Part shown: positions 1-64,000 of the stretch, piece by piece
Position numbering within the stretch: position 1 is the stretch's first letter
How the letters are laid out: each line of letters starts with the position of its first letter
DNA from: Candidatus Omnitrophota bacterium
GTDB lineage: Bacteria > Omnitrophota > Gorgyraeia > B26-G9
Assembly: GCA_043805415.1 (NCBI GenBank)
Contig: JAZDHZ010000027.1
Location: 71,542 to 135,541, forward strand
DNA length: 64,000 nucleotides
Reading direction: 5' to 3'
Position numbers and translations under genes: made by a program
The notes under the pieces: generated by a model
Told to the model about the DNA's origin: nothing
What the model saw: only the letters and a program-made list of their open reading frames with translations
The model's database searches: none

Positions 1-727
1 TTTTATTGGTAGTAGTCAAGGTTATAATGTGTGCTAATTGTTTAGGCAAACTAATAAACCTCTGGTTTAAAAGTTCAATATCTTGCTGATTTACATCCTT
101 ACTTCTAACCCTATCCAGTAAATCAATAAATTTTTTATCTGATTGGCGATAGATCTTATGCAATTCGATATAATGCAAATTAAGCTCTAAAAATACCGCC
201 GCGTTAAAAAAATAAGCGCTACCGTAATGCTGTTGAAAAAACGCCTTCATTTCATCTCCCCTTATTACCGGGGGCAATTGAAACAAGTCGCCAAACATAA
301 CTACTTGCGCTCCGCCAAAAGGAATATCAAAGCCTCTGTTTATTCTAAGCGCATGATCAATCCCATCCATCAGATCAGCGCGCACCATTGACACTTCATC
401 AATAATAATCAGTTCAATATTCTTAAATATTTCCCGGTTACGCATTTTGCGAATTACTCGTTTATCAATGAATTTGGGAGGGAACTTAAAAAAAGAATGA
501 ATGGTCTGCCCCATAACATTGATCGCCGCAACTCCTGTGGGCGCTAGAACAACCGCATTCTTCTTCGTATTTGCCTTAAGGTACCGCAGCAATGTTGACT
601 TACCGCAGCCAGCCCTTCCGGTAACAAAAACACTGTCATTAGTATTTTCAATCACATCCAAAGCTTGTTTAAATTCATCGTTTATTTCTATGTAATCAAG
701 CGTTTCCCTGCTTAGAGCTTCACTCAT
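1..727 (-). CDS. Pif1/RecD-family ATP-dependent DNA helicase, N-terminal part (gene continues beyond left window edge)
   Basis: Minus-strand ORF opening with ATG at 727..725 (MSEALSRETLDYIEI...). It carries a Walker A motif (GRAGCGKST) plus VLAPTGVAA and IIIDEVSMV helicase motifs typical of the AAA_30/PIF1 helicase family. The frame stays open to position 1. Confidence 0.7.
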   Translation of the reverse strand, partial: MSEALSRETLDYIEINDEFKQALDVIENTNDSVFVTGRAGCGKSTLLRYLKANTKKNAVVLAPTGVAAINVMGQTIHSFFKFPPKFIDKRVIRKMRNREIFKNIELIIIDEVSMVRADLMDGIDHALRINRGFDIPFGGAQVVMFGDLFQLPPVIRGDEMKAFFQQHYGSAYFFNAAVFLELNLHYIELHKIYRQSDKKFIDLLDRVRSKDVNQQDIELLNQRFISLPKQLAHIITLTTTNK

Positions 728-931
728 TTTTTTTGTTTTTCCTCAAAAGTCATAAACCCTCCTTTTTTAATATTTTAACCTAAATAGTTTCTACTGGCAA
801 TGATTTAGGTAATTTGCTAATTATGCCTGCAATATATGAACAGTGATATAATCCTTGCAGCAAAAGATAGAAAAATATATACTATTATTAAAGAAACAGC
901 CTTAACTTAAATATAAAAAGAGAGCTTATAT

Positions 932-1309
932 ATGGCTAAGATTAAAGTTTTGATGATTGATGATGATATAAAGTTTTTAGAGCTGGTTAAATTAAACCTG
1001 GAAGATACCAATGAATTTGAAGTAAGAGCAGAAACCAACGGCAGTGTGGGATTAAGCGCGGCAATGATTTTTCATCCGGATATTATAATACTTGATATTG
1101 TGATGGGAGACCAAGACGGTTCATCTGTAGCCAAACAGCTAAAAGAAAATGTAAAAACAAAAGATATTCCAATCATATATTTAAGCGGCATTTTAAAACA
1201 AAGCGAAGAAAAGGATCCGCATGGATTTTTAGGCGAATATCCTCGTTTAGCCAAACCAGCCAGCACGGAAAAAATAATTAATTGCATAAAAAATAATATT
1301 AAAAAATAA
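932..1309 (+). CDS. Single-domain response regulator (CheY-like receiver)
   Basis: 125 aa. Acidic pocket DDD near the N-terminus, phospho-acceptor context IILDIVMGDQDG, and the conserved Lys in LAKP. No output domain. Confidence 0.75.
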   Translation: MAKIKVLMIDDDIKFLELVKLNLEDTNEFEVRAETNGSVGLSAAMIFHPDIIILDIVMGDQDGSSVAKQLKENVKTKDIPIIYLSGILKQSEEKDPHGFLGEYPRLAKPASTEKIINCIKNNIKK

Positions 1310-1535
1310 ATACTATTTATTAATATTCACCATAAATAAACCCCTTGGACTACTGAGTTTTTATTCTAATCAATATTAATTTAAACATGCTGTTTGCTCC
1401 AAAAATTAGGGATCAGGTAAAACATCAGTATGCCCAATCAGAATTTTTTTCCAAAGATATAGTATTGTACAATTTTCTTTGTTTTGTATCTCAAATAAGA
1501 CCTTTGTGACTTGTGTAATACTTTTAAGCCGGCTT

Positions 1536-2078
1536 TTAGGAAAAACGCGCCCCCTCAGAAACTGTCCCGAAATGCACACCCGCTATTCCCTGAGACTTAA
1601 TAAACTCCAGATAACAATTGATCAGCCTTTTACCGACTTGACGGCTACGGTAATCTTTATCAATATTTATATGCAGCATTGCCGGATACTCCGCGGAAAA
1701 ATGCAGCGCGTAAAACTCACCCTTTAACGCGCTTTTTATAACATTGAAAAACAAAAGCCATGTTTTGCTCTTTAAAAAAAAGCCTCTTTTAAACGCTTTT
1801 ATCAGTAATTTAGGCAATATCTGTTTGGAGAATATCCGCTCCATCCCGGCCGCATTCTTAGTGCCGATAATATAGCCTATCACCTGGTCATGAGCTGCCG
1901 CGACAAAACATGATTCCGCCTCATAATCCGTATAATATAGCGTTAAGGCATCAGCCAGGACTTCGTCATCATCAATAAAAAAGCTACGCTCTTCTTCGAG
2001 AAATGCTGTTTCACAGCTGATCCTCCGCACAGCATCCCGGTCTTTTACTTCAAATTTTCTAATCTGGATATCCGGCAA
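1536..2078 (-). CDS. GNAT-family N-acetyltransferase
   Basis: 180 aa with an acetyl-CoA binding-like segment (QVIGYIIG...; RSRQVGKRLI) typical of the GNAT fold. Confidence 0.55.
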   Translation of the reverse strand: MPDIQIRKFEVKDRDAVRRISCETAFLEEERSFFIDDDEVLADALTLYYTDYEAESCFVAAAHDQVIGYIIGTKNAAGMERIFSKQILPKLLIKAFKRGFFLKSKTWLLFFNVIKSALKGEFYALHFSAEYPAMLHINIDKDYRSRQVGKRLINCYLEFIKSQGIAGVHFGTVSEGARFS

Positions 2079-2215
2079 TTTATTTATCCTCTTTAGTCTG
2101 GTCTTGGATTAAAGAATATTTGTTCATCACCACTGTGTAGCAAAATTCCCCAAGGCCTTTAATTTTAAAATGATCGAAACACATAACGGTTTTCTTGATA
2201 TTCTACAAACTCTAA

Positions 2216-2662
2216 TCATTTTAACATCCGCGCCTTGCGCCTATTCATAAACCATAAAATAATAAAATAAAATATTATTGCTAAAATTAAACCCAGGACA
2301 AAGCTGCCGATAAACAGCGGATAATAAAAATCAAGCATCTGCTTAAATGTAATTCCCTTGAAATCCGATAAACTTAATGGCTCATAACGAGCCCCGAGAA
2401 TCAATCTCCCGATACTATAACCTGCCCAGGTAATAAACGGAAGAGTTGGCGGCAAAGAGATATTAGTTCCGATTAAAATAGCGATTTTATTAGCCCGCGG
2501 AATCAAAATAGCAAAAATAACGCAAAGAATTGTATGAAAGCCATAAAGCGGCATAATCGCGATCATCACCCCGATAGAAACCCCTAAAGCAATTTCCGGC
2601 GGCGTATTATTAAGGGTTAGCAACTTAGCTAGAATCTGTTTAAATTTTGCTTTTGAAATCAT
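2216..2662 (-). CDS. DUF2062-family small polytopic membrane protein
   Basis: 148 aa. Segment PEIALGVSIGVMIAIMPLYGFHTILCVIFAILIPRANKIAILIGTNISLPPTLPFITW matches the conserved DUF2062 pattern (AxGxAxGxF..P..G.Q..A..R.N....G..ISNP.T). It is the last gene of the rSAM/AsmA-like operon. Confidence 0.55.
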   Translation of the reverse strand: MISKAKFKQILAKLLTLNNTPPEIALGVSIGVMIAIMPLYGFHTILCVIFAILIPRANKIAILIGTNISLPPTLPFITWAGYSIGRLILGARYEPLSLSDFKGITFKQMLDFYYPLFIGSFVLGLILAIIFYFIILWFMNRRKARMLK

Positions 2663-2847
2663 TTATTTCACACAATCATTTTTCTAAATAAAGCTTAAGT
2701 ATCTTTTATTTGGCTTAATATATGCGCTATTATAGCCCTAAGCTATCTAGAAAGCAATTTAAGGTATTTTACATTTATCATCAAACATTATCGCAAAACA
2801 GATAAAACCCGATATATGGTGATAAAATTTCCTGTTTTATTTGCAGT

Positions 2848-4557
2848 TTATTGTCGGACTTCAGCTGGCAGGAGAGAATCAGTTGGAGTATCAGCAAGAT
2901 TATCAAAAACCTTTAACTCAAGCTCAAGCGGCACAAAACCAGCGCTAGCTTGATTTTCTTGAACCAGACCTATGCTTATCCTTTTAGGTTCAAAACCTTG
3001 CGCAATAATAAAATCATCGGCAGCCTTGGCACGTTCCGCGGCTAAAGCCTTAAGCGCTGATTTGTCCGCTGCCCCATCTTCAATCATCTGGCGTTTAATC
3101 TCTTGATTAATTTTATTAAAATCATAGCCGCCTGCTTTTAAACGATATGCTTTGATAAGCTTCCGAAGCGCGAATGCACCAAAACGGTGTTCATATATCT
3201 GCTCATATATCCAATTATCCGAACGTTTGGATTCTTTTCTCATTAACAAAAAGTTGTTCTCGAAAACCTCGGTTTTAATCGCCCGCCAATCCGCTACTGG
3301 GTCATAACATTCTTTCACCACAAGAGTAAGATTTGGTCGCTCTTTTAAGGCGCTTACAATCAATTTTAATTTTTCTTTTTCACCATCAGATAAGTCCGTC
3401 CCCCCAGGTAAAAAATTTACATAACCAAACTCTTCAGCGCTGTTTTCCGAACCAACAAGTGATACTAAGAAGCTAAACGGCTTGGTAACAATTTTAAAGA
3501 AAAAATTCCTTGCCACCTGTCCGACAAGCTTAAAATAATGAAAATCAGGGCTGTTCATGTCACCATCAACTGGTAAGGATATATTGATCCGGTTTTGCGA
3601 ATCCTCCAATAAAGCTAAGGCCAGCCCAAAAGGAAGGTTTAAAGCGTCTTTACTCTCAACCTTGTCTCCAAAATCAAATCCCTGAACCAGAATCTTGTGC
3701 TTAGCATCCAGTTTATTATCCTCAATTCGATACTCCATAGTTATATTCAATTTTCCACTTTTTGCCGCGTGCCCAGTGTACTTCCCCACATAAGGAGTTA
3801 ATACCTGCAGAACATAATCATTAAGCTTAAACACGGTCTCAAATGAAAAAGGAATCGCGAATGGTTTAATAAGTGTTTCATCAGTAATTGTCCCTTGATC
3901 ATCAATCTTTGCCTGAAAAGAAACTTTAGCTTGAGCATCCGGACTGGTAGAGAGATTAACAATGCGCAAAGTCATATTGCTTAAAGCCGTAACAAAGTCA
4001 GGATTTACTGATTTATCAATAAAACAAATGCTTCCCTTATTCATGCTTATTGAATCCACCCTGACCAAAGGAAGCGGTAAGGATTTGTCAGTTCCCGCTT
4101 CTGGGATATTGCCATTTTGAGCAGGAGCAGGCTGCTGAGATTGGGATTTTTCAGTTTGCTTTGGAACAAGCTCTAATAAATTAATATTGCCCTCACCTGA
4201 TAGAACAATATTCACTTTAAGCCCATTTATCCCTAACGATTCTATGTGGTATTTTTTTTGCAATAAGCTGATAAAACTAATATCCAGCCAAAATTTATCA
4301 AATCCGACAATGATCTGTTTATTGCTATCCAATATTTCCAAGCCTTTTACTGATAATCTCAATAAAAACGGATTGAATTTTACCGAACACACTATAACCT
4401 TATGACTGATAAGTTTGGAAACTTGGCTTTTGATCAGCCATGGACAAATCAGGGGAATCAGCACAAGTGATAAGCATAAATAAAACAAAAAAATCCCCAA
4501 AATTACTTTGGCTATAATCTTAAGTGTTTTTTTATAATATTCATTTTTTCTTTCCAT
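2848..4557 (-). CDS. AsmA-like / DUF748-family envelope protein (N-terminal membrane anchor, large periplasmic domain)
   Basis: 569 aa with an N-terminal TM helix (ILGIFLFYLCLSLVLIPLICPWLI) followed by a long beta-rich domain. The architecture is typical of the AsmA-like/DUF748 lipid-transfer superfamily. The family call rests on architecture only. Confidence 0.4.
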   Translation of the reverse strand: MERKNEYYKKTLKIIAKVILGIFLFYLCLSLVLIPLICPWLIKSQVSKLISHKVIVCSVKFNPFLLRLSVKGLEILDSNKQIIVGFDKFWLDISFISLLQKKYHIESLGINGLKVNIVLSGEGNINLLELVPKQTEKSQSQQPAPAQNGNIPEAGTDKSLPLPLVRVDSISMNKGSICFIDKSVNPDFVTALSNMTLRIVNLSTSPDAQAKVSFQAKIDDQGTITDETLIKPFAIPFSFETVFKLNDYVLQVLTPYVGKYTGHAAKSGKLNITMEYRIEDNKLDAKHKILVQGFDFGDKVESKDALNLPFGLALALLEDSQNRINISLPVDGDMNSPDFHYFKLVGQVARNFFFKIVTKPFSFLVSLVGSENSAEEFGYVNFLPGGTDLSDGEKEKLKLIVSALKERPNLTLVVKECYDPVADWRAIKTEVFENNFLLMRKESKRSDNWIYEQIYEHRFGAFALRKLIKAYRLKAGGYDFNKINQEIKRQMIEDGAADKSALKALAAERAKAADDFIIAQGFEPKRISIGLVQENQASAGFVPLELELKVFDNLADTPTDSLLPAEVRQ

Positions 4558-4687
4558 ACTGATTATCGCGTTTCTAGGTTTGATTAAATGTCTGTTTATT
4601 TAATTTCAGTGATTATTTATAAGATATCTAATTTTACCCCCAAGTATTACCATTGTCAATCAGTCTATATATTCGATTTTTCTCTGA

Positions 4688-6367
4688 TTATCTTACGAAT
4701 TTTATTTTTGTTTCTCCCTCACCAACGCCGCATACTCTTAATCCGCGTAAAGCCTTTCGAATATCTTTATTCAAAACAAATTCTTCTGGTTTAAAACTAT
4801 AAATAAACTCTCCCTTTTCTTTAGATTGTTTCACCCGGTAGATTATTGACTCGTCCAAAAGCATACGCAAACAGATTTTTCCCAGACTATTGCGGTCAAG
4901 TTTTAGCCTAGAACGCAATTGCCTGTCCTTGATCACCTGCCCCTTGGTCTGTTTGCACAGAAATTTTCTCAGATCAGGAATCAGAGCAGAAGCTGTTAGC
5001 TCCTTGATGAAATTAATTATCCTGGCAAAATACACTAAAGAAAAAATCCGATCGCGCGAAATATCCTGGTCAAAACAAGCCGCGCTGCTGCGAAACAAAA
5101 CATAATCATCTTCCGGATTGCAAAACACATCAGCTAATTCTGAAAACAAAGTACTCTCCTTGACTGGATAAAAAATACTCGGCCCAAGCAAAGCCGGCTT
5201 AGCTGCCAGCAAGCGAATATCTCTTAAACCATCTTTAAATCCCTGCCCGGGAAAACCCACAATATAATGAATAGTTGGCACAATATGCTTTTTGGCCATA
5301 AACCTGGACAGGTTAAATACCTTAGCCGTAGGATCATTGCGGTGCAGTTTTTTCCTTAAGCGTTCTTGAGAACTGGCAATTGCCAGATCAATGTGGGTTA
5401 ATCCTGCCTGGATTAGTTTATCCCGCGTAATCCGGTCAATGCCTGAAGCTAATAAACCATTCATAAATGATATTTTTATTGTGCCGCTAAAACGCTGGAT
5501 GATCTTATCCAGCAGCGGCCGGAATTCTGGATTAAGATTTATCGTATCATCTTCAAAATTAAAATGCCGGATCCCTAAGCTAAAAGCATCTTCCATCTCC
5601 AGCATTACATGATCGGCGCTGCGGAAGCGAAACGTCTCGCGGATAGCGCAAAACCGGCAGCCCATACTGCAGCCGCGTGATGCCAGCAGCGATGTACTCA
5701 TACAGCCTTGAAAAACATACTTAGTATAGTCAATCAGCCTGCGGTTTAAAATCGGCAGAGAATTAAGATCTTTTATTATTGCGCTTTGCCTGCTGATCCG
5801 CATCTTACCGTCATCGAGCTTATAACACAGCCCGGGAATATAGCCTAACTTACCTTTTTCATGGGCCTGGCATAATTTTAAAAAACTCTGTTCTGCCTCG
5901 CCTTTGATTACAAAATCTATTTCCGGCCGTCCCAGCACAAACTTCGCGTCCGAGGTCGCCGCTCTTCCGCCAAAAACCACCTGAATTCTGGAATCAATTT
6001 TCTTTACCAGTTTGGCCACAGCAAAAGCATTATCCAGATAAGCAGTGAAATTAGCCGATATCCCGACCATATCCGGCTTTTCTCGGCAAATAGTTTCAGA
6101 GATCTGCCGATCATCCTTGCCAAAGCAATAATAATGGGAAAACAGACAAAAAGCAGAGCGATTAGGCTGATAATAGCGTTTTAGATAAAGCAATTGTTTG
6201 GGAAAAGCCAGAGACTGTTTAGTATAGTCTTCCAGACAATTCAAAACTTTTACGCTGAGGCCGTTATAATCAAGCACAGTTGCCAGAGAAAGCGTTCCCA
6301 AAGGAAATGCCCGCTGCGGGGTAAAAAAGAAATCATTTATTGGGGGATTAATAATCAGAATCTTCAA
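4688..6367 (-). CDS. B12-binding (class B) radical SAM protein
   Basis: 559 aa. N-terminal cobalamin-binding Rossmann-like region (MKILIINPP...VGISANFTA...VVFGGRAATSD). Followed by a radical SAM core with CxxxCxxC (ASRGCSMGCRFCAIRE). Confidence 0.75.
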   Translation of the reverse strand: MKILIINPPINDFFFTPQRAFPLGTLSLATVLDYNGLSVKVLNCLEDYTKQSLAFPKQLLYLKRYYQPNRSAFCLFSHYYCFGKDDRQISETICREKPDMVGISANFTAYLDNAFAVAKLVKKIDSRIQVVFGGRAATSDAKFVLGRPEIDFVIKGEAEQSFLKLCQAHEKGKLGYIPGLCYKLDDGKMRISRQSAIIKDLNSLPILNRRLIDYTKYVFQGCMSTSLLASRGCSMGCRFCAIRETFRFRSADHVMLEMEDAFSLGIRHFNFEDDTINLNPEFRPLLDKIIQRFSGTIKISFMNGLLASGIDRITRDKLIQAGLTHIDLAIASSQERLRKKLHRNDPTAKVFNLSRFMAKKHIVPTIHYIVGFPGQGFKDGLRDIRLLAAKPALLGPSIFYPVKESTLFSELADVFCNPEDDYVLFRSSAACFDQDISRDRIFSLVYFARIINFIKELTASALIPDLRKFLCKQTKGQVIKDRQLRSRLKLDRNSLGKICLRMLLDESIIYRVKQSKEKGEFIYSFKPEEFVLNKDIRKALRGLRVCGVGEGETKIKFVR

Positions 6368-6382
6368 ATATATACTTATTTC

Positions 6383-7633
6383 TCATCTGCCGTTAGAAAT
6401 ATTGAAATAACCCTGGAGCAATTTGGGAAATTCTTTTTTTAATCTCCCCATTATGGTTTTTACCCCTAAAAGTTTTCTTGGCCCGGAACGTTTATGTCCC
6501 AATTCCTGGAAATAGCGCTGCGGATCATAGTTTAAGTTCCGCCACTGGATCATATCTACAGCAGTCTTGCGGATAAATCTCTCTAACTTTTGCCATTCCG
6601 CAACCTCGTCCGTAAACCCTGGCATAGTCAGATAATTTATCGACACAAATTTTCCTTTATTTTTAGCAAGCATAACTGAACGGATAACATCCTCAAATTC
6701 ATATCCGATCGGCCGGTAATATTTATTATAAAATTCTTTTCTTAAGCTGTTAAAACTTACCCGCAGGCTATCCAATCCGCTGTTACAAAGTTTTTCCACA
6801 ACCCTGGGCAGGCTGGCGTTTGTATTCATGTGAATCGTTCCTTTGGCAGTCTTGCTCCTTATTATCCTTATCGCTTTATCAATAACCTCCCCGGCTAAGA
6901 GCGGTTCTCCCTCACATCCCTGGCCGAAACTGACAATTGCTTTACGCGTGTTTTTTATGTGCAGCAGCGCGATCTCGGCAAGCTCCTCCGGAGTCGGCAT
7001 AAAACTTATCCTTTCCTGCGAAGAAACACAAGAACCTTTTTCCTGAAAAGATATACAGCCAAAACACCCCGCGTTACAATGCGGCGATGACGGCAAAGGA
7101 CACTCGTAGCGGCCGAGAAAAAAATTTATCGCGTTAGGGCATTGAGAATTAAGCGCGCAAGTGCGCAGATGCATAATCAAACGATTACTTGTTTTTCTGA
7201 ACTTTTGAATATTCCTGCGTACATCCGCCATATTCACTAAGCTCAAATCATGCACTTTTCTCTGGTCAACGCGTATTGCCGGTACATGAAACCTGCTCTT
7301 ATACCAGACCAGCGGCGCGTAGGAAAACAAAGGCAGAATCTCTGCTCCAGGCTCTTCTTTATACGCGCAGGTAAATAACTGCGTATAACCCGGCGGCACA
7401 AACGCGGCTACTGGAAAATAATCCGCTATTTCCCGAAATATCTTTTGCCGCAGATCAAAACCCAGCGGCCTTCTTTTCGGCAGAAAAAAAATCTTTGTTT
7501 GGCAAGGCATAGGAATAAGATCTTTTTCCTCCAAAGCAAAAATATTCTCGCCAGCCATAGCGCAGGCAGCAAAGCCCTTAACATCGCTTATGTTATTATT
7601 TTTATCCGCAATCAGTAATATTGGTTTTGCCAT
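6383..7633 (-). CDS. Radical SAM protein with an N-terminal domain of unknown function
   Basis: 416 aa. CX3CX2C motif (CNAGCFGC) at about residue 180 followed by a glycine-rich SAM-binding segment. The N-terminal ~170 aa is unassigned. Separated from the B12-rSAM gene by 15 bp. Confidence 0.65.
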   Translation of the reverse strand: MAKPILLIADKNNNISDVKGFAACAMAGENIFALEEKDLIPMPCQTKIFFLPKRRPLGFDLRQKIFREIADYFPVAAFVPPGYTQLFTCAYKEEPGAEILPLFSYAPLVWYKSRFHVPAIRVDQRKVHDLSLVNMADVRRNIQKFRKTSNRLIMHLRTCALNSQCPNAINFFLGRYECPLPSSPHCNAGCFGCISFQEKGSCVSSQERISFMPTPEELAEIALLHIKNTRKAIVSFGQGCEGEPLLAGEVIDKAIRIIRSKTAKGTIHMNTNASLPRVVEKLCNSGLDSLRVSFNSLRKEFYNKYYRPIGYEFEDVIRSVMLAKNKGKFVSINYLTMPGFTDEVAEWQKLERFIRKTAVDMIQWRNLNYDPQRYFQELGHKRSGPRKLLGVKTIMGRLKKEFPKLLQGYFNISNGR

Positions 7634-7694
7634 AATCCACTTTCTAACCTATTCGATAAGTTATCCTAATTATTAAACAAGAACAATCTCATTC

Positions 7695-9080
7695 TTATTT
7701 GCTTATTTCATCAACTTTTTTCACGCTAATAGCAATAAGATACCCCAAAACAATAACCATGCTCACTAATGCGAAAATAAGCAGTTTTTTAGGTGATATT
7801 ATCGGCTTATGTTTAATATCCGCATTCGCATTAACTTTTTCTTCTCCGATTTTCCAGCGTTCACCGTTAACCAATGGTATTTCCGATAATACTGATGAAA
7901 CATCATAATGAGGCGCTTTAGCTTCCGGCCCTCCATAATAAGCTTTTAAATTTTTCGCGTTATTGGGAAAAAATATCACTTCATGAACAGAGCCTTCGGC
8001 CTGAACCGAGTTGACTTCAATCGGAGCATTATCATAATTAAATATCCGGACGCGGTATTTTTTATACCTATTTTCTTTATCAGGTAAATCAATCCTGAGA
8101 TTTTCCTTATGAAAATCTCCAGCGTTTATATTGAATAATTCACCCGCAACAAGTCTGATCCAGTTTGCCTCAGGATTTAAAGGATTATCCGCCTCCACAA
8201 AAACTTTACGTTTAAAGTTTCTGTCTGTGATGCTAAATAATATCCGGGTTAAAGGCTCTCTTTGCGAATTCAAATAGATATCGCTGGTTTTATCTTTTTC
8301 ATTAATTGTCACTTTTGCTATATCCAGGGGATAAGGAACCGTCTTAATTTCCCCATAAACCATCTTTTCTTCCCGGCTAATAAAATCAAGCTTGTCGATA
8401 TGCAGCACACCCTCATAACGCATAAAAGCAGCATACTCTTCTTTAACTTTTCCTTTTGCGTATTTAGTAAATATTTGCGAAAATGAGGAAACAAGCGCTT
8501 GCGCCACATTATCAATGACAATCTTATAATATTTAAACGGTTTTTTCTCAAAAGATACGCTGGTATTGCTAAGATCGATAAATCGCGAATAATCAAAAAT
8601 CGGCTGATTCTCACAAAGAATCTGCCATTGCGTTTTATCGTCACTGCCAAACACTGACACTGTTTTTTCAAAATTACTATTTGAAGTTTTAATGATTACA
8701 TCTGAAGGAATAATCAATTCTTTTTGCTTTTGTTTTTCATCATCTATTTCCAAGACAATACTCAGTCTATTGTTCGCAAGCTCTTCAAGGCTTAAGATTT
8801 TCATAGCAACCGGAGATTCGGTTAGAATCTTTTCCTGTCCTCTTAATTTCCGGACCAGATAAGGCACTTCCTTATCTTTCGCGTCATAAATCCTCAAATT
8901 GGCAAAATCATTATCAGTATTAAGATATAGCTGACTATCAAAAGTCGCTGCGCCCACTTCCTGTTCCATATTTTCAGGCGCTGTTAATTCCTTGTAGAAT
9001 AAGAATTCATTTGCCGATACTGGTGCTGCTAAACAAACTGCCAGAACTAAAATACTGAATATCCTAATCGAGTTTTTCAT
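7695..9080 (-). CDS. Secreted/anchored DUF3999-like protein (signal peptide, C-terminal TM helix)
   Basis: 461 aa. N-terminal signal peptide (MKNSIRIFSILVLAVCLAAPVSA) and C-terminal hydrophobic helix (LLIFALVSMVIVLGYLIAISV). Overlaps by 4 nt the downstream end of a large polytopic membrane protein gene. DUF2339/DUF3999 pairs are commonly arranged this way. Confidence 0.35.
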   Translation of the reverse strand: MKNSIRIFSILVLAVCLAAPVSANEFLFYKELTAPENMEQEVGAATFDSQLYLNTDNDFANLRIYDAKDKEVPYLVRKLRGQEKILTESPVAMKILSLEELANNRLSIVLEIDDEKQKQKELIIPSDVIIKTSNSNFEKTVSVFGSDDKTQWQILCENQPIFDYSRFIDLSNTSVSFEKKPFKYYKIVIDNVAQALVSSFSQIFTKYAKGKVKEEYAAFMRYEGVLHIDKLDFISREEKMVYGEIKTVPYPLDIAKVTINEKDKTSDIYLNSQREPLTRILFSITDRNFKRKVFVEADNPLNPEANWIRLVAGELFNINAGDFHKENLRIDLPDKENRYKKYRVRIFNYDNAPIEVNSVQAEGSVHEVIFFPNNAKNLKAYYGGPEAKAPHYDVSSVLSEIPLVNGERWKIGEEKVNANADIKHKPIISPKKLLIFALVSMVIVLGYLIAISVKKVDEISK

Positions 9081-11500
9081 TTTTCCTCCTCAATAGCGAA
9101 TTTCTTGTTCGCGTAAATATAGGCAAAAGATCCTCCGATTAATATTATTCCTAAGAGCATAAACGCGATTACTCTATAAAAAACTTCCATCTCAGCAAGA
9201 TCAAATAAAAATACTTTACCCATAACAACAATAAACAATCCTAGTCCGCTATATCGCCAATTCTTGCTTGACTTGACTATCCCGATTATAAGGTAGGAAA
9301 CTGCGAATAAAGCCCATACTACTGATATCGCGCCCTCTTGGAAAGATTTCACATACCAATAGAAAAAGGTATTAACTTCCAGAGAAGAATAGATAAACAG
9401 CAAGCCGGTACTTATGACTATAAACGCCTTACGGTAATCTACTAAATCCTGTTTCCTAGAAACTAGCTGCGTAATTCCAATTAGATAAAGAAAAATTACG
9501 CCGTAATCAAAAACCCGGATTAATATCGGTACTGAACCTTTCTCGTAAATATACCCATTAATATTGCTCACCCATCCGGAATAATCATAGAAAAATAATT
9601 TCCCGATAATAAACGCGATTAATATTATTGCTGCTGATAAAAAAACCCGCTTATTAGTAGAAAAATAATTATATAAAATATATCCCCCTAAGATACAGGA
9701 TAATAGCGTGAGCACTGGCATTTGTAATGGCAAACAATAGGAAACCATCTGAAAAAACTCTAAATAAAGGATAAAGAACACAAATGCCACTCCCCCCCAA
9801 AACATTACTTCACGCGAAACCGCGGATGATACTAACAATCTGCTATTAATCTTCTCCTCCACTTTAAAATCTTCAATCTGCTTAATTTTACGTTTATGCA
9901 AAAAGAAGCCACTGAAAAAAGAAGCGATAACCACACCAAAAGTCCAGATTCGATCAAAAAATATTGCCCAATACTCACTTAACGGCAGCGTTGCCGCAAA
10001 GCGGCCTAAGAATTTACTCGGCATATCAATAAGTAATAGTCTGCTCACAACCATTAAGTATAAAATATGAGCAAGGTTTATCAGCAGGTTGCTATTTAAT
10101 TTCAAACCTATCCAAAGGAAGAAAAATGCCTGCAATGCCCAGCAGATAGTCAGTGTTTCTTTTTGGGTAATCAACGGTACTGCCCAGACCGTAAAGAAGC
10201 CAGCAACCCCTATCAAACAAACTAACAAATTACGGTCAACATTGCGGTTTTTAAGAAAAACGTAAATATGCGTTATGTAAAAAACAGCTACCCCGATTGC
10301 CATAACTGCTGGCCAAGGACGGCCATAAGCTTCTAAAATTAAAGCGTATGCTGTTAAGGAATAGAAAAAAGAGTTAAAAAGCATATGAATTATTTCTAAG
10401 TTTGAGGATTGTTTACGTTTAACCAGGTTATAATAAAATATGATCATCCCATGCAAAATAAACAATAAACTAAGCAGCGTTATTGTTCCAGGAAAGTCTC
10501 TTTTTACCTGATAGCCGGAAAAACTCGCGAATACTAAAGCCCAGGTGAATATAAACCCTAGGTAATTTAATAAACGCCAATTGCGCACATGGGCTATAAT
10601 TAAAATACCGATACTAAGTATCAGCATATAAGCATATAGACCTACTGGGCTTGCTTCAGGAGTGCTTAATATTATCGGAGTACAGAAGCCGCCAATAATT
10701 CCAAAAATAGCTACTAGTTGCGAATTAAACTTATATGCCATTACTCCCGCGACAATAGTAATTAAAACCATAAAAGCAAATGTACCGGACAAGGGAATCT
10801 TGGCATATAATGGACCAGCGGCGTACATGCTAAAATAAAGAGCCGCCAAACCACCGCCTAAAAAGCCTTGCCCAAGAATATCATATTTTTTATTAAGATT
10901 CTTAACCCCTACCCCTAACATAGAAAGTCCAGCCATTATCGATAAGGCTATGCGCCCGGTATTACCTAAAATTCCTCGATCCATTGACCATTTTAGAAAA
11001 TAGCCAATACAAATAACTATGGCAATAACTCCCAGTCTCATCAGCCAAGTACTGGCAATCGCGTATTCGATTGATACGTTTTTCTGGCGGCGTTCTTCCC
11101 CAACCAGTATCCAATTCCAGATCTTTTTTAAAATATCATTAACGCCCTCTTCAAGCTTTGATTTTTGACGATCAACTTTAACTGTCGGCTTTATATTTAC
11201 AGCAGCAGGTTTTAAAATCGCTGGCTGTTTTTTGGATACTTGCGAAACCTCGCTGACTTTTTTCAAATCCATAACCGGCTCTTTTGGCACCTCTTCAAGG
11301 TTTTTAGCTTCAGCTGGCTTAGGAATATCCTTATCCGACTCTGGCTCAATATGCTTAATCAGCTCTTCCAGCTTTTGGCGTAGCGGCACAAGAGAAAGAT
11401 AAATATCTCTTTGCAAATCAAGTCTTGTCTCTTTTAATAATTTTTCTATGATCTTTAAAAAAATGGAACCAAAAACAATAAGGGCTATAATATAAAACAT
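9077..11500 (-). CDS. Large polytopic membrane protein, DUF2339-like
   Basis: 807 aa. N-terminal ~150 aa are soluble and charged, followed by more than 20 predicted TM helices. The size and architecture match the DUF2339 family. Confidence 0.45.
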   Translation of the reverse strand: MFYIIALIVFGSIFLKIIEKLLKETRLDLQRDIYLSLVPLRQKLEELIKHIEPESDKDIPKPAEAKNLEEVPKEPVMDLKKVSEVSQVSKKQPAILKPAAVNIKPTVKVDRQKSKLEEGVNDILKKIWNWILVGEERRQKNVSIEYAIASTWLMRLGVIAIVICIGYFLKWSMDRGILGNTGRIALSIMAGLSMLGVGVKNLNKKYDILGQGFLGGGLAALYFSMYAAGPLYAKIPLSGTFAFMVLITIVAGVMAYKFNSQLVAIFGIIGGFCTPIILSTPEASPVGLYAYMLILSIGILIIAHVRNWRLLNYLGFIFTWALVFASFSGYQVKRDFPGTITLLSLLFILHGMIIFYYNLVKRKQSSNLEIIHMLFNSFFYSLTAYALILEAYGRPWPAVMAIGVAVFYITHIYVFLKNRNVDRNLLVCLIGVAGFFTVWAVPLITQKETLTICWALQAFFFLWIGLKLNSNLLINLAHILYLMVVSRLLLIDMPSKFLGRFAATLPLSEYWAIFFDRIWTFGVVIASFFSGFFLHKRKIKQIEDFKVEEKINSRLLVSSAVSREVMFWGGVAFVFFILYLEFFQMVSYCLPLQMPVLTLLSCILGGYILYNYFSTNKRVFLSAAIILIAFIIGKLFFYDYSGWVSNINGYIYEKGSVPILIRVFDYGVIFLYLIGITQLVSRKQDLVDYRKAFIVISTGLLFIYSSLEVNTFFYWYVKSFQEGAISVVWALFAVSYLIIGIVKSSKNWRYSGLGLFIVVMGKVFLFDLAEMEVFYRVIAFMLLGIILIGGSFAYIYANKKFAIEEEK

Positions 11501-11601
11501 AATCTCTCCTTCTTTACGCGACTTTGGTTTAACATTTAAACTTTTTAACCAAGGGTATTCTTAAACCAGTTTACACATTCTTTTATAAACTCATCTGGAT
11601 T

Positions 11602-11778
11602 TCAGTCGAAAATCTTCTCCGCGTGCCCGGCCTGCTCTACAATTAACAGCTTTTTCGGGTCACGCGCTTTTGCAAATAATTTTTTACTGTGCTCAGGCTT
11701 AATTATCCAGTCTTTTTCTCCATTTATAAAATAAATCGGCGCAAGAGCAATATCACTTACCACATCAAAAGGAGATCA
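11602..11778 (-). pseudogene. C-terminal remnant of an alpha/beta-fold hydrolase
   Basis: The minus-strand frame translates to ...DVVSDIALAPIYFINGEKDWIIKPEHSKKLFAKARDPKKLLIVEQAGHAEKIFD*. This includes the catalytic His context (GHAE) of alpha/beta hydrolases. The frame is closed by a stop immediately upstream and has no start codon. Confidence 0.4.
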
Positions 11779-11831
11779 TTATTTTAATAGCATTATTATT
11801 AAACGCCCCCTACAACGCCTTAAACGAAAAG

Positions 11832-12323
11832 TTAAGCTTTCGGTTTTTCATCTCCAGCTCCTTTAATCGCTTTAAAACTTTTTCGTATTTTTACCAGTAA
11901 TTGGTTTAAACTGCGGCTTTCATCATCAGAAACGCACATCATATTTTTTTCAATTACTTTCAAATATTCCGGCTCTACTTCTTCTAATTTTCTCATCCCC
12001 TGCGCAGTTAATTGTACATGATAAACCCTTCTGTCTCCCTCAACTGGCAACCTGCGCACATAACCTTTTTTTTCTAGTTTGTCTATCAACCCGGTAACAT
12101 TGCCCCGGCTAGAAACCATCCGCTCGCTAATTTCTACTTGAGTAAGTTTTCGCTTCTCCAGTTTAATAATAATCATAACATTATATTGAGCATCAGTAAT
12201 ATCAAATTTTCTAAAGAAATCTCTAGAAATCTTATCCAAACAATTAGCAGTATATACGATACTTAATACCGCTTCATGCCGCAATGAATCAATTTTTTGC
12301 TTTATTTCTTTATCCAGAGACAT
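11832..12323 (-). CDS. MarR-family transcriptional regulator
   Basis: 163 aa with a winged-HTH segment (LTQVEISERMVSSRGNVTGLIDKLEKKGYVRRLPVEGDRRV) typical of MarR. Confidence 0.75.
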   Translation of the reverse strand: MSLDKEIKQKIDSLRHEAVLSIVYTANCLDKISRDFFRKFDITDAQYNVMIIIKLEKRKLTQVEISERMVSSRGNVTGLIDKLEKKGYVRRLPVEGDRRVYHVQLTAQGMRKLEEVEPEYLKVIEKNMMCVSDDESRSLNQLLVKIRKSFKAIKGAGDEKPKA

Positions 12324-12574
12324 TTTACACCCAACTTTGTTTATAACTATACTGTTAATCTATAAACAGTATATCACAAAACAATATTCCTGTCAATGCC
12401 TCAGCTAATTCGCAAGTATTATTATTGGAATCACCGGCAGTAAATATACGTCATAAACCTTTAATCTGTTTACATATAAAAAAAGCCTGATAAGTGATGA
12501 GCTAAATGGCCCGGAGTAAACAGCTTGGTTCTTTAATATTGCTGGTTAAAGTTATCTTTGCTATAATGTTTTTC

Positions 12575-14236
12575 ATGATATCACAACTCACCATACAAAA
12601 TATTGGACTGATAGATAAACTCACTATCGATTTTCGCCGGCACTTAAATATTCTGACCGGCGAAACTGGGGCGGGAAAATCGATTTTAATTGATGCTCTT
12701 CGCTTTGTTTTAGGAGAACGGGTAAATACCTCTTTGGTGCGCAATCCGGAACTGTCTTGCACTGTAGAGGCTATTTTTGAGATACAAAAAAAATCTCTGA
12801 GTGAATATGATGCTTTTTTAGAATTTTTTAACCAAGAAAATCAGCTGATCATAAACCGCTCTTATCTTCCGGACGGCAGAAGCAAAATTAAAATAAATGG
12901 GTTTACCGTCACTTTAACCCAGCTAAAAAACCTGGGTGATAGTCTGGTGGATTTTCACGGCCCGCATGACCATCAGCTGCTTTTTTCCGTACAATCGCAT
13001 ATAAAAATGCTGGACCGTTTAAGCAACATCGATGCCTTGAAACAATCTTATCTGGAAAACTATCATAAATACAGCGAACTCCTAAAAAAACAAAGCGAAT
13101 TAAAAGAAATGGCAGTTTCGCGGGAAAAGGAGCTCGACACCCTTAAATATCAAATAAATGAGCTGAGTAGTGTTCCTCTTGATCAAGTAAAATATGAAGA
13201 ACTTTTAACCGAACAAAAAAAACTTAATAATCGCGAAAGAATATCTGAAAACTTAAATACTGTTATAGCCATGCTGGAAAATGACGAGACTGGTGTCAAT
13301 GAAACCATCCGCAAAGCATTTGGAGCGATGAAGAATCTCAATAACATTGATGAAAGTACCAAAAATTTTATGGAACAATTAAACACCCTGCAGGAAACCG
13401 GTGATGAGCTTTTAAACAATCTAATTGCTTACCGCGACAGCCTTTGTTTTGATACTGAAACCACTCAGAACATTAATTCCCGCTGCGATATTTATTACTC
13501 CATAAAACGCAAATACGGGCCGACTTTAGAATCTGCCCTCAAATTCTTCGAAGAGGCAAAAGAAAAATACGAACTTATATCGAATTTAGAACACAACACA
13601 GCGAGCCTGAACAAAGAAATCACTTCTCTCCAGGAAGAACTTGAAAAAGCCGCAGATAAAATATCTAAACAGCGTAAAAAAACAGCTTCTGCTCTTCAAA
13701 AAACCATAGAAAAAGAACTCAAAGACCTTGGTATAAAACAAGTAGAATTCGAATGCCGCGTTAAAAAAACTGCTTTAAACCAGGATGGCTGCGATTCTGT
13801 GGAATTTTATATAAGCCCCAATGCCGGCGAAAGCCTTAAACCTCTGGCTGAGATAGTTTCTTCCGGAGAAGCCGCGCGGGTAATGCTGGCGCTAAAAAAA
13901 GCCCTGATCGAAGTTGACCTTATACCCGTACTTATATTCGATGAAATCGACGCCCAAATCGGCGGCCGGCTCGGCACCATAACCGGGCGTAAATTAAAAG
14001 AACTTTCTTGCGGCCGACAGGTTATCCTAATCACCCATTTGCCGCAAATCGCCAGTTTCGCCGACGCTCACTATAAAGTAGTAAAAACGGTTAAAGCCAA
14101 CCGCACTTTTACAACCATAGAGTATCTGGAAAATGAAACACGGGTCAAAGAACTTGCCGCAATGATGAGCGACGAAAAACAAAGCCCCATCGCCATAAAC
14201 CACGCCAGAGAAATGCTTGCTAAGGCAGGCGAATAA
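12575..14236 (+). CDS. recN: DNA repair protein RecN
   Basis: N-terminus MISQLTIQNIGLIDKLTIDF...LTGETGAGKSILIDAL (Walker A), long coiled-coil middle, C-terminal signature and Walker B (LIFDEIDAQIGG). Start chosen at the ATG 12575 that aligns with RecN N-termini. The tool ORF from 12506 adds an unlikely 23-aa hydrophobic extension. A TATAAT sits at 12562-12567. Confidence 0.85.
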   Translation: MISQLTIQNIGLIDKLTIDFRRHLNILTGETGAGKSILIDALRFVLGERVNTSLVRNPELSCTVEAIFEIQKKSLSEYDAFLEFFNQENQLIINRSYLPDGRSKIKINGFTVTLTQLKNLGDSLVDFHGPHDHQLLFSVQSHIKMLDRLSNIDALKQSYLENYHKYSELLKKQSELKEMAVSREKELDTLKYQINELSSVPLDQVKYEELLTEQKKLNNRERISENLNTVIAMLENDETGVNETIRKAFGAMKNLNNIDESTKNFMEQLNTLQETGDELLNNLIAYRDSLCFDTETTQNINSRCDIYYSIKRKYGPTLESALKFFEEAKEKYELISNLEHNTASLNKEITSLQEELEKAADKISKQRKKTASALQKTIEKELKDLGIKQVEFECRVKKTALNQDGCDSVEFYISPNAGESLKPLAEIVSSGEAARVMLALKKALIEVDLIPVLIFDEIDAQIGGRLGTITGRKLKELSCGRQVILITHLPQIASFADAHYKVVKTVKANRTFTTIEYLENETRVKELAAMMSDEKQSPIAINHAREMLAKAGE

Positions 14237-14570
14237 GGTTAAGAAATAACTTAATAAATGACTCTGCCCCCGGGCGCAGGCTACTTTCCCAGAGCTTGAT
14301 TTTCTGTTTGGCATGATAAATACAGGTTGATGCAAAAATTGCCTGCCCAGATAAAAACAGATCATTTGAATGGAACTCAGCAAATATGCGTCCTAACTCT
14401 TTGCTGTGTTTGCAGATACAAAAACCGCTTACGCTCATTATTAGGCCTCCCCTGCCTATGCAGAGAAATTCATCTCCCCATGCGCCAATATACCCACTTA
14501 GGAATATTGGCATTAAATTATAATTTATGATACAATTTATGACTTTAATGTATTATAAGAAAGCCACGCA

Positions 14571-17231
14571 ATGTTAAAAATACTTAAAAAATCCTTAGTT
14601 ATAATAAGATTGCTTGTATTTTTTTTACTAACAAGCATTACTTACTTACATGCTGATAGTAGCGTATCGCAGCACAGTACGACAACTATGAGTTTTTTAA
14701 TTACTGAACAGGCCATGCTTGCGCCTCGCATCACCAGCAATAGTCTTAAAATTTCTGATTATATTCAAGCCTTTACTATTTGCAGAACCATTGAGGGACG
14801 ATCTCCTCATAAGCTTTCCCTTAACGAAATAATGTCCTCATTGGACACAACCGATCCTTTATTTAAGGAGTGCCGGTTTGAAACCAAGTTAAAAGAACTG
14901 TACATTTATCTTCCTAACAGCGCTCTTTGCATTCGCTACTTTAACCCGTATCCAGAAATAATGCGCGATTTACCTGATAATGGGATTATGCTTAATGCTC
15001 AATTGTACCGCCAAATCAGTGTGCTTACAAAAAAGTTATACCCTGACGTCCAACAAATAAACCCGGCAATTCACCCCAGCGTCAAAGCTGTTGTATTTGA
15101 TTTTGACGGCACCATCGCCGACACCATTCCGCATATTCTTCGAGCCTTTGGAAAAATTATTTACGCCATTACACAAGCAACTTCCGATATTCCTCCTGAA
15201 GATTATTCGCCATTAGCTGCTAAGTTTTTAGATGAGCGCCAATGGCAACCAGTAACCACACATATCAACAATCTGATACAAGAAGCAATCCAAGGAGGCG
15301 TTTCCCAGCATCAGCTTACTGAAATCATGACTCAATTGGCACATAAGTATAATATTATCGGCCTGCGTCAAGAAGCGATGGACATGGGATTCGCTCAGAT
15401 ATATGAAGCTGCTTTGCTGAATGAAATCAAAACCAATCCGCCCCAACCGTTTCCCGGCGCCAGGCAATTTCTCTATTCTTTATACCAGTCCGGTATACGC
15501 ATGTACATTGCAACAGGAACCACCCAAACCGTTGTTGAATATCTTACCCAACAATGGGGCATTGACAGCGGATTTGATGTTATTTACGGCGTGCCTACGG
15601 ACAGACCGTATGGATTTAGCCGGAACAAAACCGATATTCTCGAAGAAGTTAAAAATAATTTAGGACTGTCTGCCGGTGAAATCGCAATTGTCGGTGATTC
15701 TCGGGATGATATGCGTGCCGCAAAGAATCCTTCCCTGCCGGCAAATGAGCGTTTTGTCGCAATTGGTATTTCCAATGAGCAATCCGGACGTGATTTATTA
15801 GCAAACAACGGTGCAGATTTCCTCATCCCGGGGTTATCTGCCTGGCAATCACTTTGGAATACTCTTAGCATCTCTCTACCGACGCTAACGCTGGCAATGC
15901 CGAAAAATAGAGCAGATGGCCTACCCTTTCAATTTGCTATCGGTCATGCGGTTAAGGGAGGCACAAATTTAAAACAGCTTAAAAGTACCGCGCAGGAATT
16001 TGCCACATTTAAGAGCAGTATCATTGAACAAGTACAGGCTCTCCCTGATTCACCATCAGCTTTAGACCTCAATGCTGTTGATTTCAATCAGCCTTTTTTA
16101 AAACTATTTCCCATCATTCGATACGCCCTTGAAACAGATAGTCATTCAGATTTTATGCGCATTATAAACAGTATTATTGAATCACAAACGCTTTCCCCTG
16201 AACAGAAAAAAGAATCGTTTCTTACAATAATGGCCTGGAGTAAACATTTTCCCGCTTCAATAAAACGTGAAAATTATTGCGCTTACTCCTTTGAAATGTT
16301 TGCGCAGGCAGTACAAGAATATCAACAACAGCATCCGCAACAGCTTATTAATGTTGGCGAGCTGGGAAGCGGAGACGGACTGGCTATCTTTCAGTATAAA
16401 AATCTCTTGCGCATGCAGGGAATTAAAGCTGATTACACCCAATTTGAAATTGACCAAGCAAGTATTGATAAATCCCGGCTGTTCAATCAAAAAGACACCT
16501 TTGTGGCCGGGGATCTGGCAAATCTGCCCGAATCAGAAAAGGCAAAATATCGCGCTAAATTTGATGTGATCATGCTTAATAATGTAATGCATGAACTCTT
16601 TGCTGTTTATGGCGAACAAGGGATTAAAACTATTTTAAGCTCTGCTGCTGAATTATTAAAACCCGGCGGAGTTCTGGTTTTCCGAGATGGTATTTATCCG
16701 CAAAACGGAGGCCGCTATACTCGAATAGCAATCTCGCCCCAATACGAAGAAGCCTTTCTTTTCTTTCAGACACATTATAAATTTCGAACAGCGTTATTCC
16801 CCGGGATTTATGACAATGAAGTAGTTCTTCCCCTCGGAGATTTAGCGAAATTCTTAACAAAGATAAAATTCATAGAAGCCAATAAATTATGGGAGGACCG
16901 CTACGGAATAGAAGGCGAAATGCATCAAGTATACTGCTTTGCGAATATAGACGACTATAATCATTTCCTTACAGACGCAGGTTTTCATATTTCAGAAGTC
17001 ACCTTGGGTAATGAGCAGGAATCTTTGGCTTTATGGAAAAAAGCTGTTCCATTTAGCCAACCATTTTTTATGGAGCAAAGAGATGAAGGTGGTCCACATT
17101 CACCAATCAGTGAACAACGCCGCGCAGACGAAGACTCGCTCGCGCGTTTTTCCCTTAGTGATGTATTACAGCATGGTAAAAAGGAACCTGAGGAAAACTC
17201 TGCCACAACCTTGATCCAACAATCAATTTAA
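14571..17231 (+). CDS. Secreted multidomain protein: signal peptide + N-terminal domain + HAD-superfamily hydrolase domain + class I SAM-dependent methyltransferase domain
   Basis: 886 aa. Signal-peptide-like N-terminus (MLKILKKSLVIIRLLVFFLLTSITYLHA). HAD motif I VVFDFDGTIADT and motif III/IV IAIVGDSRDDMRAAKN. Methyltransferase motif I (INVGELGSGDGLAI), an acidic post-I residue, and motif III (LLKPGGVLVF). Q/E-rich C-terminal tail. A 335-bp upstream intergenic region. Confidence 0.6.
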   Translation: MLKILKKSLVIIRLLVFFLLTSITYLHADSSVSQHSTTTMSFLITEQAMLAPRITSNSLKISDYIQAFTICRTIEGRSPHKLSLNEIMSSLDTTDPLFKECRFETKLKELYIYLPNSALCIRYFNPYPEIMRDLPDNGIMLNAQLYRQISVLTKKLYPDVQQINPAIHPSVKAVVFDFDGTIADTIPHILRAFGKIIYAITQATSDIPPEDYSPLAAKFLDERQWQPVTTHINNLIQEAIQGGVSQHQLTEIMTQLAHKYNIIGLRQEAMDMGFAQIYEAALLNEIKTNPPQPFPGARQFLYSLYQSGIRMYIATGTTQTVVEYLTQQWGIDSGFDVIYGVPTDRPYGFSRNKTDILEEVKNNLGLSAGEIAIVGDSRDDMRAAKNPSLPANERFVAIGISNEQSGRDLLANNGADFLIPGLSAWQSLWNTLSISLPTLTLAMPKNRADGLPFQFAIGHAVKGGTNLKQLKSTAQEFATFKSSIIEQVQALPDSPSALDLNAVDFNQPFLKLFPIIRYALETDSHSDFMRIINSIIESQTLSPEQKKESFLTIMAWSKHFPASIKRENYCAYSFEMFAQAVQEYQQQHPQQLINVGELGSGDGLAIFQYKNLLRMQGIKADYTQFEIDQASIDKSRLFNQKDTFVAGDLANLPESEKAKYRAKFDVIMLNNVMHELFAVYGEQGIKTILSSAAELLKPGGVLVFRDGIYPQNGGRYTRIAISPQYEEAFLFFQTHYKFRTALFPGIYDNEVVLPLGDLAKFLTKIKFIEANKLWEDRYGIEGEMHQVYCFANIDDYNHFLTDAGFHISEVTLGNEQESLALWKKAVPFSQPFFMEQRDEGGPHSPISEQRRADEDSLARFSLSDVLQHGKKEPEENSATTLIQQSI

Positions 17232-17737
17232 GGTAAAAACACTCGCTTATATAAACAAGCTATTAAAGACAATAACTGTTCTACTGACAACAAGGTATAG
17301 ATAAAAATAGACTCTTCTAGTTTCTCCTTTCCCAGATAAAAGCAGATTATAAGGAACTCAATTAGTTTCTAGGGCAGACCCCCAATTTCTCCTCTCAGCA
17401 ATCAGCTGTCAACAGTCAGATCGGGGATTAGGATTCTGCTGTTTTGCGCGTTACAATCAAAAATTCGGCAATTCCTTGCATTTTTTATTCGCAACATATT
17501 TATTAATAATGCATTACAAAGAGTGTCCCTGTTTCTTATTAACAACATACTGAGGATATGGTCCTTATAAATTCCGCAGGACTTGAAATTATTGCTTTTT
17601 TAATGTATACTTTTTTAACTTTGATGGTCGCCGGTACTAAGGCAAAACAACCTCGATATCCGTATGGTTCGTTCTCGTGGTTGGTTGCATGCCGCCCATT
17701 GCGGAAATAAACTATAATAAATATTCGAGATGCTCAC

Positions 17738-18877
17738 ATGAAACGAATCACCAGATATATTTTCCGGTTTTTATTAACAATCCTCTGCATTCTAATTCAA
17801 ACCTGCTGGGCTGAAGCAACAAACGATAGAGCTAACGTTGGCGGAATCTTTGATCACAGTGCATTAAGCCCCCAAATAATGCTTAATCGCGCAGCATTAG
17901 AAGAATATTTTAATTCTGAAACAGAGGAAATAATTTTTGGCGAAGCGCATCGTCGGACTAGAAGTATTATCGACAGCGTGTTAAAACACGGGATTAATTC
18001 GGCAAGTAAATTAGAGGACAACGGAATTACCGTTCATGCTTCTGTCGACAGGTACGATGGCAGTGATGGTTCCGCAAGCATTTCGGCAAATTTATTACAG
18101 ATTGACAGCCGGGTTACTGTTAATCAATTGGTAACCGATGCCCTGTATCATCAGGCCAAAGGCATCGTCCAGGTGATTCTCGAGCGCTCGAGTGACACTG
18201 CGCTTAATATCGTGAACAGCAAAAGAATCTCCGATTTTTATTTGCAATTATTGCTGGAAGAACGCGCGGAACATAGTATCATTGCTCTCATTGATGTTGC
18301 CAAATTAAGCCCTGAAGACACGCAACATATTAAAGAAAATCCATTCCTCGAAACTTCCGGCATGGCACTTGAGATAATGCTCAAGCATACTGTATCAAAA
18401 GACGCTATCTGCGGTTTTCTAGTCCCTGAAGCAATGTTGGAAATTATCAGTGACTTATTACCGTCTGATAAAGACATCATTATCATCCCCGGAAAAAAAC
18501 AAAAAAATTTATCAATTGCCCGTCCCGCCTTAATTCATCACAGATTTAGCATAAATCTCAAACGTAATGTTACTATTCGTGTCCCGGATTATGAAGAAGC
18601 ATTAGAGCGTTTTTTTTCAAAGAACCCGAAAAAATATTGGTTGCTCCACGGGATACGCCTTATTACGCCTTCGGATATTATCGCGGAGTCTCAGCCGGCC
18701 GCCCCTTTATTCTATCCGGGATTCACGCTGCAAGAACAGTTCCCCTCGGCTATCGAAGAAATAGGATTGCTGCAGACGTTCATTCCCAAAACAAAACCTG
18801 AATTGCCGGAACAACCTCACTCGCTGGATCATCTCCTGAGATATTTATTGCGTCCATTACTGGAACAGTCTATTTAA
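17738..18877 (+). CDS. Secreted hypothetical protein (signal peptide, no recognisable domain)
   Basis: 379 aa. N-terminal signal peptide MKRITRYIFRFLLTILCILIQTCWA. A 506-bp upstream intergenic region. No motif I can assign. Confidence 0.5.
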   Translation: MKRITRYIFRFLLTILCILIQTCWAEATNDRANVGGIFDHSALSPQIMLNRAALEEYFNSETEEIIFGEAHRRTRSIIDSVLKHGINSASKLEDNGITVHASVDRYDGSDGSASISANLLQIDSRVTVNQLVTDALYHQAKGIVQVILERSSDTALNIVNSKRISDFYLQLLLEERAEHSIIALIDVAKLSPEDTQHIKENPFLETSGMALEIMLKHTVSKDAICGFLVPEAMLEIISDLLPSDKDIIIIPGKKQKNLSIARPALIHHRFSINLKRNVTIRVPDYEEALERFFSKNPKKYWLLHGIRLITPSDIIAESQPAAPLFYPGFTLQEQFPSAIEEIGLLQTFIPKTKPELPEQPHSLDHLLRYLLRPLLEQSI

Positions 18878-19051
18878 ATCCCCTAAAAAAATTGGGACGG
18901 TTATATTTTTTCTTGAGCCGACACCATTCTTATTCTTTTCATCCATGCTGGGCACTGGGTAAAATAGCGCTTTAGCGTTAGATTTATTTTTGTTAACCTA
19001 AATAAAATTCTTTTCTTTACTCATTTTATCCGGCTGCAAAGGCCACGGAGG

Positions 19052-19203
19052 AAACAGCTCGGTTCTTTAATATTGCCCGTTAAAGTTATCTTTGTTATAA
19101 TGAATCACGAATTAAAGAACTTGCCGAAATGATGGGCGATGAAAAACAAAGCACTATCGCCATAAACCACGCCAGAGAAATGCTCGCTAAAGCCAGCGAA
19201 TAA
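19052..19203 (+). pseudogene. Degenerate recN remnant: recN promoter/start fused directly to the last ~30 codons of recN
   Basis: 19052-19102 matches 12518-12568 (recN -10 region and ATG context) with 4 mismatches in about 51 bp. 19113-19203 matches the recN 3' end 14147-14236 with 8 mismatches in about 90 bp, including the TAA. The ATG is out of frame with the 3' segment. Confidence 0.6.
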
Positions 19204-19233
19204 TCTTGTTTCCAAACCCGCATTGGAATATTA

Positions 19234-20022
19234 TTATTTAAGGATTCTTTTGCGCATCATAGCCATGCTGAAAAAAATACAGCCGATAGTCATAGCGGCA
19301 AGATAAAGCAAGTTAAAATAGTCAAGGCTGCAGGTATCACATAATGCCAGAGTGCGCAGTGACGAGACCAGACAGGTTAACGGCATGACTGCCGCCGTTT
19401 TCTGCGCCCATAACGGCAGCGAAGATATCGGGAAAAATACTCCGCCAAAAAGAAACATCGGAGTAACAAACAAAAATACCGGAAAATTAAACATTTCGAT
19501 ATTTTTCACTAAAGAGGTAAAACACATGCCTAAAGCGGAAAAGGCCATGCCCGCCAGAAAGGTGACTGGTACGCACACAATAGCCGCGCGCCAGGGGATC
19601 AAGCCCCAGATTACCACGATAACCAGCATTATCCCCGCGGCCATCACTGACTTTGTCGCTCCCCAAACTATCTCCCCAAGGATAACGTCCTCAAGCATCA
19701 AAGGCGTAGACAAGATTGCGTCATATGTCTTCTAAAAATACATTCTCACAAAAGAAGCGTATGTCGTCTCAAAAAATCCGTGATTCATGACCGCGGCAGC
19801 CACCAGCCCCGGTGCGATAAACTGCAGATAGGAAACCGCCCCAGCGCGGTAAGTAACTTCCGGGACCAGATTCCCCAGTCCCACCCCAAAAGCCAGCAGA
19901 TAAAGCAGCGGTTCTAAAAGCGGCGGGATAAAATTTACTTTCCAGGTCGCTTTATATACGTCAAAATTCCTCTGCCATATCCTTATCGCCCGCCAGCTTA
20001 TATTATGTAATATTGCCCTCAT
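19234..20022 (-). pseudogene. ABC-2 family transporter permease interrupted by an in-frame TAG
   Basis: Two tool ORFs (19732..20022 and 19234..19713) are in the same frame and are separated only by a TAG (plus strand cta at 19732-19734). The read-through translation ...FVRMYF*KTYDAILSTPLMLEDV... gives a single ~262-aa polytopic ABC-2 permease. Confidence 0.6.
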
Positions 20023-20070
20023 CAGGTCATTCCCTCAGTCCCCGGCCGGTAAGTTTCAAAAAAACATCTT

Positions 20071-20965
20071 CTAAGTTTGCCATGCGCAGCGCGCAGGAAC
20101 TTTCACCGAATTTTTTCGATATTTCAGGCCATAACAAATTTGTTTTATGCCCGTAAATAAAAAAATGGGTAAGGTTTTTTTCGTAATCCAGCCCCTTAGC
20201 CTTTCAATATTATTATCCACAGAACCTATTTCTATCACCAAAGAACCCATATATTTTTCAATTAACGCTTTGGGAGAGCCGCGGTCTATTATCTTCCCCT
20301 GATCCATAATAACCAGCCTGTCACAAAGATGCGATGCTTCATCCATATTGTGAGTAGTTATTAAGATAGTCGTCCCTTCTTTTTTTAATTCGTGAAGCCT
20401 TTCCCATATCTGATGCCTTGACTGCGGATCAAGCCCGGTTGTCGGCTCATCAAGAATAAGCAGCCGCGGCCTATTCACCAAAGAGCGCGCGATCATCAGG
20501 CGGCGTTTCATCCCGCCGGATAGTTCATCAATCCGCGCGTCTTTTTTTATGTAAAAGGCCCATAAACTCAAGCAGCTCCACATTGCGCAGATTAGCCGAT
20601 TCTCCGATTATATCAAAATACCGCGCAAAAAACCGCAGATTATCCAGCACTTTCAAGTCCGGGTCAAGATTATCTTCCTGCGGACAAACCCCAATATTCG
20701 TCTTAATAAAACGAGCAAACCGGTCCGTTCTCTTCCCAAACACTTCCAGCGTTCCGCCGCTGGGCTCAAGAAAACAGGAGATCATTCGTATTAAAGTCGT
20801 CTTCCCCGCTCCGTTAGGGCCTAAAAATCCCAAACATTCCTGAGAATTAACGGAAAAATCTATGCCGTTTACCGCTTTAAAGCCGCTGAAGGCTTTGCTT
20901 AGATCTTGAGCATTAACGATACTATTTTTTTGGGAATTCTCATCAGCCATCATTTTATCATCCAA
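20071..20965 (-). pseudogene. ABC transporter ATP-binding protein disrupted by a frameshift at an A7 homopolymer
   Basis: The N-terminal ORF (20528..20965) has Walker A GPNGAGKTT and a Q-loop. The C-terminal ORF (20071..20583, different frame) has the ABC signature LSGGMKRR, Walker [13 protein letters not shown] and the H-loop TTHNMDEA. The frames switch at the run aaaaaaa near 20546-20552. The C-terminal ~40 aa read as nonsense next to further A7/T7 runs. Confidence 0.6.
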
Positions 20966-21000
20966 AAAAAGGTTTACACCTATTTATCTTGGTTTTTAAT

Positions 21001-21440
21001 TTATTTTATTAACATATTCATTATTATTTGAATATTTGTTTCATCCGCGATATTTTTAACTGAAATAAGATTGCTTAAAAGACTAATTGTTTTTTGCAAT
21101 TCCAGGTATTTATAATCTGATGCCTTTAAGCGCTTTTCATTAATCGTATACCCATCAACTAAGTGCTTTTTTAATACATTGGTCGCCCAGATACAAAATT
21201 GAGTAGCCTGTGTGGAATTCACACGGTAACCAACAGAAATAATAGCATCCAAATTGTAAAATTTAGTCTTATAAATTTTGCCATCACCGGCAGTATGTTC
21301 CAAACAATTTTGCAATATGAGCCTGCGTCAGCCAAACTGTCTCTTTCTCCAGCCGGACTTCGACTTTATTTTTATAAACCACAACCTGCCCTTTAGATAT
21401 TTCTTGTGATTTCACAACTTAAACTCCTTAGATAAAATTA
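21001..21440 (-). pseudogene. Truncated and frameshifted RhuM-family protein gene
   Basis: ORF 21001..21315 carries the RhuM core (YNLDAIISVGYRVNSTQATQFCIWATNVLKKHLVDGYTINEKRL). The RhuM N-terminus (VVYKNKVEVRLEKETVWLTQAHIAKLF) is encoded in another frame at about 21330-21440. The C-terminal half of the family is missing. Confidence 0.5.
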
Positions 21441-21503
21441 TATCTATTTTAAACAGTGTTTCGGCCGCATTATTCCTCCTTTGTTTTTCTTCTCTCCGCA
21501 TAA

Positions 21504-21791
21504 TCAGCATACAGTATATGTATGTAATTTAAGAGCCGCTGCTGCTTCATCAACAGTAGCGTAGTAATTTTTGCGGCTTTCACAATGCTGCGGTTTAATA
21601 TGATTCTTTCCGGTATTAACATTCATTTGAGCAGGTGGTTCAATCCGAATATCCATATCTTCAGAAAAACGATGAATTATTCCATACCCTTTAGAAAGCG
21701 ATGTGCCGCCTTTTAACTCAAATTGAAATTCATTTTGCTGCAACCCATATAATACACGCATTATCCAATAATCCTTTTCCACTTCTTCCAC
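21504..21791 (-). pseudogene. N-terminal fragment of an AbiEii/DUF1814-type nucleotidyltransferase (abortive-infection toxin family)
   Basis: 95 aa. Segment ELKGGTSLSKGYGIIHRFSEDMDIRIEP matches the nucleotidyltransferase motif (hGGTAL...RhSEDlDh) of AbiEii-family proteins, which are usually ~300 aa. It abuts katG and has no AbiEi partner. Confidence 0.45.
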
Positions 21792-23987
<2,196 letters not shown>

Positions 23988-23998
23988 TTACCCCCTTC

Positions 23999-24436
23999 TT
24001 ATTTTTTTCTTTTGCATTTATCACATATATGCTCTAAAACTACCCTTTTCCCTAGCACTTTGTATTTATTATTTATGCTCTTAGGAATTTTTAATTCATC
24101 AAAATCCTTGTTTTCAAAATCAATGATCCTCCCGCACTTTATACAATTGAGATGGTGATGATTTTCTGTATCAGGATCAAATCTTTTCTGGCGGTTATAG
24201 CTTTCTGCTATTTTAATAATACCGATATCCGCATAGGACAATAATGTCCTGTTTACAGTATCAAATGAAATATTAAGAAACTTTATTTTTACCTTTTTAT
24301 AAATATCATCAGCAGAAGGATGCGTCAGATCATCTTTTAATGCTTCATATATCGCTATCCTCTGCGGAGTAATCCTCAAATTAAACTCTCTGCATTTTTC
24401 TTTTAAAAATTTGGTGAATTTTTTTGGTTTATTCAT
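23999..24436 (-). CDS. Fur-family metalloregulator, probably the peroxide sensor PerR
   Basis: 145 aa. DNA-binding helix (RITPQRIAIYEAL), an HHH metal-site motif and two CxxC pairs (CIKCGR..., CDKCK). It sits 14 bp upstream of katG on the same strand. Confidence 0.7.
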   Translation of the reverse strand: MNKPKKFTKFLKEKCREFNLRITPQRIAIYEALKDDLTHPSADDIYKKVKIKFLNISFDTVNRTLLSYADIGIIKIAESYNRQKRFDPDTENHHHLNCIKCGRIIDFENKDFDELKIPKSINNKYKVLGKRVVLEHICDKCKRKK

Positions 24437-24477
24437 AATAATTACTATATAGTATTTACTCCTATTTGTAAATGTTT

Positions 24478-24530
24478 TTAAAAAATAAAAACCGCCAGGT
24501 TTCTCCTTCCTTGGCGGTTTAAGTCTTATT
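24478..24530 (-). terminator. Rho-independent terminator downstream of tRNA-Gln/gltX
   Basis: On the minus strand there is a GC-rich hairpin (AAACCGCCAAGG-loop-CCTGGCGGTTT) directly followed by TTTTTATTTTTT. Confidence 0.45.
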
Positions 24531-24708
24531 TTAATTTTACTCTTTTAAGAGCTTATTGGCAACAGAAAAAAATTATCGCATAGCCTCAACCAGTATATAT
24601 TCAACTTTTTCTTTTCTATGGCGTATCTCCCCAAAAATTGTACCGCTTGAAATGATAGGTTAAGCAGGCAAAATAAAAAACCCCCTGTATAGCAGGAGGT
24701 TTTTATTT

Positions 24709-24784
24709 TGGCTGCCCCGCATGGACTTGAACCATGAACAAATGATCCAGAATCATCCGTGTTGCCAATTACACCACGGGGCAG
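24709..24784 (-). tRNA. tRNA-Gln (anticodon CTG)
   Basis: Reverse complement reads CTGCCCCGTGGTGTAATTGGCAACACGGATGATTCTGGATCATTTGTTCATGGTTCAAGTCCATGCGGGGCAGCCA. It has a 7-bp acceptor stem, a 5-bp anticodon stem with loop TTCTGGA, a GTTCAAGTC T-arm and an encoded CCA. It lies next to gltX. Confidence 0.75.
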
Positions 24785-24825
24785 TAAATTTAATTATCAA
24801 ATCATACCAGAGTTAACTGAATTTG

Positions 24826-26133
24826 TCAAATATCGAATTCTTTTGCTTTTAGTTTATTTATTACTTTTAAAAGCCTGGCTATTGATTTTTCTTTGCCTAA
24901 AAATTCAATCACTTCAAATATCCCCGCGCTAACACTTCCTCCGGTTAAAGCCACCCGCACAGGATGGATCATGTCTCCGGCATTAATTCCCAAGGAATTA
25001 ACTAAAGAGCGGACATTTGCTTCTATTTGCTGTTTATCAAAAGGATTGCTTTTTTCTAAAGCCTGAGTGAATTTTTCCAGATAATCACAGGCATTATCAA
25101 TCTTTAAAAATTTATCCACTGCTTCCTGGTCATATTCTATTTCATCAGTAAAGAAAAAACCGGCTAATTTAGGGAAATGTTCTAAAGTCGGCAGCCGCGT
25201 TTTATACAGATCAATCAAGCCAGTCAGCCATTTTTTATCATAAGTATCTGAGATATAACCCTTTTCCCTTAAACTGGGAATAATCATTTCTGTCAGTTTA
25301 TCAATATCCATTTCTTTGATATATTGGCCATTGACCCAGCTTAAACGGATCATATCAAAAATTGCCGCTGTTTTATTAACCCGTTTCAGGGAAAATTCTT
25401 TAACCAGAGTTTTTAAGCTGAACATTTCTTTATCATTACCTGGATTCCAGCCAAGCAAGGCAAGATAATTCACCAAAGCTTCCGGCAAATAGCCTTGCTT
25501 GCGGTATTCACTGATCGCGGTTGCGCCATGGCGTTTAGACATGCGCGAGCCGTCTTCTCCATGGATCATCGGGATATGGACAAATTTCGGCAGCTTAAAA
25601 CCCAGAGCTTCATAAAGCATTATCTGCTTAGGCGTATTGGCAATATGATCATCTCCCCGGATAATATGGGTCATTTCCATTAAAGCATCATCAACCACAC
25701 AGCAGAAATTATAAGCCGGGCTTCCGTCAGATTTCATCAGTACTTGATCTTTTAATTGCTCAGTACCAATCGTAATTTCACCGCGCAAAACATCAAAGAA
25801 CTTTATCTGCGTATTTTCCGGAATGCGATAAATAATCGCCTCGCCGTCTTTATAGGCTTTGCCGCAATCAAGCAGTTTTTTAGCATGCTCCTGATAAATA
25901 GCAAAGCGCTCGCTTTGATAATATAATTCATCCCAATCCAGTCCCAGCCATTTCAGACTGTCGAGAATTTCATCAAGATATCTTTTTTCCGAACGCACCT
26001 GATCAGTATCTTCGATCCGCAGGATAAATTTTCCATTTGTTGATCTCGCGTAAAGCCAGTTAAACAAACATGTCCGGGCACCACCAATATGCAAAAAACC
26101 AGTCGGCGACGGAGCAAAACGCACTACAGGCAT
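24826..26133 (-). CDS. gltX: Glutamate--tRNA ligase
   Basis: 435 aa. Class I motifs RFAPSPTGFLHIGGART (HIGH region) and KMSKR. Catalytic-domain similarity to GluRS. Confidence 0.8.
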   Translation of the reverse strand: MPVVRFAPSPTGFLHIGGARTCLFNWLYARSTNGKFILRIEDTDQVRSEKRYLDEILDSLKWLGLDWDELYYQSERFAIYQEHAKKLLDCGKAYKDGEAIIYRIPENTQIKFFDVLRGEITIGTEQLKDQVLMKSDGSPAYNFCCVVDDALMEMTHIIRGDDHIANTPKQIMLYEALGFKLPKFVHIPMIHGEDGSRMSKRHGATAISEYRKQGYLPEALVNYLALLGWNPGNDKEMFSLKTLVKEFSLKRVNKTAAIFDMIRLSWVNGQYIKEMDIDKLTEMIIPSLREKGYISDTYDKKWLTGLIDLYKTRLPTLEHFPKLAGFFFTDEIEYDQEAVDKFLKIDNACDYLEKFTQALEKSNPFDKQQIEANVRSLVNSLGINAGDMIHPVRVALTGGSVSAGIFEVIEFLGKEKSIARLLKVINKLKAKEFDI

Positions 26134-26240
26134 AATTTATAATCCTTGTTTAGAGTTATGAGTTACGAATTATGAGTGACAAATTACTAATTATGAATCA
26201 ACAAATTCTCTTTTAGCAACCACTTATAATTAATCATTGT

Positions 26241-28130
26241 TTACTTTATTATCAATGCATGATAAAACTGTTTCACAGAATCAGCAATCCCTTGTGCATT
26301 TAATCCGCACTGGCTAAGCAATTGATCGCGTTTGCCATGCTTTAAAAATTTATCCGGCAGCCCCAGTATTTTTATATGGCAATGTTCAGTTAAGTTATTT
26401 TGGATAAATTCCGATACAGCGCTGCCGAATCCGCCGCTAATCACTCCGTCTTCCACTGTAATTATCGCTTTAAACTCACTAGCTTTTTGTCTGATCAGTT
26501 CCTCATCTAAAGGTTTTGCAAAACGCGCATCAACTACTTCCGCGTAAATATCCTGCTCCTCGAGGATTTTAGCTGCCTCAAATGCCGGCGCAACCATGCT
26601 GCCCAAAGCAAAAATCGAAACATCTTTGCCTTCGCGAATAATCCGGGACTTACCCAGGGGAATTAATGAATTACTGGCTTTAATGCCCATATCCGGCACG
26701 CAATCTTTAGGATAACGAATAGCGCATGGCGGTTTTAAAGCCATGGCTAAAGTCAATAAACGTTCAAACTCATCTTTATCCGATGGAGCCATAACCACCA
26801 TATTCGGAATAAGCCGCAGATAAGCAATATCAAAAACTCCATTATGCGTTGGTCCGTCATCAGGAACAATCCCGGCCCGGTCAATGGCAAATACTACCGG
26901 CAGTTTCTGCAAGCAAACATCATGGATAATCTGATCAAAGCTTCTTTGGAGAAAAGTCGAATAAATCGCCACTACTGGTTTATAACCGCCCCGGGCAAGC
27001 CCGGCAGCAAATCCAACCGCGTGCTCTTCGGCAATGCCGGTATCAAAAAAACGGTGCGGATATTTTTCGCCAAAAGCCTCAAATCCAGTGCCGCCTGGCA
27101 TAGCCGCGGTAATTGCCACTATTTTTTCATTTTTCGCCCCAAGCTCCAGCATTTTTTCCTGAAAAACTTCGGTATACGATTGTCCGCTAGACTTTTTCAT
27201 TATCCCCGAACAAATTTCAAATTTTCCCGCGCTGTGAAATTTTGACGGAGCATTTTCCGCGTGTTCATAGCCTTTACCTTTTTTGGTCAATAAATGAATA
27301 AGCACTGGTTCATTCAAATTAGAAGCATTTTTAAACATTTCAATCATGGCCGGAATATCCTGGCCATCAATCGGTCCAAAATATCTAAAGCCTAATTCTT
27401 CAAACCATAAACCCGGTACCAGCATTTTAATTAAACCCATTTCCAGCTGTTTGGCAGCGCGCAAAGTCCGGAAGCCAAACCAAGGAATTCTTTTTAACAG
27501 TTTTTCCACATCATTGCGAATCCGGTTATAGACAGGGCTGCTGACTATTCGGTTTAAATAACTGCTCAGCGCCCCGATACTGGGAGAAATACTATGTTCA
27601 TTATCATTTAAAATAACCATTAATTTTTTATTCAAATGCCCGGTATGATTCAATGCTTCAAAAGCCATGCCATTAGCCAGTGATGCGTCACCGATAACCG
27701 CGGCTATTTTATTATCATCCATATGGGTTAGGTCCCTGGCACAAGCCAGTCCCAGTGCCCAGGAAATAGATGTTGAACTGTGTCCGACTGTAAAATAATC
27801 ATAAGCCGGATTCTCATCAATATCCGGAAAACCGCTCAAACCGCCTGGCTGTCTTAAAGTCGCGAAATCATTTTTCCGTCCGGTAAGGATCTTATGCGTA
27901 TAAGCCTGATGCCCGACATCCCAAAGAATAACATCCTTGGGCATATCTAAACAATAATGCAAAGCAATGGTCAGCTCAATTGTTCCCAGATTACTGGCTA
28001 AATGCCCTCCGGTTTTGGCAACAGTATCAATTATTAAATGGCGGATTTCAACAGCCAGGGCCTGCAGTTCTTTAAGTGAAAGTTTTTTAAGATCATGCGG
28101 CCGATAGATCTTGTCTAATATCTTTTCCAT
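26241..28130 (-). CDS. dxs: 1-deoxy-D-xylulose-5-phosphate synthase
   Basis: 629 aa. TPP-binding motifs (GHSSTSISWALGLA; GDASLANGMAFEALN) and a transketolase-like C-terminal domain. Confidence 0.9.
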   Translation of the reverse strand: MEKILDKIYRPHDLKKLSLKELQALAVEIRHLIIDTVAKTGGHLASNLGTIELTIALHYCLDMPKDVILWDVGHQAYTHKILTGRKNDFATLRQPGGLSGFPDIDENPAYDYFTVGHSSTSISWALGLACARDLTHMDDNKIAAVIGDASLANGMAFEALNHTGHLNKKLMVILNDNEHSISPSIGALSSYLNRIVSSPVYNRIRNDVEKLLKRIPWFGFRTLRAAKQLEMGLIKMLVPGLWFEELGFRYFGPIDGQDIPAMIEMFKNASNLNEPVLIHLLTKKGKGYEHAENAPSKFHSAGKFEICSGIMKKSSGQSYTEVFQEKMLELGAKNEKIVAITAAMPGGTGFEAFGEKYPHRFFDTGIAEEHAVGFAAGLARGGYKPVVAIYSTFLQRSFDQIIHDVCLQKLPVVFAIDRAGIVPDDGPTHNGVFDIAYLRLIPNMVVMAPSDKDEFERLLTLAMALKPPCAIRYPKDCVPDMGIKASNSLIPLGKSRIIREGKDVSIFALGSMVAPAFEAAKILEEQDIYAEVVDARFAKPLDEELIRQKASEFKAIITVEDGVISGGFGSAVSEFIQNNLTEHCHIKILGLPDKFLKHGKRDQLLSQCGLNAQGIADSVKQFYHALIIK

Positions 28131-28147
28131 AAATATATTCCTTGGTT

Positions 28148-28387
28148 TTATTCGCCAGCTAATCCCTGTTCATCAAAACTTTTTAACTCTAGGGTTTTCC
28201 CATCTTTTTTAACCAAAACATCAACTTTTTTCTTAGCTTCTTGGAGTTTTTTATTGCAAATCGCGATTAATTTCATTCCCTCTTCATAGTTTTTAAGCGA
28301 AGCATCTAAAGATATATCCTCCGATTCCAGATCTTCAGCAATTTTTTCCAGACTTTTTAATGCCTGTTCAAACGAAAGCTCTTTCAT
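28148..28387 (-). CDS. xseB: Exodeoxyribonuclease VII small subunit
   Basis: 79 aa. SFEQALKSLEKIAEDLESEDISLDASLKNYEEG is typical of XseB. It overlaps the xseA stop by 4 nt. Confidence 0.8.
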   Translation of the reverse strand: MKELSFEQALKSLEKIAEDLESEDISLDASLKNYEEGMKLIAICNKKLQEAKKKVDVLVKKDGKTLELKSFDEQGLAGE

Positions 28388-29661
28388 TGTTCACATTCCT
28401 CCACTTGACTTATAATAACACCTTTGTCTAATTTTGTCTCTATCATATCTCCTTTTTTTAAACCCTTAATAGTTTTGAGCGCTTTTTTTTCAAAACGCAA
28501 ATAAGTAACGCTATATCCTCTGGATAATATGGCCAAGGGGTTAAGATTAATCAGCCTGGCGCTGATCTGAGCTAAATGAGATTGTTTAGTCTTCAATAAT
28601 CTAATAATCCCTGTATCCAGGCTGGGCAAAGCATTAAACTGAGCTGTTTTACTATCCAGAACATTTAAAACCCCGGTTTTAAGCCTTTTATCAAAACCAT
28701 CTAAATACTGCTGATATTGTTCCACAATCACCTGCGGCCTGCGCAAAGCATAACTTTTAAGCAAATGGCTAAACCGCATATGGGCTAATTTTAGCCTTTG
28801 TACAATCGACTCAGTTAATCGCTTGGCCATAGACTCAACCGCCAAAACTAATTGTTCTTTTTCCTGAACAACTAATTCCGCGGCAGCTGATGGCGTAGGC
28901 GCTCTGAGATCAGCGACAAAGTCGCAAATCGTAAAATCAATTTCATGTCCAACCGCAGAGATTATCGGAATTCGGGAATTATATACTGCCCGGGCCACTG
29001 GCTCTTCATTAAACGCCCATAAATCTTCTAAACTTCCCCCGCCTCGGCCGACAATAATCACGTCAATATCTTTAATTAAATTTAATTCTTCAATTCCCTG
29101 GGCAATATCTAAAGCCGCGGTTTTACCCTGAACAAGGCAAGGCCGGATAATGATATGCACATTAGCATAACGCCGATTAATAACCTGGAGAATATCCCTT
29201 ATTGCCGCGCCGGTAGAGGATGTAACAATCCCGATTTTCTGGGGTAAAAACGGCATTGGACGCTTATGCGCGCTGTCAAACAAACCTTCTTGTTCCAGTT
29301 TTTTCTTTAACTGTTCATAAGCCAGCTGCAAAGAGCCTTTGCCCAATGGTTCTACTGTATTAACATAAAGCTGATACTGACCGCTTTGATCATATAAACT
29401 AATCCGGCCTGAGCAGACACATTCCATACCCTCTTCCAGCTTAAAATTAAGCCGGCTGCTGGCGTTTTTAAAAAAAACACATTTCAGCTGGGCCTTTTCA
29501 TCTTTTAAGGTAAAATACATATGCCCGGATTGAGGAGTCCTAAGAGTAGAAACTTCGCCTTTTATCCAAACCTGAGGAAAACTATCTTCTAAAATCTCGC
29601 GGATATTGCGGGTTAGTTCTGCTACTGTATAAATTGTCTTTTCTTTAAATAAATCATTCAT
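28384..29661 (-). CDS. xseA: Exodeoxyribonuclease VII large subunit
   Basis: N-terminal OB fold (YTVAELTRNIREILEDSFPQVWIKGEVS) and a catalytic core. Start chosen at ATG 29661 (MNDLFKEK...) rather than the tool's TTG at 29685, which lies inside a GC palindrome. Confidence 0.85.
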   Translation of the reverse strand: MNDLFKEKTIYTVAELTRNIREILEDSFPQVWIKGEVSTLRTPQSGHMYFTLKDEKAQLKCVFFKNASSRLNFKLEEGMECVCSGRISLYDQSGQYQLYVNTVEPLGKGSLQLAYEQLKKKLEQEGLFDSAHKRPMPFLPQKIGIVTSSTGAAIRDILQVINRRYANVHIIIRPCLVQGKTAALDIAQGIEELNLIKDIDVIIVGRGGGSLEDLWAFNEEPVARAVYNSRIPIISAVGHEIDFTICDFVADLRAPTPSAAAELVVQEKEQLVLAVESMAKRLTESIVQRLKLAHMRFSHLLKSYALRRPQVIVEQYQQYLDGFDKRLKTGVLNVLDSKTAQFNALPSLDTGIIRLLKTKQSHLAQISARLINLNPLAILSRGYSVTYLRFEKKALKTIKGLKKGDMIETKLDKGVIISQVEECEQ

Positions 29662-29838
29662 AAATAACAGATTACGTAGGGGCAAGGCATGCCTTGCCTG
29701 TTACTCCCGATAATAATTAATATTATGTTCATCCAAATTCTATATTCCGCAAATTATTTTATTATAAAATGCCTATTTACAATTAAATTTACTATTTTTT
29801 CGTTTCATTAGAGGACAGGGCCTGCCCTGTCCCTACAA

Positions 29839-30937
29839 CTACCCTTTTACACTCCATTTTAAAAACCCTTCAAGAAAATCATCAAGTTTTCCGTCCATCA
29901 CCGGCGGCACATTGCCGGTTTCCACACCGGTCCGATGATCTTTAATCATGGAATAAGGGTGCATAACATAAGAGCGGATCTGACTGCCCCATTCTATTTT
30001 TTTCTTCAAAGCATTATGTTTATCAGCTTCTGCCTGGCGCTGTTTTAATTCCCGCTCATAAAGCTTTGACTTTAACATTTTCATGGCCATGGCTTTATTT
30101 TTTATCTGCGAACGCTCATTCTGGCATTGCACAACTATATTTGTCGGTAAATGCGTTATCCTCACCGCGGAATCAGTAGTATTAACATGCTGCCCGCCGG
30201 CACCGCCGGATCGGCAAACATCTACGCGCAAATCATCTTCATTGATTTCAATATTTATATCCTGATCCACTTCCGGAATAACTTCCACAGAAACAAAAGA
30301 TGTATGCCGGCGTTTATTCGAATCAAACGGAGATATGCGCACCAAACGGTGTACCCCGTTTTCGCCTTTTAATTTTCCATAGACAAATATGCCTTTGATT
30401 AATATTGTCGCGCTCTTAACTCCAGCTTCTTCTCCAGGCAGAAGATCAATATTATCCACGCTAAATCCATTATTTTCCGCCCAGCGGCTGTACATGCGCA
30501 AAAGCATGCTCGCCCAATCACAAGACTCAGTGCCCCCAGCTCCGGCATGAATACTTAAAAAAGCATTTGCCGGATCATCTTGACCGGAAAGCAGTAAATT
30601 CACTTCCAGTTTGTCAATTAATTTTGCCAGCTCGGAAATTTCGCTATTGATTTGACGCAGAGTATCAGTATCATTAGATTCTACCAGTTCTAATAATTCT
30701 CCAATATTCTTTACATCTGATTCTGCTTTTTGGATAGGTTCTGCCTGACGTTTAAGCAGTTTTAAATCTTTTATAATTATATTGGCTTTTTCCTGATCAT
30801 TCCAAAAATTAGAAGCCGCCATTTTTTCTTCTAGTATTTTGATTTTAGCTTGCTTTGAAGCCAGGTCAAAGATACCCCCTGAGCTGTTCAAACTTTTTTA
30901 AAATTGCCGCGTATTTTTCATTTAATTGTTCGTGCAT
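29839..30937 (-). CDS. prfB: Peptide chain release factor 2, expressed through a programmed +1 ribosomal frameshift
   Basis: Frame 0 starts at ATG 30937 (MHEQLNEKYAAILKKFEQLRGYL) and ends at an in-frame TGA. The +1 frame continues DLASKQAKIKI... and carries the RF2-specific SPF tripeptide and the GGQ motif. Confidence 0.85.
30865..30871 (-). promoter_or_regulatory. prfB +1 frameshift site CTT TGA C
   Basis: The minus strand reads ...CGG GGG TAT CTT TGA CCT GGC.... This is identical in sequence and position (after LRGYL) to the autoregulatory prfB shift site of E. coli and many other bacteria. Confidence 0.8.
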
Positions 30938-30962
30938 GGAAAAATTTCCCTTTTTTATATTT

Positions 30963-31049
30963 TGGTGCCGAAGGTGGGATTTGAACCCACACGTTCTTGC
31001 GAACACATGGCCCTGAACCATGCGCGTCTGCCAGTTCCACCACTTCGGC
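30963..31049 (-). tRNA. tRNA-Leu (anticodon CAG), class II with long variable arm
   Basis: Reverse complement reads GCCGAAGTGGTGGAACTGGCAGACGCGCATGGTTCAGGGCCATGTGTTCGCAAGAACGTGTGGGTTCAAATCCCACCTTCGGCACCA. Anticodon stem CATGG/CCATG with loop TTCAGGG, a long extra arm, a GGTTCAAATCC T-arm and an encoded CCA. Confidence 0.75.
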
Positions 31050-31104
31050 TTGAGCATATTAGTTTACTATTAGACAAGAGAAAATGCAAATTAAAACTTA
31101 TATC

Positions 31105-31452
31105 TTACTTATTAGTAGGCAGATAGGAAATTTCCTGACTTAAAAATAAGTCATTTTGTAATACACCATTTACAACCACCAAATCATCTATTCTAATTGA
31201 CTCTAAAGTATAGCTTTTATTTGTTTTATCCATACGGTTGGTTATTACAGCCTTTGGTAAGACTGTAACCAACACTTCTTTGTTTATATGCGGCAAGTAT
31301 ACATTTAAATTACTCTTCCCTACATCTTTCACAATCCCGCTTAGTTGAAAAGGCGGATTATATTGCTCCGCGGCTTGAGCAAAACAAGCAATCAAAGCAA
31401 TGCCGCAAATCAAACTGATTATTCCTAGTCTTTTTTTCATCATCTCAACCAA
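31105..31452 (-). CDS. Small secreted protein of unknown function
   Basis: 115 aa with a signal peptide (MMKKRLGIISLICGIALIACFAQA). Confidence 0.4.
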   Translation of the reverse strand: MVEMMKKRLGIISLICGIALIACFAQAAEQYNPPFQLSGIVKDVGKSNLNVYLPHINKEVLVTVLPKAVITNRMDKTNKSYTLESIRIDDLVVVNGVLQNDLFLSQEISYLPTNK

Positions 31453-31709
31453 ATTTATAAACCTTTCTGATCGGCTCTAATACTGTCCAGGTGCAGGACA
31501 AGCCCTTGGGAAATATAACCAAATCGCCCGCGCCGAAATTAACTTCCTGATTTGCGGTTTTAACTTTTACTTTACCTTCAAATACATAAGCTGTCTCTTT
31601 ATCCGAGTAAGTCCAGTCAAAGGTGCTTTTCTCGCATTCCCAGGTACTCCAGCTTTTTATCCCTAATTTATCCAGCTCTTTTTGGGTCGGTTTTTTAACT
31701 TCAATCTTC
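31445..31709 (-). CDS. Small cupin-fold protein (DUF861/cupin_3-like)
   Basis: Start set at ATG 31709, preceded by AAGGAGG. The 88-aa product MKIEVKKPTQ...WECEKSTFDWTYSDKETAYVFEGKVKV...GDLVIFPKGLSCTWTV is a single cupin barrel. The tool's longer ORF adds an unlikely hydrophobic leader. Confidence 0.5.
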
Positions 31710-31794
31710 ATAATATAACCTCCTTTTGTAAAATCACCGCATAAAATCTTTTGCTTATTATTATACCGCCTAATCAGCAAAAAAATCCAGCAAA

Positions 31795-32976
31795 TTAGAC
31801 AATTGAACAAATACTGGCCGGATATACGGTCCAATCCCCAAATTTTTGATTAATTTCATCCTGGGCATTGCAAATCCGAAAACGTTTTTGCGCGTCAGCC
31901 AAAAGAAAATTTCCAGTAGCCGGAAGCAGGTTTTTGACGCTTAAGCCTAAAGCCCGGACTTCAACATTTCCCGCCTTTAATTTATCCAGTAAAAATAAGG
32001 CGCGTTTAAATAAATGATTCGAATCATTACTATATTCTTTAAAGTTCTTTTCCCCACTAATAAATTTCATGTCCGGCTTGCGCAAATAAACATGCACGGT
32101 ATTTGCTTCTAATTTATGCTTGCGCAATCTAAAGCTCACCATCTCAGATAGTAATTGCAGCCAAGCTTCTACTTCATGACGGGCATAAATATTATTGGTA
32201 AGAGTATAAGAATGCCCGATTGATTTTGGTGCTTTTGGTTTTTGATTTATCCATTCTATCTGATCTTCATCAGCAAACTCAGGATGAGCAACCGCGTACA
32301 TCCATAGTCCGACCCTGCCGAATCTTTGCTGAAAAAAATCCGCGGAAAACTTCTGCAGATCGGCAAAAGTAAATATGGAAAGATTATTCAATCTATCTGT
32401 CAAGCTCCTGCCTATGCCCGGGATTTTTTGGATAGGTAAATCTTTTAATCCAAAAGCAATATCTTCTATTTCCAATATCAGCATACCATCTGGTTTTTTA
32501 AGTTTAGAAGCAATCTTGGACATTAAACGATTTACAGATATGCCCACTGATCCGGTAATCGAAAAGCGCTTTTGGATAGCATGCTTTATCTGCATCCCCA
32601 GCTCAAGATATGAGCTAAACATTTTATCCAAGCCGGTAATATCCAGATAAAATTCATCAACTGACGCTTGTTCAACTTGCGGCGAATAGCTTTTAAGCAT
32701 CTCCGCTATTTGATTAGACACATAAACATACTTTGCCGAATCCGCGGCCACAAATTCCGCATATGGACATATCCGCAATGCTTCCTGCGCACTCATCCCG
32801 GAATTTATGCCCAGGGCTTTTGCCTCATAAGAAGCAGCGCAGACAACTGTACGCTGTTTATCAGCCCGGCCTCCGACAATCAAAGGTTTGCCTTTAAGCC
32901 GCGGATTATGCGCTTGTTCTACTGATGCAAAAAACGCGTCCATATCAATATGTAGGATTTTAGATTCTTTTTTCAT
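31795..32976 (-). CDS. dinB: DNA polymerase IV (Y-family)
   Basis: 393 aa. ILHIDMDAFFASVEQ catalytic Asp motif, palm/finger motifs and a little-finger domain. Confidence 0.85.
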   Translation of the reverse strand: MKKESKILHIDMDAFFASVEQAHNPRLKGKPLIVGGRADKQRTVVCAASYEAKALGINSGMSAQEALRICPYAEFVAADSAKYVYVSNQIAEMLKSYSPQVEQASVDEFYLDITGLDKMFSSYLELGMQIKHAIQKRFSITGSVGISVNRLMSKIASKLKKPDGMLILEIEDIAFGLKDLPIQKIPGIGRSLTDRLNNLSIFTFADLQKFSADFFQQRFGRVGLWMYAVAHPEFADEDQIEWINQKPKAPKSIGHSYTLTNNIYARHEVEAWLQLLSEMVSFRLRKHKLEANTVHVYLRKPDMKFISGEKNFKEYSNDSNHLFKRALFLLDKLKAGNVEVRALGLSVKNLLPATGNFLLADAQKRFRICNAQDEINQKFGDWTVYPASICSIV

Positions 32977-32986
32977 TTAGTACCAC

Positions 32987-33115
32987 GTCGTGCGTATTGC
33001 GTAAAACCGAAAGATGAGAGACGATCGCTGCGCTAGGACGATAGACGAAAAAGTATAAATCAAAAAGGTTGCTGCTTTTCACTCGCAATACTCAATACGC
33101 GATACGCAATACTTT
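32987..33115. repeat. Small palindromic repeat element, copy A (terminal inverted repeats GTATTGCGTA ... TACGCAATAC)
   Basis: The left end gcgtattgcgtaaaacc and the right end ctcgcaatactcaatacgcgatacgcaatact closely match the element at 57921-58010 (for example cgcaatacgcattactcaatacgcaatact). It is intergenic, immediately upstream of dinB. Confidence 0.4.
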
Positions 33116-33426
33116 TTCCCTTGTGTCCTTGTGACAGGTGTCTTGCGACCAACTTATAGAAGGCGGTTCGGAATCAATTATTTTGGCTCATTCTCGCCTT
33201 ACATCCTGTAATGCTCCGAGGATGAATCTCTGATTTTGCCAGTCCTATCAAAATCAGGCTTCAAATCCGCCTAAATAATTATTCCTGCCCTTTATAGTTT
33301 ATAGTTATTAATTACGAATTTTTAGTTTTTACTTTTTACCATTAGCCATCGACCATCAGCTATTAGCCCTATGCTTTTACCCTGCAACCTGTGACATGTG
33401 TCTTGCAACTTGTGTCTTGTATCGGG

Positions 33427-33711
33427 CTATTCTTCCTCGATTATTTTCCACTTCATTCTTTGCTGACTAAAACAAAGCGTATACCGACTATTGTTTGTAT
33501 CACTCACACTGAAAAGCTGAAAAACTTCCTTACCTCTTTTATCCTGCCATTTTAAATTTATATTTTTAATAACATGTTTATTTGAATTCAGAAAAAACCA
33601 AAGCGGGAAAAACCCTTTGGATTTAAATGAAACAACTATGTCCACATTTTCACCCGGCAGATTTTCATCCTGCGGCATAGGCCTATCCCATCTGGCCTGG
33701 GAATTAAACAT
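33427..33711 (-). CDS. Hypothetical small protein downstream of lexA (possibly co-transcribed)
   Basis: 94-aa ORF overlapping the lexA stop by 8 nt. No recognisable motif. Could be spurious. Confidence 0.25.
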   Translation of the reverse strand: MFNSQARWDRPMPQDENLPGENVDIVVSFKSKGFFPLWFFLNSNKHVIKNINLKWQDKRGKEVFQLFSVSDTNNSRYTLCFSQQRMKWKIIEEE

Positions 33712-34291
33712 ATTGCCTGACCGCGGTAATTACTTTGCCGATGATTTGCGAACGTTCATTTAAAGCGATTATGGGATAGTTTTTATTCGCTGGTTCGAGA
33801 AAGAATTTATGCTCTCGGCTCCTTAATGTCTTTACGGTAACCTCGCCATCAATACTACAAACCACAATATCTTTATTCTGAGCACATGGCTGTTTTTTTA
33901 CTAATACTAAATCATCCGGCATAATCCCGGCATCAATCATGCTGTCACCATGTACGCGTAAAAAGAATAACTCATCCTTTTGTGAAAATAATTTATCCAC
34001 ATTAAAATAATCTTCAATATTTTCCAATGCTAAAACAGGCACCCCAGCAGGCACAATCCCTAATATCGGAATTGTCAGCATTGCTTTTTCCGTTAATTCA
34101 ATTGCCCGGGATTTTTTTTCTTCTAAAACAAGATATCCTTTGGCGCATAATGCTTTTAAATAATCTCTGACTGTGCCGGTTGACGAAAACCCGAATTCTG
34201 ATGCGATTTCTCTAATCGTCGGCGGCAAACCATTGCGGATTGTTTTGCGAATAAACATCAATACTTCTTGCTGCTTTGTAGTAAGATCCAT
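33704..34291 (-). CDS. lexA: LexA repressor
   Basis: Start at ATG 34291 with an AAGGAG upstream. N-terminal wHTH (LTTKQQEVLMFIRKTIRNGLPPTIREIASEFGF). Ala-Gly cleavage site context (VPAGVP) and the S24 peptidase Ser/Lys dyad (GDSM ... VKK). Confidence 0.85.
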   Translation of the reverse strand: MDLTTKQQEVLMFIRKTIRNGLPPTIREIASEFGFSSTGTVRDYLKALCAKGYLVLEEKKSRAIELTEKAMLTIPILGIVPAGVPVLALENIEDYFNVDKLFSQKDELFFLRVHGDSMIDAGIMPDDLVLVKKQPCAQNKDIVVCSIDGEVTVKTLRSREHKFFLEPANKNYPIIALNERSQIIGKVITAVRQYV

Positions 34292-34335
34292 TTTAAATTC
34301 TCCTTTTCTTGTGTTTATATTTCCCCTTGGAAATA

Positions 34336-34364
34336 ATACTACCACACATTTGTGTGGATGTCAA
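34336..34364 (-). promoter_or_regulatory. lexA promoter with embedded candidate LexA operator
   Basis: The minus strand reads TTGACA-t-CCACACAAATGTGTGG-TAGTAT. A near-consensus -35 and a -10 are separated by 17 nt. The spacer is a perfect 7-2-7 palindrome, CCACACA NN TGTGTGG (34342-34357). Confidence 0.45.
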
Positions 34365-34546
34365 GAAAAATAGGACACAAAGTCACAAGGCACATGCTTT
34401 TCCTAATTCCTAAATCCTAATTACCATCAGCAAAATATTTTATATCAATAAATTGCGATAATAAAACCAATAAAGACAATCATATTAAAATTACAGATTG
34501 ATTTTAGGATTAAAAAATAAGCTACCGCGGGCACTGGGGGGGGCTA

Positions 34547-35473
34547 TTATTTCAAAACTTTAAGTTTTACAGAGATCAGCTGCTTAAAAGCTTGTTCTTG
34601 CCAAGCCAGAGAATTATCGGGATTAGGATATAATTCCACATTGGGAGTAGCTTTTTCCAACTGACCAATGCCGGCTAAGGCAGAATGTAATTTTAGAAAA
34701 TCAGTATAGGAAATTTTAAATAAAAAAATCTGGCTATTTTCCTGCTTTTCTTCCTTAAGCTCCTCTACATCGGATAATGAAAGGATCTCTTTGATTCTGC
34801 TAATATTGTTCTGCGTGTCTAAGCTTAAAATTAAAACCTGCTCTTTATTAGCTTTAATATATCGGTTTTCTTGGCCATTAATATTACTTATTGTTTTATC
34901 TGCCGGAGCTTGTTCTAATCGACTATCTGAACCTGCTATTCCATTTTTCAACTCTTTTATTGGCGTAATTGCCGGTTCACTGAGCATCAGGCTTTCTTGT
35001 TTCGTTTGCGTTGCTTTAGCTTTTCCTGCAGCAAAACCCTGTTGCTGACTTTCCACGCTTGGGGCATAGGCAGATAAAGCCTGCTGTTTCAAAGCCATTG
35101 AGCCATCAGTTCCTGCTGTTTTTTTAGGCTGCAGATTCAGCTGACTGGTAAGCGCAAAAACCAGGAGCAAACTAACCATTAAAGCATAAATTCTTACTGG
35201 TTGTTTTTGAAAAAACAGCGCTCTTATCCCGTTTAAAACTTTATCCAAAAAAGGCAGCTGATCCAAACGCTTATTTACATTCTCCACAAAATCAGCCGGA
35301 GGATTAATCGCTTTAATCTTATGCATCATATTAACCATCTCAGTTATCGACTCAAGCGATTGAGCGCAAGCCGGACAATCTTCAATATGCTTGGTCATGA
35401 TTTTCTGCTGCTTTTGATCTAATTCATGATCAAGAAATTTTGAAAGTAGTTTTTTACAATCTTTGCAATCCAT
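34547..35473 (-). CDS. Anti-sigma factor with zf-HC2 zinc-finger N-terminal domain
   Basis: 308 aa. N-terminus MDCKDCKK...HIEDCPACAQ (H-x3-C-x2-C), a central TM helix (IYALMVSLLLVFAL), and an extracytoplasmic C-terminal domain. It overlaps and follows the ECF sigma gene. Confidence 0.6.
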   Translation of the reverse strand: MDCKDCKKLLSKFLDHELDQKQQKIMTKHIEDCPACAQSLESITEMVNMMHKIKAINPPADFVENVNKRLDQLPFLDKVLNGIRALFFQKQPVRIYALMVSLLLVFALTSQLNLQPKKTAGTDGSMALKQQALSAYAPSVESQQQGFAAGKAKATQTKQESLMLSEPAITPIKELKNGIAGSDSRLEQAPADKTISNINGQENRYIKANKEQVLILSLDTQNNISRIKEILSLSDVEELKEEKQENSQIFLFKISYTDFLKLHSALAGIGQLEKATPNVELYPNPDNSLAWQEQAFKQLISVKLKVLK

Positions 35474-35474
35474 A

Positions 35475-36134
35475 TTACAACACTTCCTCTAATATATCCG
35501 CTAACATACCTCTGGCCCGATGCAGCCGGGATTTTACTGTTCCCAGATTAGTTGCTAAGAGCTGGGAGATTTGTTCATAAGTTAATTGCTGAATGTCCCG
35601 CAAAACAATAACTTCCCGAAAATCATACTCTAGGCTATTTAAGGCGCATTGGATTAGCTCATTCAGCTCTTTATCTAAAATTGCTTGCTCCGGAGATGTC
35701 CTGAGATCAGGAATCTCTCTTTGCCCAGAAGAATCATCTACCCCAAAATAAGGCGCATCTAAGGAAACGCCGCGGCTATTATCCCGCGCTGTTTTTTTCA
35801 TTTTATTGCGGCTTAGATTAATTGTTATCGCGTAAAGCCAACTAAGGAATCTTGCGTTAAACTTAAACCCTTTAATCCCTTTAAAAGCACGCACAAACAC
35901 ATCTTGCGCTATTTCATCAGCCTGATGATAGTCGCCAAATACGCGAAAAGCAATATTAAATACCTGATGATGATATTTGAGCATTAATTGATTAAACGCT
36001 TGCCTATTGCCCTGCTGCACGCTCAAAATCAGCTCTTTTTCCTGCGCTATCTGATCTTGACCTTGCTTGCTGTCAATGCTATTATTATTTTCTTCTTTCA
36101 CTGTATTAGACAATCTTCCCACACAAAAGTTCAT
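35475..36134 (-). CDS. ECF-subfamily RNA polymerase sigma factor
   Basis: 219 aa. The sigma-70 region 2 (FNQLMLKYHHQVFNIAFRVFGDYHQADEIAQDVFVRAF) and region 4 HTH (LTYEQISQLLATNLGTVKSRLHRAR). The exact start is uncertain. Confidence 0.8.
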   Translation of the reverse strand: MNFCVGRLSNTVKEENNNSIDSKQGQDQIAQEKELILSVQQGNRQAFNQLMLKYHHQVFNIAFRVFGDYHQADEIAQDVFVRAFKGIKGFKFNARFLSWLYAITINLSRNKMKKTARDNSRGVSLDAPYFGVDDSSGQREIPDLRTSPEQAILDKELNELIQCALNSLEYDFREVIVLRDIQQLTYEQISQLLATNLGTVKSRLHRARGMLADILEEVL

Positions 36135-36151
36135 TAAGTTATGAATTAATT

Positions 36152-37459
36152 TCAGCTGCCGGGTTTACCCAGAAGTTTAAACATTTTTTTCTTATAAGCT
36201 TCAACACCAGGTTGATTAAATGGATTTACCCCTGAAAGTAATCCAGACATAGCTGTAGTTTTTTCAAAGAAATAAAATAACTGACCTAAATGAAAAGCGC
36301 TGCGTTTGGGGATACTGATCGTCATATTCGGAACTTTACCTTCATAATGAGCGCTTGCCGTTGCCTCATAGGCTTTATGATTAACATAGTCCAGATCTTT
36401 GCCTGCCAAGTAATTTAAACCATCAAGATCATCTTTAAATTTAGGCACTTTTATTTTAGCCATAGATTGTTCCACAACCAGAAAAGTTTCAAAGATATTC
36501 CGCTCCCCATCTTGAATCATTTGACCCAGAGAATGCAGATCAGTAGTAAATTCACAGGAAGCGGTAAAAATTCCCTTGCCGTCTTTTCCTTCGCTTTCGC
36601 CAAAAAGCTGTTTCCACCATTCGCCGATAGAGCGCAAATTAGGATGGAAACCGGAAAGCATTTCGATTTTCTTACCTTTTTTATAAAGGATGTGCCTGAT
36701 TCCGGCGTATTTATAGGCCGGGTTTTTATTAATATCTAAAACATTACATTTATTTTCAAAATCCTTTGCCCCATTTAAAAGTTCACGAATATCAATCCCG
36801 GCAACTGCTATCGGCAGCAATCCCACCGGAGTTAATACGGAAAATCTTCCACCCACATCATCAGGAATAATAAATGTTTTATACCCTTCACTTTCTGCCA
36901 GCTTGCGCAAAGCGCCTTTGGCAGCGTCGGTAGTCGCGATAATCTTATTTTTTATATTTTTCTTTCCGTACATCTTTTCCAGATATTGCTTTAAAATCCG
37001 AAAAACCACAGCTGTTTCGGTTGTTGTTCCGGATTTGGATATAACATTAATAATAACTTTCTTGCCTTTGATCGCTTTAAACATATCATCCAAATAATCC
37101 GCGCTCAGATTCTGTCCGCCAAAATATATCTTCGGATTTTCCGTTGTCAGTTCATTGGCGAAATTAGGTTTTAAGAAATCTATTGTCGCTTTAGAGCCTA
37201 AATACGATCCGCCGATGCCCAGACAAATAAAAACATCACAGTTTTTTCTTATTTTTTTAGCAGTTGCTTGAATATCACTTACCAGAGCATCAGGGATATT
37301 TGATGGCAAATTAAGCCAGCCGATAAAGTCATTTCCCGGGCACTGCTTAGTTGCCAATTCTTTATGCACCAGCTTGATTGGTTTAGCAACTGCCTTTAAT
37401 TCTTCAGCAGAAACATATCCCTTACAATTAGTGGTAATTAATTTAATATCTGTCATCAA
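36152..37459 (-). CDS. pgi: Glucose-6-phosphate isomerase
   Basis: 435 aa. SIS domains with ICLGIGGSYLG and catalytic region motifs (GGRFSVLTPVGLLP; GESEGKDGKG). Confidence 0.85.
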   Translation of the reverse strand: MMTDIKLITTNCKGYVSAEELKAVAKPIKLVHKELATKQCPGNDFIGWLNLPSNIPDALVSDIQATAKKIRKNCDVFICLGIGGSYLGSKATIDFLKPNFANELTTENPKIYFGGQNLSADYLDDMFKAIKGKKVIINVISKSGTTTETAVVFRILKQYLEKMYGKKNIKNKIIATTDAAKGALRKLAESEGYKTFIIPDDVGGRFSVLTPVGLLPIAVAGIDIRELLNGAKDFENKCNVLDINKNPAYKYAGIRHILYKKGKKIEMLSGFHPNLRSIGEWWKQLFGESEGKDGKGIFTASCEFTTDLHSLGQMIQDGERNIFETFLVVEQSMAKIKVPKFKDDLDGLNYLAGKDLDYVNHKAYEATASAHYEGKVPNMTISIPKRSAFHLGQLFYFFEKTTAMSGLLSGVNPFNQPGVEAYKKKMFKLLGKPGS

Positions 37460-37615
37460 TTTCCTCCGGTTTAAGATTAATTTACTTAAGCATAGCCAAA
37501 CTTGCCATATTCTGCTTATTAAAATTTTATAAGTGTTTACATTTTATCATTGTCTTAAAATATTGACAAGATTATTGTTACCTTAGATTTTTTGAGGGGA
37601 TTTAGCAAAAAATTT

Positions 37616-38707
37616 CTAAAAATCTCGATATTCGCGGCGAATAAAAAGACCACTTGCTACAGGATCTAAAAATAGTTTTAAGAAATAATTCACGTCTTTT
37701 ACAAATCTACGCGGAACATAAATTATATCTTCTGATTCTAATATCAGGTTATCGCTTAAATCAGCTAGTTTTAAAGCCTTATTTAAATCAAGCCGTTTAG
37801 GCTCAGGTTTTTTCAAACCACCTTTAACTAGGATTACACTCCTAGTGACAGCATCTTCAGTAAATCCACCGGATAAGCCAACTGCTTCTAATATGGTCTT
37901 TCCCGCGGCTAAGGTATATACTCCCGGGCTATTTACCTGACCTAGGATAATAACTCTATTGCCGGCAAAAGTATTCACTGAAACAGATACTTGTGGATAT
38001 TTGATAAACTCACGCAATCCTTGCGTTAAAATTTCAGTAAAATCACTAATTGTCTTGCCAGCAGCTTTAACTTCTCCGACCAAAGAAAAGGATATTAAAC
38101 CGTCAGGACGGACAATAACCTGATCATCCAAATCGGGATTCTGCCAAACCTTGATCCCCAGGACATCCCCATTGCCGATTACATATTTAGAACTACTTTT
38201 TTGGTTTAAATCAGGACTGTTTGGGAAAACACTTAAACTTACTTCAGGAGGAGAAAGTACTGCTTTTTCTTCTTTTTTAATATCAGAAATAGCCTTTTGA
38301 AATTCGTCTTGGGCTTCACTAAACCGCCCCTGATTATAAAGAATCAAGCCTCTTTTATAATGCTGATCATTTTCCTTTTCCGTGGCATGAATTGCTTTTT
38401 GAAATTCATTTTCCGCTTCTTTAAACTTGCCTTGCTCATAAAAACTTAAACCTTTTTTATAATAATCCTGCTTCTCCGTATTTGTTTGAAGTATTGCTTT
38501 CTGAAATTCCTGCTCAGCTTCTTTATACTGCCCGGATTTATAAAAAAAAAGCCCTTTTTGATAATGATCCTCACTCTGAGCTGAATCTGAATCAGCATAG
38601 CCACGCTGCCCAAAGAAACACAAACAGGCAATAACTGTAATTAAGCCGATAAAAAAAGAATGTTTCGAAAACAGCTGATGGGTTTTATTTGCTTGGGAAT
38701 TTTTCAT
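37616..38707 (-). CDS. Polysaccharide export protein (Wza/GumB-like Poly_export + SLBB) with three N-terminal TPR-like repeats
   Basis: 363 aa. Signal/anchor N-terminus. Three tandem ~33-aa repeats (HYQKGLFFYKSGQYKEAEQEFQKAI / DYYKKGLSFYEQGKFKEAENEFQKAI / QHYKRGLILYNQGRFSEAQDEFQKAI). A Poly_export core follows (GNGDVLGIKVWQNPDLD...VRPDGLISFSLVGEVKAAGKT). Last gene of the secretin operon. Confidence 0.65.
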   Translation of the reverse strand: MKNSQANKTHQLFSKHSFFIGLITVIACLCFFGQRGYADSDSAQSEDHYQKGLFFYKSGQYKEAEQEFQKAILQTNTEKQDYYKKGLSFYEQGKFKEAENEFQKAIHATEKENDQHYKRGLILYNQGRFSEAQDEFQKAISDIKKEEKAVLSPPEVSLSVFPNSPDLNQKSSSKYVIGNGDVLGIKVWQNPDLDDQVIVRPDGLISFSLVGEVKAAGKTISDFTEILTQGLREFIKYPQVSVSVNTFAGNRVIILGQVNSPGVYTLAAGKTILEAVGLSGGFTEDAVTRSVILVKGGLKKPEPKRLDLNKALKLADLSDNLILESEDIIYVPRRFVKDVNYFLKLFLDPVASGLFIRREYRDF

Positions 38708-38725
38708 TTCTATATTTTAGGACTC

Positions 38726-41716
38726 TTATTCATTTATAAAACCAGCCTTTTCTTCTCTTAAGCTAATTATTTCCTCTGCCATTACAACTTTTTCGCTTTC
38801 ACTCTTTTCCAGATCAGCTCTTACAGCATTAAGCGTTTTTTCCAAATCTTTTATTTTTAGATTCTGTTCTTTCATTTGATCAAATAGCTTTTGGTATTTT
38901 TCCATGATTTGCTGTTTTTGATTAGATAATTCTGCTATCTGATCAATTACTTCTTGGTTAGAATCTGTCTTAATAGTTGTCTGACTCTGCAGATCAGCTA
39001 TTTTTGCCTGAGCAGCCGCTAATTGAGAAGATATCTCCTGTCTTTGATTATTTGAAGACGCGATTTCTGATCGCAATTGAATTTGCACGCTCTCTTTTTC
39101 TTTTAACAATGCTTCCAGTTGTTTTAATTGTTCAGTTAAAGAGTTAATATCATTGCTGCTTTGTTTAATCTCCGCGAGTTCTGCTACCACTGCTTTACTT
39201 TTACTTGTTAAGTCTTTTTCTATTTTAGCCAGCTCTTCGGCTTTGGCCTGCGCCGCAGAGAGATTAGTTTGGGTATTTTTTAATGCATTTTCTAAAACAA
39301 CTAAATCCTGATTTTTTTGTTTAAGTTCAGCTTCCGCGTTCTGAAACTGATTTTTTAATTGATCATAAGACGCGCGCAACGCATTATTTTCCGCTAATAT
39401 CTCTTTCTGACTGCTTTTCGTGTTTCCTAAATCATTGATTTTTTTAGTTAAAACTTCGATCTCTTTTTGCTTACTTGATATTTGCTTAAGTTGCTCTTGG
39501 GTCTGAGCTGCTAAAGCTAGCTTTTCCTGCATAATCAGCTTTTTATCTGCTTCTAAACTATCGGCTTTAGCTGCTATTGCTTGTTTGCCCTGTTCAACAC
39601 CACTCAGCTGCTTACCCAGCGCGTCTAACTGTTTATTCTGTTCAGCATTCAGCTGGATTAGTTTATTATTTTTTTCTATTATAACTTCAAACTCTTTTCC
39701 CTTGGCTAAAAGATCATTTTTTAATAAGGAAACTGTGTTCTCGACTTTAGCCAAAGATTTATTCTGACTAGCAAGCCCCACATTTTCTTTTGCTAAAGCA
39801 TCAAGCTCTATTCTCAACTTCGCGATCTTAGCTTCCAAATCAGCACGTTCAAGGTTTATTTTAGCAAAATCCTTGCTCATTTTTTCAGATTCAAGCTTAG
39901 AATTATTAAGGTCGGTTTTAAGTTTTTCCTGTTCCAAACTTGCTGTCTGATTTTGTTGTGCAAGATTATCGCGTTTTGAATTAATATTTTTATTTTCTTC
40001 CTCTAATGAAGAGATGTTCTTATTTAAAACAAGTATTTGCGACTCTAAATCTTTCTTAACTTTTTGGGTTTCTTTTAACTGCTGACTCAAATCATCTTTA
40101 ACTTCATTTGATTTTGCGATCAAAGTCTCTAATTCGCTGATTCTTTTTTCTAATTTTTCCGCGGAAGAATTCTTTTTTCCGGAAATAGATTTTTCTTGCT
40201 CCAGCGCCTTATTCGTTTTTTCAAGCATACTATTCTTCGTTAAAATACTATCTTTTTCTTGCTGATTCAAAGCAAGTTCTTTATCAATGCGCGCAATCTG
40301 CGCGTCCTTTTTAATAATATCTGCGTCTTGCGATTTTAGGGTTTGCTTAACTTGGTTTAATTCTGACTGCAGATTTTCAATCTTTTCTAATTCTTGTTTA
40401 TAATCCCGCGCAAGCTTTTCTTTTTCTTTAGCAAGAGCATCTTTTTGTTCTTGCAAACCTTTGCTATTATTTTGAGTAAGCAGAATTTGTTTATTTAGCT
40501 CCTCATTTTTCTTATTTAATCCAGCCAATTCAGCTTCAAGCGTTTGTGTTTTTTCCGCTTTATCATCCAAAGAAGCTTGCATTGCTTTAAGCTTATTCTC
40601 AAGCTGCGCTACAACTTTATCGTCTTTTGCCTGTGTTTCTGTTTCAGCCAAAAACGCTTCTTTTTCTTTTTGGATTTGAGCGATTTGATTTTTTGCTTGC
40701 TCGAGCTCTTGTTTTTTCTGATCAAGCTGAACCTGCATTTGTTTTATCTGCTCAGTTACTTGTCCGGAATCAGCACTTTTACCGGCTAATTCTTCTTGCT
40801 GTTTTTCTAATGTCATAATAATTTGTTCAAACAACTTATTCTCGAGAACAATCTTTTGTTTTTCACTTTCTTTAAGCCCAAGGTCTTCTTCGGCTTTTTT
40901 AATATCATGCTGCAATTGTTCTTGTTTTTTATTTTGCGCTAAATTGCTTTCATTTACTTTTCTTAGCGCTTCCTCTAAATTATTCTTTTCCGCTTTAAGG
41001 ATTTCATAATGCTCAAGCTGATCCCTAATAGATAATGCCGGCTTTTCCTCATAAGCTTCTTTTTTAGCTCCAAACAAACCTCCTAAAAAAGTATTATCGC
41101 TAGTTACTACCGGTTTAATCGTGACATCTTTTTTTTGATATAAATCTATCAGCTCTTGTTTGACAACTAAAAGTTCTTCTGCTAAAGATTTTTTCTCATT
41201 ATTAACAGTTTCGATCAAAACCTGGTCTTGCTGCAGCCGCTCATCTTTATTTATTAAAGTTAGTTCTAATTGTTTTATCTTCTGAAACAGCTCTTCTTGG
41301 GGCTTGTTCTTTTTCTTTAGCTTGGCATTAGCCTTTTCTAATTTATCCTGAAATTCTTTTCTTTCTTTTTTTATTCTTTTAATCTCGTTTTGTAATAATT
41401 CGTTTTCATTATCTAAACGTTCACTGTCATTGATTATTTTTCTAGCATCTTTACCTGAATCGCTTTGCTTTGGGATTTCGCTTAACTCTTTTTTAATTAT
41501 AACTCCAGCCGGATTTTCACTCGCATGCAGCACTTGTCTTGCTTTTTCAAACTCAGTCTGAGCTTCTTTATACTTACCCAGTTTATATAATTCCTGAGCT
41601 CTAATATAATGCTTATCATATTCTTGCGAATAAGCAGAAGCTAAATTACAGAAAATAAATACAACTGCGCATAAAATCACACTTAAAACTATGTTTCTTT
41701 TTTTAAAGCTAAGCAT
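38726..41716 (-). CDS. Giant secreted coiled-coil protein (996 aa) with N-terminal TPR-like motif
   Basis: Signal peptide (MLSFKKRNIVLSVILCAVVFIFCNLASA). One TPR-like unit (YIRAQELYKLGKYKEAQTEFEKARQV) paralogous to the Wza-like N-terminal repeats. About 900 aa of uninterrupted K/E/Q/L-rich heptad coiled coil. No ATPase head domains. Confidence 0.5.
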   Translation of the reverse strand: MLSFKKRNIVLSVILCAVVFIFCNLASAYSQEYDKHYIRAQELYKLGKYKEAQTEFEKARQVLHASENPAGVIIKKELSEIPKQSDSGKDARKIINDSERLDNENELLQNEIKRIKKERKEFQDKLEKANAKLKKKNKPQEELFQKIKQLELTLINKDERLQQDQVLIETVNNEKKSLAEELLVVKQELIDLYQKKDVTIKPVVTSDNTFLGGLFGAKKEAYEEKPALSIRDQLEHYEILKAEKNNLEEALRKVNESNLAQNKKQEQLQHDIKKAEEDLGLKESEKQKIVLENKLFEQIIMTLEKQQEELAGKSADSGQVTEQIKQMQVQLDQKKQELEQAKNQIAQIQKEKEAFLAETETQAKDDKVVAQLENKLKAMQASLDDKAEKTQTLEAELAGLNKKNEELNKQILLTQNNSKGLQEQKDALAKEKEKLARDYKQELEKIENLQSELNQVKQTLKSQDADIIKKDAQIARIDKELALNQQEKDSILTKNSMLEKTNKALEQEKSISGKKNSSAEKLEKRISELETLIAKSNEVKDDLSQQLKETQKVKKDLESQILVLNKNISSLEEENKNINSKRDNLAQQNQTASLEQEKLKTDLNNSKLESEKMSKDFAKINLERADLEAKIAKLRIELDALAKENVGLASQNKSLAKVENTVSLLKNDLLAKGKEFEVIIEKNNKLIQLNAEQNKQLDALGKQLSGVEQGKQAIAAKADSLEADKKLIMQEKLALAAQTQEQLKQISSKQKEIEVLTKKINDLGNTKSSQKEILAENNALRASYDQLKNQFQNAEAELKQKNQDLVVLENALKNTQTNLSAAQAKAEELAKIEKDLTSKSKAVVAELAEIKQSSNDINSLTEQLKQLEALLKEKESVQIQLRSEIASSNNQRQEISSQLAAAQAKIADLQSQTTIKTDSNQEVIDQIAELSNQKQQIMEKYQKLFDQMKEQNLKIKDLEKTLNAVRADLEKSESEKVVMAEEIISLREEKAGFINE

Positions 41717-41738
41717 TATTTATTCCCCCGACAAAAAC

Positions 41739-43418
41739 TCAGTTCCCCATTAATAGTTCGATTTCTTTTTTTAATTTATCTGCTTTAATTTTATCTTCTG
41801 AAGTGTTTTCCTGTTTTTTAAAACGCTCAACCATATTTTCTTGCAAAGTGATATTTAACTGTGTTGAGCGGCTTAGATCTTCCAATGTTCTTTTTTGACG
41901 TTGCTGAATATCCACAAGCTCTTGTTGTTTTACTTGAAATTCCGCTTTTAATATCGCCAGTTCGCTTTTCAGGCTTAAGATATCTTTATTCTTAGCGATA
42001 ATTTCTTCTTCCCTGCGCGATAAAAGCTCGCTCATCTGAAGCATCTGGTTCTTCAGGTTAGAATAGAGCATATTGGCATTGTTAAATTCTTTATCTTGAT
42101 AGAATCCGCGTTCTTCTAAACTCTGTTTTGCCCTAGCTAATGCCGCTAACTCTTCATCTTTTCTTTTTAATGCCGATTCCTTATCCACCAAGGAATCATT
42201 AAGCATCTTAATTCTATCTTTAAGCAAAGCATATTGTCTGGCTTCAGTCGCCCCTTCGGGAAAAGATAAATCTGATCCGGCTTTAAGCGTCTTTTCTAAT
42301 TCACTAATTCTCTGTTTGGATGTTTCCAGTTCAACTTCCTTACTCATTAAAAGTTCTGAAAATTTAACTACCTGGGCTTTAGCTGTATCATAAAGAGCAT
42401 AAGCTTTGTTTAAATCTGGTTGCCCTGATTTAAGCGGAACCTCACCAATGGGTGGTAATATATCCGCAAAGGAATCTTTCTTCAAGGCATTAATAATTTT
42501 TTCTTGTTCTTTTAATTTTTTCTCAGCCTCGGCGAGATCTTGTTCCGCCAAATCTCGCTCGCTTTCGATTTTCTTGATATTACGCGCTTTTCTCTGTACA
42601 TCTAATAACTCTTCTTCAAGACTTGCTATTTTTTCACTTTGAAGATTTAATTTTTCATTTATTTTAGACCTTGCGCTGCTAAACTGGACAACCTCTCTGT
42701 TGAGCGAACTTCTTTGCGATTCTTTTTCTTTGAGCTGGCTGCGTAAATCATCAATTTGCGCTTTTAATTTATCATTCGGAGTTTGCGCTGATATCTTTAA
42801 TGCTTGCTCTAATTTAGTCTCAACTTTTCCCATTTCCGTTTCAAGCTTAGCTATTTTTTTTTCTAGAATTTTTTTCTCTTTATTCGAGTTAGCATTTTCC
42901 TGAACAAGATTTTTAATCTCGCTGTCTTTTTCTTTTAATAATTTATCAGTTTTCTCTATTTTTTCTAAATAGCCGCGAATTGTCTTATCGCTTTTCGTGG
43001 CATTTAACTCATCTTTAACCTCTTTCAAGGTTTCCAAAGTTTTAGTAAATTCGCGAGTAAGGGAATTTACCCGATTATTTAGACTTAGATTTGATTCCTG
43101 CAAAGAATCCTTTTCTTTTTTAACTTGCGAATATGAAACGTCAAGCGTTTGAAGTTTTTTTTCATTTTCCGCATATTGTTCTTTAATATTTTTTACATCT
43201 GACAGCCCAGCAAGTTCTTTTTTAAGTACTGAGATCAGCGTTTCTTCTTCGTTTTTTTCAATAGTTAGAGCTACTTTTTCCTTAAATAATAATTCAGCAC
43301 GCTTTGCTAATATTTCCGCTCTATTTTTCGTTTCGATAAAGCGGAATACAAAAAATATAACTCCGCCTGCTACTAATATTAATAGGAAAAACGCTATTCC
43401 TTTTAAGAATTTACTCAT
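41739..43418 (-). CDS. Membrane-anchored coiled-coil protein (559 aa)
   Basis: N-terminal TM helix (IAFFLLILVAGGVIFFVFRFI) followed by a long heptad-repeat coiled coil. Confidence 0.45.
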   Translation of the reverse strand: MSKFLKGIAFFLLILVAGGVIFFVFRFIETKNRAEILAKRAELLFKEKVALTIEKNEEETLISVLKKELAGLSDVKNIKEQYAENEKKLQTLDVSYSQVKKEKDSLQESNLSLNNRVNSLTREFTKTLETLKEVKDELNATKSDKTIRGYLEKIEKTDKLLKEKDSEIKNLVQENANSNKEKKILEKKIAKLETEMGKVETKLEQALKISAQTPNDKLKAQIDDLRSQLKEKESQRSSLNREVVQFSSARSKINEKLNLQSEKIASLEEELLDVQRKARNIKKIESERDLAEQDLAEAEKKLKEQEKIINALKKDSFADILPPIGEVPLKSGQPDLNKAYALYDTAKAQVVKFSELLMSKEVELETSKQRISELEKTLKAGSDLSFPEGATEARQYALLKDRIKMLNDSLVDKESALKRKDEELAALARAKQSLEERGFYQDKEFNNANMLYSNLKNQMLQMSELLSRREEEIIAKNKDILSLKSELAILKAEFQVKQQELVDIQQRQKRTLEDLSRSTQLNITLQENMVERFKKQENTSEDKIKADKLKKEIELLMGN

Positions 43419-43428
43419 TAGGATTCTC

Positions 43429-44580
43429 TTACTTTAGGTTAACATCATTATAGATATCATGAATATATATAGAAAAATTTTTACTTAAATCAACTGGCTT
43501 ATTTTGAAGTAATTTTTGCCCATGCGCGTCATGTGTCACTTTAATAACAGGCCTAAGCGGCATCTTTGGGTTTTGGCTTGATACTTTGGCGATTTCCTTA
43601 GTATTAAGCCGAATTATTGTATTTAATGGAAATATACCCACGCAATCAATCAAGGTCTTAAGAAATTTAGGCTCGAATTTATTTTTTTCATTTATAAGAT
43701 CTTTTATTATTTTTAGATACCCTAGTTTTTTTCTATAAGGCCTGGCATGATTCATTGCCTCATAGACATCCACAACCGCGATTAGTCTGGCATATTCACA
43801 TATTTCTTTATCTTTTAATCCGTACGGATATCCTGAGCCGTCAACACGCTCATGCTCTTGGTGAATAACATCAAAAATTTCAAAATCTAAATCTTGAGCG
43901 ATTTTTTTTAAAACATCTTTACCTAAAATTGGATGTTTCTTAATTTCCCAAAAATCATTATCACTGAAACGCGCGGGACGACTGATAAGATTATCAAAAT
44001 TTATCAGGCCAATGTCATGAACAAGCGATGCTAATCCAATTTGTCTAAGACGAGTATGATCATAATTTAAGTCCATTGCCAGCCGCAAACAAAGAATGCA
44101 GACATTTACAGAATGCTGATAAATATACCCCTTTTCAACAGAATACTCCGTGAAAAAAAGTCTTAGTAATTGATTTGGATCATCTTTGAGAAAAGCAATA
44201 AACTGTTTAATTATATCTTCTGCTGCAAGAAAACAGCCTTTTTGCCCATTATCCAAAGGGTTCATTATTCCCTGGACAAAAGAAATTGCCCTTTGATACG
44301 CATCAACTACCTGGGCAGGTTCAGCCTCAGCTTTTTCCTCAATCTCTGAAAAAGTTTCCTCAGTCTTGTCCTGATCAGCAACAACAGTCTCTTGCTGGAT
44401 TACCTCAGGTTCAAGCGGCTTAATTTCAGTTTTTTTTATCCTTAACTCAGGGTTTATTTCTTGCGCTTGCGGCTGTTTTAATTCAATATCAGGAGCAGGC
44501 CGCTCAGATGCCTGAGCCTTACTTACCTTACTCAGCCTGTTTTTTTTTGCCTTTTTAAGAATATCAGATATTTTTAGCAT
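43429..44580 (-). CDS. HD-GYP domain phosphodiesterase (stand-alone, no receiver domain)
   Basis: 383 aa. Low-complexity acidic N-terminus. HD motif (LASLVHDIGL) and the diagnostic HHERVDGSGYPYGL (HD-GYP) motif. Confidence 0.75.
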   Translation of the reverse strand: MLKISDILKKAKKNRLSKVSKAQASERPAPDIELKQPQAQEINPELRIKKTEIKPLEPEVIQQETVVADQDKTEETFSEIEEKAEAEPAQVVDAYQRAISFVQGIMNPLDNGQKGCFLAAEDIIKQFIAFLKDDPNQLLRLFFTEYSVEKGYIYQHSVNVCILCLRLAMDLNYDHTRLRQIGLASLVHDIGLINFDNLISRPARFSDNDFWEIKKHPILGKDVLKKIAQDLDFEIFDVIHQEHERVDGSGYPYGLKDKEICEYARLIAVVDVYEAMNHARPYRKKLGYLKIIKDLINEKNKFEPKFLKTLIDCVGIFPLNTIIRLNTKEIAKVSSQNPKMPLRPVIKVTHDAHGQKLLQNKPVDLSKNFSIYIHDIYNDVNLK

Positions 44581-44629
44581 TTTTGTTTTTTAATATGTCT
44601 CAATTTTTAGTCAGGAATTTTCCTCTCGA

Positions 44630-45259
44630 CTATTGTACTGGTGATTTTTCTTTGCTGATAAATGTAAAATCCTCTGATTCACTGGGAGCTTTTTGTTGAC
44701 TTAAAACACCGCGCATTTCGGTCATATTCTCGTCAATTTCTCCGCGCCAGAAAACAATCTGTCCATTTTCTGAGCTTTGCATAGTTTCCCAAATCGTCAT
44801 TCCATTCTCTTTTATGGTTAAAGTATAATTTGTCGCTGTAAAACCTTTATCACTAAACTGCTGCGAGTAAAATTTATTGTCCTTAAAAATCAGATCATCT
44901 TTTCTGATTTTTCCGCCTCCAGCTATAGGAAAAATCTCGGTATTCCAGCTGGTATTATTAAGATTTTTTCTTACTTTTTCACTCAATGCTTTTGCTTCAA
45001 TTTGTGAAAGATTTGCTTTCTCCTGTGAAGCAACGGGTTTTACTGATTTTTCTTGGGTTACTGGTTTTACTGGTTTTTCCTGGATTACTGGTTTTTCTTG
45101 GATTACTGGATTAGCTTGTTTTTTAGACTCCACCTGAATTTCTTCTGTTTTTTCCTCAGGAGTATCAGATTTTTTCTTACCCCACAAGGCATGTCCGTTT
45201 TGCGCTGTGCTGATTACAAATACTGCGATTAAAACCATACAAAACACTGCTTTTTTCAT
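44630..45259 (-). CDS. Secreted protein with PVIQEK/PVKPVTQEK tandem repeats
   Basis: 209 aa. Signal peptide (MKKAVFCMVLIAVFVISTAQNGHA). A hexapeptide tandem repeat region, then a C-terminal globular part. Confidence 0.4.
   Translation of the reverse strand: MKKAVFCMVLIAVFVISTAQNGHALWGKKKSDTPEEKTEEIQVESKKQANPVIQEKPVIQEKPVKPVTQEKSVKPVASQEKANLSQIEAKALSEKVRKNLNNTSWNTEIFPIAGGGKIRKDDLIFKDNKFYSQQFSDKGFTATNYTLTIKENGMTIWETMQSSENGQIVFWRGEIDENMTEMRGVLSQQKAPSESEDFTFISKEKSPVQ
45040..45125. repeat. Short tandem repeat, period about 18 bp (coding; PVIQEK units)
   Basis: The 18-bp unit ggattactggtttttc(c/t)t recurs consecutively on the plus strand inside gene 44630-45259. Confidence 0.5.
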
Positions 45260-45286
45260 ACCGCCCCCTTTTGTTTATAATAAACT

Positions 45287-46261
45287 TTATTTAGCGCCTG
45301 CTTTTCCTTCCCAAGTCTGCCAGGTAAGGATATATCTTTTAACCCAATCAACGTCTTCATCTTCTTTTTTAGTTAACATCAGGAATTTCTGAAACCGATC
45401 AATTGCCTTTGGTCTATCTTCGACATATTCCGCGTAAATAAACCCCAGATTAAAATAAGCTTGCGGGTCATCAGGATTTAATTCAATCGCTTTTTCAAAC
45501 TCAGAAATTGCTCTGGGATATTCTTTATTCTTTGTGTAAAAAACACCCAGGTTATAATGCATAAGGGCTGTCCGCTTTATTAATATTTTATTTTCTCTGG
45601 CAATCTCAGCATATTCCTTTGGCTGACGATTGATTTTGTTTTCTAGCTTTTTATTCGTAGCTACTGATTTCTTATACTTTAATTTTACTTCTTTTATTTG
45701 ATCTCTTAACACCCCGGCTGTTGCTTCCGCCTTAGCTGCTTGATCCACAGACTTTTCAACTTCTTTTTGTATTGTCTTCAGATTGTTCTCAAGCCGAGAT
45801 ATCTCTTTTGCCTGTTCTTTAATTTTTCTATTTAAATCCTCAACAATGATATAGCCAGCTTTGGATTTTGAAAGAGTCTTACGCAATAAATCCCTTTCTT
45901 CCTGTAGCTGAAATTGATCTGCTAATAAATTATCTATTTTAGTTAACAGCTGTTCATTGCTCGCCTGGAGCCGATTGTTAGTACTTTTAAAGGTTTCTTT
46001 TTCCATCTCCCATTGGGCCCGTTCAGCCTCAATTAAACTCAACTGCTCTTTGGCTTGAGTTATTTCATTTTTGTATTGCAAAAGAATCTTCATCTGAGCT
46101 AGTAAATTTTCCCTATCGGTTACAACAGCCTCATATTCTTTCTTTAACGTGCTATAATCTTTATTCGCGTCAGGTTCTCCCTGAGCCTGGCCAAAAGCAA
46201 TTGCTGGCAACAACATCATCACACAAAAGCACACTAGCTTAATTGATTTCATTTTATTCAT
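45287..46261 (-). CDS. Secreted coiled-coil protein with C-terminal TPR repeats (PilF/PilW-pilotin-like), partner of secretin 1
   Basis: 324 aa. Signal peptide (MKSIKLVCFCVMMLLPAIAFG). A ~200-aa coiled coil. C-terminal TPRs (HYNLGVFYTKNKEYPRAISEFEKAIELNPDDPQAYFNLGFIYAEY). Its start overlaps the secretin 1 stop by 8 nt. Confidence 0.5.
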   Translation of the reverse strand: MNKMKSIKLVCFCVMMLLPAIAFGQAQGEPDANKDYSTLKKEYEAVVTDRENLLAQMKILLQYKNEITQAKEQLSLIEAERAQWEMEKETFKSTNNRLQASNEQLLTKIDNLLADQFQLQEERDLLRKTLSKSKAGYIIVEDLNRKIKEQAKEISRLENNLKTIQKEVEKSVDQAAKAEATAGVLRDQIKEVKLKYKKSVATNKKLENKINRQPKEYAEIARENKILIKRTALMHYNLGVFYTKNKEYPRAISEFEKAIELNPDDPQAYFNLGFIYAEYVEDRPKAIDRFQKFLMLTKKEDEDVDWVKRYILTWQTWEGKAGAK

Positions 46262-48071
46262 CCTTTAAAGGTTTTAGTGTTGGATAATATGCCTCAGCAT
46301 CTTTGTATTCCGGATATTCTTGATACAATTTTGGTTCTATTTTATGTTGTTTTTCAAACTCAGTCAAATCAGATTCGGTTGTCATTAGATTATAGTCTTT
46401 ATATCCCTTATCCTGATCAATCCCAAAATCTCGTTTATCTCCAGTATCTAATTTGTCTCCTTTTATAATATGAGCCGTAACCATAATCAGTAATTCGCTA
46501 CGGCTTGACCCCTTTGTCCCGGATTTAAACAGCATTCCCAAAATAGGGATCTTTCCTAAAAACGGTACTTCCTGAGAATTATCCGATTTTTCTTCACGGC
46601 ACAACCCGCCAACTGCCACAGTTGCCCCATCTTTTATCATTACGGTTGTCTCTGCAGTTGATGAATCAACAATTGGAATTCGGTTATTTTGCGCTGTGAG
46701 CAAAGTTCCGATCACACTACTTAGATCAGGCTTTATTTTTAAAGTAACATATCCTTCATCATTAATTGTCGGAGTAATATGAAGCTGTAAACCAACATCT
46801 AAAAAAGTTACCTCTTCAGAAACCGTAGTTGTTGTCTGCCCGGCAGTAGTGGTTGTTGTAATATAGGCTTGCCGCTCACCTACATGAATACGCGCCTCCT
46901 GATTATTTGTAACCGCAAGTTTAGGATTGGACAGAATTTTAACAGTCCCTAATGTCTTCAGATACTTTAACATAACATCATAATCATTATTACCCACTAC
47001 TCCAATATGCATTTCACCTGTGCCCACAGTTGGCACACTTGAAGCATAATCAGAAGTTGTTCCGCTAAAAGGGTACGATCCAATATTTCCGGTATCACTA
47101 AGCACCTCAGCTCTTGAACGCCATGCAGCAGTAGTGCTGTTTACCGATGCCAGCGGGGTAGAGCCAAGATAGCTTGTATTCCCGTCTTTATTCGCTAATT
47201 CAAACAGCCCCTCCCATTCAACCCCTTGGCTTAAATCATCAGTAAGCTTTATTTGAATTATTGTGGACTCAATCAATACTTCCCGAGTCTTTTGATCCAG
47301 TTTTTTAATAATCGCTTCAATATCTATCATTCTCTCAGGTAAAGTCTGAACAATAAGCTGATTCGTCCGTTCATCCGCCTTTATCGATCCCACTTTTTTC
47401 ATATCCAGCTGAGTCTTAAGCTGCTTTTCAATATCCTTCGCATTCGCGTACTGCAAATCAAAAACTCTTATCGTACTTTTGAATTCTAACAATTCCAGGG
47501 TTTTAGTTATTTCCACTATTTTTTCTGGTGTATCAAGCACAAGTATGGTTCCGGAATCAGCCTCAACTAATACTTTGCCAATTGTACTTTTTATCGAATC
47601 AATTATGGTATAGGCTTGATCGGGTATAACATATTTCAGGTGAAACACTTTTACCTGACGGATATCATCAAAGCCTTTTCCATAGCGCTGTTTGTATTCT
47701 TTTTCCGTCATTACATTAAAAATTGAACCTATTTTTTCATAAGCTAAACTATTTGACCTGATAACAATCTCAAATATATCTTCCACAGCCGCATCATTAA
47801 TCATTAAAGTTATTCGGCCGGAAACCTCTTTTGTCGGCACAATATTCAAATTAGCTTTTTGGGCAATATATTTAAGAGCATCTTTAACTTCAATATCCCG
47901 CAAGTCAAGAGAAATCAATTCTTTAGCAACCATAAGATTTGAAACAGCCACAGGATTAGCTGCTACTGCCGAGGCATACTCACGTAAAGCTAAAGCAGTT
48001 CCAACAGTATATAATATTGTAACTGTGAAAAAGAAAATAGTCAAAAATATAATAAAAATATATTGTTTCAT
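46254..48071 (-). CDS. Secretin (GspD/PilQ family), paralog 1
   Basis: 605 aa. Signal peptide. Secretin_N/STN domain (ISLDLRDIEVKDALKYIAQKANLNIV). C-terminal secretin domain (ARIHVGERQAYITTTTTAGQTTTTVSEEVTFLDVGLQLHITP...TVMIKDGATVAVGGL...VPFLGKIPILGMLFKS). Confidence 0.8.
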   Translation of the reverse strand: MKQYIFIIFLTIFFFTVTILYTVGTALALREYASAVAANPVAVSNLMVAKELISLDLRDIEVKDALKYIAQKANLNIVPTKEVSGRITLMINDAAVEDIFEIVIRSNSLAYEKIGSIFNVMTEKEYKQRYGKGFDDIRQVKVFHLKYVIPDQAYTIIDSIKSTIGKVLVEADSGTILVLDTPEKIVEITKTLELLEFKSTIRVFDLQYANAKDIEKQLKTQLDMKKVGSIKADERTNQLIVQTLPERMIDIEAIIKKLDQKTREVLIESTIIQIKLTDDLSQGVEWEGLFELANKDGNTSYLGSTPLASVNSTTAAWRSRAEVLSDTGNIGSYPFSGTTSDYASSVPTVGTGEMHIGVVGNNDYDVMLKYLKTLGTVKILSNPKLAVTNNQEARIHVGERQAYITTTTTAGQTTTTVSEEVTFLDVGLQLHITPTINDEGYVTLKIKPDLSSVIGTLLTAQNNRIPIVDSSTAETTVMIKDGATVAVGGLCREEKSDNSQEVPFLGKIPILGMLFKSGTKGSSRSELLIMVTAHIIKGDKLDTGDKRDFGIDQDKGYKDYNLMTTESDLTEFEKQHKIEPKLYQEYPEYKDAEAYYPTLKPLKDE

Positions 48072-48082
48072 GGGTATAAAAA

Positions 48083-50293
48083 TTATTTAACATTTTCCTG
48101 CGCACCCCAGATAAGCAAATATTCCTTTGCTTTCTGCGCATCCTTATCATTAGGAGCCAGAGCAAGATAATGCTTGAAATGAGAAAGCGCTTTTAATTCA
48201 TCAATCAAATATCTTGAATATATAATCCCCAGATTATAATGGGTACTAGCATCCCGATCATTATACTTTAAAGCGTCTTGAAATTCCGACACTGCTTGTG
48301 TGTATTCCTGGCGCTGCGCGTGAAAAACCCCTAAGTTATAATGCAAAGAAGCATTCTGTGAACGCAAATCGCTTAATTCTTTCTCCTGCTTTGATAACCG
48401 CTCCGGCAGGGACTTTATCTGAAGATCAAGATTCTTGTTTTGAGTATCAAGATCACTAATATTCCGCTTCAGCTCATCTATACTATCTGAATATTTAGCG
48501 ATTAACTTAATCTGCTGGTCTTCTTTTTTCTGCCAATCACGCTCTTTTTTATAAAAAATCTGGACTTGTTTAGCTAAACTATCTTTATCTTTTTCAAGCT
48601 TTGCCTGAACCTCTTTCAAAGTATTATATTTATTTTTATTCTCTTCGAGCTGGTTAAGATAGTTTTCTTTATCCTTGTTGGAAAGTTCGTTTTTCTTTTC
48701 CAGTTCTCCGGCAAGTCCTCTAAATTCCTTTAACTCTTCACTCAACTTATTTTTATTCTCTTCCAATTTTACAATATAATCCTGTTCCTTATCCCTAACC
48801 AGCTGCTCAGTAAGATTAAGCTTCTTATCTTTATCTTCTACCTGCTTTTTATAATCCGCGACCAGTGATAGCAGTTCCAGATTTTCATTGGCCATTTTAT
48901 TGTTTTTCTCTTTTAGCATCGTAAGCTCTTCATAGGACTTATTTAAAATCTTATTAAGATTGGTAAATTCGGTTTTAAGGAAATCTATCTCATCATTGGC
49001 AACCTGGATCCCTCCTGCTTCATTAGGATTTAAGCCTTTTGCCGGATCGCCCTTACCATCTAAACTGATTAGTTTGAGTAAAAGCTGTTTTTTCTCATTT
49101 ACCAATCTATCATTTTGGTTCATCAGGTTTTCGTTTTTCTTTCTCAGGTCTAACACATTTGCCTCAAAACTCTTATTACTTTCCGACACCAGTATCTTTT
49201 GCGCTGCTCTTTGCTGCAAAATCTCCTCATCTTTTTGCTGGATCAAAGCCTTCTGGGAAATAATTTGGGCATCTTTATCCTTCACCTGCTGCGCAAAAGA
49301 TTGCAAGTCTGCTTCATACAGCTCTTTCTGATCAGTATATTCTTTACTGTTTTCCTGAAGTTTTGCCAACTCTTCTTTTAGCGATTTTTCTTTCTGAATG
49401 TATTTTTCTGTATAATAGAGTTCCATTTGCTGCAATTGTTCTTGAGCAACCGAGAGTTGTTTTTCTTTTTCCGCGAATTGTTTTTGCGTCTGCGTAAGCT
49501 TATTCTGAAAATCCTGATTATCTGCCTCTATTTGCTGATTTCGATTAACAATAGTCTCGCCTTCTTTTTTCACAAGGATTAATTCATCTTTTAAAGATTT
49601 TTCCCTTTGCTGCATAGCCTCAAGCTGTTTTATGGTCTCTTGCTTTAAATTAGTCAGCTGGTCATTAAACGCTCTTTCTTTTTTATCCAATGTATCTTTA
49701 AGTGTTATTATTTGTTCTGACTGATCTTGATTCTGCTTGGCATATTTTTGTTCAGATTCAGTTTTTTTCCTATTATCTTCTTTAAGCGTTTCCGTTAGTT
49801 TACTTAATTCAGCGATTTGCTCAGTTTCTTTTTGTGATTTCTGAGCATAGTATGCTTCTTTTTTCTCAGAATCTTCCTTTAATCTATTATAATTATTCTT
49901 AAGCTCAGCTTTATTCTCTTCTAATGTACTTATGGCCACTTGCGATTTTGTAAACAGCTGATCTACATTATTAAGCTGCTGTCTGAGCGAAATAATTTCC
50001 CCTTCTTTTGCCGCGATAGCCTGCTCTTTTAAGGCCATCTGTTCGCTAAGAAAATCGTGTTTTGATTTAACCTGTTCATATTGCTTGCTTAAATCATCAT
50101 AAGCCTGCTGCTTAGTTTTCAGATCTTTTGCTAAATTCCCCATGTCTTTAGCGATTTTTTCCACCACACTTGAGACCTCTTCAGCAGCATCCTGGCCTTG
50201 AGATACTGAGCAAACAGTAAGACTCAAAGTAAATATCAGTGCAGAAATAAGCCCCCCACTTCCCCCTATTCCTTGCCATCGAATTTTTTTCAT
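48083..50293 (-). CDS. Secreted coiled-coil protein with C-terminal TPR repeats, partner of secretin 2 (paralog of 45287-46261)
   Basis: 736 aa. Signal peptide. About 600 aa of coiled coil. C-terminal TPRs (LHYNLGVFHAQRQEYTQAVSEFQDALKYNDRDASTHYNLGIIYSRY) nearly identical in pattern to the 324-aa paralog. Overlaps the secretin 2 stop by 4 nt. Confidence 0.5.
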   Translation of the reverse strand: MKKIRWQGIGGSGGLISALIFTLSLTVCSVSQGQDAAEEVSSVVEKIAKDMGNLAKDLKTKQQAYDDLSKQYEQVKSKHDFLSEQMALKEQAIAAKEGEIISLRQQLNNVDQLFTKSQVAISTLEENKAELKNNYNRLKEDSEKKEAYYAQKSQKETEQIAELSKLTETLKEDNRKKTESEQKYAKQNQDQSEQIITLKDTLDKKERAFNDQLTNLKQETIKQLEAMQQREKSLKDELILVKKEGETIVNRNQQIEADNQDFQNKLTQTQKQFAEKEKQLSVAQEQLQQMELYYTEKYIQKEKSLKEELAKLQENSKEYTDQKELYEADLQSFAQQVKDKDAQIISQKALIQQKDEEILQQRAAQKILVSESNKSFEANVLDLRKKNENLMNQNDRLVNEKKQLLLKLISLDGKGDPAKGLNPNEAGGIQVANDEIDFLKTEFTNLNKILNKSYEELTMLKEKNNKMANENLELLSLVADYKKQVEDKDKKLNLTEQLVRDKEQDYIVKLEENKNKLSEELKEFRGLAGELEKKNELSNKDKENYLNQLEENKNKYNTLKEVQAKLEKDKDSLAKQVQIFYKKERDWQKKEDQQIKLIAKYSDSIDELKRNISDLDTQNKNLDLQIKSLPERLSKQEKELSDLRSQNASLHYNLGVFHAQRQEYTQAVSEFQDALKYNDRDASTHYNLGIIYSRYLIDELKALSHFKHYLALAPNDKDAQKAKEYLLIWGAQENVK

Positions 50294-52107
50294 TCTAAAT
50301 CCTCTTTTTGGAGTTCAATAAAAGATCTTTTGTATGGTTTAAAACTTTTGATTTCCATTCCGCCCAAATCACTCGCCGACGGAGGAGGTAAATATGTTTG
50401 CTGCTCCTGTTTTATTCTATCCACCAGCTCATAATTCTGAGCTGGTTTTATCCCTGGATCCCCAATCATATCACCGTCTGAGGAAACCATTACCTCTCCG
50501 CTTATAATCGTAGGGGTAATCATAATTAATAATTCAGTAACATTTTTAGTATCATTTGTTTTCTGGAATAAAAGGCCGAGTATCGGAATACTGCTTAAAA
50601 AAGGAACTCTTTGTTTAGTTTGCGATTTTTCTTCTCTCCGTAATCCTCCGAGAACAAGCGTTGCCCCGTCTTTAATTAAAGCATTTGTTTCCGCTAAAGA
50701 AGTATCGACAATCGGAATATTATTGCCGGTAGGAGTAACTAAAGTCTGAATTACACTGCTAACCTCAGCCTTTATCTTTAAATCCACAAACCCGTCTTCG
50801 TTAATTCTCGGCACAACATCCATTTGAATACCAATATCGATAAACTGCACATCTTCCGATATTGTACTGGTAGATTGTCCGGTAGTTGTGGTTGTGGTAA
50901 CATATGCCTCACGCGCGCCCACGTGAATTCTTGCTTCTTGATTATTGGTTACCGCGATCTTCGGATTAGATAAAAGTTTTGAAGAAGTAACAGTTTGAAT
51001 ATAAGTTAAAACCATATCCAAATCATTACCACCGATAATACCCACATGCATTTGATTAAGACCAACGATACTGTTACTGCTATTATAAACCGATGTGGTT
51101 CCACTAAACGGATATGAACCAACATTGCCAACATCTTCGTAAACCTGCCGGCGGGAACGCCAATCAGCAGTTGCTGAGCCAACAGAAGAAAATGGAGCAG
51201 AGCCGATATAAGTCAGGCTGTTTGAATCTGAAGCGGCATCAAACAGCCCCTCCCATTCAATCCCTTTATCCAGCGCGTCAGATATCTTGGACTTTACAAT
51301 TTTAACATCAATTAAAACCTGTTTTGTTTTTTTGTCCAAAGCTTTGATCAATTCCGCGATTTCTTCCATTCTTTTCGGAAAGGTCTGGACAATCACTTGA
51401 TTACTCCGCTCATCGGCTTTAATTGATCCCACTTTTTTCCCGGAAAGCCTCTGATTTAAAGTCTCTTCCACAGTCTTAGCATTAGCATAATCCAGCGTAA
51501 ATACCTTTACAATACTTTTTTGTTCAAACTGTTCCAGAAGTTCTTCCATGCGCACAAGATTTTCTTTTGAATCCATACAAAGAATATTTCCCGATTCCTG
51601 ATCAACCAGTATTCTCCCTACTTCACTTTTAACAGCATCAAGCAGATTAAATGCCTGTTCCGGGATCGCATAATTAAGATGAAAAACTTTTACTTTTCGG
51701 ATATCGGAAAAACTTTTTCCATAGATCACTCTATATTCTTCTTGAGTCATAACATTATAGATATCGCCTATTTTATCATAAGCTAAGCCATTTGACCTAA
51801 GCATGATATCAAATACATCCTGTACCGGAACATCTTCAACCACTAAAGTTATCCGTCCCATAACAGATTTTGTGGTTACAATATTAAGTCCGCTTTTTAA
51901 GGAAAAATATTTTAAGGCATCATTAATATCTATTTTTCTTAAATCCAATGAGATTAACCCATCAATGCCCTTGGTTAAAGCCATAATCTTAGGCTGGGGT
52001 GGCGCAATCAAAGCGGTTCCGCTCCCAGCATCTTGTGCTGATAAATAATTAATCTTAAACAGGATAACAATGACAATTAATCCTATTCCAATATTTTTTT
52101 TCCTCAT
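50290..52107 (-). CDS. Secretin (GspD/PilQ family), paralog 2
   Basis: 605 aa. Same architecture as paralog 1 (ISLDLRKIDINDALKYFSLKSGLNIV; ARIHVGAREAYVTTTTTTGQSTSTISEDVQFIDIGIQMDVVP; LIKDGATLVLGGL...VPFLSSIPILGLLFQK). About 55-60% identity by eye. Confidence 0.8.
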   Translation of the reverse strand: MRKKNIGIGLIVIVILFKINYLSAQDAGSGTALIAPPQPKIMALTKGIDGLISLDLRKIDINDALKYFSLKSGLNIVTTKSVMGRITLVVEDVPVQDVFDIMLRSNGLAYDKIGDIYNVMTQEEYRVIYGKSFSDIRKVKVFHLNYAIPEQAFNLLDAVKSEVGRILVDQESGNILCMDSKENLVRMEELLEQFEQKSIVKVFTLDYANAKTVEETLNQRLSGKKVGSIKADERSNQVIVQTFPKRMEEIAELIKALDKKTKQVLIDVKIVKSKISDALDKGIEWEGLFDAASDSNSLTYIGSAPFSSVGSATADWRSRRQVYEDVGNVGSYPFSGTTSVYNSSNSIVGLNQMHVGIIGGNDLDMVLTYIQTVTSSKLLSNPKIAVTNNQEARIHVGAREAYVTTTTTTGQSTSTISEDVQFIDIGIQMDVVPRINEDGFVDLKIKAEVSSVIQTLVTPTGNNIPIVDTSLAETNALIKDGATLVLGGLRREEKSQTKQRVPFLSSIPILGLLFQKTNDTKNVTELLIMITPTIISGEVMVSSDGDMIGDPGIKPAQNYELVDRIKQEQQTYLPPPSASDLGGMEIKSFKPYKRSFIELQKEDLE

Positions 52108-52775
52108 CGCACTTCAACCTCTTCACCTTTATAACGCAAAATAACTCTATCTTTTTGAATGTCATAAACTTTGATATCATCAATCATATAACCCTTTTTA
52201 ACAAAATATGTTTTTTCCAATTCAGGGTTTTCGATTATCGCGTCCGGGTCATCGCCCCAGGAAATACCGACTAATTTCAGATTCTTAGTTAATTCTGCAA
52301 GCGGAGAAACCTTATTTTCCTTTTCTTCTTTAAAATCAACTTCTTTTCTTTTTACATATCCCATTTGAAAAAGATCTCTAACTTCAGCTTTTTGCAAATA
52401 ATACTCTTTTGGCTTTAAAAGTGAAATTGTCTCCGGAGTTTCACTAATTACATTTGCTTGGGCATCTTTACCCACAAGCAACGAAATCCTGTCTGAACCT
52501 TTAATTTCAATACTTATAAATACCGCTAAAGCAACTATTGCGATCCCAATCGCGCATTGCAAAAACAGATTAATCATCTTTAAATCTTGAAATACGCTTT
52601 TATCTGCCCCCCGCCGCTTATGACTAAAACTGTCTTTTAAAAAAGCGATTCTCGCGCGAAAAGACCCAAAGGATAGATATTTGTTTCCCATCTGAACCGG
52701 AGAAGGCATAGCGATCTTATTAATTTTACCTTCAATAATCTCTAATAAACGCTTTTCCGGTGTTTTTTCTGCCAT
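52104..52775 (-). CDS. Bitopic inner-membrane protein, possible GspB/ExeB-like partner of the ExeA-like ATPase
   Basis: 223 aa. ~60-aa cytoplasmic N-terminus, a single TM helix (INLFLQCAIGIAIVALAVFISIEI), and a ~130-aa periplasmic domain. It overlaps secretin 2 by 4 nt. The topology resembles GspB/PilN/PilO-class proteins. No sequence-level assignment. Confidence 0.3.
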   Translation of the reverse strand: MAEKTPEKRLLEIIEGKINKIAMPSPVQMGNKYLSFGSFRARIAFLKDSFSHKRRGADKSVFQDLKMINLFLQCAIGIAIVALAVFISIEIKGSDRISLLVGKDAQANVISETPETISLLKPKEYYLQKAEVRDLFQMGYVKRKEVDFKEEKENKVSPLAELTKNLKLVGISWGDDPDAIIENPELEKTYFVKKGYMIDDIKVYDIQKDRVILRYKGEEVEVR

Positions 52776-52793
52776 ATTTATTAATCCGCTACT

Positions 52794-53654
52794 TTAAACA
52801 ATTACACTTGGCTGTCTGACCCAATGCAATCCTTGTTGAATTTCTTCTTCCACGATTTCTTTGATTAAATCCTCATCAATAACAAATTTATTTCTCATAA
52901 CCAAACGTTTTAGCGCCTTATGACAGAGCATATTCATCCGTCGAGGATACCCCCTTGTGTTTTGATAAATCGCTTTTATTGCTGTATCTAAGAACAGATG
53001 CATATTGGATTTATATCCAGCTTGCCGAATGCGATACTCGATCATTTTGCGAGCTTCGTACTCATCCAAAGGATTTAAGGTAAATTTAAAACTTATTCGA
53101 TCAATAAAATTCGGGATATTAATCAATTTTGAGTGCAATTCCATTTGTCCCAATAATACCAGCTGGAGTAATTTATATTCATTGGTCTCATAATTAAGCA
53201 AAACCCGCAAACACTCTAGGGTCAGTTCATTTAACTTTTGCGCTTCATCAATAATCAGCACAATGGTTTTTCCTTCTTCAACCCCTTTTTGGAATAAAAA
53301 TTTTTCCAATGCCTCTTTGAGGTTAAGAATCCTCGGCCCCTCTTTAGCCACTTCAATATCAAAATTACGCGCAAGCGAAGTAAGAAATATTTCTTCATCA
53401 TTGTACACAGGGTCGAGCATCATATGACAAATAAACCCTTCCTGTGATTTTATCAGCTGATAAAGTTTACGGCTAAGCGTTGTCTTGCCAGTTCCGACAT
53501 CGCCTAAAATAACTCCTAGCCCGCGTTTAAGCCGCAGTTCAATCATTAAATTAGTTAAAGCCATGTCATGCTCTCTTGATTCATAAAAAAACATTGGGTC
53601 AGGACTTGTTGAAAAAGGCTCTTTATCAAATCCTAAAATTTTATAATAGCTCAT
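52794..53654 (-). CDS. ExeA/GspA-like AAA ATPase (general secretion pathway protein A family)
   Basis: 286 aa. Walker A GDVGTGKTT and Walker B VLIIDEAQ, in the AAA_16/AAA_22 arrangement characteristic of ExeA. No C-terminal peptidoglycan-binding extension. First gene of the operon. Confidence 0.65.
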   Translation of the reverse strand: MSYYKILGFDKEPFSTSPDPMFFYESREHDMALTNLMIELRLKRGLGVILGDVGTGKTTLSRKLYQLIKSQEGFICHMMLDPVYNDEEIFLTSLARNFDIEVAKEGPRILNLKEALEKFLFQKGVEEGKTIVLIIDEAQKLNELTLECLRVLLNYETNEYKLLQLVLLGQMELHSKLINIPNFIDRISFKFTLNPLDEYEARKMIEYRIRQAGYKSNMHLFLDTAIKAIYQNTRGYPRRMNMLCHKALKRLVMRNKFVIDEDLIKEIVEEEIQQGLHWVRQPSVIV

Positions 53655-53804
53655 AAAATATCCTCGAAAAATAAAAGACCATGCCTTATGTCAAAACCCA
53701 TAAAACACAGTCTTATACTTTTCATTAAAAGATTAGACAACCTCTTAAAATCCATTTTAAAAATCCTCTTCCTTGATACTCCTGATCCTTAAAAAATTAT
53801 ATTT

Positions 53805-54080
53805 TTAAGCATTATCCAACATTTTCGCGATAATTTTTAAAGGATATCCTTTACCCTTTAACTCATCAATTTTATTTAAGTTGGTTTCCACCTCAATAGC
53901 TATATAAAAACGCTTATTGCCAAAACCTCTTTTTCTAATAGCATTAAGCAAACCAAAATTTGTATAGTGATTCAATGTCTGATAAGAAATATTATACTTT
54001 CTTACCACGTCCATAGCAGTTATAATTTCATCCATTTGTACCTCGTAATTTATAAAGACACCAACTCCATTTTCAGACAA
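53805..54080 (-). CDS. Small MerR-type HTH DNA-binding protein
   Basis: 91 aa (or 76 aa from the internal Met). HTH resembling MerR N-domains (ISYQTLNHYTNFGLLNAIRKRGFGNKRFY). No effector domain. It sits just upstream of the secretin operon on the same strand. Confidence 0.4.
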   Translation of the reverse strand: MSENGVGVFINYEVQMDEIITAMDVVRKYNISYQTLNHYTNFGLLNAIRKRGFGNKRFYIAIEVETNLNKIDELKGKGYPLKIIAKMLDNA

Positions 54081-54244
54081 TCATACCCATCCTGGGAAAG
54101 GCGGGAATATTTTTTACAAAAATATGAATAAAAAATATATTTTTAAACATTTTGATAATAGCATATATGGTAACTATTGTCAAGTAATATAGTCTAGTAA
54201 AAATTAAATATAAAAAGCAAGAAAAAACAAGCATTTAAAGGCCT

Positions 54245-54745
54245 TTAAATCCAGCCAATCAGACTTAAAGCACATATGGTTTTCGCGTCAATTATTTCCC
54301 CTTGTTTAAACAGGTTTTTAATTTGAGCTTTTGTTTGCGTTTTAAGCTGAATAATCTCATCTTTTTCCAGTTGTTGGGCACAAATACTGAGTTCACTGGC
54401 AGAGAAAAACACAATTCGTTCAGTTGAATAGCCCGGACAAGGATAAATCTGGCCTATTTTTTTAATTTTTTTCGCTGTATATCCTGTCTCTTCAATAAGT
54501 TCACGCCTGGCACATTTAGCATGCTGTTCATCTTTACCAAGCGTTCCCGCGGGTAATTCATATAAATATTGCTCAATAACCGGCCGATATTGGTACAATA
54601 TGATGATTTTATTTTTATTTAAAAAAGGAACAATCAGCACTGCTCCGGGATGCTTTACTATCTCCAGATTTATGGTTTCTGAATTAGGTAAAACAATTTT
54701 TTTCGCGAAAACCTTTATTAATTTTCCATCAAATTTTTTTTCCAC
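54245..54745 (-). CDS. NUDIX hydrolase
   Basis: 166 aa with the Nudix box GTLGKDEQHAKCARRELIEETGY (GX5EX7REUXEEXGU). Confidence 0.75.
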   Translation of the reverse strand: MEKKFDGKLIKVFAKKIVLPNSETINLEIVKHPGAVLIVPFLNKNKIIILYQYRPVIEQYLYELPAGTLGKDEQHAKCARRELIEETGYTAKKIKKIGQIYPCPGYSTERIVFFSASELSICAQQLEKDEIIQLKTQTKAQIKNLFKQGEIIDAKTICALSLIGWI

Positions 54746-54822
54746 CGAGTTTCTCCAAAAAAAGGGGTAGAAAAATATTTTCTACCCCTGGTGTTATAAC
54801 TTAAGCCTGTGAACTTTTAGGT

Positions 54823-55830
54823 TTAAAGTCCTTTTTTGGCAACAAGTTCGATAAGATCAACCACTCGGTTTGAATAACCCCATTCATTATCATACCAAGA
54901 AAGTACTTTAATCATCCCCGCCCCGATCTTCATTGTGCTCAAAGCATCAACAACCGAAGAATGTGAATCTTTTATAACATCAGCGGAAACAATCGGATCT
55001 TCACAATAAGCCAGGATGCCTTTCATTGTGGTTTCAGCCGCTGCTTTGAGTGCCGCGTTTACTGTTTCAACTGAAACATCTTTTTTCAGTTTAACCACAA
55101 GATCAACTAAAGAACCGGTTGGCGTAGGAACCCGAATAGATAGACCATTTAATTTTCCATTGAGCTCTGGAATAACTAATCCCACAGCTGATGCCGCTCC
55201 GGTTGTTGTCGGAATCATCGAAAGCGCCGCTGCCCGAGCTCTTCTTAAATCACTATGCGGAAAATCAAGAATTACCTGGTCATTAGTATAAGAATGAATT
55301 GTGGTCATTAAACCTTCTTCTATGCCAAAATTATCATTTAACACTTTCGCTAGCGGAGCCAGACAGTTAGTTGTGCAGGACGCGTTGGAAATAATCACAT
55401 CACTTGCTCTTAGGCTGGAATCATTAACCCCTAAAACAATTGTATTATCAATTTTATCTTTTGACGGTACGGTTAAAATAACTTTTTTTGCTCCGGCTTC
55501 AATATGCCACATTGTCTGCTCTTTTGATCTAAACACACCGGTTGACTCAACAACTATATCAACTTTCAGAGCCTTCCAAGGTAACTGTTTGGGATCCTTT
55601 ATTGCCGAAATCTCAATCTTTTTACCATCAACAATTATCGCGTTTCCGTCTACAGAAACCTTTTTATCATATCTTCCGTATACAGAATCATACTTTAATA
55701 GATGCGCCAGAGTTTTCGCGCTAGTAAGATCATTGATCGCGACAACCTCAATATTCTTATTTGCCATGGCAATCTTAAAAACATGTCTTCCGATTCTTCC
55801 AAACCCATTAATACCGATACGTACTCCCAT
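54823..55830 (-). CDS. gap: Type I glyceraldehyde-3-phosphate dehydrogenase
   Basis: Start at ATG 55830, 8 nt downstream of AAGGAGG. NAD-binding motif MGVRIGINGFGRIGR. Catalytic Cys context SNASCTTNCLAPL. The tool ORF is 18 nt longer. Confidence 0.9.
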   Translation of the reverse strand: MGVRIGINGFGRIGRHVFKIAMANKNIEVVAINDLTSAKTLAHLLKYDSVYGRYDKKVSVDGNAIIVDGKKIEISAIKDPKQLPWKALKVDIVVESTGVFRSKEQTMWHIEAGAKKVILTVPSKDKIDNTIVLGVNDSSLRASDVIISNASCTTNCLAPLAKVLNDNFGIEEGLMTTIHSYTNDQVILDFPHSDLRRARAAALSMIPTTTGAASAVGLVIPELNGKLNGLSIRVPTPTGSLVDLVVKLKKDVSVETVNAALKAAAETTMKGILAYCEDPIVSADVIKDSHSSVVDALSTMKIGAGMIKVLSWYDNEWGYSNRVVDLIELVAKKGL

Positions 55831-55897
55831 TATACTGCCTCCTTTCAAAACACCTGATTATTAGTATGCAGATTTTTAAACAACCTCACGCAATAGT

Positions 55898-56878
55898 TTA
55901 GCAGTTTGTTCTGGCGGGCTGGGATTGATATAAAAACCTGTCCCCCCATTCAAAACCAGCAGACCTGGTAAGCTTTGGCAAAATCTGCATATGCCAGTGA
56001 TAAAAACCAAGCTCCTGTTCATGCTGAATAGGAGCTGTGTTAATAATAAAATTAAACGGCGGATCTGTCAAGATTTTTTTCAAACGCCATAAAACATCCC
56101 TTAAAATAGCGGAAAATTCATAGATCATATCTTCTGGAATAAGATAAAAATGCGAACAATGTTTTTTCGGTATAATCCAAATTTCAAAAGGCGTACAGGC
56201 GGCAAAGGGAGTAAACGCGACAAAATTTTCGTTTTCGCAGATCATCCTTTGTTTAGCTTCCAGCTCTTGATCAATAATATCGCAATAAACACAGCGCTCT
56301 TTAAACCCGTAATACTTCTCCGCGCCTCTTAAGGCTTCTTTTATTTTTTTCGGAACAATCGGCAAAGCGATTAACTGGGAATGCGAATGTTCCAGGGAAG
56401 CACCGGCGCTTTGTCCGTGGTTTTTAAATATCAGAATATATTCAAAACGATTATCCTGCTTTAATTCAAGACAGCGCTGTTTATAGGAAAAAATTATTTT
56501 CGCGACCTCTTCATCACTTAAATCAGCAATGTCTTTCTGATGATCCGGAGTTTCGATTATAACTTCATGCGCTCCTACTCCATTCATCTGGTCATAAATC
56601 CCAATGCCCTGGCGGTCCAAATCTCCTTCCACGCGCAAAGCGGGAAATTTATTGGCAATAACCCGTAAATTCCAAACTGGATTATCACCTGCCCCGGGAG
56701 TTCTATCGACAAATATATCCGGCGGACTTTTATCTTCATTGCCTGGGCAAAAAGGACAAAATTTATTAAGCTGTTTCGCGCTTACCGATTGTTCGAAATA
56801 ATCACTCAGAGAGATTTCCTTATCATCCTGAACAATTATCCATCTGCCTAATATCGGATCACGTCTTAACTGCTGCAT
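55898..56878 (-). CDS. GalT-like HIT-superfamily nucleotidyltransferase (galactose-1-phosphate uridylyltransferase family), paralog with intact His-x-His-x-Gln
   Basis: 326 aa. RRDPILGRWIIV N-terminus. Zinc-site CPFCPGNE. Active-site FKNHGQSAGASLEHSHSQL (HxHxQ). The second half-barrel is present. Confidence 0.6.
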   Translation of the reverse strand: MQQLRRDPILGRWIIVQDDKEISLSDYFEQSVSAKQLNKFCPFCPGNEDKSPPDIFVDRTPGAGDNPVWNLRVIANKFPALRVEGDLDRQGIGIYDQMNGVGAHEVIIETPDHQKDIADLSDEEVAKIIFSYKQRCLELKQDNRFEYILIFKNHGQSAGASLEHSHSQLIALPIVPKKIKEALRGAEKYYGFKERCVYCDIIDQELEAKQRMICENENFVAFTPFAACTPFEIWIIPKKHCSHFYLIPEDMIYEFSAILRDVLWRLKKILTDPPFNFIINTAPIQHEQELGFYHWHMQILPKLTRSAGFEWGDRFLYQSQPARTNC

Positions 56879-57912
56879 TATTGTTTTTCTCCTTGGGGAT
56901 TTTTTAAAAACTCAGCCGCTAACTCCGGAGGCGTTGGGTTAATATAAAAACCGCTGCCTAATTCAAAACCCGCGACCTTTGTCAGCCGCGGCATAATTTC
57001 AATATGCCAGTGATAATCATATTCAATGGTTTTCCAATATCCGGCTGAAGTCATTCTCCGAAAAGGCGCGGTATGAATAATATAATTATACGGCGGATCC
57101 GCTAAAGCAATGGAAAGTTTTCGCATTACTGATTTCATTATTCTCGCTAAACCCTCTGTATTTTTTAAATTATAAAAATCCGATGAATGTTCTTCCGGTA
57201 AAACCCATACTTCAAAAGGAAAACGCGAAGCATAAGGCGCAAAAGCAATAAACCCATCCCCGCGTTCGACAATCCGCGCTTGTTTTTCAATCTCATGCTG
57301 GATCATATCGCAGAAAATACAGCGCTCCCGATATTCATAATACCGCCGCGCTCCGGCAAGCTCTTCCTTAACTCTTTTCGGATTAACCGGCAAAGCAATT
57401 AACTGCGTACGCGAATGCTTTGTCGGACTGGCGCCGGCAACAATTCCGTAATTCTTGGAAATCAGCACATATTTGATCCGCGGATCTTTTTCCAAGGCTT
57501 GCATTCTTTGCGCGTATACCTTAAACACATCATTTATTTGCTCAACTCCAAGATCAGCAATATTGGCAATATGCTCCGGAGTTTCAAGAATCAATTCATG
57601 AGCGCCGATCGCGTTCATTACATCAAACATCCCTATTCCCCGCCTGCCCAGATCCCCTTGGGTTTGCATCAGCGGTTTAGGATTTGGGATAACCCGCACA
57701 TTCCAGCCAGACTGATTAGGTTTAGGATTCAGCTTCCGCACTGCGTAAATCTCATCAGGAGTTTCTGCCTCATGGCCCTGGCAAAATAAGCATTGTTTTT
57801 CCGTGTCTTGGTCAGGGTCTTTTTTAAGCACAAAATCATGCGGCCGTTTTCCCCGCTCCGTGGAAATAATAACCCATCTGCCGATAACCGGGTCTTTGCG
57901 TAACTGCGGCAT
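56878..57912 (-). CDS. GalT-like HIT-superfamily paralog with active-site variant H-S-R-T-Q
   Basis: Start at ATG 57912 (MPQLRKDPVIGRWVIIS), aligning with paralog 1. CLFCQGHE zinc motif. In the active site the HxHxQ motif reads KHSRTQ, so the second, nucleophilic His is replaced by Arg. Confidence 0.55.
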   Translation of the reverse strand: MPQLRKDPVIGRWVIISTERGKRPHDFVLKKDPDQDTEKQCLFCQGHEAETPDEIYAVRKLNPKPNQSGWNVRVIPNPKPLMQTQGDLGRRGIGMFDVMNAIGAHELILETPEHIANIADLGVEQINDVFKVYAQRMQALEKDPRIKYVLISKNYGIVAGASPTKHSRTQLIALPVNPKRVKEELAGARRYYEYRERCIFCDMIQHEIEKQARIVERGDGFIAFAPYASRFPFEVWVLPEEHSSDFYNLKNTEGLARIMKSVMRKLSIALADPPYNYIIHTAPFRRMTSAGYWKTIEYDYHWHIEIMPRLTKVAGFELGSGFYINPTPPELAAEFLKNPQGEKQ

Positions 57913-57920
57913 ATAAAACT

Positions 57921-58010
57921 CCGTATTGCGTATCGCGTATAGAGTATCGAGTTTTAAAACAATTGTATTTTTTGTTTTAGCGCAATACGCATTACTCAAT
58001 ACGCAATACT
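57921..58010. repeat. Small palindromic repeat element, copy B
   Basis: ccgtattgcgtatcgcgtatagagtatcgag ... cgcaatacgcattactcaatacgcaatact. These are roughly 28-bp imperfect terminal inverted repeats around an AT-rich core. It matches the element at 32987-33115 and lies between fmt and the GalT-like genes. Confidence 0.4.
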
Positions 58011-58014
58011 ATTT

Positions 58015-58956
58015 TTAACTTTCCAGGACATCTCCTGTTTTCAGATTATGGCCAATCACAAAATCATAAGCACTCATTGCTTTCTTACCCTCAAGCTGCA
58101 AATTTTCAATCAGCAATGATTGTTTACCGGTCTTAACCGCAATCCCCGCGTGTTTTTCAATTTTAAGAATAACCCCGGGAGTTTTATAGTCTGGGATCTG
58201 CGGATCAACATCCAATATCTTGGTTTTCAGGATTTTTAATAATTTACCCTGATAATGGGTAAAGGCGCAAGGCCAAGGCAATAATCCTCTGACTTTATTA
58301 TGAATACTCACCGCGTTATCCTGCCAATTTATCAAGCCATGCTCTTTTTTTAATTTTCCTGCCACAGTTACTTTCGCGGGATCCTGGGGCACAAATTTCA
58401 CTTGGTTTTTTTCTATTTGTTCAATTGACTCAAGCAAAGCCTTTGCCCCAAGCACAGCCAGTTTTGGTAAAAGCTCCACCGCATCCGCGTCGTTAATTTC
58501 TATAGTTTGGGATAAAAGCATATCTCCGCCATCCATCCGCTCATTCATTTTAATTATCGTAACACCGCTAAGCTTATCGCCATTTATAATCGCGTAATTT
58601 ATCGGCGCCGCGCCTCTCCATTTGGGCAGAAGCGAGGAATGCACATTCAGACAAAACTGTTTGGGAATATCCAGAACTTGTTTGCTTAATTTCTGGCCAA
58701 AACTCACAACCACAAACAAATCCGGATTAAAACTTTTTAGCTGTTCAATCGTCGCTGGATCGCTGACTGCTTCCGGCTGAAAAACCGGTAAATTATGCTC
58801 CTGGGCAAAGATTTTTACCGGAGTTTTACTCAGCATTAAATTTCGGCCTTTTTTCCGATCCGGCTGAGTGTAGACTGCAACCACTTCCTGGTTTTTAATC
58901 AGCGCGTTTAAACTTGCCAAGGAAAAATCCGATGATCCAAAAAACACAATTTTCAT
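58015..58956 (-). CDS. fmt: Methionyl-tRNA formyltransferase
   Basis: 313 aa. N-terminal formyltransferase motifs (KIVFFGSSDFS...VYTQPDRKKGR) and the SLLP/HxSLLPKWRG active-site segment. Confidence 0.85.
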   Translation of the reverse strand: MKIVFFGSSDFSLASLNALIKNQEVVAVYTQPDRKKGRNLMLSKTPVKIFAQEHNLPVFQPEAVSDPATIEQLKSFNPDLFVVVSFGQKLSKQVLDIPKQFCLNVHSSLLPKWRGAAPINYAIINGDKLSGVTIIKMNERMDGGDMLLSQTIEINDADAVELLPKLAVLGAKALLESIEQIEKNQVKFVPQDPAKVTVAGKLKKEHGLINWQDNAVSIHNKVRGLLPWPCAFTHYQGKLLKILKTKILDVDPQIPDYKTPGVILKIEKHAGIAVKTGKQSLLIENLQLEGKKAMSAYDFVIGHNLKTGDVLES

Positions 58957-58999
58957 AAAATTTCTCTTTCACCTTTAAACAGAATATAATTATAGTTGT

Positions 59000-59028
59000 T
59001 TGACAATCCTGTTTATTTTCTTTACAAT
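59000..59028 (+). promoter_or_regulatory. Sigma-70-type promoter for the TPR gene (near-leaderless)
   Basis: TTGACA (59000-59005), a 17-nt spacer, then TACAAT (59023-59028). The ATG at 59036 is 8 nt downstream. Confidence 0.4.
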
Positions 59029-59035
59029 ACACACT

Positions 59036-59644
59036 ATGGAAAACAATAACAACCTTCAGAACAATGAATTCTTTCAAAAAGCCATAGCTTTATACCGGAA
59101 AAAAAACTACGACTATGCCATTGAACTTTTCAGCCAAATCCTAAAAGATAATCCTGATTTTGAAGATTGCCAGCGTTATTTATGGGACGCTATTCGTCAA
59201 AGAAATGCTGCTCTTAAAAAATCCTTCTTTGCTGTAATTGTCCAAAAAATAAATATATTTTTACTCTTAATTAAATTTTTCGTTCTGGATATGAACCAAA
59301 ATAATTCCCAGGCACTCGCGCTTATTCATAAGATCATCCTGATTGATCCCAACAATATCTTCGCTTTGTTTAAGCTAGCATCTTTTCAGCTTAAAACCAA
59401 CCAAAGTGCTTTGGCCACAGCCGCCTTAGAACAAGTGCTGGCAATTGATAAAAATAATCTTCCGGCTTTAAAAATACTCGCTGATACCTATTATACGAAA
59501 AAATCATATGAAAAAGCAAAACTTATGGCAACAAAAATTCTTGAGTTATCTCCCCGCTATTTACCGGCAGAAAATATTTTAAATGATATTTCTGCCTTAG
59601 GTACGATTGCCAAAGGATTTGATGAAATAAAACCAGCAACCTAA
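59036..59644 (+). CDS. TPR-repeat protein
   Basis: About 200 aa with at least four TPR units (for example YDYAIELFSQILKDNPDFEDCQ; ALAALEQVLAIDKNNLPALKILADTYY). Start taken at ATG 59036 downstream of the promoter. The tool ORF begins at TTG 59000, inside the -35. Confidence 0.55.
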   Translation: MENNNNLQNNEFFQKAIALYRKKNYDYAIELFSQILKDNPDFEDCQRYLWDAIRQRNAALKKSFFAVIVQKINIFLLLIKFFVLDMNQNNSQALALIHKIILIDPNNIFALFKLASFQLKTNQSALATAALEQVLAIDKNNLPALKILADTYYTKKSYEKAKLMATKILELSPRYLPAENILNDISALGTIAKGFDEIKPAT

Positions 59645-59799
59645 GCTTTCAGCTTAGAATTCTAAATTTAAAAATCCAAAATCCAAACAAATAATTAAAT
59701 ATTTACAATTTACCATTTGGCATTTCATTGGTCTTATTCATTATTTTATATTTGTCATTTGGATTTTGACATTTGTCATTGGTAATTAATGCTTCCCAA

Positions 59800-61833
59800 T
59801 TATACTACCATCCGCGGATCAACATCAATCGCGATTTTTATTTTTGCCGATAACTTGCTGGTTTTTAATACTTGCCGAATTAAGCCATTTGTGCTTAAAA
59901 CATCAGAAGTATTCAGCAGCATTCCCCAGCGAAAATAGCCTTTTAATTTGGCAATCGGCATAGGCAGCGGTCCGATAATGCTTATGTTCCTATCTTTAGT
60001 TTTTATTTTTAGCTGTTGACCGAAACTTTCCGCGGCTAAAATCAATGCTTTTTCTTCTTTTGACCGCAATACCAGACTAATTAAATGCGAAAAAGGCGGA
60101 AGATTTAATTGTTTTCTAAATTCTATCTCTTTAGCATAAAAACCGTGATAATCATGCTCAATCGCGCACTGGATGGCATAATGCTCCGGAGTATAAGTCT
60201 GCACAATAACCTTGCCCGCGGTTTCCCCCCTGCCGGCACGTCCGGCCACTTGGGTTAAAAGCGAAAACGTTCTTTCGGATGCCCGAAAATCCGGCAAATT
60301 CAAACTAATGTCCGCGGAAATAACTCCCACCAGCGTAACATTAGGAAAATCCAAGCCTTTAGCCAGCATTTGCGTGCCCACCAGGATATCGATTTTCCGG
60401 GTTTTAAAATCATCAAGGATTTCAAAATGCGCGGTTTTCTTGCGCATTGAATCAGAATCCATGCGCTCAATCCTGGCCTGAGGGAAAACCCGGCGCAATT
60501 CGCTCTCAACTTTTTGCGTTCCAGTTCCCGCGTAATTAATATAATTTCCATTACATTCAGGACAAATCTGTACAGCTTGCTGAGTATAATTGCAATAATG
60601 GCAAACCAGATTTTTATGATCCGCATGATAAACTAAAGCTAAGTTGCATTTAGGGCATCGCAGCACATAGCCGCATTTAGCGCAATTAACAAAAGTAGAA
60701 AACCCGCGGCGATTAAGAAAAATAATTATTTGCTCGCGGTTTTTTAAACAGCGACCGATATTATCCTCCAGCACTTTAGATAATATCGGCAAACGCTTGG
60801 TGCGGATTGACTGATCGCGCATATCCACCACCTGCACTGCTGGCAATTCGCTGCCTTTGATTCTTTCCGGCAATTCAATTAATTCATACTCTTTGGTTTT
60901 AGCCGCGTAGTTTGATTCTAAACAAGGCGTCGCGCTGCCTAAAATTACCGCGGCTTTGGCGATTTGCGCCCGTTTTATCGCGGTATTGACCAAATGATAG
61001 CGCGGAGTATCTTCTTGCTTATAAGTATTTTCATGTTCTTCATCAATAATAATTAAGCCCAGATTTTTCAGCGGACTGAATATTGCCGAGCGCGGACCAA
61101 TCACAATTTTTGCCTGGCCGGTTTTAATTCTCTGCCATTGAATGAATTTTTCCCCAGCGCTTAATCGGCTGTGGACTAAAGCGACTTTTTCTTGGCTGAA
61201 TTTTTCCGTAAACCGCTGCACTGTCTGCGGAGTAAGCGCGATTTCCGGAATAAACACCAGCACATCTTTCCCCTGATTTAAAGCCGCTTGGATTGCTCCA
61301 AAATAAACTTCGGTTTTGCCGCTGGCCGTAATCCCATGCAGCAGAAAAACCGCGAAATCCGTTTTTTGCAAATGCTGTTTTATCCGCGATAAAGCTTTAT
61401 TTTGATCGCTGCTCAGAATATGGTTTGAAGCTTTTTGACTAAAATCAATGCCTGGCATTGGCTGGCTTATTTTTCTCGGCTTGATTGAAGTTTTGCCTTT
61501 TTTAAACGGCATAGCAATTGCCGCGTCTATGGCCTCACCCCAGGAACATAAATAATAATCAGCCATCCAGCGGGTAAGCTCGAGAATTTCTTTAGATAAA
61601 ATCGGTTCTTGATCAATAACTGATTTAATATCCTTGGTTCTGGGAATTTCCGTCGCGTTACTCGTACCGACAATAAACCCGACAATTGTCCTGTTTCTAA
61701 ACGGAATCCAGACCCGCTTACCGACTTGGACTGAATCCTGCAAAGCTAGGGGTACAGAATAATCAAAAATATCATTAAGCGGTAAATTAATCGCGACTTG
61801 GATAAATTTATTTTCAGACATATTATTAAGCAT
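59800..61833 (-). CDS. priA: Primosomal protein N' (replication restart helicase PriA)
   Basis: 677 aa. Helicase motifs (LLHGITASGKTEV; IIDEEHE). The PriA-specific Cys-rich zinc-binding insert (CAKCGYVLRCPKCNLALVYHADHKNLVCHYCNYTQQAVQICPECNG). Confidence 0.85.
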   Translation of the reverse strand: MLNNMSENKFIQVAINLPLNDIFDYSVPLALQDSVQVGKRVWIPFRNRTIVGFIVGTSNATEIPRTKDIKSVIDQEPILSKEILELTRWMADYYLCSWGEAIDAAIAMPFKKGKTSIKPRKISQPMPGIDFSQKASNHILSSDQNKALSRIKQHLQKTDFAVFLLHGITASGKTEVYFGAIQAALNQGKDVLVFIPEIALTPQTVQRFTEKFSQEKVALVHSRLSAGEKFIQWQRIKTGQAKIVIGPRSAIFSPLKNLGLIIIDEEHENTYKQEDTPRYHLVNTAIKRAQIAKAAVILGSATPCLESNYAAKTKEYELIELPERIKGSELPAVQVVDMRDQSIRTKRLPILSKVLEDNIGRCLKNREQIIIFLNRRGFSTFVNCAKCGYVLRCPKCNLALVYHADHKNLVCHYCNYTQQAVQICPECNGNYINYAGTGTQKVESELRRVFPQARIERMDSDSMRKKTAHFEILDDFKTRKIDILVGTQMLAKGLDFPNVTLVGVISADISLNLPDFRASERTFSLLTQVAGRAGRGETAGKVIVQTYTPEHYAIQCAIEHDYHGFYAKEIEFRKQLNLPPFSHLISLVLRSKEEKALILAAESFGQQLKIKTKDRNISIIGPLPMPIAKLKGYFRWGMLLNTSDVLSTNGLIRQVLKTSKLSAKIKIAIDVDPRMVV

Positions 61834-61864
61834 TTCTAAGTTATGGAAATATTAAAATAACAGC

Positions 61865-62359
61865 TTATCCAGCAAATAATCCCTGGATCCCGACTGTAAG
61901 TATGGTAACAATGCAGGCGGCAATAAAAACTCCCAAGCCGATAGCAAAAAAAGACGCTCTTTTATTTAAACCAAATAAAAACGCGGCAATTGCTCCGGTC
62001 CAGGCGCCAGTCATGGGCAACGGGATTGCCACTAGAATAACCAGACCTAAAAGCTCGTATTGCTCAACAACTTTTGATCTTTTTTTTGTTCTTTCAAATA
62101 TCCAATTAAAAAAAATATCGCAGATTTTAATTTTTCGCAATTGTTTTGAAATCGGATCAAGTAAATATAAAAGCGGTAATACCGGAAGCATATTGCCCAG
62201 CAAGGAAAATATAAACACAGTTTTAACTGCCATACCCATTTTCACAATCCCATAAGGAATCGCTAATCGCAGTTCAACCACCGGCATGGCCGCGATGATG
62301 GTAATAATCCACTTTGGAGAAAGCCCGTTTAAAAAACTAACGATCTGATCCGTAATCAT
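61865..62359 (-). CDS. Small polytopic membrane protein (putative small multidrug export-like family)
   Basis: 164 aa with four predicted TM helices and a VVELRLAIPYG motif. This is reminiscent of the Sm_multidrug_ex (PF06695-like) family. Tentative. Confidence 0.35.
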   Translation of the reverse strand: MITDQIVSFLNGLSPKWIITIIAAMPVVELRLAIPYGIVKMGMAVKTVFIFSLLGNMLPVLPLLYLLDPISKQLRKIKICDIFFNWIFERTKKRSKVVEQYELLGLVILVAIPLPMTGAWTGAIAAFLFGLNKRASFFAIGLGVFIAACIVTILTVGIQGLFAG

Positions 62360-63008
62360 AATCCGGCCATCCTTTTTCGCCTACCAGCGGAACAAAAACA
62401 CATCCGCATTTTTCGGTTTCAATAATTTTATCTGCTTTTTTCTCAATCAGTTTAATTGTCTGAAAAGACCTTCCGCCCACAGGAATTACTAATTTGCCGT
62501 TAGCTTTTAATTGTTCGATTAAAGGCATTGGCACTTGCGGCGCTCCGGCGGTAACAATAATCGCGTCATAAGGCTGAAACTCGGCTAAGCCTAATGTCCC
62601 GTCACCAACCCGCGTACGCACATTTTTAATCCCCAAAGTTTCAAAGCGCTTTTTAGCTTCTTCAGCTAAGCGCTCAATCCGCTCAATTGTATATACTTGT
62701 TTAGCCAAAGCAGCCAAAATTGCGGTTTGATAGCCGCTGCCTGTGCCTAGTTCTAATACTGTTTCATCACCCTTTAGTTTCAGCATCTCAGTCATAAACG
62801 CGACCATATAAGGCTGGGATATGGTCTGACCAGAGCCTATGGGCAAAGGCCCATCAGTATAAGCGGCATTAATCAATTCCAGGCTGACAAATAAATGACG
62901 CGGCAGATTTAAAAATACACTTAGAACGCGATCATCTTTTATTCCGCGGGCCACAAGCTGCGTTTGGACCATCTGTTTTCTTTGGTCAATATAGTTCACT
63001 GGTTCCAT
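62337..63008 (-). CDS. pcm: Protein-L-isoaspartate O-methyltransferase
   Basis: 223 aa with TISQPYMVAFMTEMLKLKGDETVLELGTGSGYQTAILAALA (PIMT signature and SAM motif I). Confidence 0.85.
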   Translation of the reverse strand: MEPVNYIDQRKQMVQTQLVARGIKDDRVLSVFLNLPRHLFVSLELINAAYTDGPLPIGSGQTISQPYMVAFMTEMLKLKGDETVLELGTGSGYQTAILAALAKQVYTIERIERLAEEAKKRFETLGIKNVRTRVGDGTLGLAEFQPYDAIIVTAGAPQVPMPLIEQLKANGKLVIPVGGRSFQTIKLIEKKADKIIETEKCGCVFVPLVGEKGWPDYDYGSDR

Positions 63009-63673
63009 TTGCTGAAAATGCTTTTTCTAATTAAATTGCAAAATCTAATAGTATCCGAAAAAGGATTTATCAGGCTTTTATGATTATTATATATGCTTTT
63101 TACTGGAATAAATTCTATCTTCGCTTTATTTTTTGCCGCTTGCATAAGAATCTCAGATTCGGTATCGTATTTTATTGTAGTAAGATTAAGTTTTTTAAGC
63201 ACTGAGCTGCGGATCAGCCTGAAGCCGCATTGACTATCCGGAATTTTTGTTTTCACAATAAAGGAAACCAGCATTGAAGTAAATTTATTTGTTAATTTCC
63301 TGAGCAGCGGCATGCCTTGGGGATTCTCCATCCGATTGCCGATTATTATCCCCGCGTCAGAATTCATCGCATAATCGATAAAGCTATTTATCTCTTGGGG
63401 TAAATGCTGACCATCAGAATCCATAATTATTACCGCGTCATAATTATGATCTTGGATAAATTTAAAGCCAGTGCGCAGAGCCTGACCCTTACCTTGATTC
63501 TGCGGATGACTGATCACCATGACTTGCGCCTGTTTAGCAATATTAACTGTATTATCAGTCGATCCATCATCAACGACAATAACATCTAAGTCATAGGCTT
63601 TAATTTGGTTTAGGATCTTGCCTATTTCTTTTTCTTCATTATATGCCGGAAGTAAAACACAAACTTTTATCAT
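62996..63673 (-). CDS. Family 2 glycosyltransferase (Dpm1/polyprenyl-phosphate sugar transferase-like)
   Basis: Start at ATG 63673 (MIKVCVLLPAYNEEKEI). DxD region (VIVVDDGSTDNT). GT-A fold motifs. Confidence 0.7.
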   Translation of the reverse strand: MIKVCVLLPAYNEEKEIGKILNQIKAYDLDVIVVDDGSTDNTVNIAKQAQVMVISHPQNQGKGQALRTGFKFIQDHNYDAVIIMDSDGQHLPQEINSFIDYAMNSDAGIIIGNRMENPQGMPLLRKLTNKFTSMLVSFIVKTKIPDSQCGFRLIRSSVLKKLNLTTIKYDTESEILMQAAKNKAKIEFIPVKSIYNNHKSLINPFSDTIRFCNLIRKSIFSKWNQ

Positions 63674-63695
63674 TAATCGATTAACTGCTCTGGTT

Positions 63696-64000
63696 TTAAC
63701 TTTTATACAATTTCTGTGCGACTTTGCTTGCTTTCCAAAACTCATGAAAGATAAACCACTGCTTTGGGTATTTTTTGATTGTTTTTTCAATAACTTTAAT
63801 ATATTGTTCGGTTATTCTTCTAATATCCGCTTGTTCATCACCTGTTGACTCGGGATAAATCGGCTGTTCAAAAACATAGTGAAAATAACAATCATCAACT
63901 TCATCCCGGATAACAAAAGCCGGAACAATCGCTGCTTTGGTGCGCAAGCTCAAAACCGCTGGTCCTTTTGGGGCAAGCATTGTTTTGGAGAAAAAATCAA
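63696..64000 (-). CDS. Lipid A biosynthesis (LpxL/HtrB-type) lauroyl/myristoyl acyltransferase, C-terminal part (gene continues beyond right window edge)
   Basis: The reading frame is open to position 64000. The C-terminal sequence ...VPAFVIRDEVDDCYFHYVFEQPI...KYPKQWFIFHEFWK resembles LpxL/LpxM C-termini. Confidence 0.5.
   Translation of the reverse strand, partial: DFFSKTMLAPKGPAVLSLRTKAAIVPAFVIRDEVDDCYFHYVFEQPIYPESTGDEQADIRRITEQYIKVIEKTIKKYPKQWFIFHEFWKASKVAQKLYKS

Follow-up and report, generated by a model that had tools for sequence, protein, structure and literature searches.

The gene cluster described here lies on the minus strand of a 64-kb window, meaning the whole stretch of DNA that was analyzed, from a Candidatus Omnitrophota MAG, and it is a conserved composite operon in which two secretin units from type II secretion are joined to one fused E unit. 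Each secretin unit consists of a secretin and a coiled-coil/TPR partner, with the start of the partner gene overlapping the stop of the secretin gene, and the two units have in common one MerR-like regulator, one GspA-like ATPase, one GspB/GspC-HR-like anchor, and one periplasmic beta-barrel protein (p209). Encoded in the E unit are an HD-GYP protein, a coiled coil with a membrane anchor, and an OPX protein of Class-3 type. The term S module is used below for the set of GspA-like AAA_22 ATPase, GspB/GspC-HR-like anchor, secretin, coiled-coil/TPR partner, and p209. The reading favored here, to which a probability of about 40% is assigned, is that the cluster encodes a secretin-gated, c-di-GMP-controlled exopolymer exporter in which the secretins stand in for the porin on which Class-3 OPX proteins depend. 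A preliminary description of this DNA had called the system undescribed, and no published account of the cluster was found in the literature on Omnitrophota (or Omnitrophica) in combination with secretins or type II secretion, or on OPX proteins in combination with secretins.

All 11 minus-strand ORFs of the preliminary description were recovered at exactly the coordinates it gave, with the tight junctions it had reported (18, -4, -4, 11, -8, 27, 49, 10, 22, and 18 bp), and its gene inventory and domain calls held up in Pfam and NCBIfam searches. The count of 11 stands for these ORFs but misses a twelfth conserved gene, a small ORF of 91 aa with a TTG start (53805..54080, minus strand) that encodes a MerR_1-like HTH protein. 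Its product probably comprises 76 aa, beginning at an internal ATG at 54035. The ORF gives a weak HspR/MerR match, homologs of 75-84 aa that are called as MerR_1 occupy the same position in six other loci (L001, L003, L039-L041, and L043), and the protein is 69-95% identical among close relatives. The best match to a sigma-70-like promoter in the region, made on the consensus only, lies 5' of this ORF (54155..54183, minus strand; TTGACA-17-TATTAT with TG, 11/12). A hairpin with a 16-bp stem and a T-rich tail (53675..53714, minus strand) lies in the gap that separates the MerR-like ORF from the ATPase gene and, judging by its form, may act as an attenuator or a terminator. No riboswitch, whether for c-di-GMP or another ligand, was detected upstream, Rfam returning only two tRNAs in the window. 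A hydropathy scan was consistent with the topologies proposed below for the cluster proteins.

Secretin 1 (46254..48071, minus strand) and secretin 2 (50290..52107, minus strand) are both 605 aa long and share an architecture of signal peptide, N0/STN-like domain, two Secretin_N domains, and secretin domain. The pair match Pfam Secretin at E values of 2e-47 and 2e-45, each with two Secretin_N matches and a weak STN match; they thus have the C-terminal secretin domain following ring-building N domains that defines the superfamily (PF00263). An AF2 model of secretin 1 shows a beta-rich secretin domain preceded by an N0-like domain and two N domains. This secretin also has a disordered insertion (residues 280-374) and a disordered C-terminal tail. 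In Foldseek searches the model matched PulD, ExeD, GspD, and InvG at E values of 1e-25 to 1e-21, the top match being PulD (6HCG, E 3e-25). Neither protein reaches the cutoff of the GspD equivalog family TIGR02517 (230 and 239 bits, cutoff 351), of the PilQ family TIGR02515 (250 and 242 bits, cutoff 284), or of the MshL equivalog family TIGR02519 (177 and 156 bits, cutoff 250), and no AMIN domain, a feature of PilQ, was found in them by Pfam. The two are 54% identical over 529 aa, slightly below the 55-60% given in the preliminary description. The old tandem duplication that had been proposed is borne out by a tree in which Sec1 and Sec2 form separate clades, with distant lineages within each, and in which both clades are distinct from the secretins of canonical Omnitrophota type II secretion operons.

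The first gene after the hairpin encodes a GspA/ExeA/MshM-like AAA_22 ATPase of 286 aa (52794..53654, minus strand) that is predicted to be cytoplasmic. It carries the P-loop of GspA and ExeA (Walker A GDVGTGKT, Walker B IIDEA; AAA_22 E 7e-18), and the transmembrane and peptidoglycan-binding part of ExeA is absent, as no hydrophobic segment and no further Pfam domain were found. Its best NCBIfam match is TIGR03015, at 182 bits with a cutoff of 324.5. The adjoining gene (52104..52775, minus strand) encodes a bitopic inner-membrane protein of 223 aa with a transmembrane segment at residues 71-89 and a predicted C-terminal GspB/GspC HR-like domain. The match of this protein to Pfam T2SSC (E 3e-5, 24.3 bits) is under the cutoff of 27, and a profile built from 25 sequences of the family matches the GspC HR domain (PDB 3OSS_C) at E 2.7e-4. 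In type II secretion, the HR domain of GspC connects the secretin with the pseudopilus platform. The 223-aa protein is a predicted secretin N0-binding anchor; the HR domain of GspB binds secretin N0 and works jointly with GspA (PMC9239104). Retention of a GspC-HR-like anchor, along with the fact that the secretin units otherwise belong to type II secretion operons, is an observation on the side opposed to polymer export.

The partner of secretin 2 (736 aa; 48083..50293, minus strand) has a signal peptide, a coiled coil of ~600 aa, and C-terminal TPRs, and its gene shares its first 4 nt with the end of the secretin 2 gene. The partner of secretin 1 (324 aa; 45287..46261, minus strand) is built in the same way with a coiled coil of ~200 aa, and there the overlap is 8 nt. 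The paralogy claimed for the two partners is detectable in the C-terminal TPR region of ~133 aa (35% identity, E 1e-23) but not elsewhere, and orthologs of the 736-aa protein range from 520 to 1300 aa. The suggestion that the partners are PilF/PilW-like lipoprotein pilotins had to be abandoned because they have no lipobox, and their scores against the PilF/PilW (TIGR02521; 33.5 bits, cutoff 154) and Tgl (23 bits, cutoff 225) families are weak and come from the TPRs only. The further suggestion that long coiled coils bridge the membranes fits the 324-aa protein, which would span ~30 nm when extended, but not the 736-aa (~90 nm) or 996-aa (>130 nm) proteins, which in that state would far exceed the periplasm. 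The 996-aa coiled-coil protein (38726..41716, minus strand) has a signal peptide and one N-terminal TPR-like unit; its gene is lineage-specific, being present in close relatives only (L004, L005, and L013). p209 (44630..45259, minus strand) consists of a signal peptide, a low-complexity linker of PV(I/K)QEK repeats, a helix, and a beta-barrel domain of eight strands. The family of the protein is specific to Omnitrophota and lacks a Pfam model, and the p209 sequence profile had no significant match in the PDB. A resemblance of the p209 barrel to the Cap15 cyclic-dinucleotide-receptor fold was set aside, as the match is generic to eight-stranded barrels and not meaningful for a secreted protein.

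The E unit begins with a stand-alone cytoplasmic HD-GYP protein of 383 aa (43429..44580, minus strand; HD_5 E 1e-22), in which the HD and DGxGYP motifs and an N-terminal peptide, MLKISDILKK, are conserved. In an alignment of the family (n=9), the first His of the HHE motif is replaced in all nine members, giving (Q)EHE or, in L041, IHE. The protein is, from its sequence, a candidate c-di-GMP phosphodiesterase. The next gene encodes a protein of 559 aa (41739..43418, minus strand) in which an N-terminal membrane anchor is followed by a long coiled coil, and in lineages of the window, L001, and L041 types it is kept directly 5' of the OPX gene. It has no detectable relationship with the 996-aa protein. 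A diverged Wzc/PCP was considered as its identity and rejected, with an hhalign probability of 10% and PDB matches to generic coiled coils only.

The OPX protein (363 aa; 37616..38707, minus strand) has a signal peptide, three TPRs, a Poly_export domain (E 3e-23), and one SLBB domain (SLBB_2, E 9e-11), and so belongs to the OPX family. The "Wza-like" label that it had been given is apt for Wza residues ~57-232 (domains D1-D2) but not for the outer-membrane helix, which is absent. Only 29 residues follow the SLBB domain and there is no D3/Wza_C helix, a structure at odds with Class-1 OPX (Wza); the architecture is that of Class 3, and Myxococcus xanthus WzaB (7XFD) is matched at E 7e-22. The conserved C-terminal tail ends in F or W, and no consistent lipobox was found across the family. 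No Wzp/PgaA-like beta-barrel porin is encoded within the cluster in any locus, and Wzc is encoded in L001 only. The protein scores 119 bits against TIGR03027 (cutoff 180). The ATPase and the OPX protein find their best NCBIfam matches in the two families of XrtA/PEP-CTERM exopolysaccharide loci, an observation on the side of export.

As sampled, the cluster is restricted to Omnitrophota and a few MAGs that carry other labels. The order secretin 2, secretin 1, HD-GYP, coiled coil, OPX was seen in every clade locus that extends far enough, and nine distinct loci besides the window have the arrangement of twin secretins and E unit, with secretin identity down to 54-57% and the remaining components diverged to 30-46%. 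The full-length loci of the clade are L001, L003-L005, L013, and L039-L041; L002 is a second record of L001, and L006-L008 are partial. Many independent Omnitrophota assemblies show this same order, which is beyond chance, and the linkage of the secretins to the HD-GYP and OPX genes, pointed out in the preliminary description, is conserved across the phylum. In several loci the stop of the coiled-coil gene overlaps the OPX start. The OPX gene is the invariant last gene of the cluster because the genes 3' of it vary; in L001 these are a Wzc-like gene (chain-length determinant/tyrosine kinase) and a Wzy_C (O-ligase-like) gene. The absence of pilin, traffic-ATPase, and platform genes, noted earlier for the cluster, extends to the entire 64-kb window, and the Sec1/Sec2 clade is free of pilin, GspE/F, and platform genes to a distance of ~10 kb in every locus. 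Three loci (L101, L095, and L087) have the E unit with two AAA_22 ATPases and no secretin, and the OPX protein therefore needs no adjacently encoded secretin. One of these secretin-less E units (L101) shares a 66-kb metagenome contig with a type II secretion-linked ATPase (L066).

On the exporter reading, the ATPase/anchor pair and the TPR partners would put both secretin pores together and fasten them through the cell wall. The OPX ring, held by its own TPRs and the anchored coiled coil, would take up periplasmic polymer, most likely a polysaccharide synthesized by enzymes encoded elsewhere, and hand it to a secretin pore, such that a secretin would substitute for the beta-barrel porin of other Class-3 OPX proteins. 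The HD-GYP protein would tie output to c-di-GMP, and the MerR-like protein would govern transcription. Class-3 OPX proteins require an outer-membrane partner (PMC12819527); only 77 of 2017 of them lie near a known porin, and the partner of most is unknown. The secretins are the sole outer-membrane proteins in the cluster, and secretins have been reported as exopolymer nozzles in cyanobacteria and myxobacteria (PMC12475490). Against the exporter reading, the cluster has no conserved gene for a glycosyltransferase, flippase, polymerase, or co-polymerase, its anchored coiled coil shows no homology to Wzc, and the E unit also occurs in loci that have no secretin.

The preliminary description had presented the apparatus as a candidate novel one, but its parts are not new: in this phylum, complete type II secretion operons as a rule close at the 3' end with the secretin/ATPase/anchor module. 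A series of MerR, AAA_22, HR anchor, and secretin genes ends complete GspE-F-G-K-PilM/N-PilO operons in many Omnitrophota loci (among them L027, L028, L048, L049, L055, L118, and L119), and in a random sample of 120 loci, 33 have a link to type II secretion genes. Two type II secretion operons (L014 and L043) also include a TPR partner and p209, and in the sister locus L010 two secretin genes are followed by a GspM-like (T2SSM_b-like) gene. These observations, the role of the HR domain of GspC/GspB as the secretin N0 binder, and the existence of the E unit without secretins all favor the main rival explanation, namely that the secretins and their assembly and tethering factors serve as outer-membrane gates for type II secretion-like or other type IV filament machines that draw their inner-membrane platforms and pseudopilins from genes at other sites, and that the HD-GYP/coiled-coil/OPX genes are an independent exopolysaccharide unit, co-transcribed only because both serve c-di-GMP-controlled surface behavior. 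We nevertheless hold this explanation to be somewhat unlikely. In all sampled loci that reach past the anchor gene, the canonical operon already has a secretin of its own, with ~35% identity to Sec1 and Sec2, which form a distinct old clade; the platform genes are missing from the ~10 kb around all loci of that clade; and the order of S module and E unit is kept across deep divergence. A comparison of matches to the PilM/N fusion with matches to the secretin and p209 had a single contig in common, L043, whose own module adjoins type II secretion genes, so that the overlap speaks for neither reading.

A protein-fiber or giant-adhesin apparatus, in which the secretins export or surface-anchor the coiled-coil/TPR proteins or neighboring giant proteins and the OPX-like ring and beta-barrel protein are periplasmic structural parts, is considered improbable. 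The signal peptide-bearing partners of 324 to 1300 aa would extend to ~30 to 180 nm, too long for a periplasmic strut, and according to a preprint, Omnitrophota giant genes have a PPIase and type II secretion-like loci 5' of them (10.1101/2023.11.21.568195). Yet no giant gene lies near the window cluster, there is no piston or pseudopilus to push folded proteins through a secretin, and the partners also trail secretins in type II secretion operons of the ordinary kind and there resemble accessory proteins more than cargo. Additionally, the conserved part of each partner is the C-terminal TPR region, as would be expected of a docking domain. In favor of this explanation, related secretin modules in other loci (L039, L040, L042, L123, and L164) adjoin giant ORFs and genes for periplasmic PPIase/SurA-like chaperones; the giant protein genes beside related single-secretin modules hint at protein cargo and count against polymer export. 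A role outside export, for instance that of a large, regulated pore in the outer membrane or a tether of the envelope, serving to take up DNA or macromolecules from prey or host or to keep the envelope intact, is very improbable: some orphan secretins are non-secretory, such as an M. xanthus paralog tied to osmoregulation (cited in PMC12475490), and Omnitrophota have been proposed to be predators or epibionts, but competence and uptake genes are absent in and near the cluster, and the OPX protein and the ATPase of exopolysaccharide-locus type point toward export.

Omnitrophota are ultra-small, probably host-dependent organisms that are thought to depend on surface machinery. The comparison of loci now defines a standard accessory set of their type II secretion, comprising a MerR-like gene, a GspA-like ATPase, and an HR anchor, to which some lineages add a coiled-coil/TPR partner and the p209 barrel. 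Read as a secretin-gated exporter, the cluster joins two open problems, the outer-membrane partner of Class-3 OPX proteins and the role of secretins in slime, and a phylum-wide operon with two dedicated secretins, a pore-less OPX protein, and a predicted c-di-GMP enzyme offers a concrete hypothesis for both. It is conceivable, if doubtful, that an OPX funnel with a secretin gate, assembled in the manner of GspA/GspB and tuned by c-di-GMP, constitutes a fourth architecture by which exported polysaccharides cross the outer membrane.

Among known systems, type II secretion with GspA/GspB (ExeA/ExeB, OutB) resembles the cluster in its GspD-like N0-N1-N-secretin architecture, GspA-family AAA_22 ATPase, and bitopic partner with a predicted HR domain. 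The cluster differs in that it has two paralogous secretins and lacks the GspC-M platform, GspE/F, and pseudopilins, in that the partners of its secretins are non-lipoprotein coiled-coil/TPR proteins and not GspS-type pilotins, and in that HD-GYP and OPX genes are fused on. In the Vibrio MSHA pilus, a secretin, a stand-alone ExeA-like ATPase, and a TPR protein (MshL, MshM, and MshN) are encoded together. The same three kinds of protein are present in the cluster, which lacks MshE/G and pilins and whose TPR partners carry long coiled coils. Membership of the XrtA/PEP-CTERM loci was rejected, given that the TIGR03015 and TIGR03027 scores fall under the cutoffs and that no exosortase was seen in any locus; PrsK/R/T and PEP-CTERM proteins were likewise not seen, and secretins are, to our knowledge, not part of XrtA loci.

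The AlgK/AlgE, PelB, BcsC, and PgaA modules share with the cluster the logic of a periplasmic TPR scaffold, an outer-membrane conduit, and a c-di-GMP enzyme (predicted here). Unlike in those synthase-dependent modules, the conduit in the cluster is a secretin and not a beta-barrel porin, and there is no synthase; matches to their families are weak and confined to the TPRs. The OPX protein of the cluster, like WzaB of the M. xanthus WzaB, WzpB, and WzcB translocon, has Poly_export and SLBB domains only and no outer-membrane helix, and its aromatic C-terminus is reminiscent of the Phe-Phe porin-binding motif of WzaB (PMC12819527). It differs from the WzaB translocon in its N-terminal TPR extension, its secretin neighbors, and the lack of a consistent lipidation signal. 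Secretins have lately been reported as required for the secretion of exopolymer slime, without a link to polysaccharide export machinery (PMC12475490). Those slime nozzles are ordinary PilQ and GspD, and the connection reported for them is not one of genetic linkage to OPX, whereas here dedicated paralogous secretins of predicted function share a cluster with an OPX gene. Should the architecture of OPX funnel and secretin gate be real, the slime nozzle phenomenon of secretins and the OPX-type polysaccharide pathways would for the first time be linked genetically, through this cluster.

The cluster is a conserved composite in which two type II secretion-derived secretin units are joined to a unit of c-di-GMP-related and outer-membrane polysaccharide export (OPX) functions, with no pseudopilus machinery nearby. 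All 11 minus-strand genes (37616-53654) of the preliminary description were recovered in an open reading frame check at exactly the positions reported there; the junctions, described as short or overlapping, measured 18, -4, -4, 11, -8, 27, 49, 10, 22, and 18 bp, and each domain call was borne out by profile searches. The inventory was incomplete, having overlooked a conserved small MerR_1-like gene (53805-54080, minus strand) that precedes the ATPase gene. Seven of ten looked-up products correspond to deposited proteins, whose genes lie on a 137,655-bp contig of the Candidatus Omnitrophota MAG. In profile searches, the ATPase (286 aa) matched AAA_22, the 223-aa protein weakly matched T2SSC/GspC, both secretins (605 aa each) matched Secretin, two Secretin_N domains, and weakly STN, the HD-GYP protein matched HD_5/HD and carries DGSGYP, and the OPX protein (363 aa) combined three TPRs with Poly_export and SLBB. 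The 736-aa and 324-aa proteins end in TPRs, and the 559-aa and 996-aa coiled-coil proteins matched solely SMC/Rad50/myosin-type coils. A hydropathy scan revealed no hydrophobic segment in the ATPase, HD-GYP, or MerR-like proteins, one internal transmembrane segment in the 223-aa protein (residues 71-89), an N-terminal anchor in the 559-aa protein, and N-terminal signal-like segments in all others, including both TPR proteins; a sequence scan detected no lipobox in any TPR partner in the window. Paralogy of the 324-aa and 736-aa proteins, as previously proposed, holds for their last ~133 residues but not elsewhere, and the 559-aa and 996-aa proteins were unrelated on comparison.

Upstream of the MerR-like gene is the region's best promoter-like site. 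On the coding strand, a single, weak terminator-like match occurs within the 11-gene block and none was found 3' of the OPX gene. The MerR-like frame is separated from the ATPase gene by a hairpin (53675-53714, minus strand; 16-bp stem, T-rich tail), which might act in attenuation or end a separate MerR transcript; an Rfam search returned no element at the cluster. A 123-aa frame antisense within the 736-aa coiled-coil gene (48960-49331, plus strand) is most likely spurious.

Conservation of this synteny across related genomes, a question raised in the preliminary description, was found in every sufficiently long locus of the clade (L001, L003, L004, L005, L013, L039, L040, and L041; L002 records the L001 locus again and L006-L008 are partial). 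The recurring order begins with the MerR-like gene, the ATPase and 223-aa anchor, and the second secretin (Sec2) with its long coiled-coil/TPR partner, and continues with the first secretin (Sec1), its TPR partner, the small beta-barrel protein p209, HD-GYP, the anchored coiled coil, and OPX. Some lineages have a second MerR-like gene between the Sec2 partner and Sec1, and some have a SurA_N-like gene; further variants carry a second ATPase, closer to TIGR03015, immediately before the HD-GYP gene, or PAS-histidine kinase and receiver genes upstream. The 996-aa gene is present in close relatives only. OPX is the invariant last gene, since the genes that follow it vary by locus: Wzc and Wzy_C in L001, a TpsB gene and giant frame in L040, a giant Peptidase_C25 frame in L039, a toxin-antitoxin pair in L041, and PGI in the window.

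The cluster is flanked by two GalT-like genes and GAPDH upstream (54823-57999) and PGI downstream (36152-37459). L003 and L004 share these flanks, as do L006 and L013 as far as those loci reach, and in L055 (523-2553) this GalT-like pair comes right after a canonical type II secretion operon. The arrangement may serve to supply sugar nucleotides or may simply be conserved genome order. Also downstream (31445-36134, minus strand) is a group comprising LexA, a cupin, and a DinB-type polymerase, adjoining an ECF sigma factor and zf-HC2 anti-sigma pair; the LexA and anti-sigma genes are likewise conserved on the downstream side in L003. Farther away, two adjacent short frames of 170 and 145 aa (20071-20965, minus strand) resemble an ABC transporter gene broken by a split or frameshift, the first retaining no more than the C-terminal portion of an ABC ATPase domain, and an envelope-related or uncharacterized run (2848-11500, minus strand) encodes a DUF748/AsmA-like protein, two B12/radical SAM proteins, DUF3999, and DUF2339.

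The AF2 model of Sec1 (mean pLDDT 69) comprises an N0-like domain, two ring-building N domains, and a secretin barrel, together with a disordered insertion (residues 280-374) and C-terminal tail. When this model was searched with Foldseek, type II secretins ranked on top (PulD, 3e-25, then ExeD and GspD); in a search by sequence, PilQ and GspD rank about level, and the window secretins fall below every NCBIfam equivalog cutoff (GspD, PilQ, MshL). The family has more than 1000 matches; identity is 53% or higher among the best 120, and all named matches come from Omnitrophota. The two window secretins are 54% identical, slightly below the 55-60% first estimated. The duplication is old, as had been proposed: in a neighbor-joining tree, first and second secretins form two separate clades, each spanning window-type and distant L001-type lineages.

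The secretin module originates from type II secretion. In the same tree, secretins of type II secretion-linked operons branch as successive outgroups of Sec1/Sec2. A metagenome scan for the invariant ATPase motif EPFSTSPDP sampled 120 loci, in 33 of which the ATPase lies directly downstream of type II secretion genes. By Pfam, the canonical operon begins with GspE, GspF, GspG, further pseudopilins, GspK, a PilM/N fusion, and PilO/GspM, and ends with the MerR-like gene, ATPase, anchor, and secretin; in L014 and L043 an operon of this type also includes the coiled-coil/TPR partner and p209. The L010 sister locus has two secretins followed by a GspM-like gene, and detached single-secretin modules adjoin PPIase/SurA-like chaperones and giant frames (L042, L123, L164). 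Giant frames (>1850 to >3480 aa) often follow related secretin modules (L039 19505-21794; L040 18193-21758; L042 13179-19901; L164 13080-20495), with a TpsB transporter nearby in L040 and PPIase/SurA-like chaperones in L164, L123, and L042, an arrangement that echoes a preprint (10.1101/2023.11.21.568195) in which giant genes of Omnitrophota are reported to have type II secretion-like loci and a PPIase upstream. Reduced clusters without secretins or coiled coils (L101 1122-4808, L095 249-1979, L087) run from a receiver domain through two AAA_22 ATPases to HD-GYP and OPX, and the 66-kb contig of L101 also holds a type II secretion-linked ATPase (L066). In an unrelated lineage (L117 1724-5182), a type II-type secretin (38% identity) precedes receiver and HD-GYP genes; the c-di-GMP link to secretin modules thus recurs.

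The ATPase belongs to the GspA/ExeA family of P-loop proteins and has intact Walker motifs, without the membrane and peptidoglycan-binding parts of ExeA; its best curated match, below cutoff, is TIGR03015 (XrtA/PEP-CTERM EPS-locus ATPase). A 25-member profile of the 223-aa family matched the GspC homology region (HR) domain crystallized with GspD N0-N1 (3OSS_C, E 2.7e-4); GspB/OutB binds secretin N0 through such an HR domain, with the GspA ATPase acting alongside (PMC9239104). In nine of nine aligned HD-GYP sequences, HD and GYP are retained and the canonical HHE is replaced by EHE (IHE in L041). The OPX protein had been called Wza-like, and this stands for Poly_export/SLBB; the alignment is confined to Wza residues ~57-232 and the protein also aligns to the Myxococcus xanthus Class-3 protein WzaB (7XFD, E 7e-22), and so it lacks any outer-membrane-spanning part. 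The C-terminal tail is conserved among its homologs and ends in an aromatic residue, and no lipobox is consistent across those compared.

The suggestion that the coiled coils bridge the membranes suits the 324-aa protein, whose ~200-residue coil would measure about 30 nm at about 0.15 nm per residue, near periplasmic width (33 nm in M. xanthus). At inferred lengths of about 90 nm in the 736-aa protein and 140-180 nm in its 955-1300 aa orthologs, the longer coils are too long to serve as simple trans-periplasmic struts.

Two secretin pores could be assembled and tethered by the ATPase/HR-anchor pair and the TPR partners, with HD-GYP coupling activity to c-di-GMP. The OPX protein by itself does not reach across the outer membrane, and no porin is encoded beside it; it is proposed to deliver an exopolymer to a secretin. 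This fits the requirement of Class-3 OPX proteins for an outer-membrane partner (PMC12819527), which is unknown for most of them, and the report of secretins as exopolymer nozzles in cyanobacteria and myxobacteria (PMC12475490); polymerization-driven extrusion needs no piston and would explain the absent pseudopilus. The mechanism as a whole is tentative (probability about 0.4). The cluster conserves no biosynthetic or co-polymerase gene; the anchored coiled coil, considered as a Wzc-like component, has no detectable Wzc likeness; and the HD-GYP/OPX unit also occurs away from secretins. The HR anchor, moreover, is normally the link to the pseudopilus platform. As the preliminary description had stated, profile searches found no pilin, GspE/PilB, or GspF/PilC gene in the rest of the 64-kb window. 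A second account, in which the secretins serve machinery encoded elsewhere, is considered somewhat less likely than the exopolymer mechanism. An apparatus for protein fibers or giant proteins is improbable, and other roles take up the little that remains.

Judged by sequence, the cluster lies outside every defined system compared, because its scores against the GspD, PilQ, and MshL equivalogs, TIGR03015, and TIGR03027 are all under cutoffs and the defining parts of those systems are absent. Type II secretion has platform and pilin genes, Wza an outer-membrane domain, Class-3 OPX systems a Wzp porin, XrtA/PEP-CTERM systems an exosortase, and pilotin systems lipoprotein pilotins, whereas the cluster has none of these. 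No paper describing a twin-secretin/HD-GYP/OPX cluster was found, and two Omnitrophota preprints deal with different type II secretion/Tad-like loci, located close to giant genes. The cluster is a genuine, conserved feature that is undescribed. It is built from known kinds of parts and is not categorically new; what makes it interesting is the specific and testable idea that secretins and OPX proteins act as partners. In its workings it would most resemble a Class-3 OPX pathway combined with a type II secretin and its GspA/GspB helpers.

Follow-up and report, generated by a model that had tools for sequence, protein, structure and literature searches.

Two paralogous secretins, each followed by a coiled-coil/TPR partner of its own, form the centre of a 12-gene envelope operon that, judging from the sequences, is conserved and recurs across Omnitrophota. 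On balance, we read the region as the core of this operon, in which a unit of secretin and partner was duplicated in tandem and both copies were kept, and the two secretins as two separate channels served by one common inner-membrane adaptor, each held by its own TPR helper. The window, i.e. the whole stretch of DNA analysed, comprises 64,000 nucleotides of a Candidatus Omnitrophota contig (JAZDHZ010000027.1), and all coordinates refer to it.

Secretins are normally studied singly, in the context of the pilus, T2SS, T3SS or phage whose port they form. In the present case, an uncultured phylum keeps two of them side by side in an operon without a filament motor, and a private helper per secretin is of a kind not seen elsewhere. 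Omnitrophota are uncultured, ultra-small and probably host-dependent, and predatory or parasitic attachment has been proposed for them; the operon provides a compact, conserved marker for their envelope biology, relevant to this proposed attachment. It also amounts to a natural experiment on how secretin specificity is coded (N0 domains alike, tails different), on the role of non-lipoprotein accessory proteins, and on a possible part of secretins in the export of exopolymers or fibres. Literature searches on Omnitrophota/Omnitrophica secretins, tomography, and paired or hetero-oligomeric secretins returned no description of the operon.

Genes and junctions of the secretin/partner units

The four open reading frames of the initial annotation were all found, on the minus strand:

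50290..52107 (-), secretin A (unit 1), 605 aa, 100% identical to NCBI MFH1062322.1 of a Candidatus Omnitrophota MAG
48083..50293 (-), partner 1 (unit 1, long), 736 aa
46254..48071 (-), secretin B (unit 2), 605 aa, NCBI MFH1062320.1
45287..46261 (-), partner 2 (unit 2, short), 324 aa by longest open reading frame, NCBI MFH1062319.1

Overlaps of 4 and 8 nt between secretin stops and partner starts had been described. The first was confirmed at the junction of secretin A and partner 1 (ATGA, with GAGGA 6 nt upstream); the second exists only if the first ATG of partner 2 is taken as its start. The second ATG (M4, at 46252) is preceded by AAGGA at a distance of 8 nt, is the start chosen by NCBI (MFH1062319.1) and in the orthologues, and leaves a 1-nt gap after secretin B instead of an overlap. 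Partner 2 most likely corresponds to the 321 aa predicted from this ATG, and the two genes are tightly coupled with either start. Upstream, the stop codon of the GspB/C-like gene overlaps the start of secretin A by ATGA.

Domain composition and divergence of the secretins

Pfam Secretin (PF00263) was matched with E-values of 2e-45 (A) and 2e-47 (B) (154.6 and 161.5 bits, cutoff 27.5), and both proteins contain the barrel domain of the secretin superfamily. Pfam Secretin_N was matched with 73.7 and 72.8 bits, over two stretches per secretin, and these scores together with the AF2 folds identify the N0 and ring domains typical of the superfamily. The Pfam STN/N0 match stayed below threshold in both proteins (24 and 23 bits, cutoff 28.4). 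In the AF2 models, which are monomers of modest pTM (0.42-0.43) with low-confidence secretin tails, an N0-like fold (residues 51-129) precedes two beta-alpha-beta-beta-alpha units (138-197 and 199-257) and long beta-hairpins (263-535). Foldseek matched the secretin model to PulD/GspD with an E-value of 1e-27, the closest structures being PulD, GspD, ExeD, InvG and PilQ. Secretin A consists of a signal peptide, N0, two Secretin_N ring-building domains, the beta-barrel and a tail with the clade-A-specific motif ..FGGMxIKGFKxY..; secretin B has the same domain order and a clade-B-specific tail, ..YQ[ED]YPE[FY]K..YYPTIKPLKDE-COOH.

The analysis shows both secretins to be intact, non-lipidated channel subunits. 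A disabled copy was rejected, since neither secretin, in this locus or in 30 further species, lacks a domain or falls short of full length. Their equal length of 605 aa was reproduced, yet proved a local accident, as orthologues from 30 loci with both units span 568-623 and 571-648 aa.

PilQ (TIGR02515) is the nearest NCBIfam family, with 242 and 250 bits (cutoff 284), but no AMIN domain was found with Pfam and pilMNOP genes are absent nearby. The equivalog cutoff of GspD (TIGR02517), 351, was not reached (239 and 230 bits); only two ring domains follow N0, as opposed to the N0-N1-N2-N3 architecture of GspD, and GspE, GspF and GspG-M were found neither in the window nor in 50 related loci. Scores also stayed below the cutoffs of MshL (TIGR02519; 156 and 177 bits, cutoff 250) and of the SctC model (131 bits, cutoff 238).

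Secretins A and B align with 54% identity over 529 aa and only 4 gaps, in agreement with the initial description of a module that was duplicated and then diverged, of which both copies are intact; non-homology of the modules and disabling truncations were looked for specifically, and neither was found. Identity amounts to 63% in N0 and 60% in the barrel core, vs 18% in the C-terminal tail; residues conserved in both secretin clades are densest in N0, and the tails carry clade-specific motifs. The nucleotide sequences agree in 58% of all positions but in 40% of third codon positions, and no alignment segment exceeds 77%.

Age and spread of the duplication

Both units occur in the same order in 30 of the 32 Omnitrophota species loci that have enough upstream sequence to be informative, out of 50 related loci overall. 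The secretins of the first and of the second position fall into one clade each, with branching orders that run parallel, and a correlation of r = 0.83 was obtained between their core distance matrices. Given these position-specific clades, the correlation and the low third-codon identity, sequence comparison indicates that the duplication is ancient and was inherited vertically across Omnitrophota. A recent duplication, gene conversion or an assembly artefact was rejected on the grounds of the nucleotide identities given above (overall, at third positions and by segment) and of the recurrence of the pair in independent assemblies.

Two loci with a single unit, L056 and L049, branch close to the root and belong to neither of the paired clades, the position of L049 being uncertain. 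Their partners carry the partner-2 motif DWVKKYILTWQTWEGK, and partner 1 constitutes a derived, faster-evolving clade. By this resemblance to the single-unit relatives, unit 2 appears as the conservative copy and unit 1 as the diverged one. A MerR gene and a gap of ~220 nt separate the two units in about half of the lineages.

The 12-gene operon

In the window, the order is MerR, GspA/ExeA-like ATPase, GspB/C-like HR protein, unit 1, unit 2 and p209, followed by an HD-GYP protein, two coiled-coil proteins and a short Wza-like OPX. Apart from the four genes listed above, the features are:

54155..54183 (-), best sigma-70-like promoter match of the region, TTGACA-17-TATTAT with TG extension, a match to the consensus only
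53805..54080 (-), small MerR-family HTH regulator, first gene (Pfam MerR_1, E = 1e-7)
52794..53654 (-), GspA/ExeA-like AAA+ ATPase, 286 aa (Pfam AAA_22, E = 7e-18)
52104..52775 (-), GspB/GspC-like bitopic membrane protein, 223 aa (Pfam T2SSC, E = 3e-5)
44630..45259 (-), p209, exported, 209 aa, always next after unit 2, conserved in nearly all loci
43429..44580 (-), HD-GYP protein, putative c-di-GMP phosphodiesterase (Pfam HD_5, E = 1e-22, 80.9 bits)
41739..43418 (-), coiled-coil protein with N-terminal membrane anchor, 559 aa, SMC-like coiled-coil matches only
38726..41716 (-), coiled-coil protein with signal peptide, 996 aa, no Pfam family
37616..38707 (-), short OPX (Wza-like), last gene (Pfam Poly_export, E = 3e-23, and SLBB)

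The promoter match just upstream of the MerR gene probably marks the start of the operon, and no strong terminator-like site was found on the minus strand between 53675 and 37616. The RNA families of the window comprise two tRNAs and no other. The MerR gene occupies the same position in orthologous loci. The translated ATPase contains Walker A (GDVGTGKT) and Walker B (LIIDEA) motifs and scores 181.6 bits with NCBIfam TIGR03015 (XrtA/PEP-CTERM-associated ATPase), below the cutoff of 324.5; lacking a TM and a peptidoglycan-binding domain, it is a short, MshM/TIGR03015-like protein rather than a GspA/ExeA proper. The HR protein consists of a conserved cytoplasmic N-terminus (SPEKxLLxxIE), one TM and a predicted C-terminal HR domain, which in GspC/GspB lies in the periplasm and binds secretin N0. 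T2SSC (PF11356) scores 24.3 bits for the protein of the window (cutoff 27) and matches 22 of 28 orthologues (best E = 7e-9), T2SSB (PF16537) 6 of 28, and the family profile matches the GspC HR domain of PDB 3OSS (E = 8e-4).

In p209, A-[FW]-W-G-K-K-K just past the signal peptide and a C-terminal domain of ~110 aa are both conserved; no Pfam, NCBIfam or PDB sequence match was obtained. The HD-GYP assignment rests on intact HDIG and HERVDGSGYP motifs in the predicted translation, and the gene is conserved in the cluster. The position of the 559-aa coiled-coil gene is conserved across loci; the 996-aa protein, with one TPR-like repeat near its N-terminus, differs between species in presence and length. 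Coiled-coil proteins of these loci reach 1628 and 2601 aa. The OPX begins with a lipobox-like signal (VIAC), followed by three TPR-like repeats, a Poly_export domain (82 bits) and a single SLBB, and scores 119 bits with NCBIfam TIGR03027 (cutoff 180). As it ends ~30 aa past the SLBB in a Pro-containing motif conserved among orthologue C-termini, a D4-type helix seems doubtful.

Pilin, GspE/F and PilMNO genes were found neither in the 64-kb window nor within 10 kb of the match in 50 loci, and the operon contains no inner-membrane platform, no obvious cargo gene and no glycosyltransferase, flippase, polymerase or PCP gene.

Coiled-coil/TPR partners

Partners 1 and 2 resemble each other only over their last ~133 aa, the TPR end (35% identity, E = 1e-23), where a common C-terminal signature had been recognised at the outset. 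Partner 1 is made up of a signal peptide, ~600 aa of coiled coil with long Pro/Gly-free stretches, heptad periodicity above random and a Gly/Pro hinge at residues 413-428, and the TPR domain. Partner 2 comprises a signal peptide, a helix (32-132), a loop, a second helix (140-244) and, continuous with the latter, a TPR domain of 2.5-3 repeats (248-323); its AF2 model has a mean pLDDT of 86, and Foldseek returned generic small peptide-binding TPR domains only, with no full-length analogue.

The length of partner 2 is fixed (305-360 aa, 325 +/- 12, 29 loci) and that of partner 1 is free (376-1628 aa, 30 loci with both units), the two being nearly equal in L023 (376 vs 314), L044 (378 vs 328) and L035 (399 vs 325). 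The 2.3-fold length difference reported for the present pair (324 vs 736 aa) is therefore correct but a local accident. It had led to the suggestion of two channels with different periplasmic reach, which is unsupported because the length of partner 1 is not conserved; converted to nanometres, moreover, 736 residues, if extended, would measure ~80 nm, far beyond a periplasm. For the same variability, a periplasmic ruler was rejected as a role for the partner 1 coiled coil. The TPR domains of partner 1 form a monophyletic, fast-evolving clade (mean distance 0.53).

A classical lipoprotein pilotin identity of the partners was likewise rejected. Their N-termini are signal peptides without a lipobox Cys conserved among ~45 orthologues, and their TPR ends score only 23-34 bits with the PilW and Tgl models (cutoffs 154 and 225). 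Pilotins being lipoproteins and the partners not, the analogy between them is loose. Co-variation between secretin tail and TPR domain was slightly stronger in cognate pairs (partial Mantel, difference 0.12), a borderline preference with a bootstrap 95% CI of -0.005 to 0.25.

Proposed arrangement and alternatives

In the arrangement of two channels on one adaptor, each secretin would assemble into a gated, homo-oligomeric outer-membrane ring of its own, and both rings would dock, as the conservation of N0 suggests, via this nearly unchanged domain onto the single GspB/C-like HR protein. The latter would pair with the GspA/ExeA-like ATPase in the manner of ExeAB/GspAB, which help secretins assemble. 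Each tail would provide a putative S-domain-like handle, gripped by the TPR domain of the partner translated next. In partner 2, the coiled coil, with two helices of ~100 residues each and a fixed length across species, may act as a structural strut, spanning ~15 nm if folded into a hairpin and ~29 nm if it is a rod; that of partner 1, with its free length, would more likely form a fibre or lattice than a ruler. As for the product, the HD-GYP protein and the short OPX lead us to guess at a c-di-GMP-controlled surface product such as a polymer, fibre or adhesion structure. Separate rings are the simpler reading because single-unit relatives exist (L049, L056), because both the conserved tail and the partner are particular to each paralogue, and because a MerR gene and a ~220-nt gap lie between the units in about half of the lineages.

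In the systems known, the opening of a secretin normally depends on a pilus or pseudopilus; this, together with the scores just under the PilQ and GspD cutoffs and the presence of GspA/B/C-like genes (T2SS accessories), argues for secretins that are the outer-membrane ports of two type IV filament systems encoded elsewhere in the genome, e.g. type IVa pili and a T2SS/Tad-like system, with the operon as an assembly and anchoring module for them. Most Omnitrophota are indeed reported to have type IVa pilus genes (PMC10066038). We nevertheless regard such ports as unlikely, as the filament genes are absent from the window and from the surroundings of the 50 loci, and what the operon retains in their place is an OPX, an HD-GYP protein and a number of coiled-coil proteins. 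A separate gspD/E/F and rcpC locus with its own secretin has furthermore been described in Omnitrophota (10.1101/2023.11.21.568195), which suggests that the secretins found here are not simply its port.

Alternatively, both paralogues could enter one mixed ring, e.g. with alternating subunits, so that two partners would sit on a single channel. Strict co-occurrence in an operon with coupled junctions, parallel evolution of both secretins, barrel cores that are 60% identical, and the intactness of both copies in all 30 dual loci are consistent with this. Vertical inheritance alone, however, would give parallel trees; the single-unit relatives imply that the ancestral secretin worked as a homo-oligomer, and the MerR gene and gap between the units hint at separable expression. 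We know of no characterised hetero-oligomeric secretin, and a literature phrase search found none; overall, a mixed ring seems quite improbable.

A bolder extension would see in the operon a self-contained, previously unrecognised envelope machine for pilus-free export under c-di-GMP control, in which strut-tethered, specialised secretin rings are fed by adaptor and ATPase, with polysaccharide passed on by a short OPX devoid of a membrane pore or giant coiled-coil proteins as host-attachment fibres or a veil as its product, so far confined to Omnitrophota-labelled genomes and a few differently labelled MAGs. Taken jointly, these propositions are quite improbable.

Very improbable, finally, are secretins that serve as nozzles for a non-pilus product, either polysaccharide handed over by the short OPX without a membrane-spanning helix of its own or a surface layer or fibres formed by the Sec-exported coiled-coil proteins of the operon: the OPX is always the last gene and ends soon after its single SLBB, ATPase and OPX both find their top NCBIfam matches among XrtA/PEP-CTERM exopolysaccharide families, the cluster conserves an HD-GYP gene, coiled-coil lengths vary as widely (to 1628 and 2601 aa) as they often do in surface fibres, and slime secretion in cyanobacteria and Myxococcus is reported to need secretins (PMC12475490), but the operon lacks the biosynthetic and PCP genes noted above, both NCBIfam matches are well below their cutoffs, contact between OPX and secretin is hypothetical, and the missing D4 helix is judged from sequence only.

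Comparison with known systems

The T2SS (Aeromonas ExeABD; PulD-PulS-PulC HR, PDB 6HCG; 3OSS) likewise has genes for an ExeA-like ATPase and an HR protein directly before the secretin, and its secretins, with N0 and ring domains preceding the barrel, are the best structural matches. It differs in the TM and peptidoglycan-binding domains of its ATPase, in three ring domains rather than two, in its GspE-M and pseudopilin genes, in its one secretin, and in having the GspS/AspS lipoprotein in place of coiled-coil/TPR accessories.

The MSHA pilus, which is linked to c-di-GMP, has outer-membrane genes (mshK-mshL-mshM-mshN) for a PilP/HR-like protein, a secretin, an ExeA-like ATPase of the short type and a TPR protein. 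These four types of protein also adjoin here, with a short ATPase lacking a periplasmic domain and a putative link to c-di-GMP, but gene order is unlike, mshE/G and pilins are absent, and the TPR protein carries a long coiled coil and was duplicated together with the secretin. As with PilQ and its TPR pilotins PilF/PilW/Tgl, a TPR protein would serve the secretin, and PilW/Tgl are weakly matched, whereas the present partners lack a lipobox and are mostly coiled coil, and there is neither a pilMNOP operon nor an AMIN domain.

T3SS secretins (InvG/MxiD) share the succession of N0, N1, N3, barrel and helix-bearing C-terminal tail, and their S-domain, the handle for a dedicated helper (the pilotin), would be the analogue of the tails described here; the sequences are distant, however, injectisome genes are absent, and the helper is of another fold.

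XrtA/PEP-CTERM loci (TIGR03015, TIGR03027, PrsT TPR lipoprotein) provide the best family matches of ATPase and OPX and also contain TPR proteins, and a short one-SLBB OPX is common to them and to the composite short-OPX/beta-barrel translocons of Myxococcus. The scores obtained here are below cutoff, though, and exosortase, PCP, kinase and glycosyltransferase genes are missing. To our knowledge, neither these loci nor the composite Myxococcus translocons use a secretin. The slime nozzles of cyanobacteria and Myxococcus employ canonical PilQ/GspD of pilus and T2SS, without a coiled-coil/TPR partner or tandem pair, but set a precedent both for secretins in the export of non-protein polymers and for lineage-specific secretin accessory proteins (PMC12475490).

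Gene order in the window

Each of the two units consists of a secretin and a coiled-coil/TPR partner encoded right after it. They lie in the following minus-strand cluster.

Genes of the cluster in transcription order
53805-54080, minus: small MerR regulator, first in transcription order
52794-53654, minus: AAA+ ATPase, 286 aa, of the short ExeA/MshM/TIGR03015 kind
52104-52775, minus: GspB/C-like membrane protein, 223 aa
50290-52107, minus: secretin A, 605 aa (unit 1)
48083-50293, minus: partner 1, coiled-coil/TPR, 736 aa (unit 1)
46254-48071, minus: secretin B, 605 aa (unit 2)
45287-46261, minus: partner 2, coiled-coil/TPR, 324 aa (unit 2)
44630-45259, minus: p209, exported protein, 209 aa
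43429-44580, minus: HD-GYP protein
41739-43418, minus: coiled-coil protein, 559 aa, membrane-anchored
38726-41716, minus: coiled-coil protein, 996 aa, secreted
37616-38707, minus: TPR + Poly_export + SLBB protein (OPX, Wza-like), last gene

The best promoter-like site was located immediately 5' of the MerR gene, and no strong minus-strand terminator-like site was found between it and the end of the last gene. ATGA overlaps join the GspB/C-like gene to secretin A and secretin A to partner 1; secretin B is preceded by an 11-nt spacer. The initial annotation had both partner starts overlapping the preceding secretin stop, which holds for the 4 nt at secretin A, but the 8 nt at secretin B require the first ATG of partner 2. 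The second ATG, which leaves a 1-nt gap, is more likely the start, since AAGGA stands 8 nt before it and both NCBI and the orthologues use it.

Secretins A and B

Exact protein matches in NCBI to secretin A, secretin B and partner 2 are MFH1062322.1, MFH1062320.1 and MFH1062319.1, respectively, all from a Candidatus Omnitrophota MAG. Both secretins matched Pfam Secretin and Secretin_N strongly and N0/STN weakly, and neither reached the cutoff of any NCBIfam secretin subfamily. In the AF2 monomer model of secretin A (pLDDT 72), the signal peptide is followed by N0 (51-129), two ring-building units (138-197, 199-257), the barrel (263-535) and a tail that is disordered apart from one helix (560-572); in Foldseek the top matches of this model were T2SS secretins (PulD, GspD, ExeD; E ~1e-27), with InvG and PilQ close behind. 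Pairwise alignment of the secretins gave 54% identity over 529 residues with four gaps, confirming that they are homologous. Their equal length of 605 aa is true of the window and is not conserved across species.

Identity of secretin A versus secretin B by region
N0: 63%
Ring domains: 49-60%
Barrel: 60%
N-terminal leader: 16%
C-terminal tail: 18%

Each secretin clade has a tail of its own that is kept from species to species, with the motif ..FGGMxIKGFKxY.. in clade A and ..YQ(E/D)YPE(F/Y)K..YYPTIKPLKDE at the extreme C-terminus in clade B.

Age and spread of the pair

For the species scan, the conserved end of partner 2 was used as query with one genome per species, yielding 50 loci (L-numbers below), which were analyzed by calling ORFs and matching these to the window proteins. 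All close homologues bearing a name came from Omnitrophota or PVC-group MAGs, with a few labelled Deltaproteobacteria or Planctomycetia, and homologues at 84%, 59%, 57% and 55% identity had two units in the same order in every context. The operon order was conserved in 30 of the 32 loci having sufficient upstream sequence: [MerR], [ExeA-like], GspB/C-like, secretin 1, variable partner, [MerR], secretin 2, short partner, p209, [second ExeA-like], HD-GYP, coiled coil(s) and OPX.

In a neighbour-joining tree of 73 secretins, all first-position sequences formed one clade and all second-position sequences another, with parallel internal branching. The single-unit loci L056 and L049 fell near the root, outside the paired clades, the placement of L049 being unresolved. 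The paralogues' distance matrices correlate with r = 0.83, and in the window secretins A and B share 40% third-codon identity, with no 90-nt stretch above 77%. The position-specific clades, the recurring order, the matrix correlation and the low third-codon identity together indicate a single ancient duplication followed by vertical co-inheritance. The module is thus duplicated and diverged, as initially annotated, with the position clades and third-codon identity now placing the event as ancient; a recent duplication or an artefact is ruled out by the clade structure, the recurrence across species and the third-codon identity.

Several loci depart from the window in detail. About half of those with both units carry a 75-aa MerR-family gene and a gap of ~220 nt between partner 1 and secretin 2 (for example L034:7944-8171, L005:14717-14944 and L026:7982), and these loci also have a second ExeA-like ATPase after p209, 30-35% identical to the first; the window lineage is without either. 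In L047 (CP070807.1, a complete chromosome), a run of N masks the sequence upstream of the short-partner gene, where the secretins would be expected. The distant Omnitrophota MAG locus L056 (L056:10975-18780 and L056:6320-10900) has a single ExeA-like/GspC-like/secretin/coiled-coil-TPR unit, then a 2601-aa signal-peptide protein of repetitive coiled coil with no Pfam domain, and next a p209-like gene. In L049, a weak Rotamase_2 (PPIase) protein directly follows the coiled-coil/TPR gene (L049:10846-11814); a Rotamase_2 gene also occurs in a distinct gspD/E/F locus before Omnitrophota giant genes (10.1101/2023.11.21.568195).

Partners 1 and 2

The likeness between the partners is confined to the last ~133 residues, where the TPR end initially noted as common to both shows 35% identity. 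The AF2 model of partner 2 (70 homologues, pLDDT 86) has a signal peptide, a helix (32-132), a short loop and a second helix (140-244) that continues directly into a TPR domain of 2.5-3 repeats; its structural matches were generic small peptide-binding TPR domains only (designed CTPR3, CHIP, Hop). At 0.15 nm per residue, the predicted span of the long helices is ~15 nm when paired in a hairpin and ~29 nm when placed end to end. Orthologues of both partners lack a conserved lipobox cysteine at the N-terminus, so classical pilotins are ruled out.

Over 30 species, partner 2 measures 305-360 aa (median 325, sd 12) and partner 1 376-1628 aa (median 928, sd 280). The 2.3-fold length difference is present in the window, but the ratio is not a conserved feature, and the proposal built on it, of two channels differing in periplasmic reach, is not supported. 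The TPR ends of partner 2 closely resemble one another and those of single-unit loci, and those of partner 1 form a derived, faster-evolving clade, so that unit 2 looks like the conservative copy.

Operon neighbours

In the GspB/C-like protein, a conserved cytoplasmic N-terminus precedes a single TM segment; the C-terminal domain matched T2SSC in 22 and T2SSB in 6 of 28 orthologues, and the family profile matches the GspC HR domain crystallized with GspD N0-N1 (3OSS, E 8e-4). A strongly conserved motif in the N-terminus, SPEKxLLxxIE, could be a contact site for the ExeA-like ATPase, whose Walker motifs are intact. OPX carries Poly_export and one SLBB behind three TPR-like repeats, and terminates ~30 residues past SLBB with a conserved Pro-containing motif, so that by sequence a long amphipathic helix is doubtful. 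Its N-terminal repeats are of the YxxGxxxYxxGxYxEAxxEFxKAI type, which recurs in the N-terminal part of the 996-aa coiled-coil protein, and also resemble the partner TPR ends. In the p209 family, A-[FLW]-W-G-K-K-K comes straight behind the signal peptide and a domain of ~110 aa is conserved at the C-terminus; no relatives were detected in Pfam, NCBIfam or PDB.

Ring composition

ExeAB and GspAB act in secretin assembly. The simplest model fitting all observations would be two separate secretin rings, both retaining an N0 surface for the one HR-domain adaptor, which would act with the ExeA-like ATPase in the manner of ExeAB/GspAB; the private C-terminal handle of each ring would be held by the TPR domain of the partner encoded right after it. 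Co-variation of tail and TPR end (partial Mantel, barrel divergence controlled) was 0.43 and 0.37 for cognate versus 0.30 and 0.27 for non-cognate pairs, a difference of 0.12 (bootstrap 95% CI -0.005 to 0.25), which slightly favours cognate pairing and is suggestive only. The hetero-oligomeric pore of the initial annotation, with both paralogues in one mixed ring, is less economical, since single-unit relatives exist and, in many lineages, the units are separated by a regulator gene plus a gap of ~220 nt.

Possible cargo

Neither the 64-kb window nor the related loci encode pilins, GspE/F or PilMNO. The operon could be self-contained, given its conserved OPX, its HD-GYP protein and its secreted coiled coils of variable length (2601 aa in L056); in cyanobacteria and Myxococcus, slime export is reported to need secretins (PMC12475490). 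Alternatively, the secretins could be ports for filament machinery whose genes lie elsewhere in the genome. A separate Omnitrophota locus holds gspD/E/F, rcpC and pilins beside giant genes (10.1101/2023.11.21.568195), and type IVa pili reportedly occur widely in the phylum (PMC10066038). The parts are of known kinds (secretin, putative HR-domain adaptor, ExeA-like ATPase, TPR, OPX); none of the families tested matches the pairing of units, the coiled-coil/TPR helpers or the lack of a filament motor, and no description of this operon was found in the literature on Omnitrophota secretins or paired secretins.

Surroundings of the operon

Two adjoining galactose-1-phosphate uridylyltransferase-like genes at 55898-57999 encode proteins of 326 and 373 aa; L001 and L003 keep this tandem upstream of their operon as well. 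Just downstream (31795-36134) are LexA and a Y-family (IMS) polymerase, then an ECF sigma factor/zf-HC2 anti-sigma pair, and further on a catalase-peroxidase gene (21792-23984). A DUF3999 + DUF2339 membrane-protein pair (7695-11500) and a DUF748 protein (2848-4557) flank two radical-SAM genes (4688-7633), one with a B12-binding domain. Across 1-64000, every 2-kb window has negative GC skew and the minus strand carries nearly every gene, which suggests that the entire window lies on one replichore with its genes co-oriented with replication.
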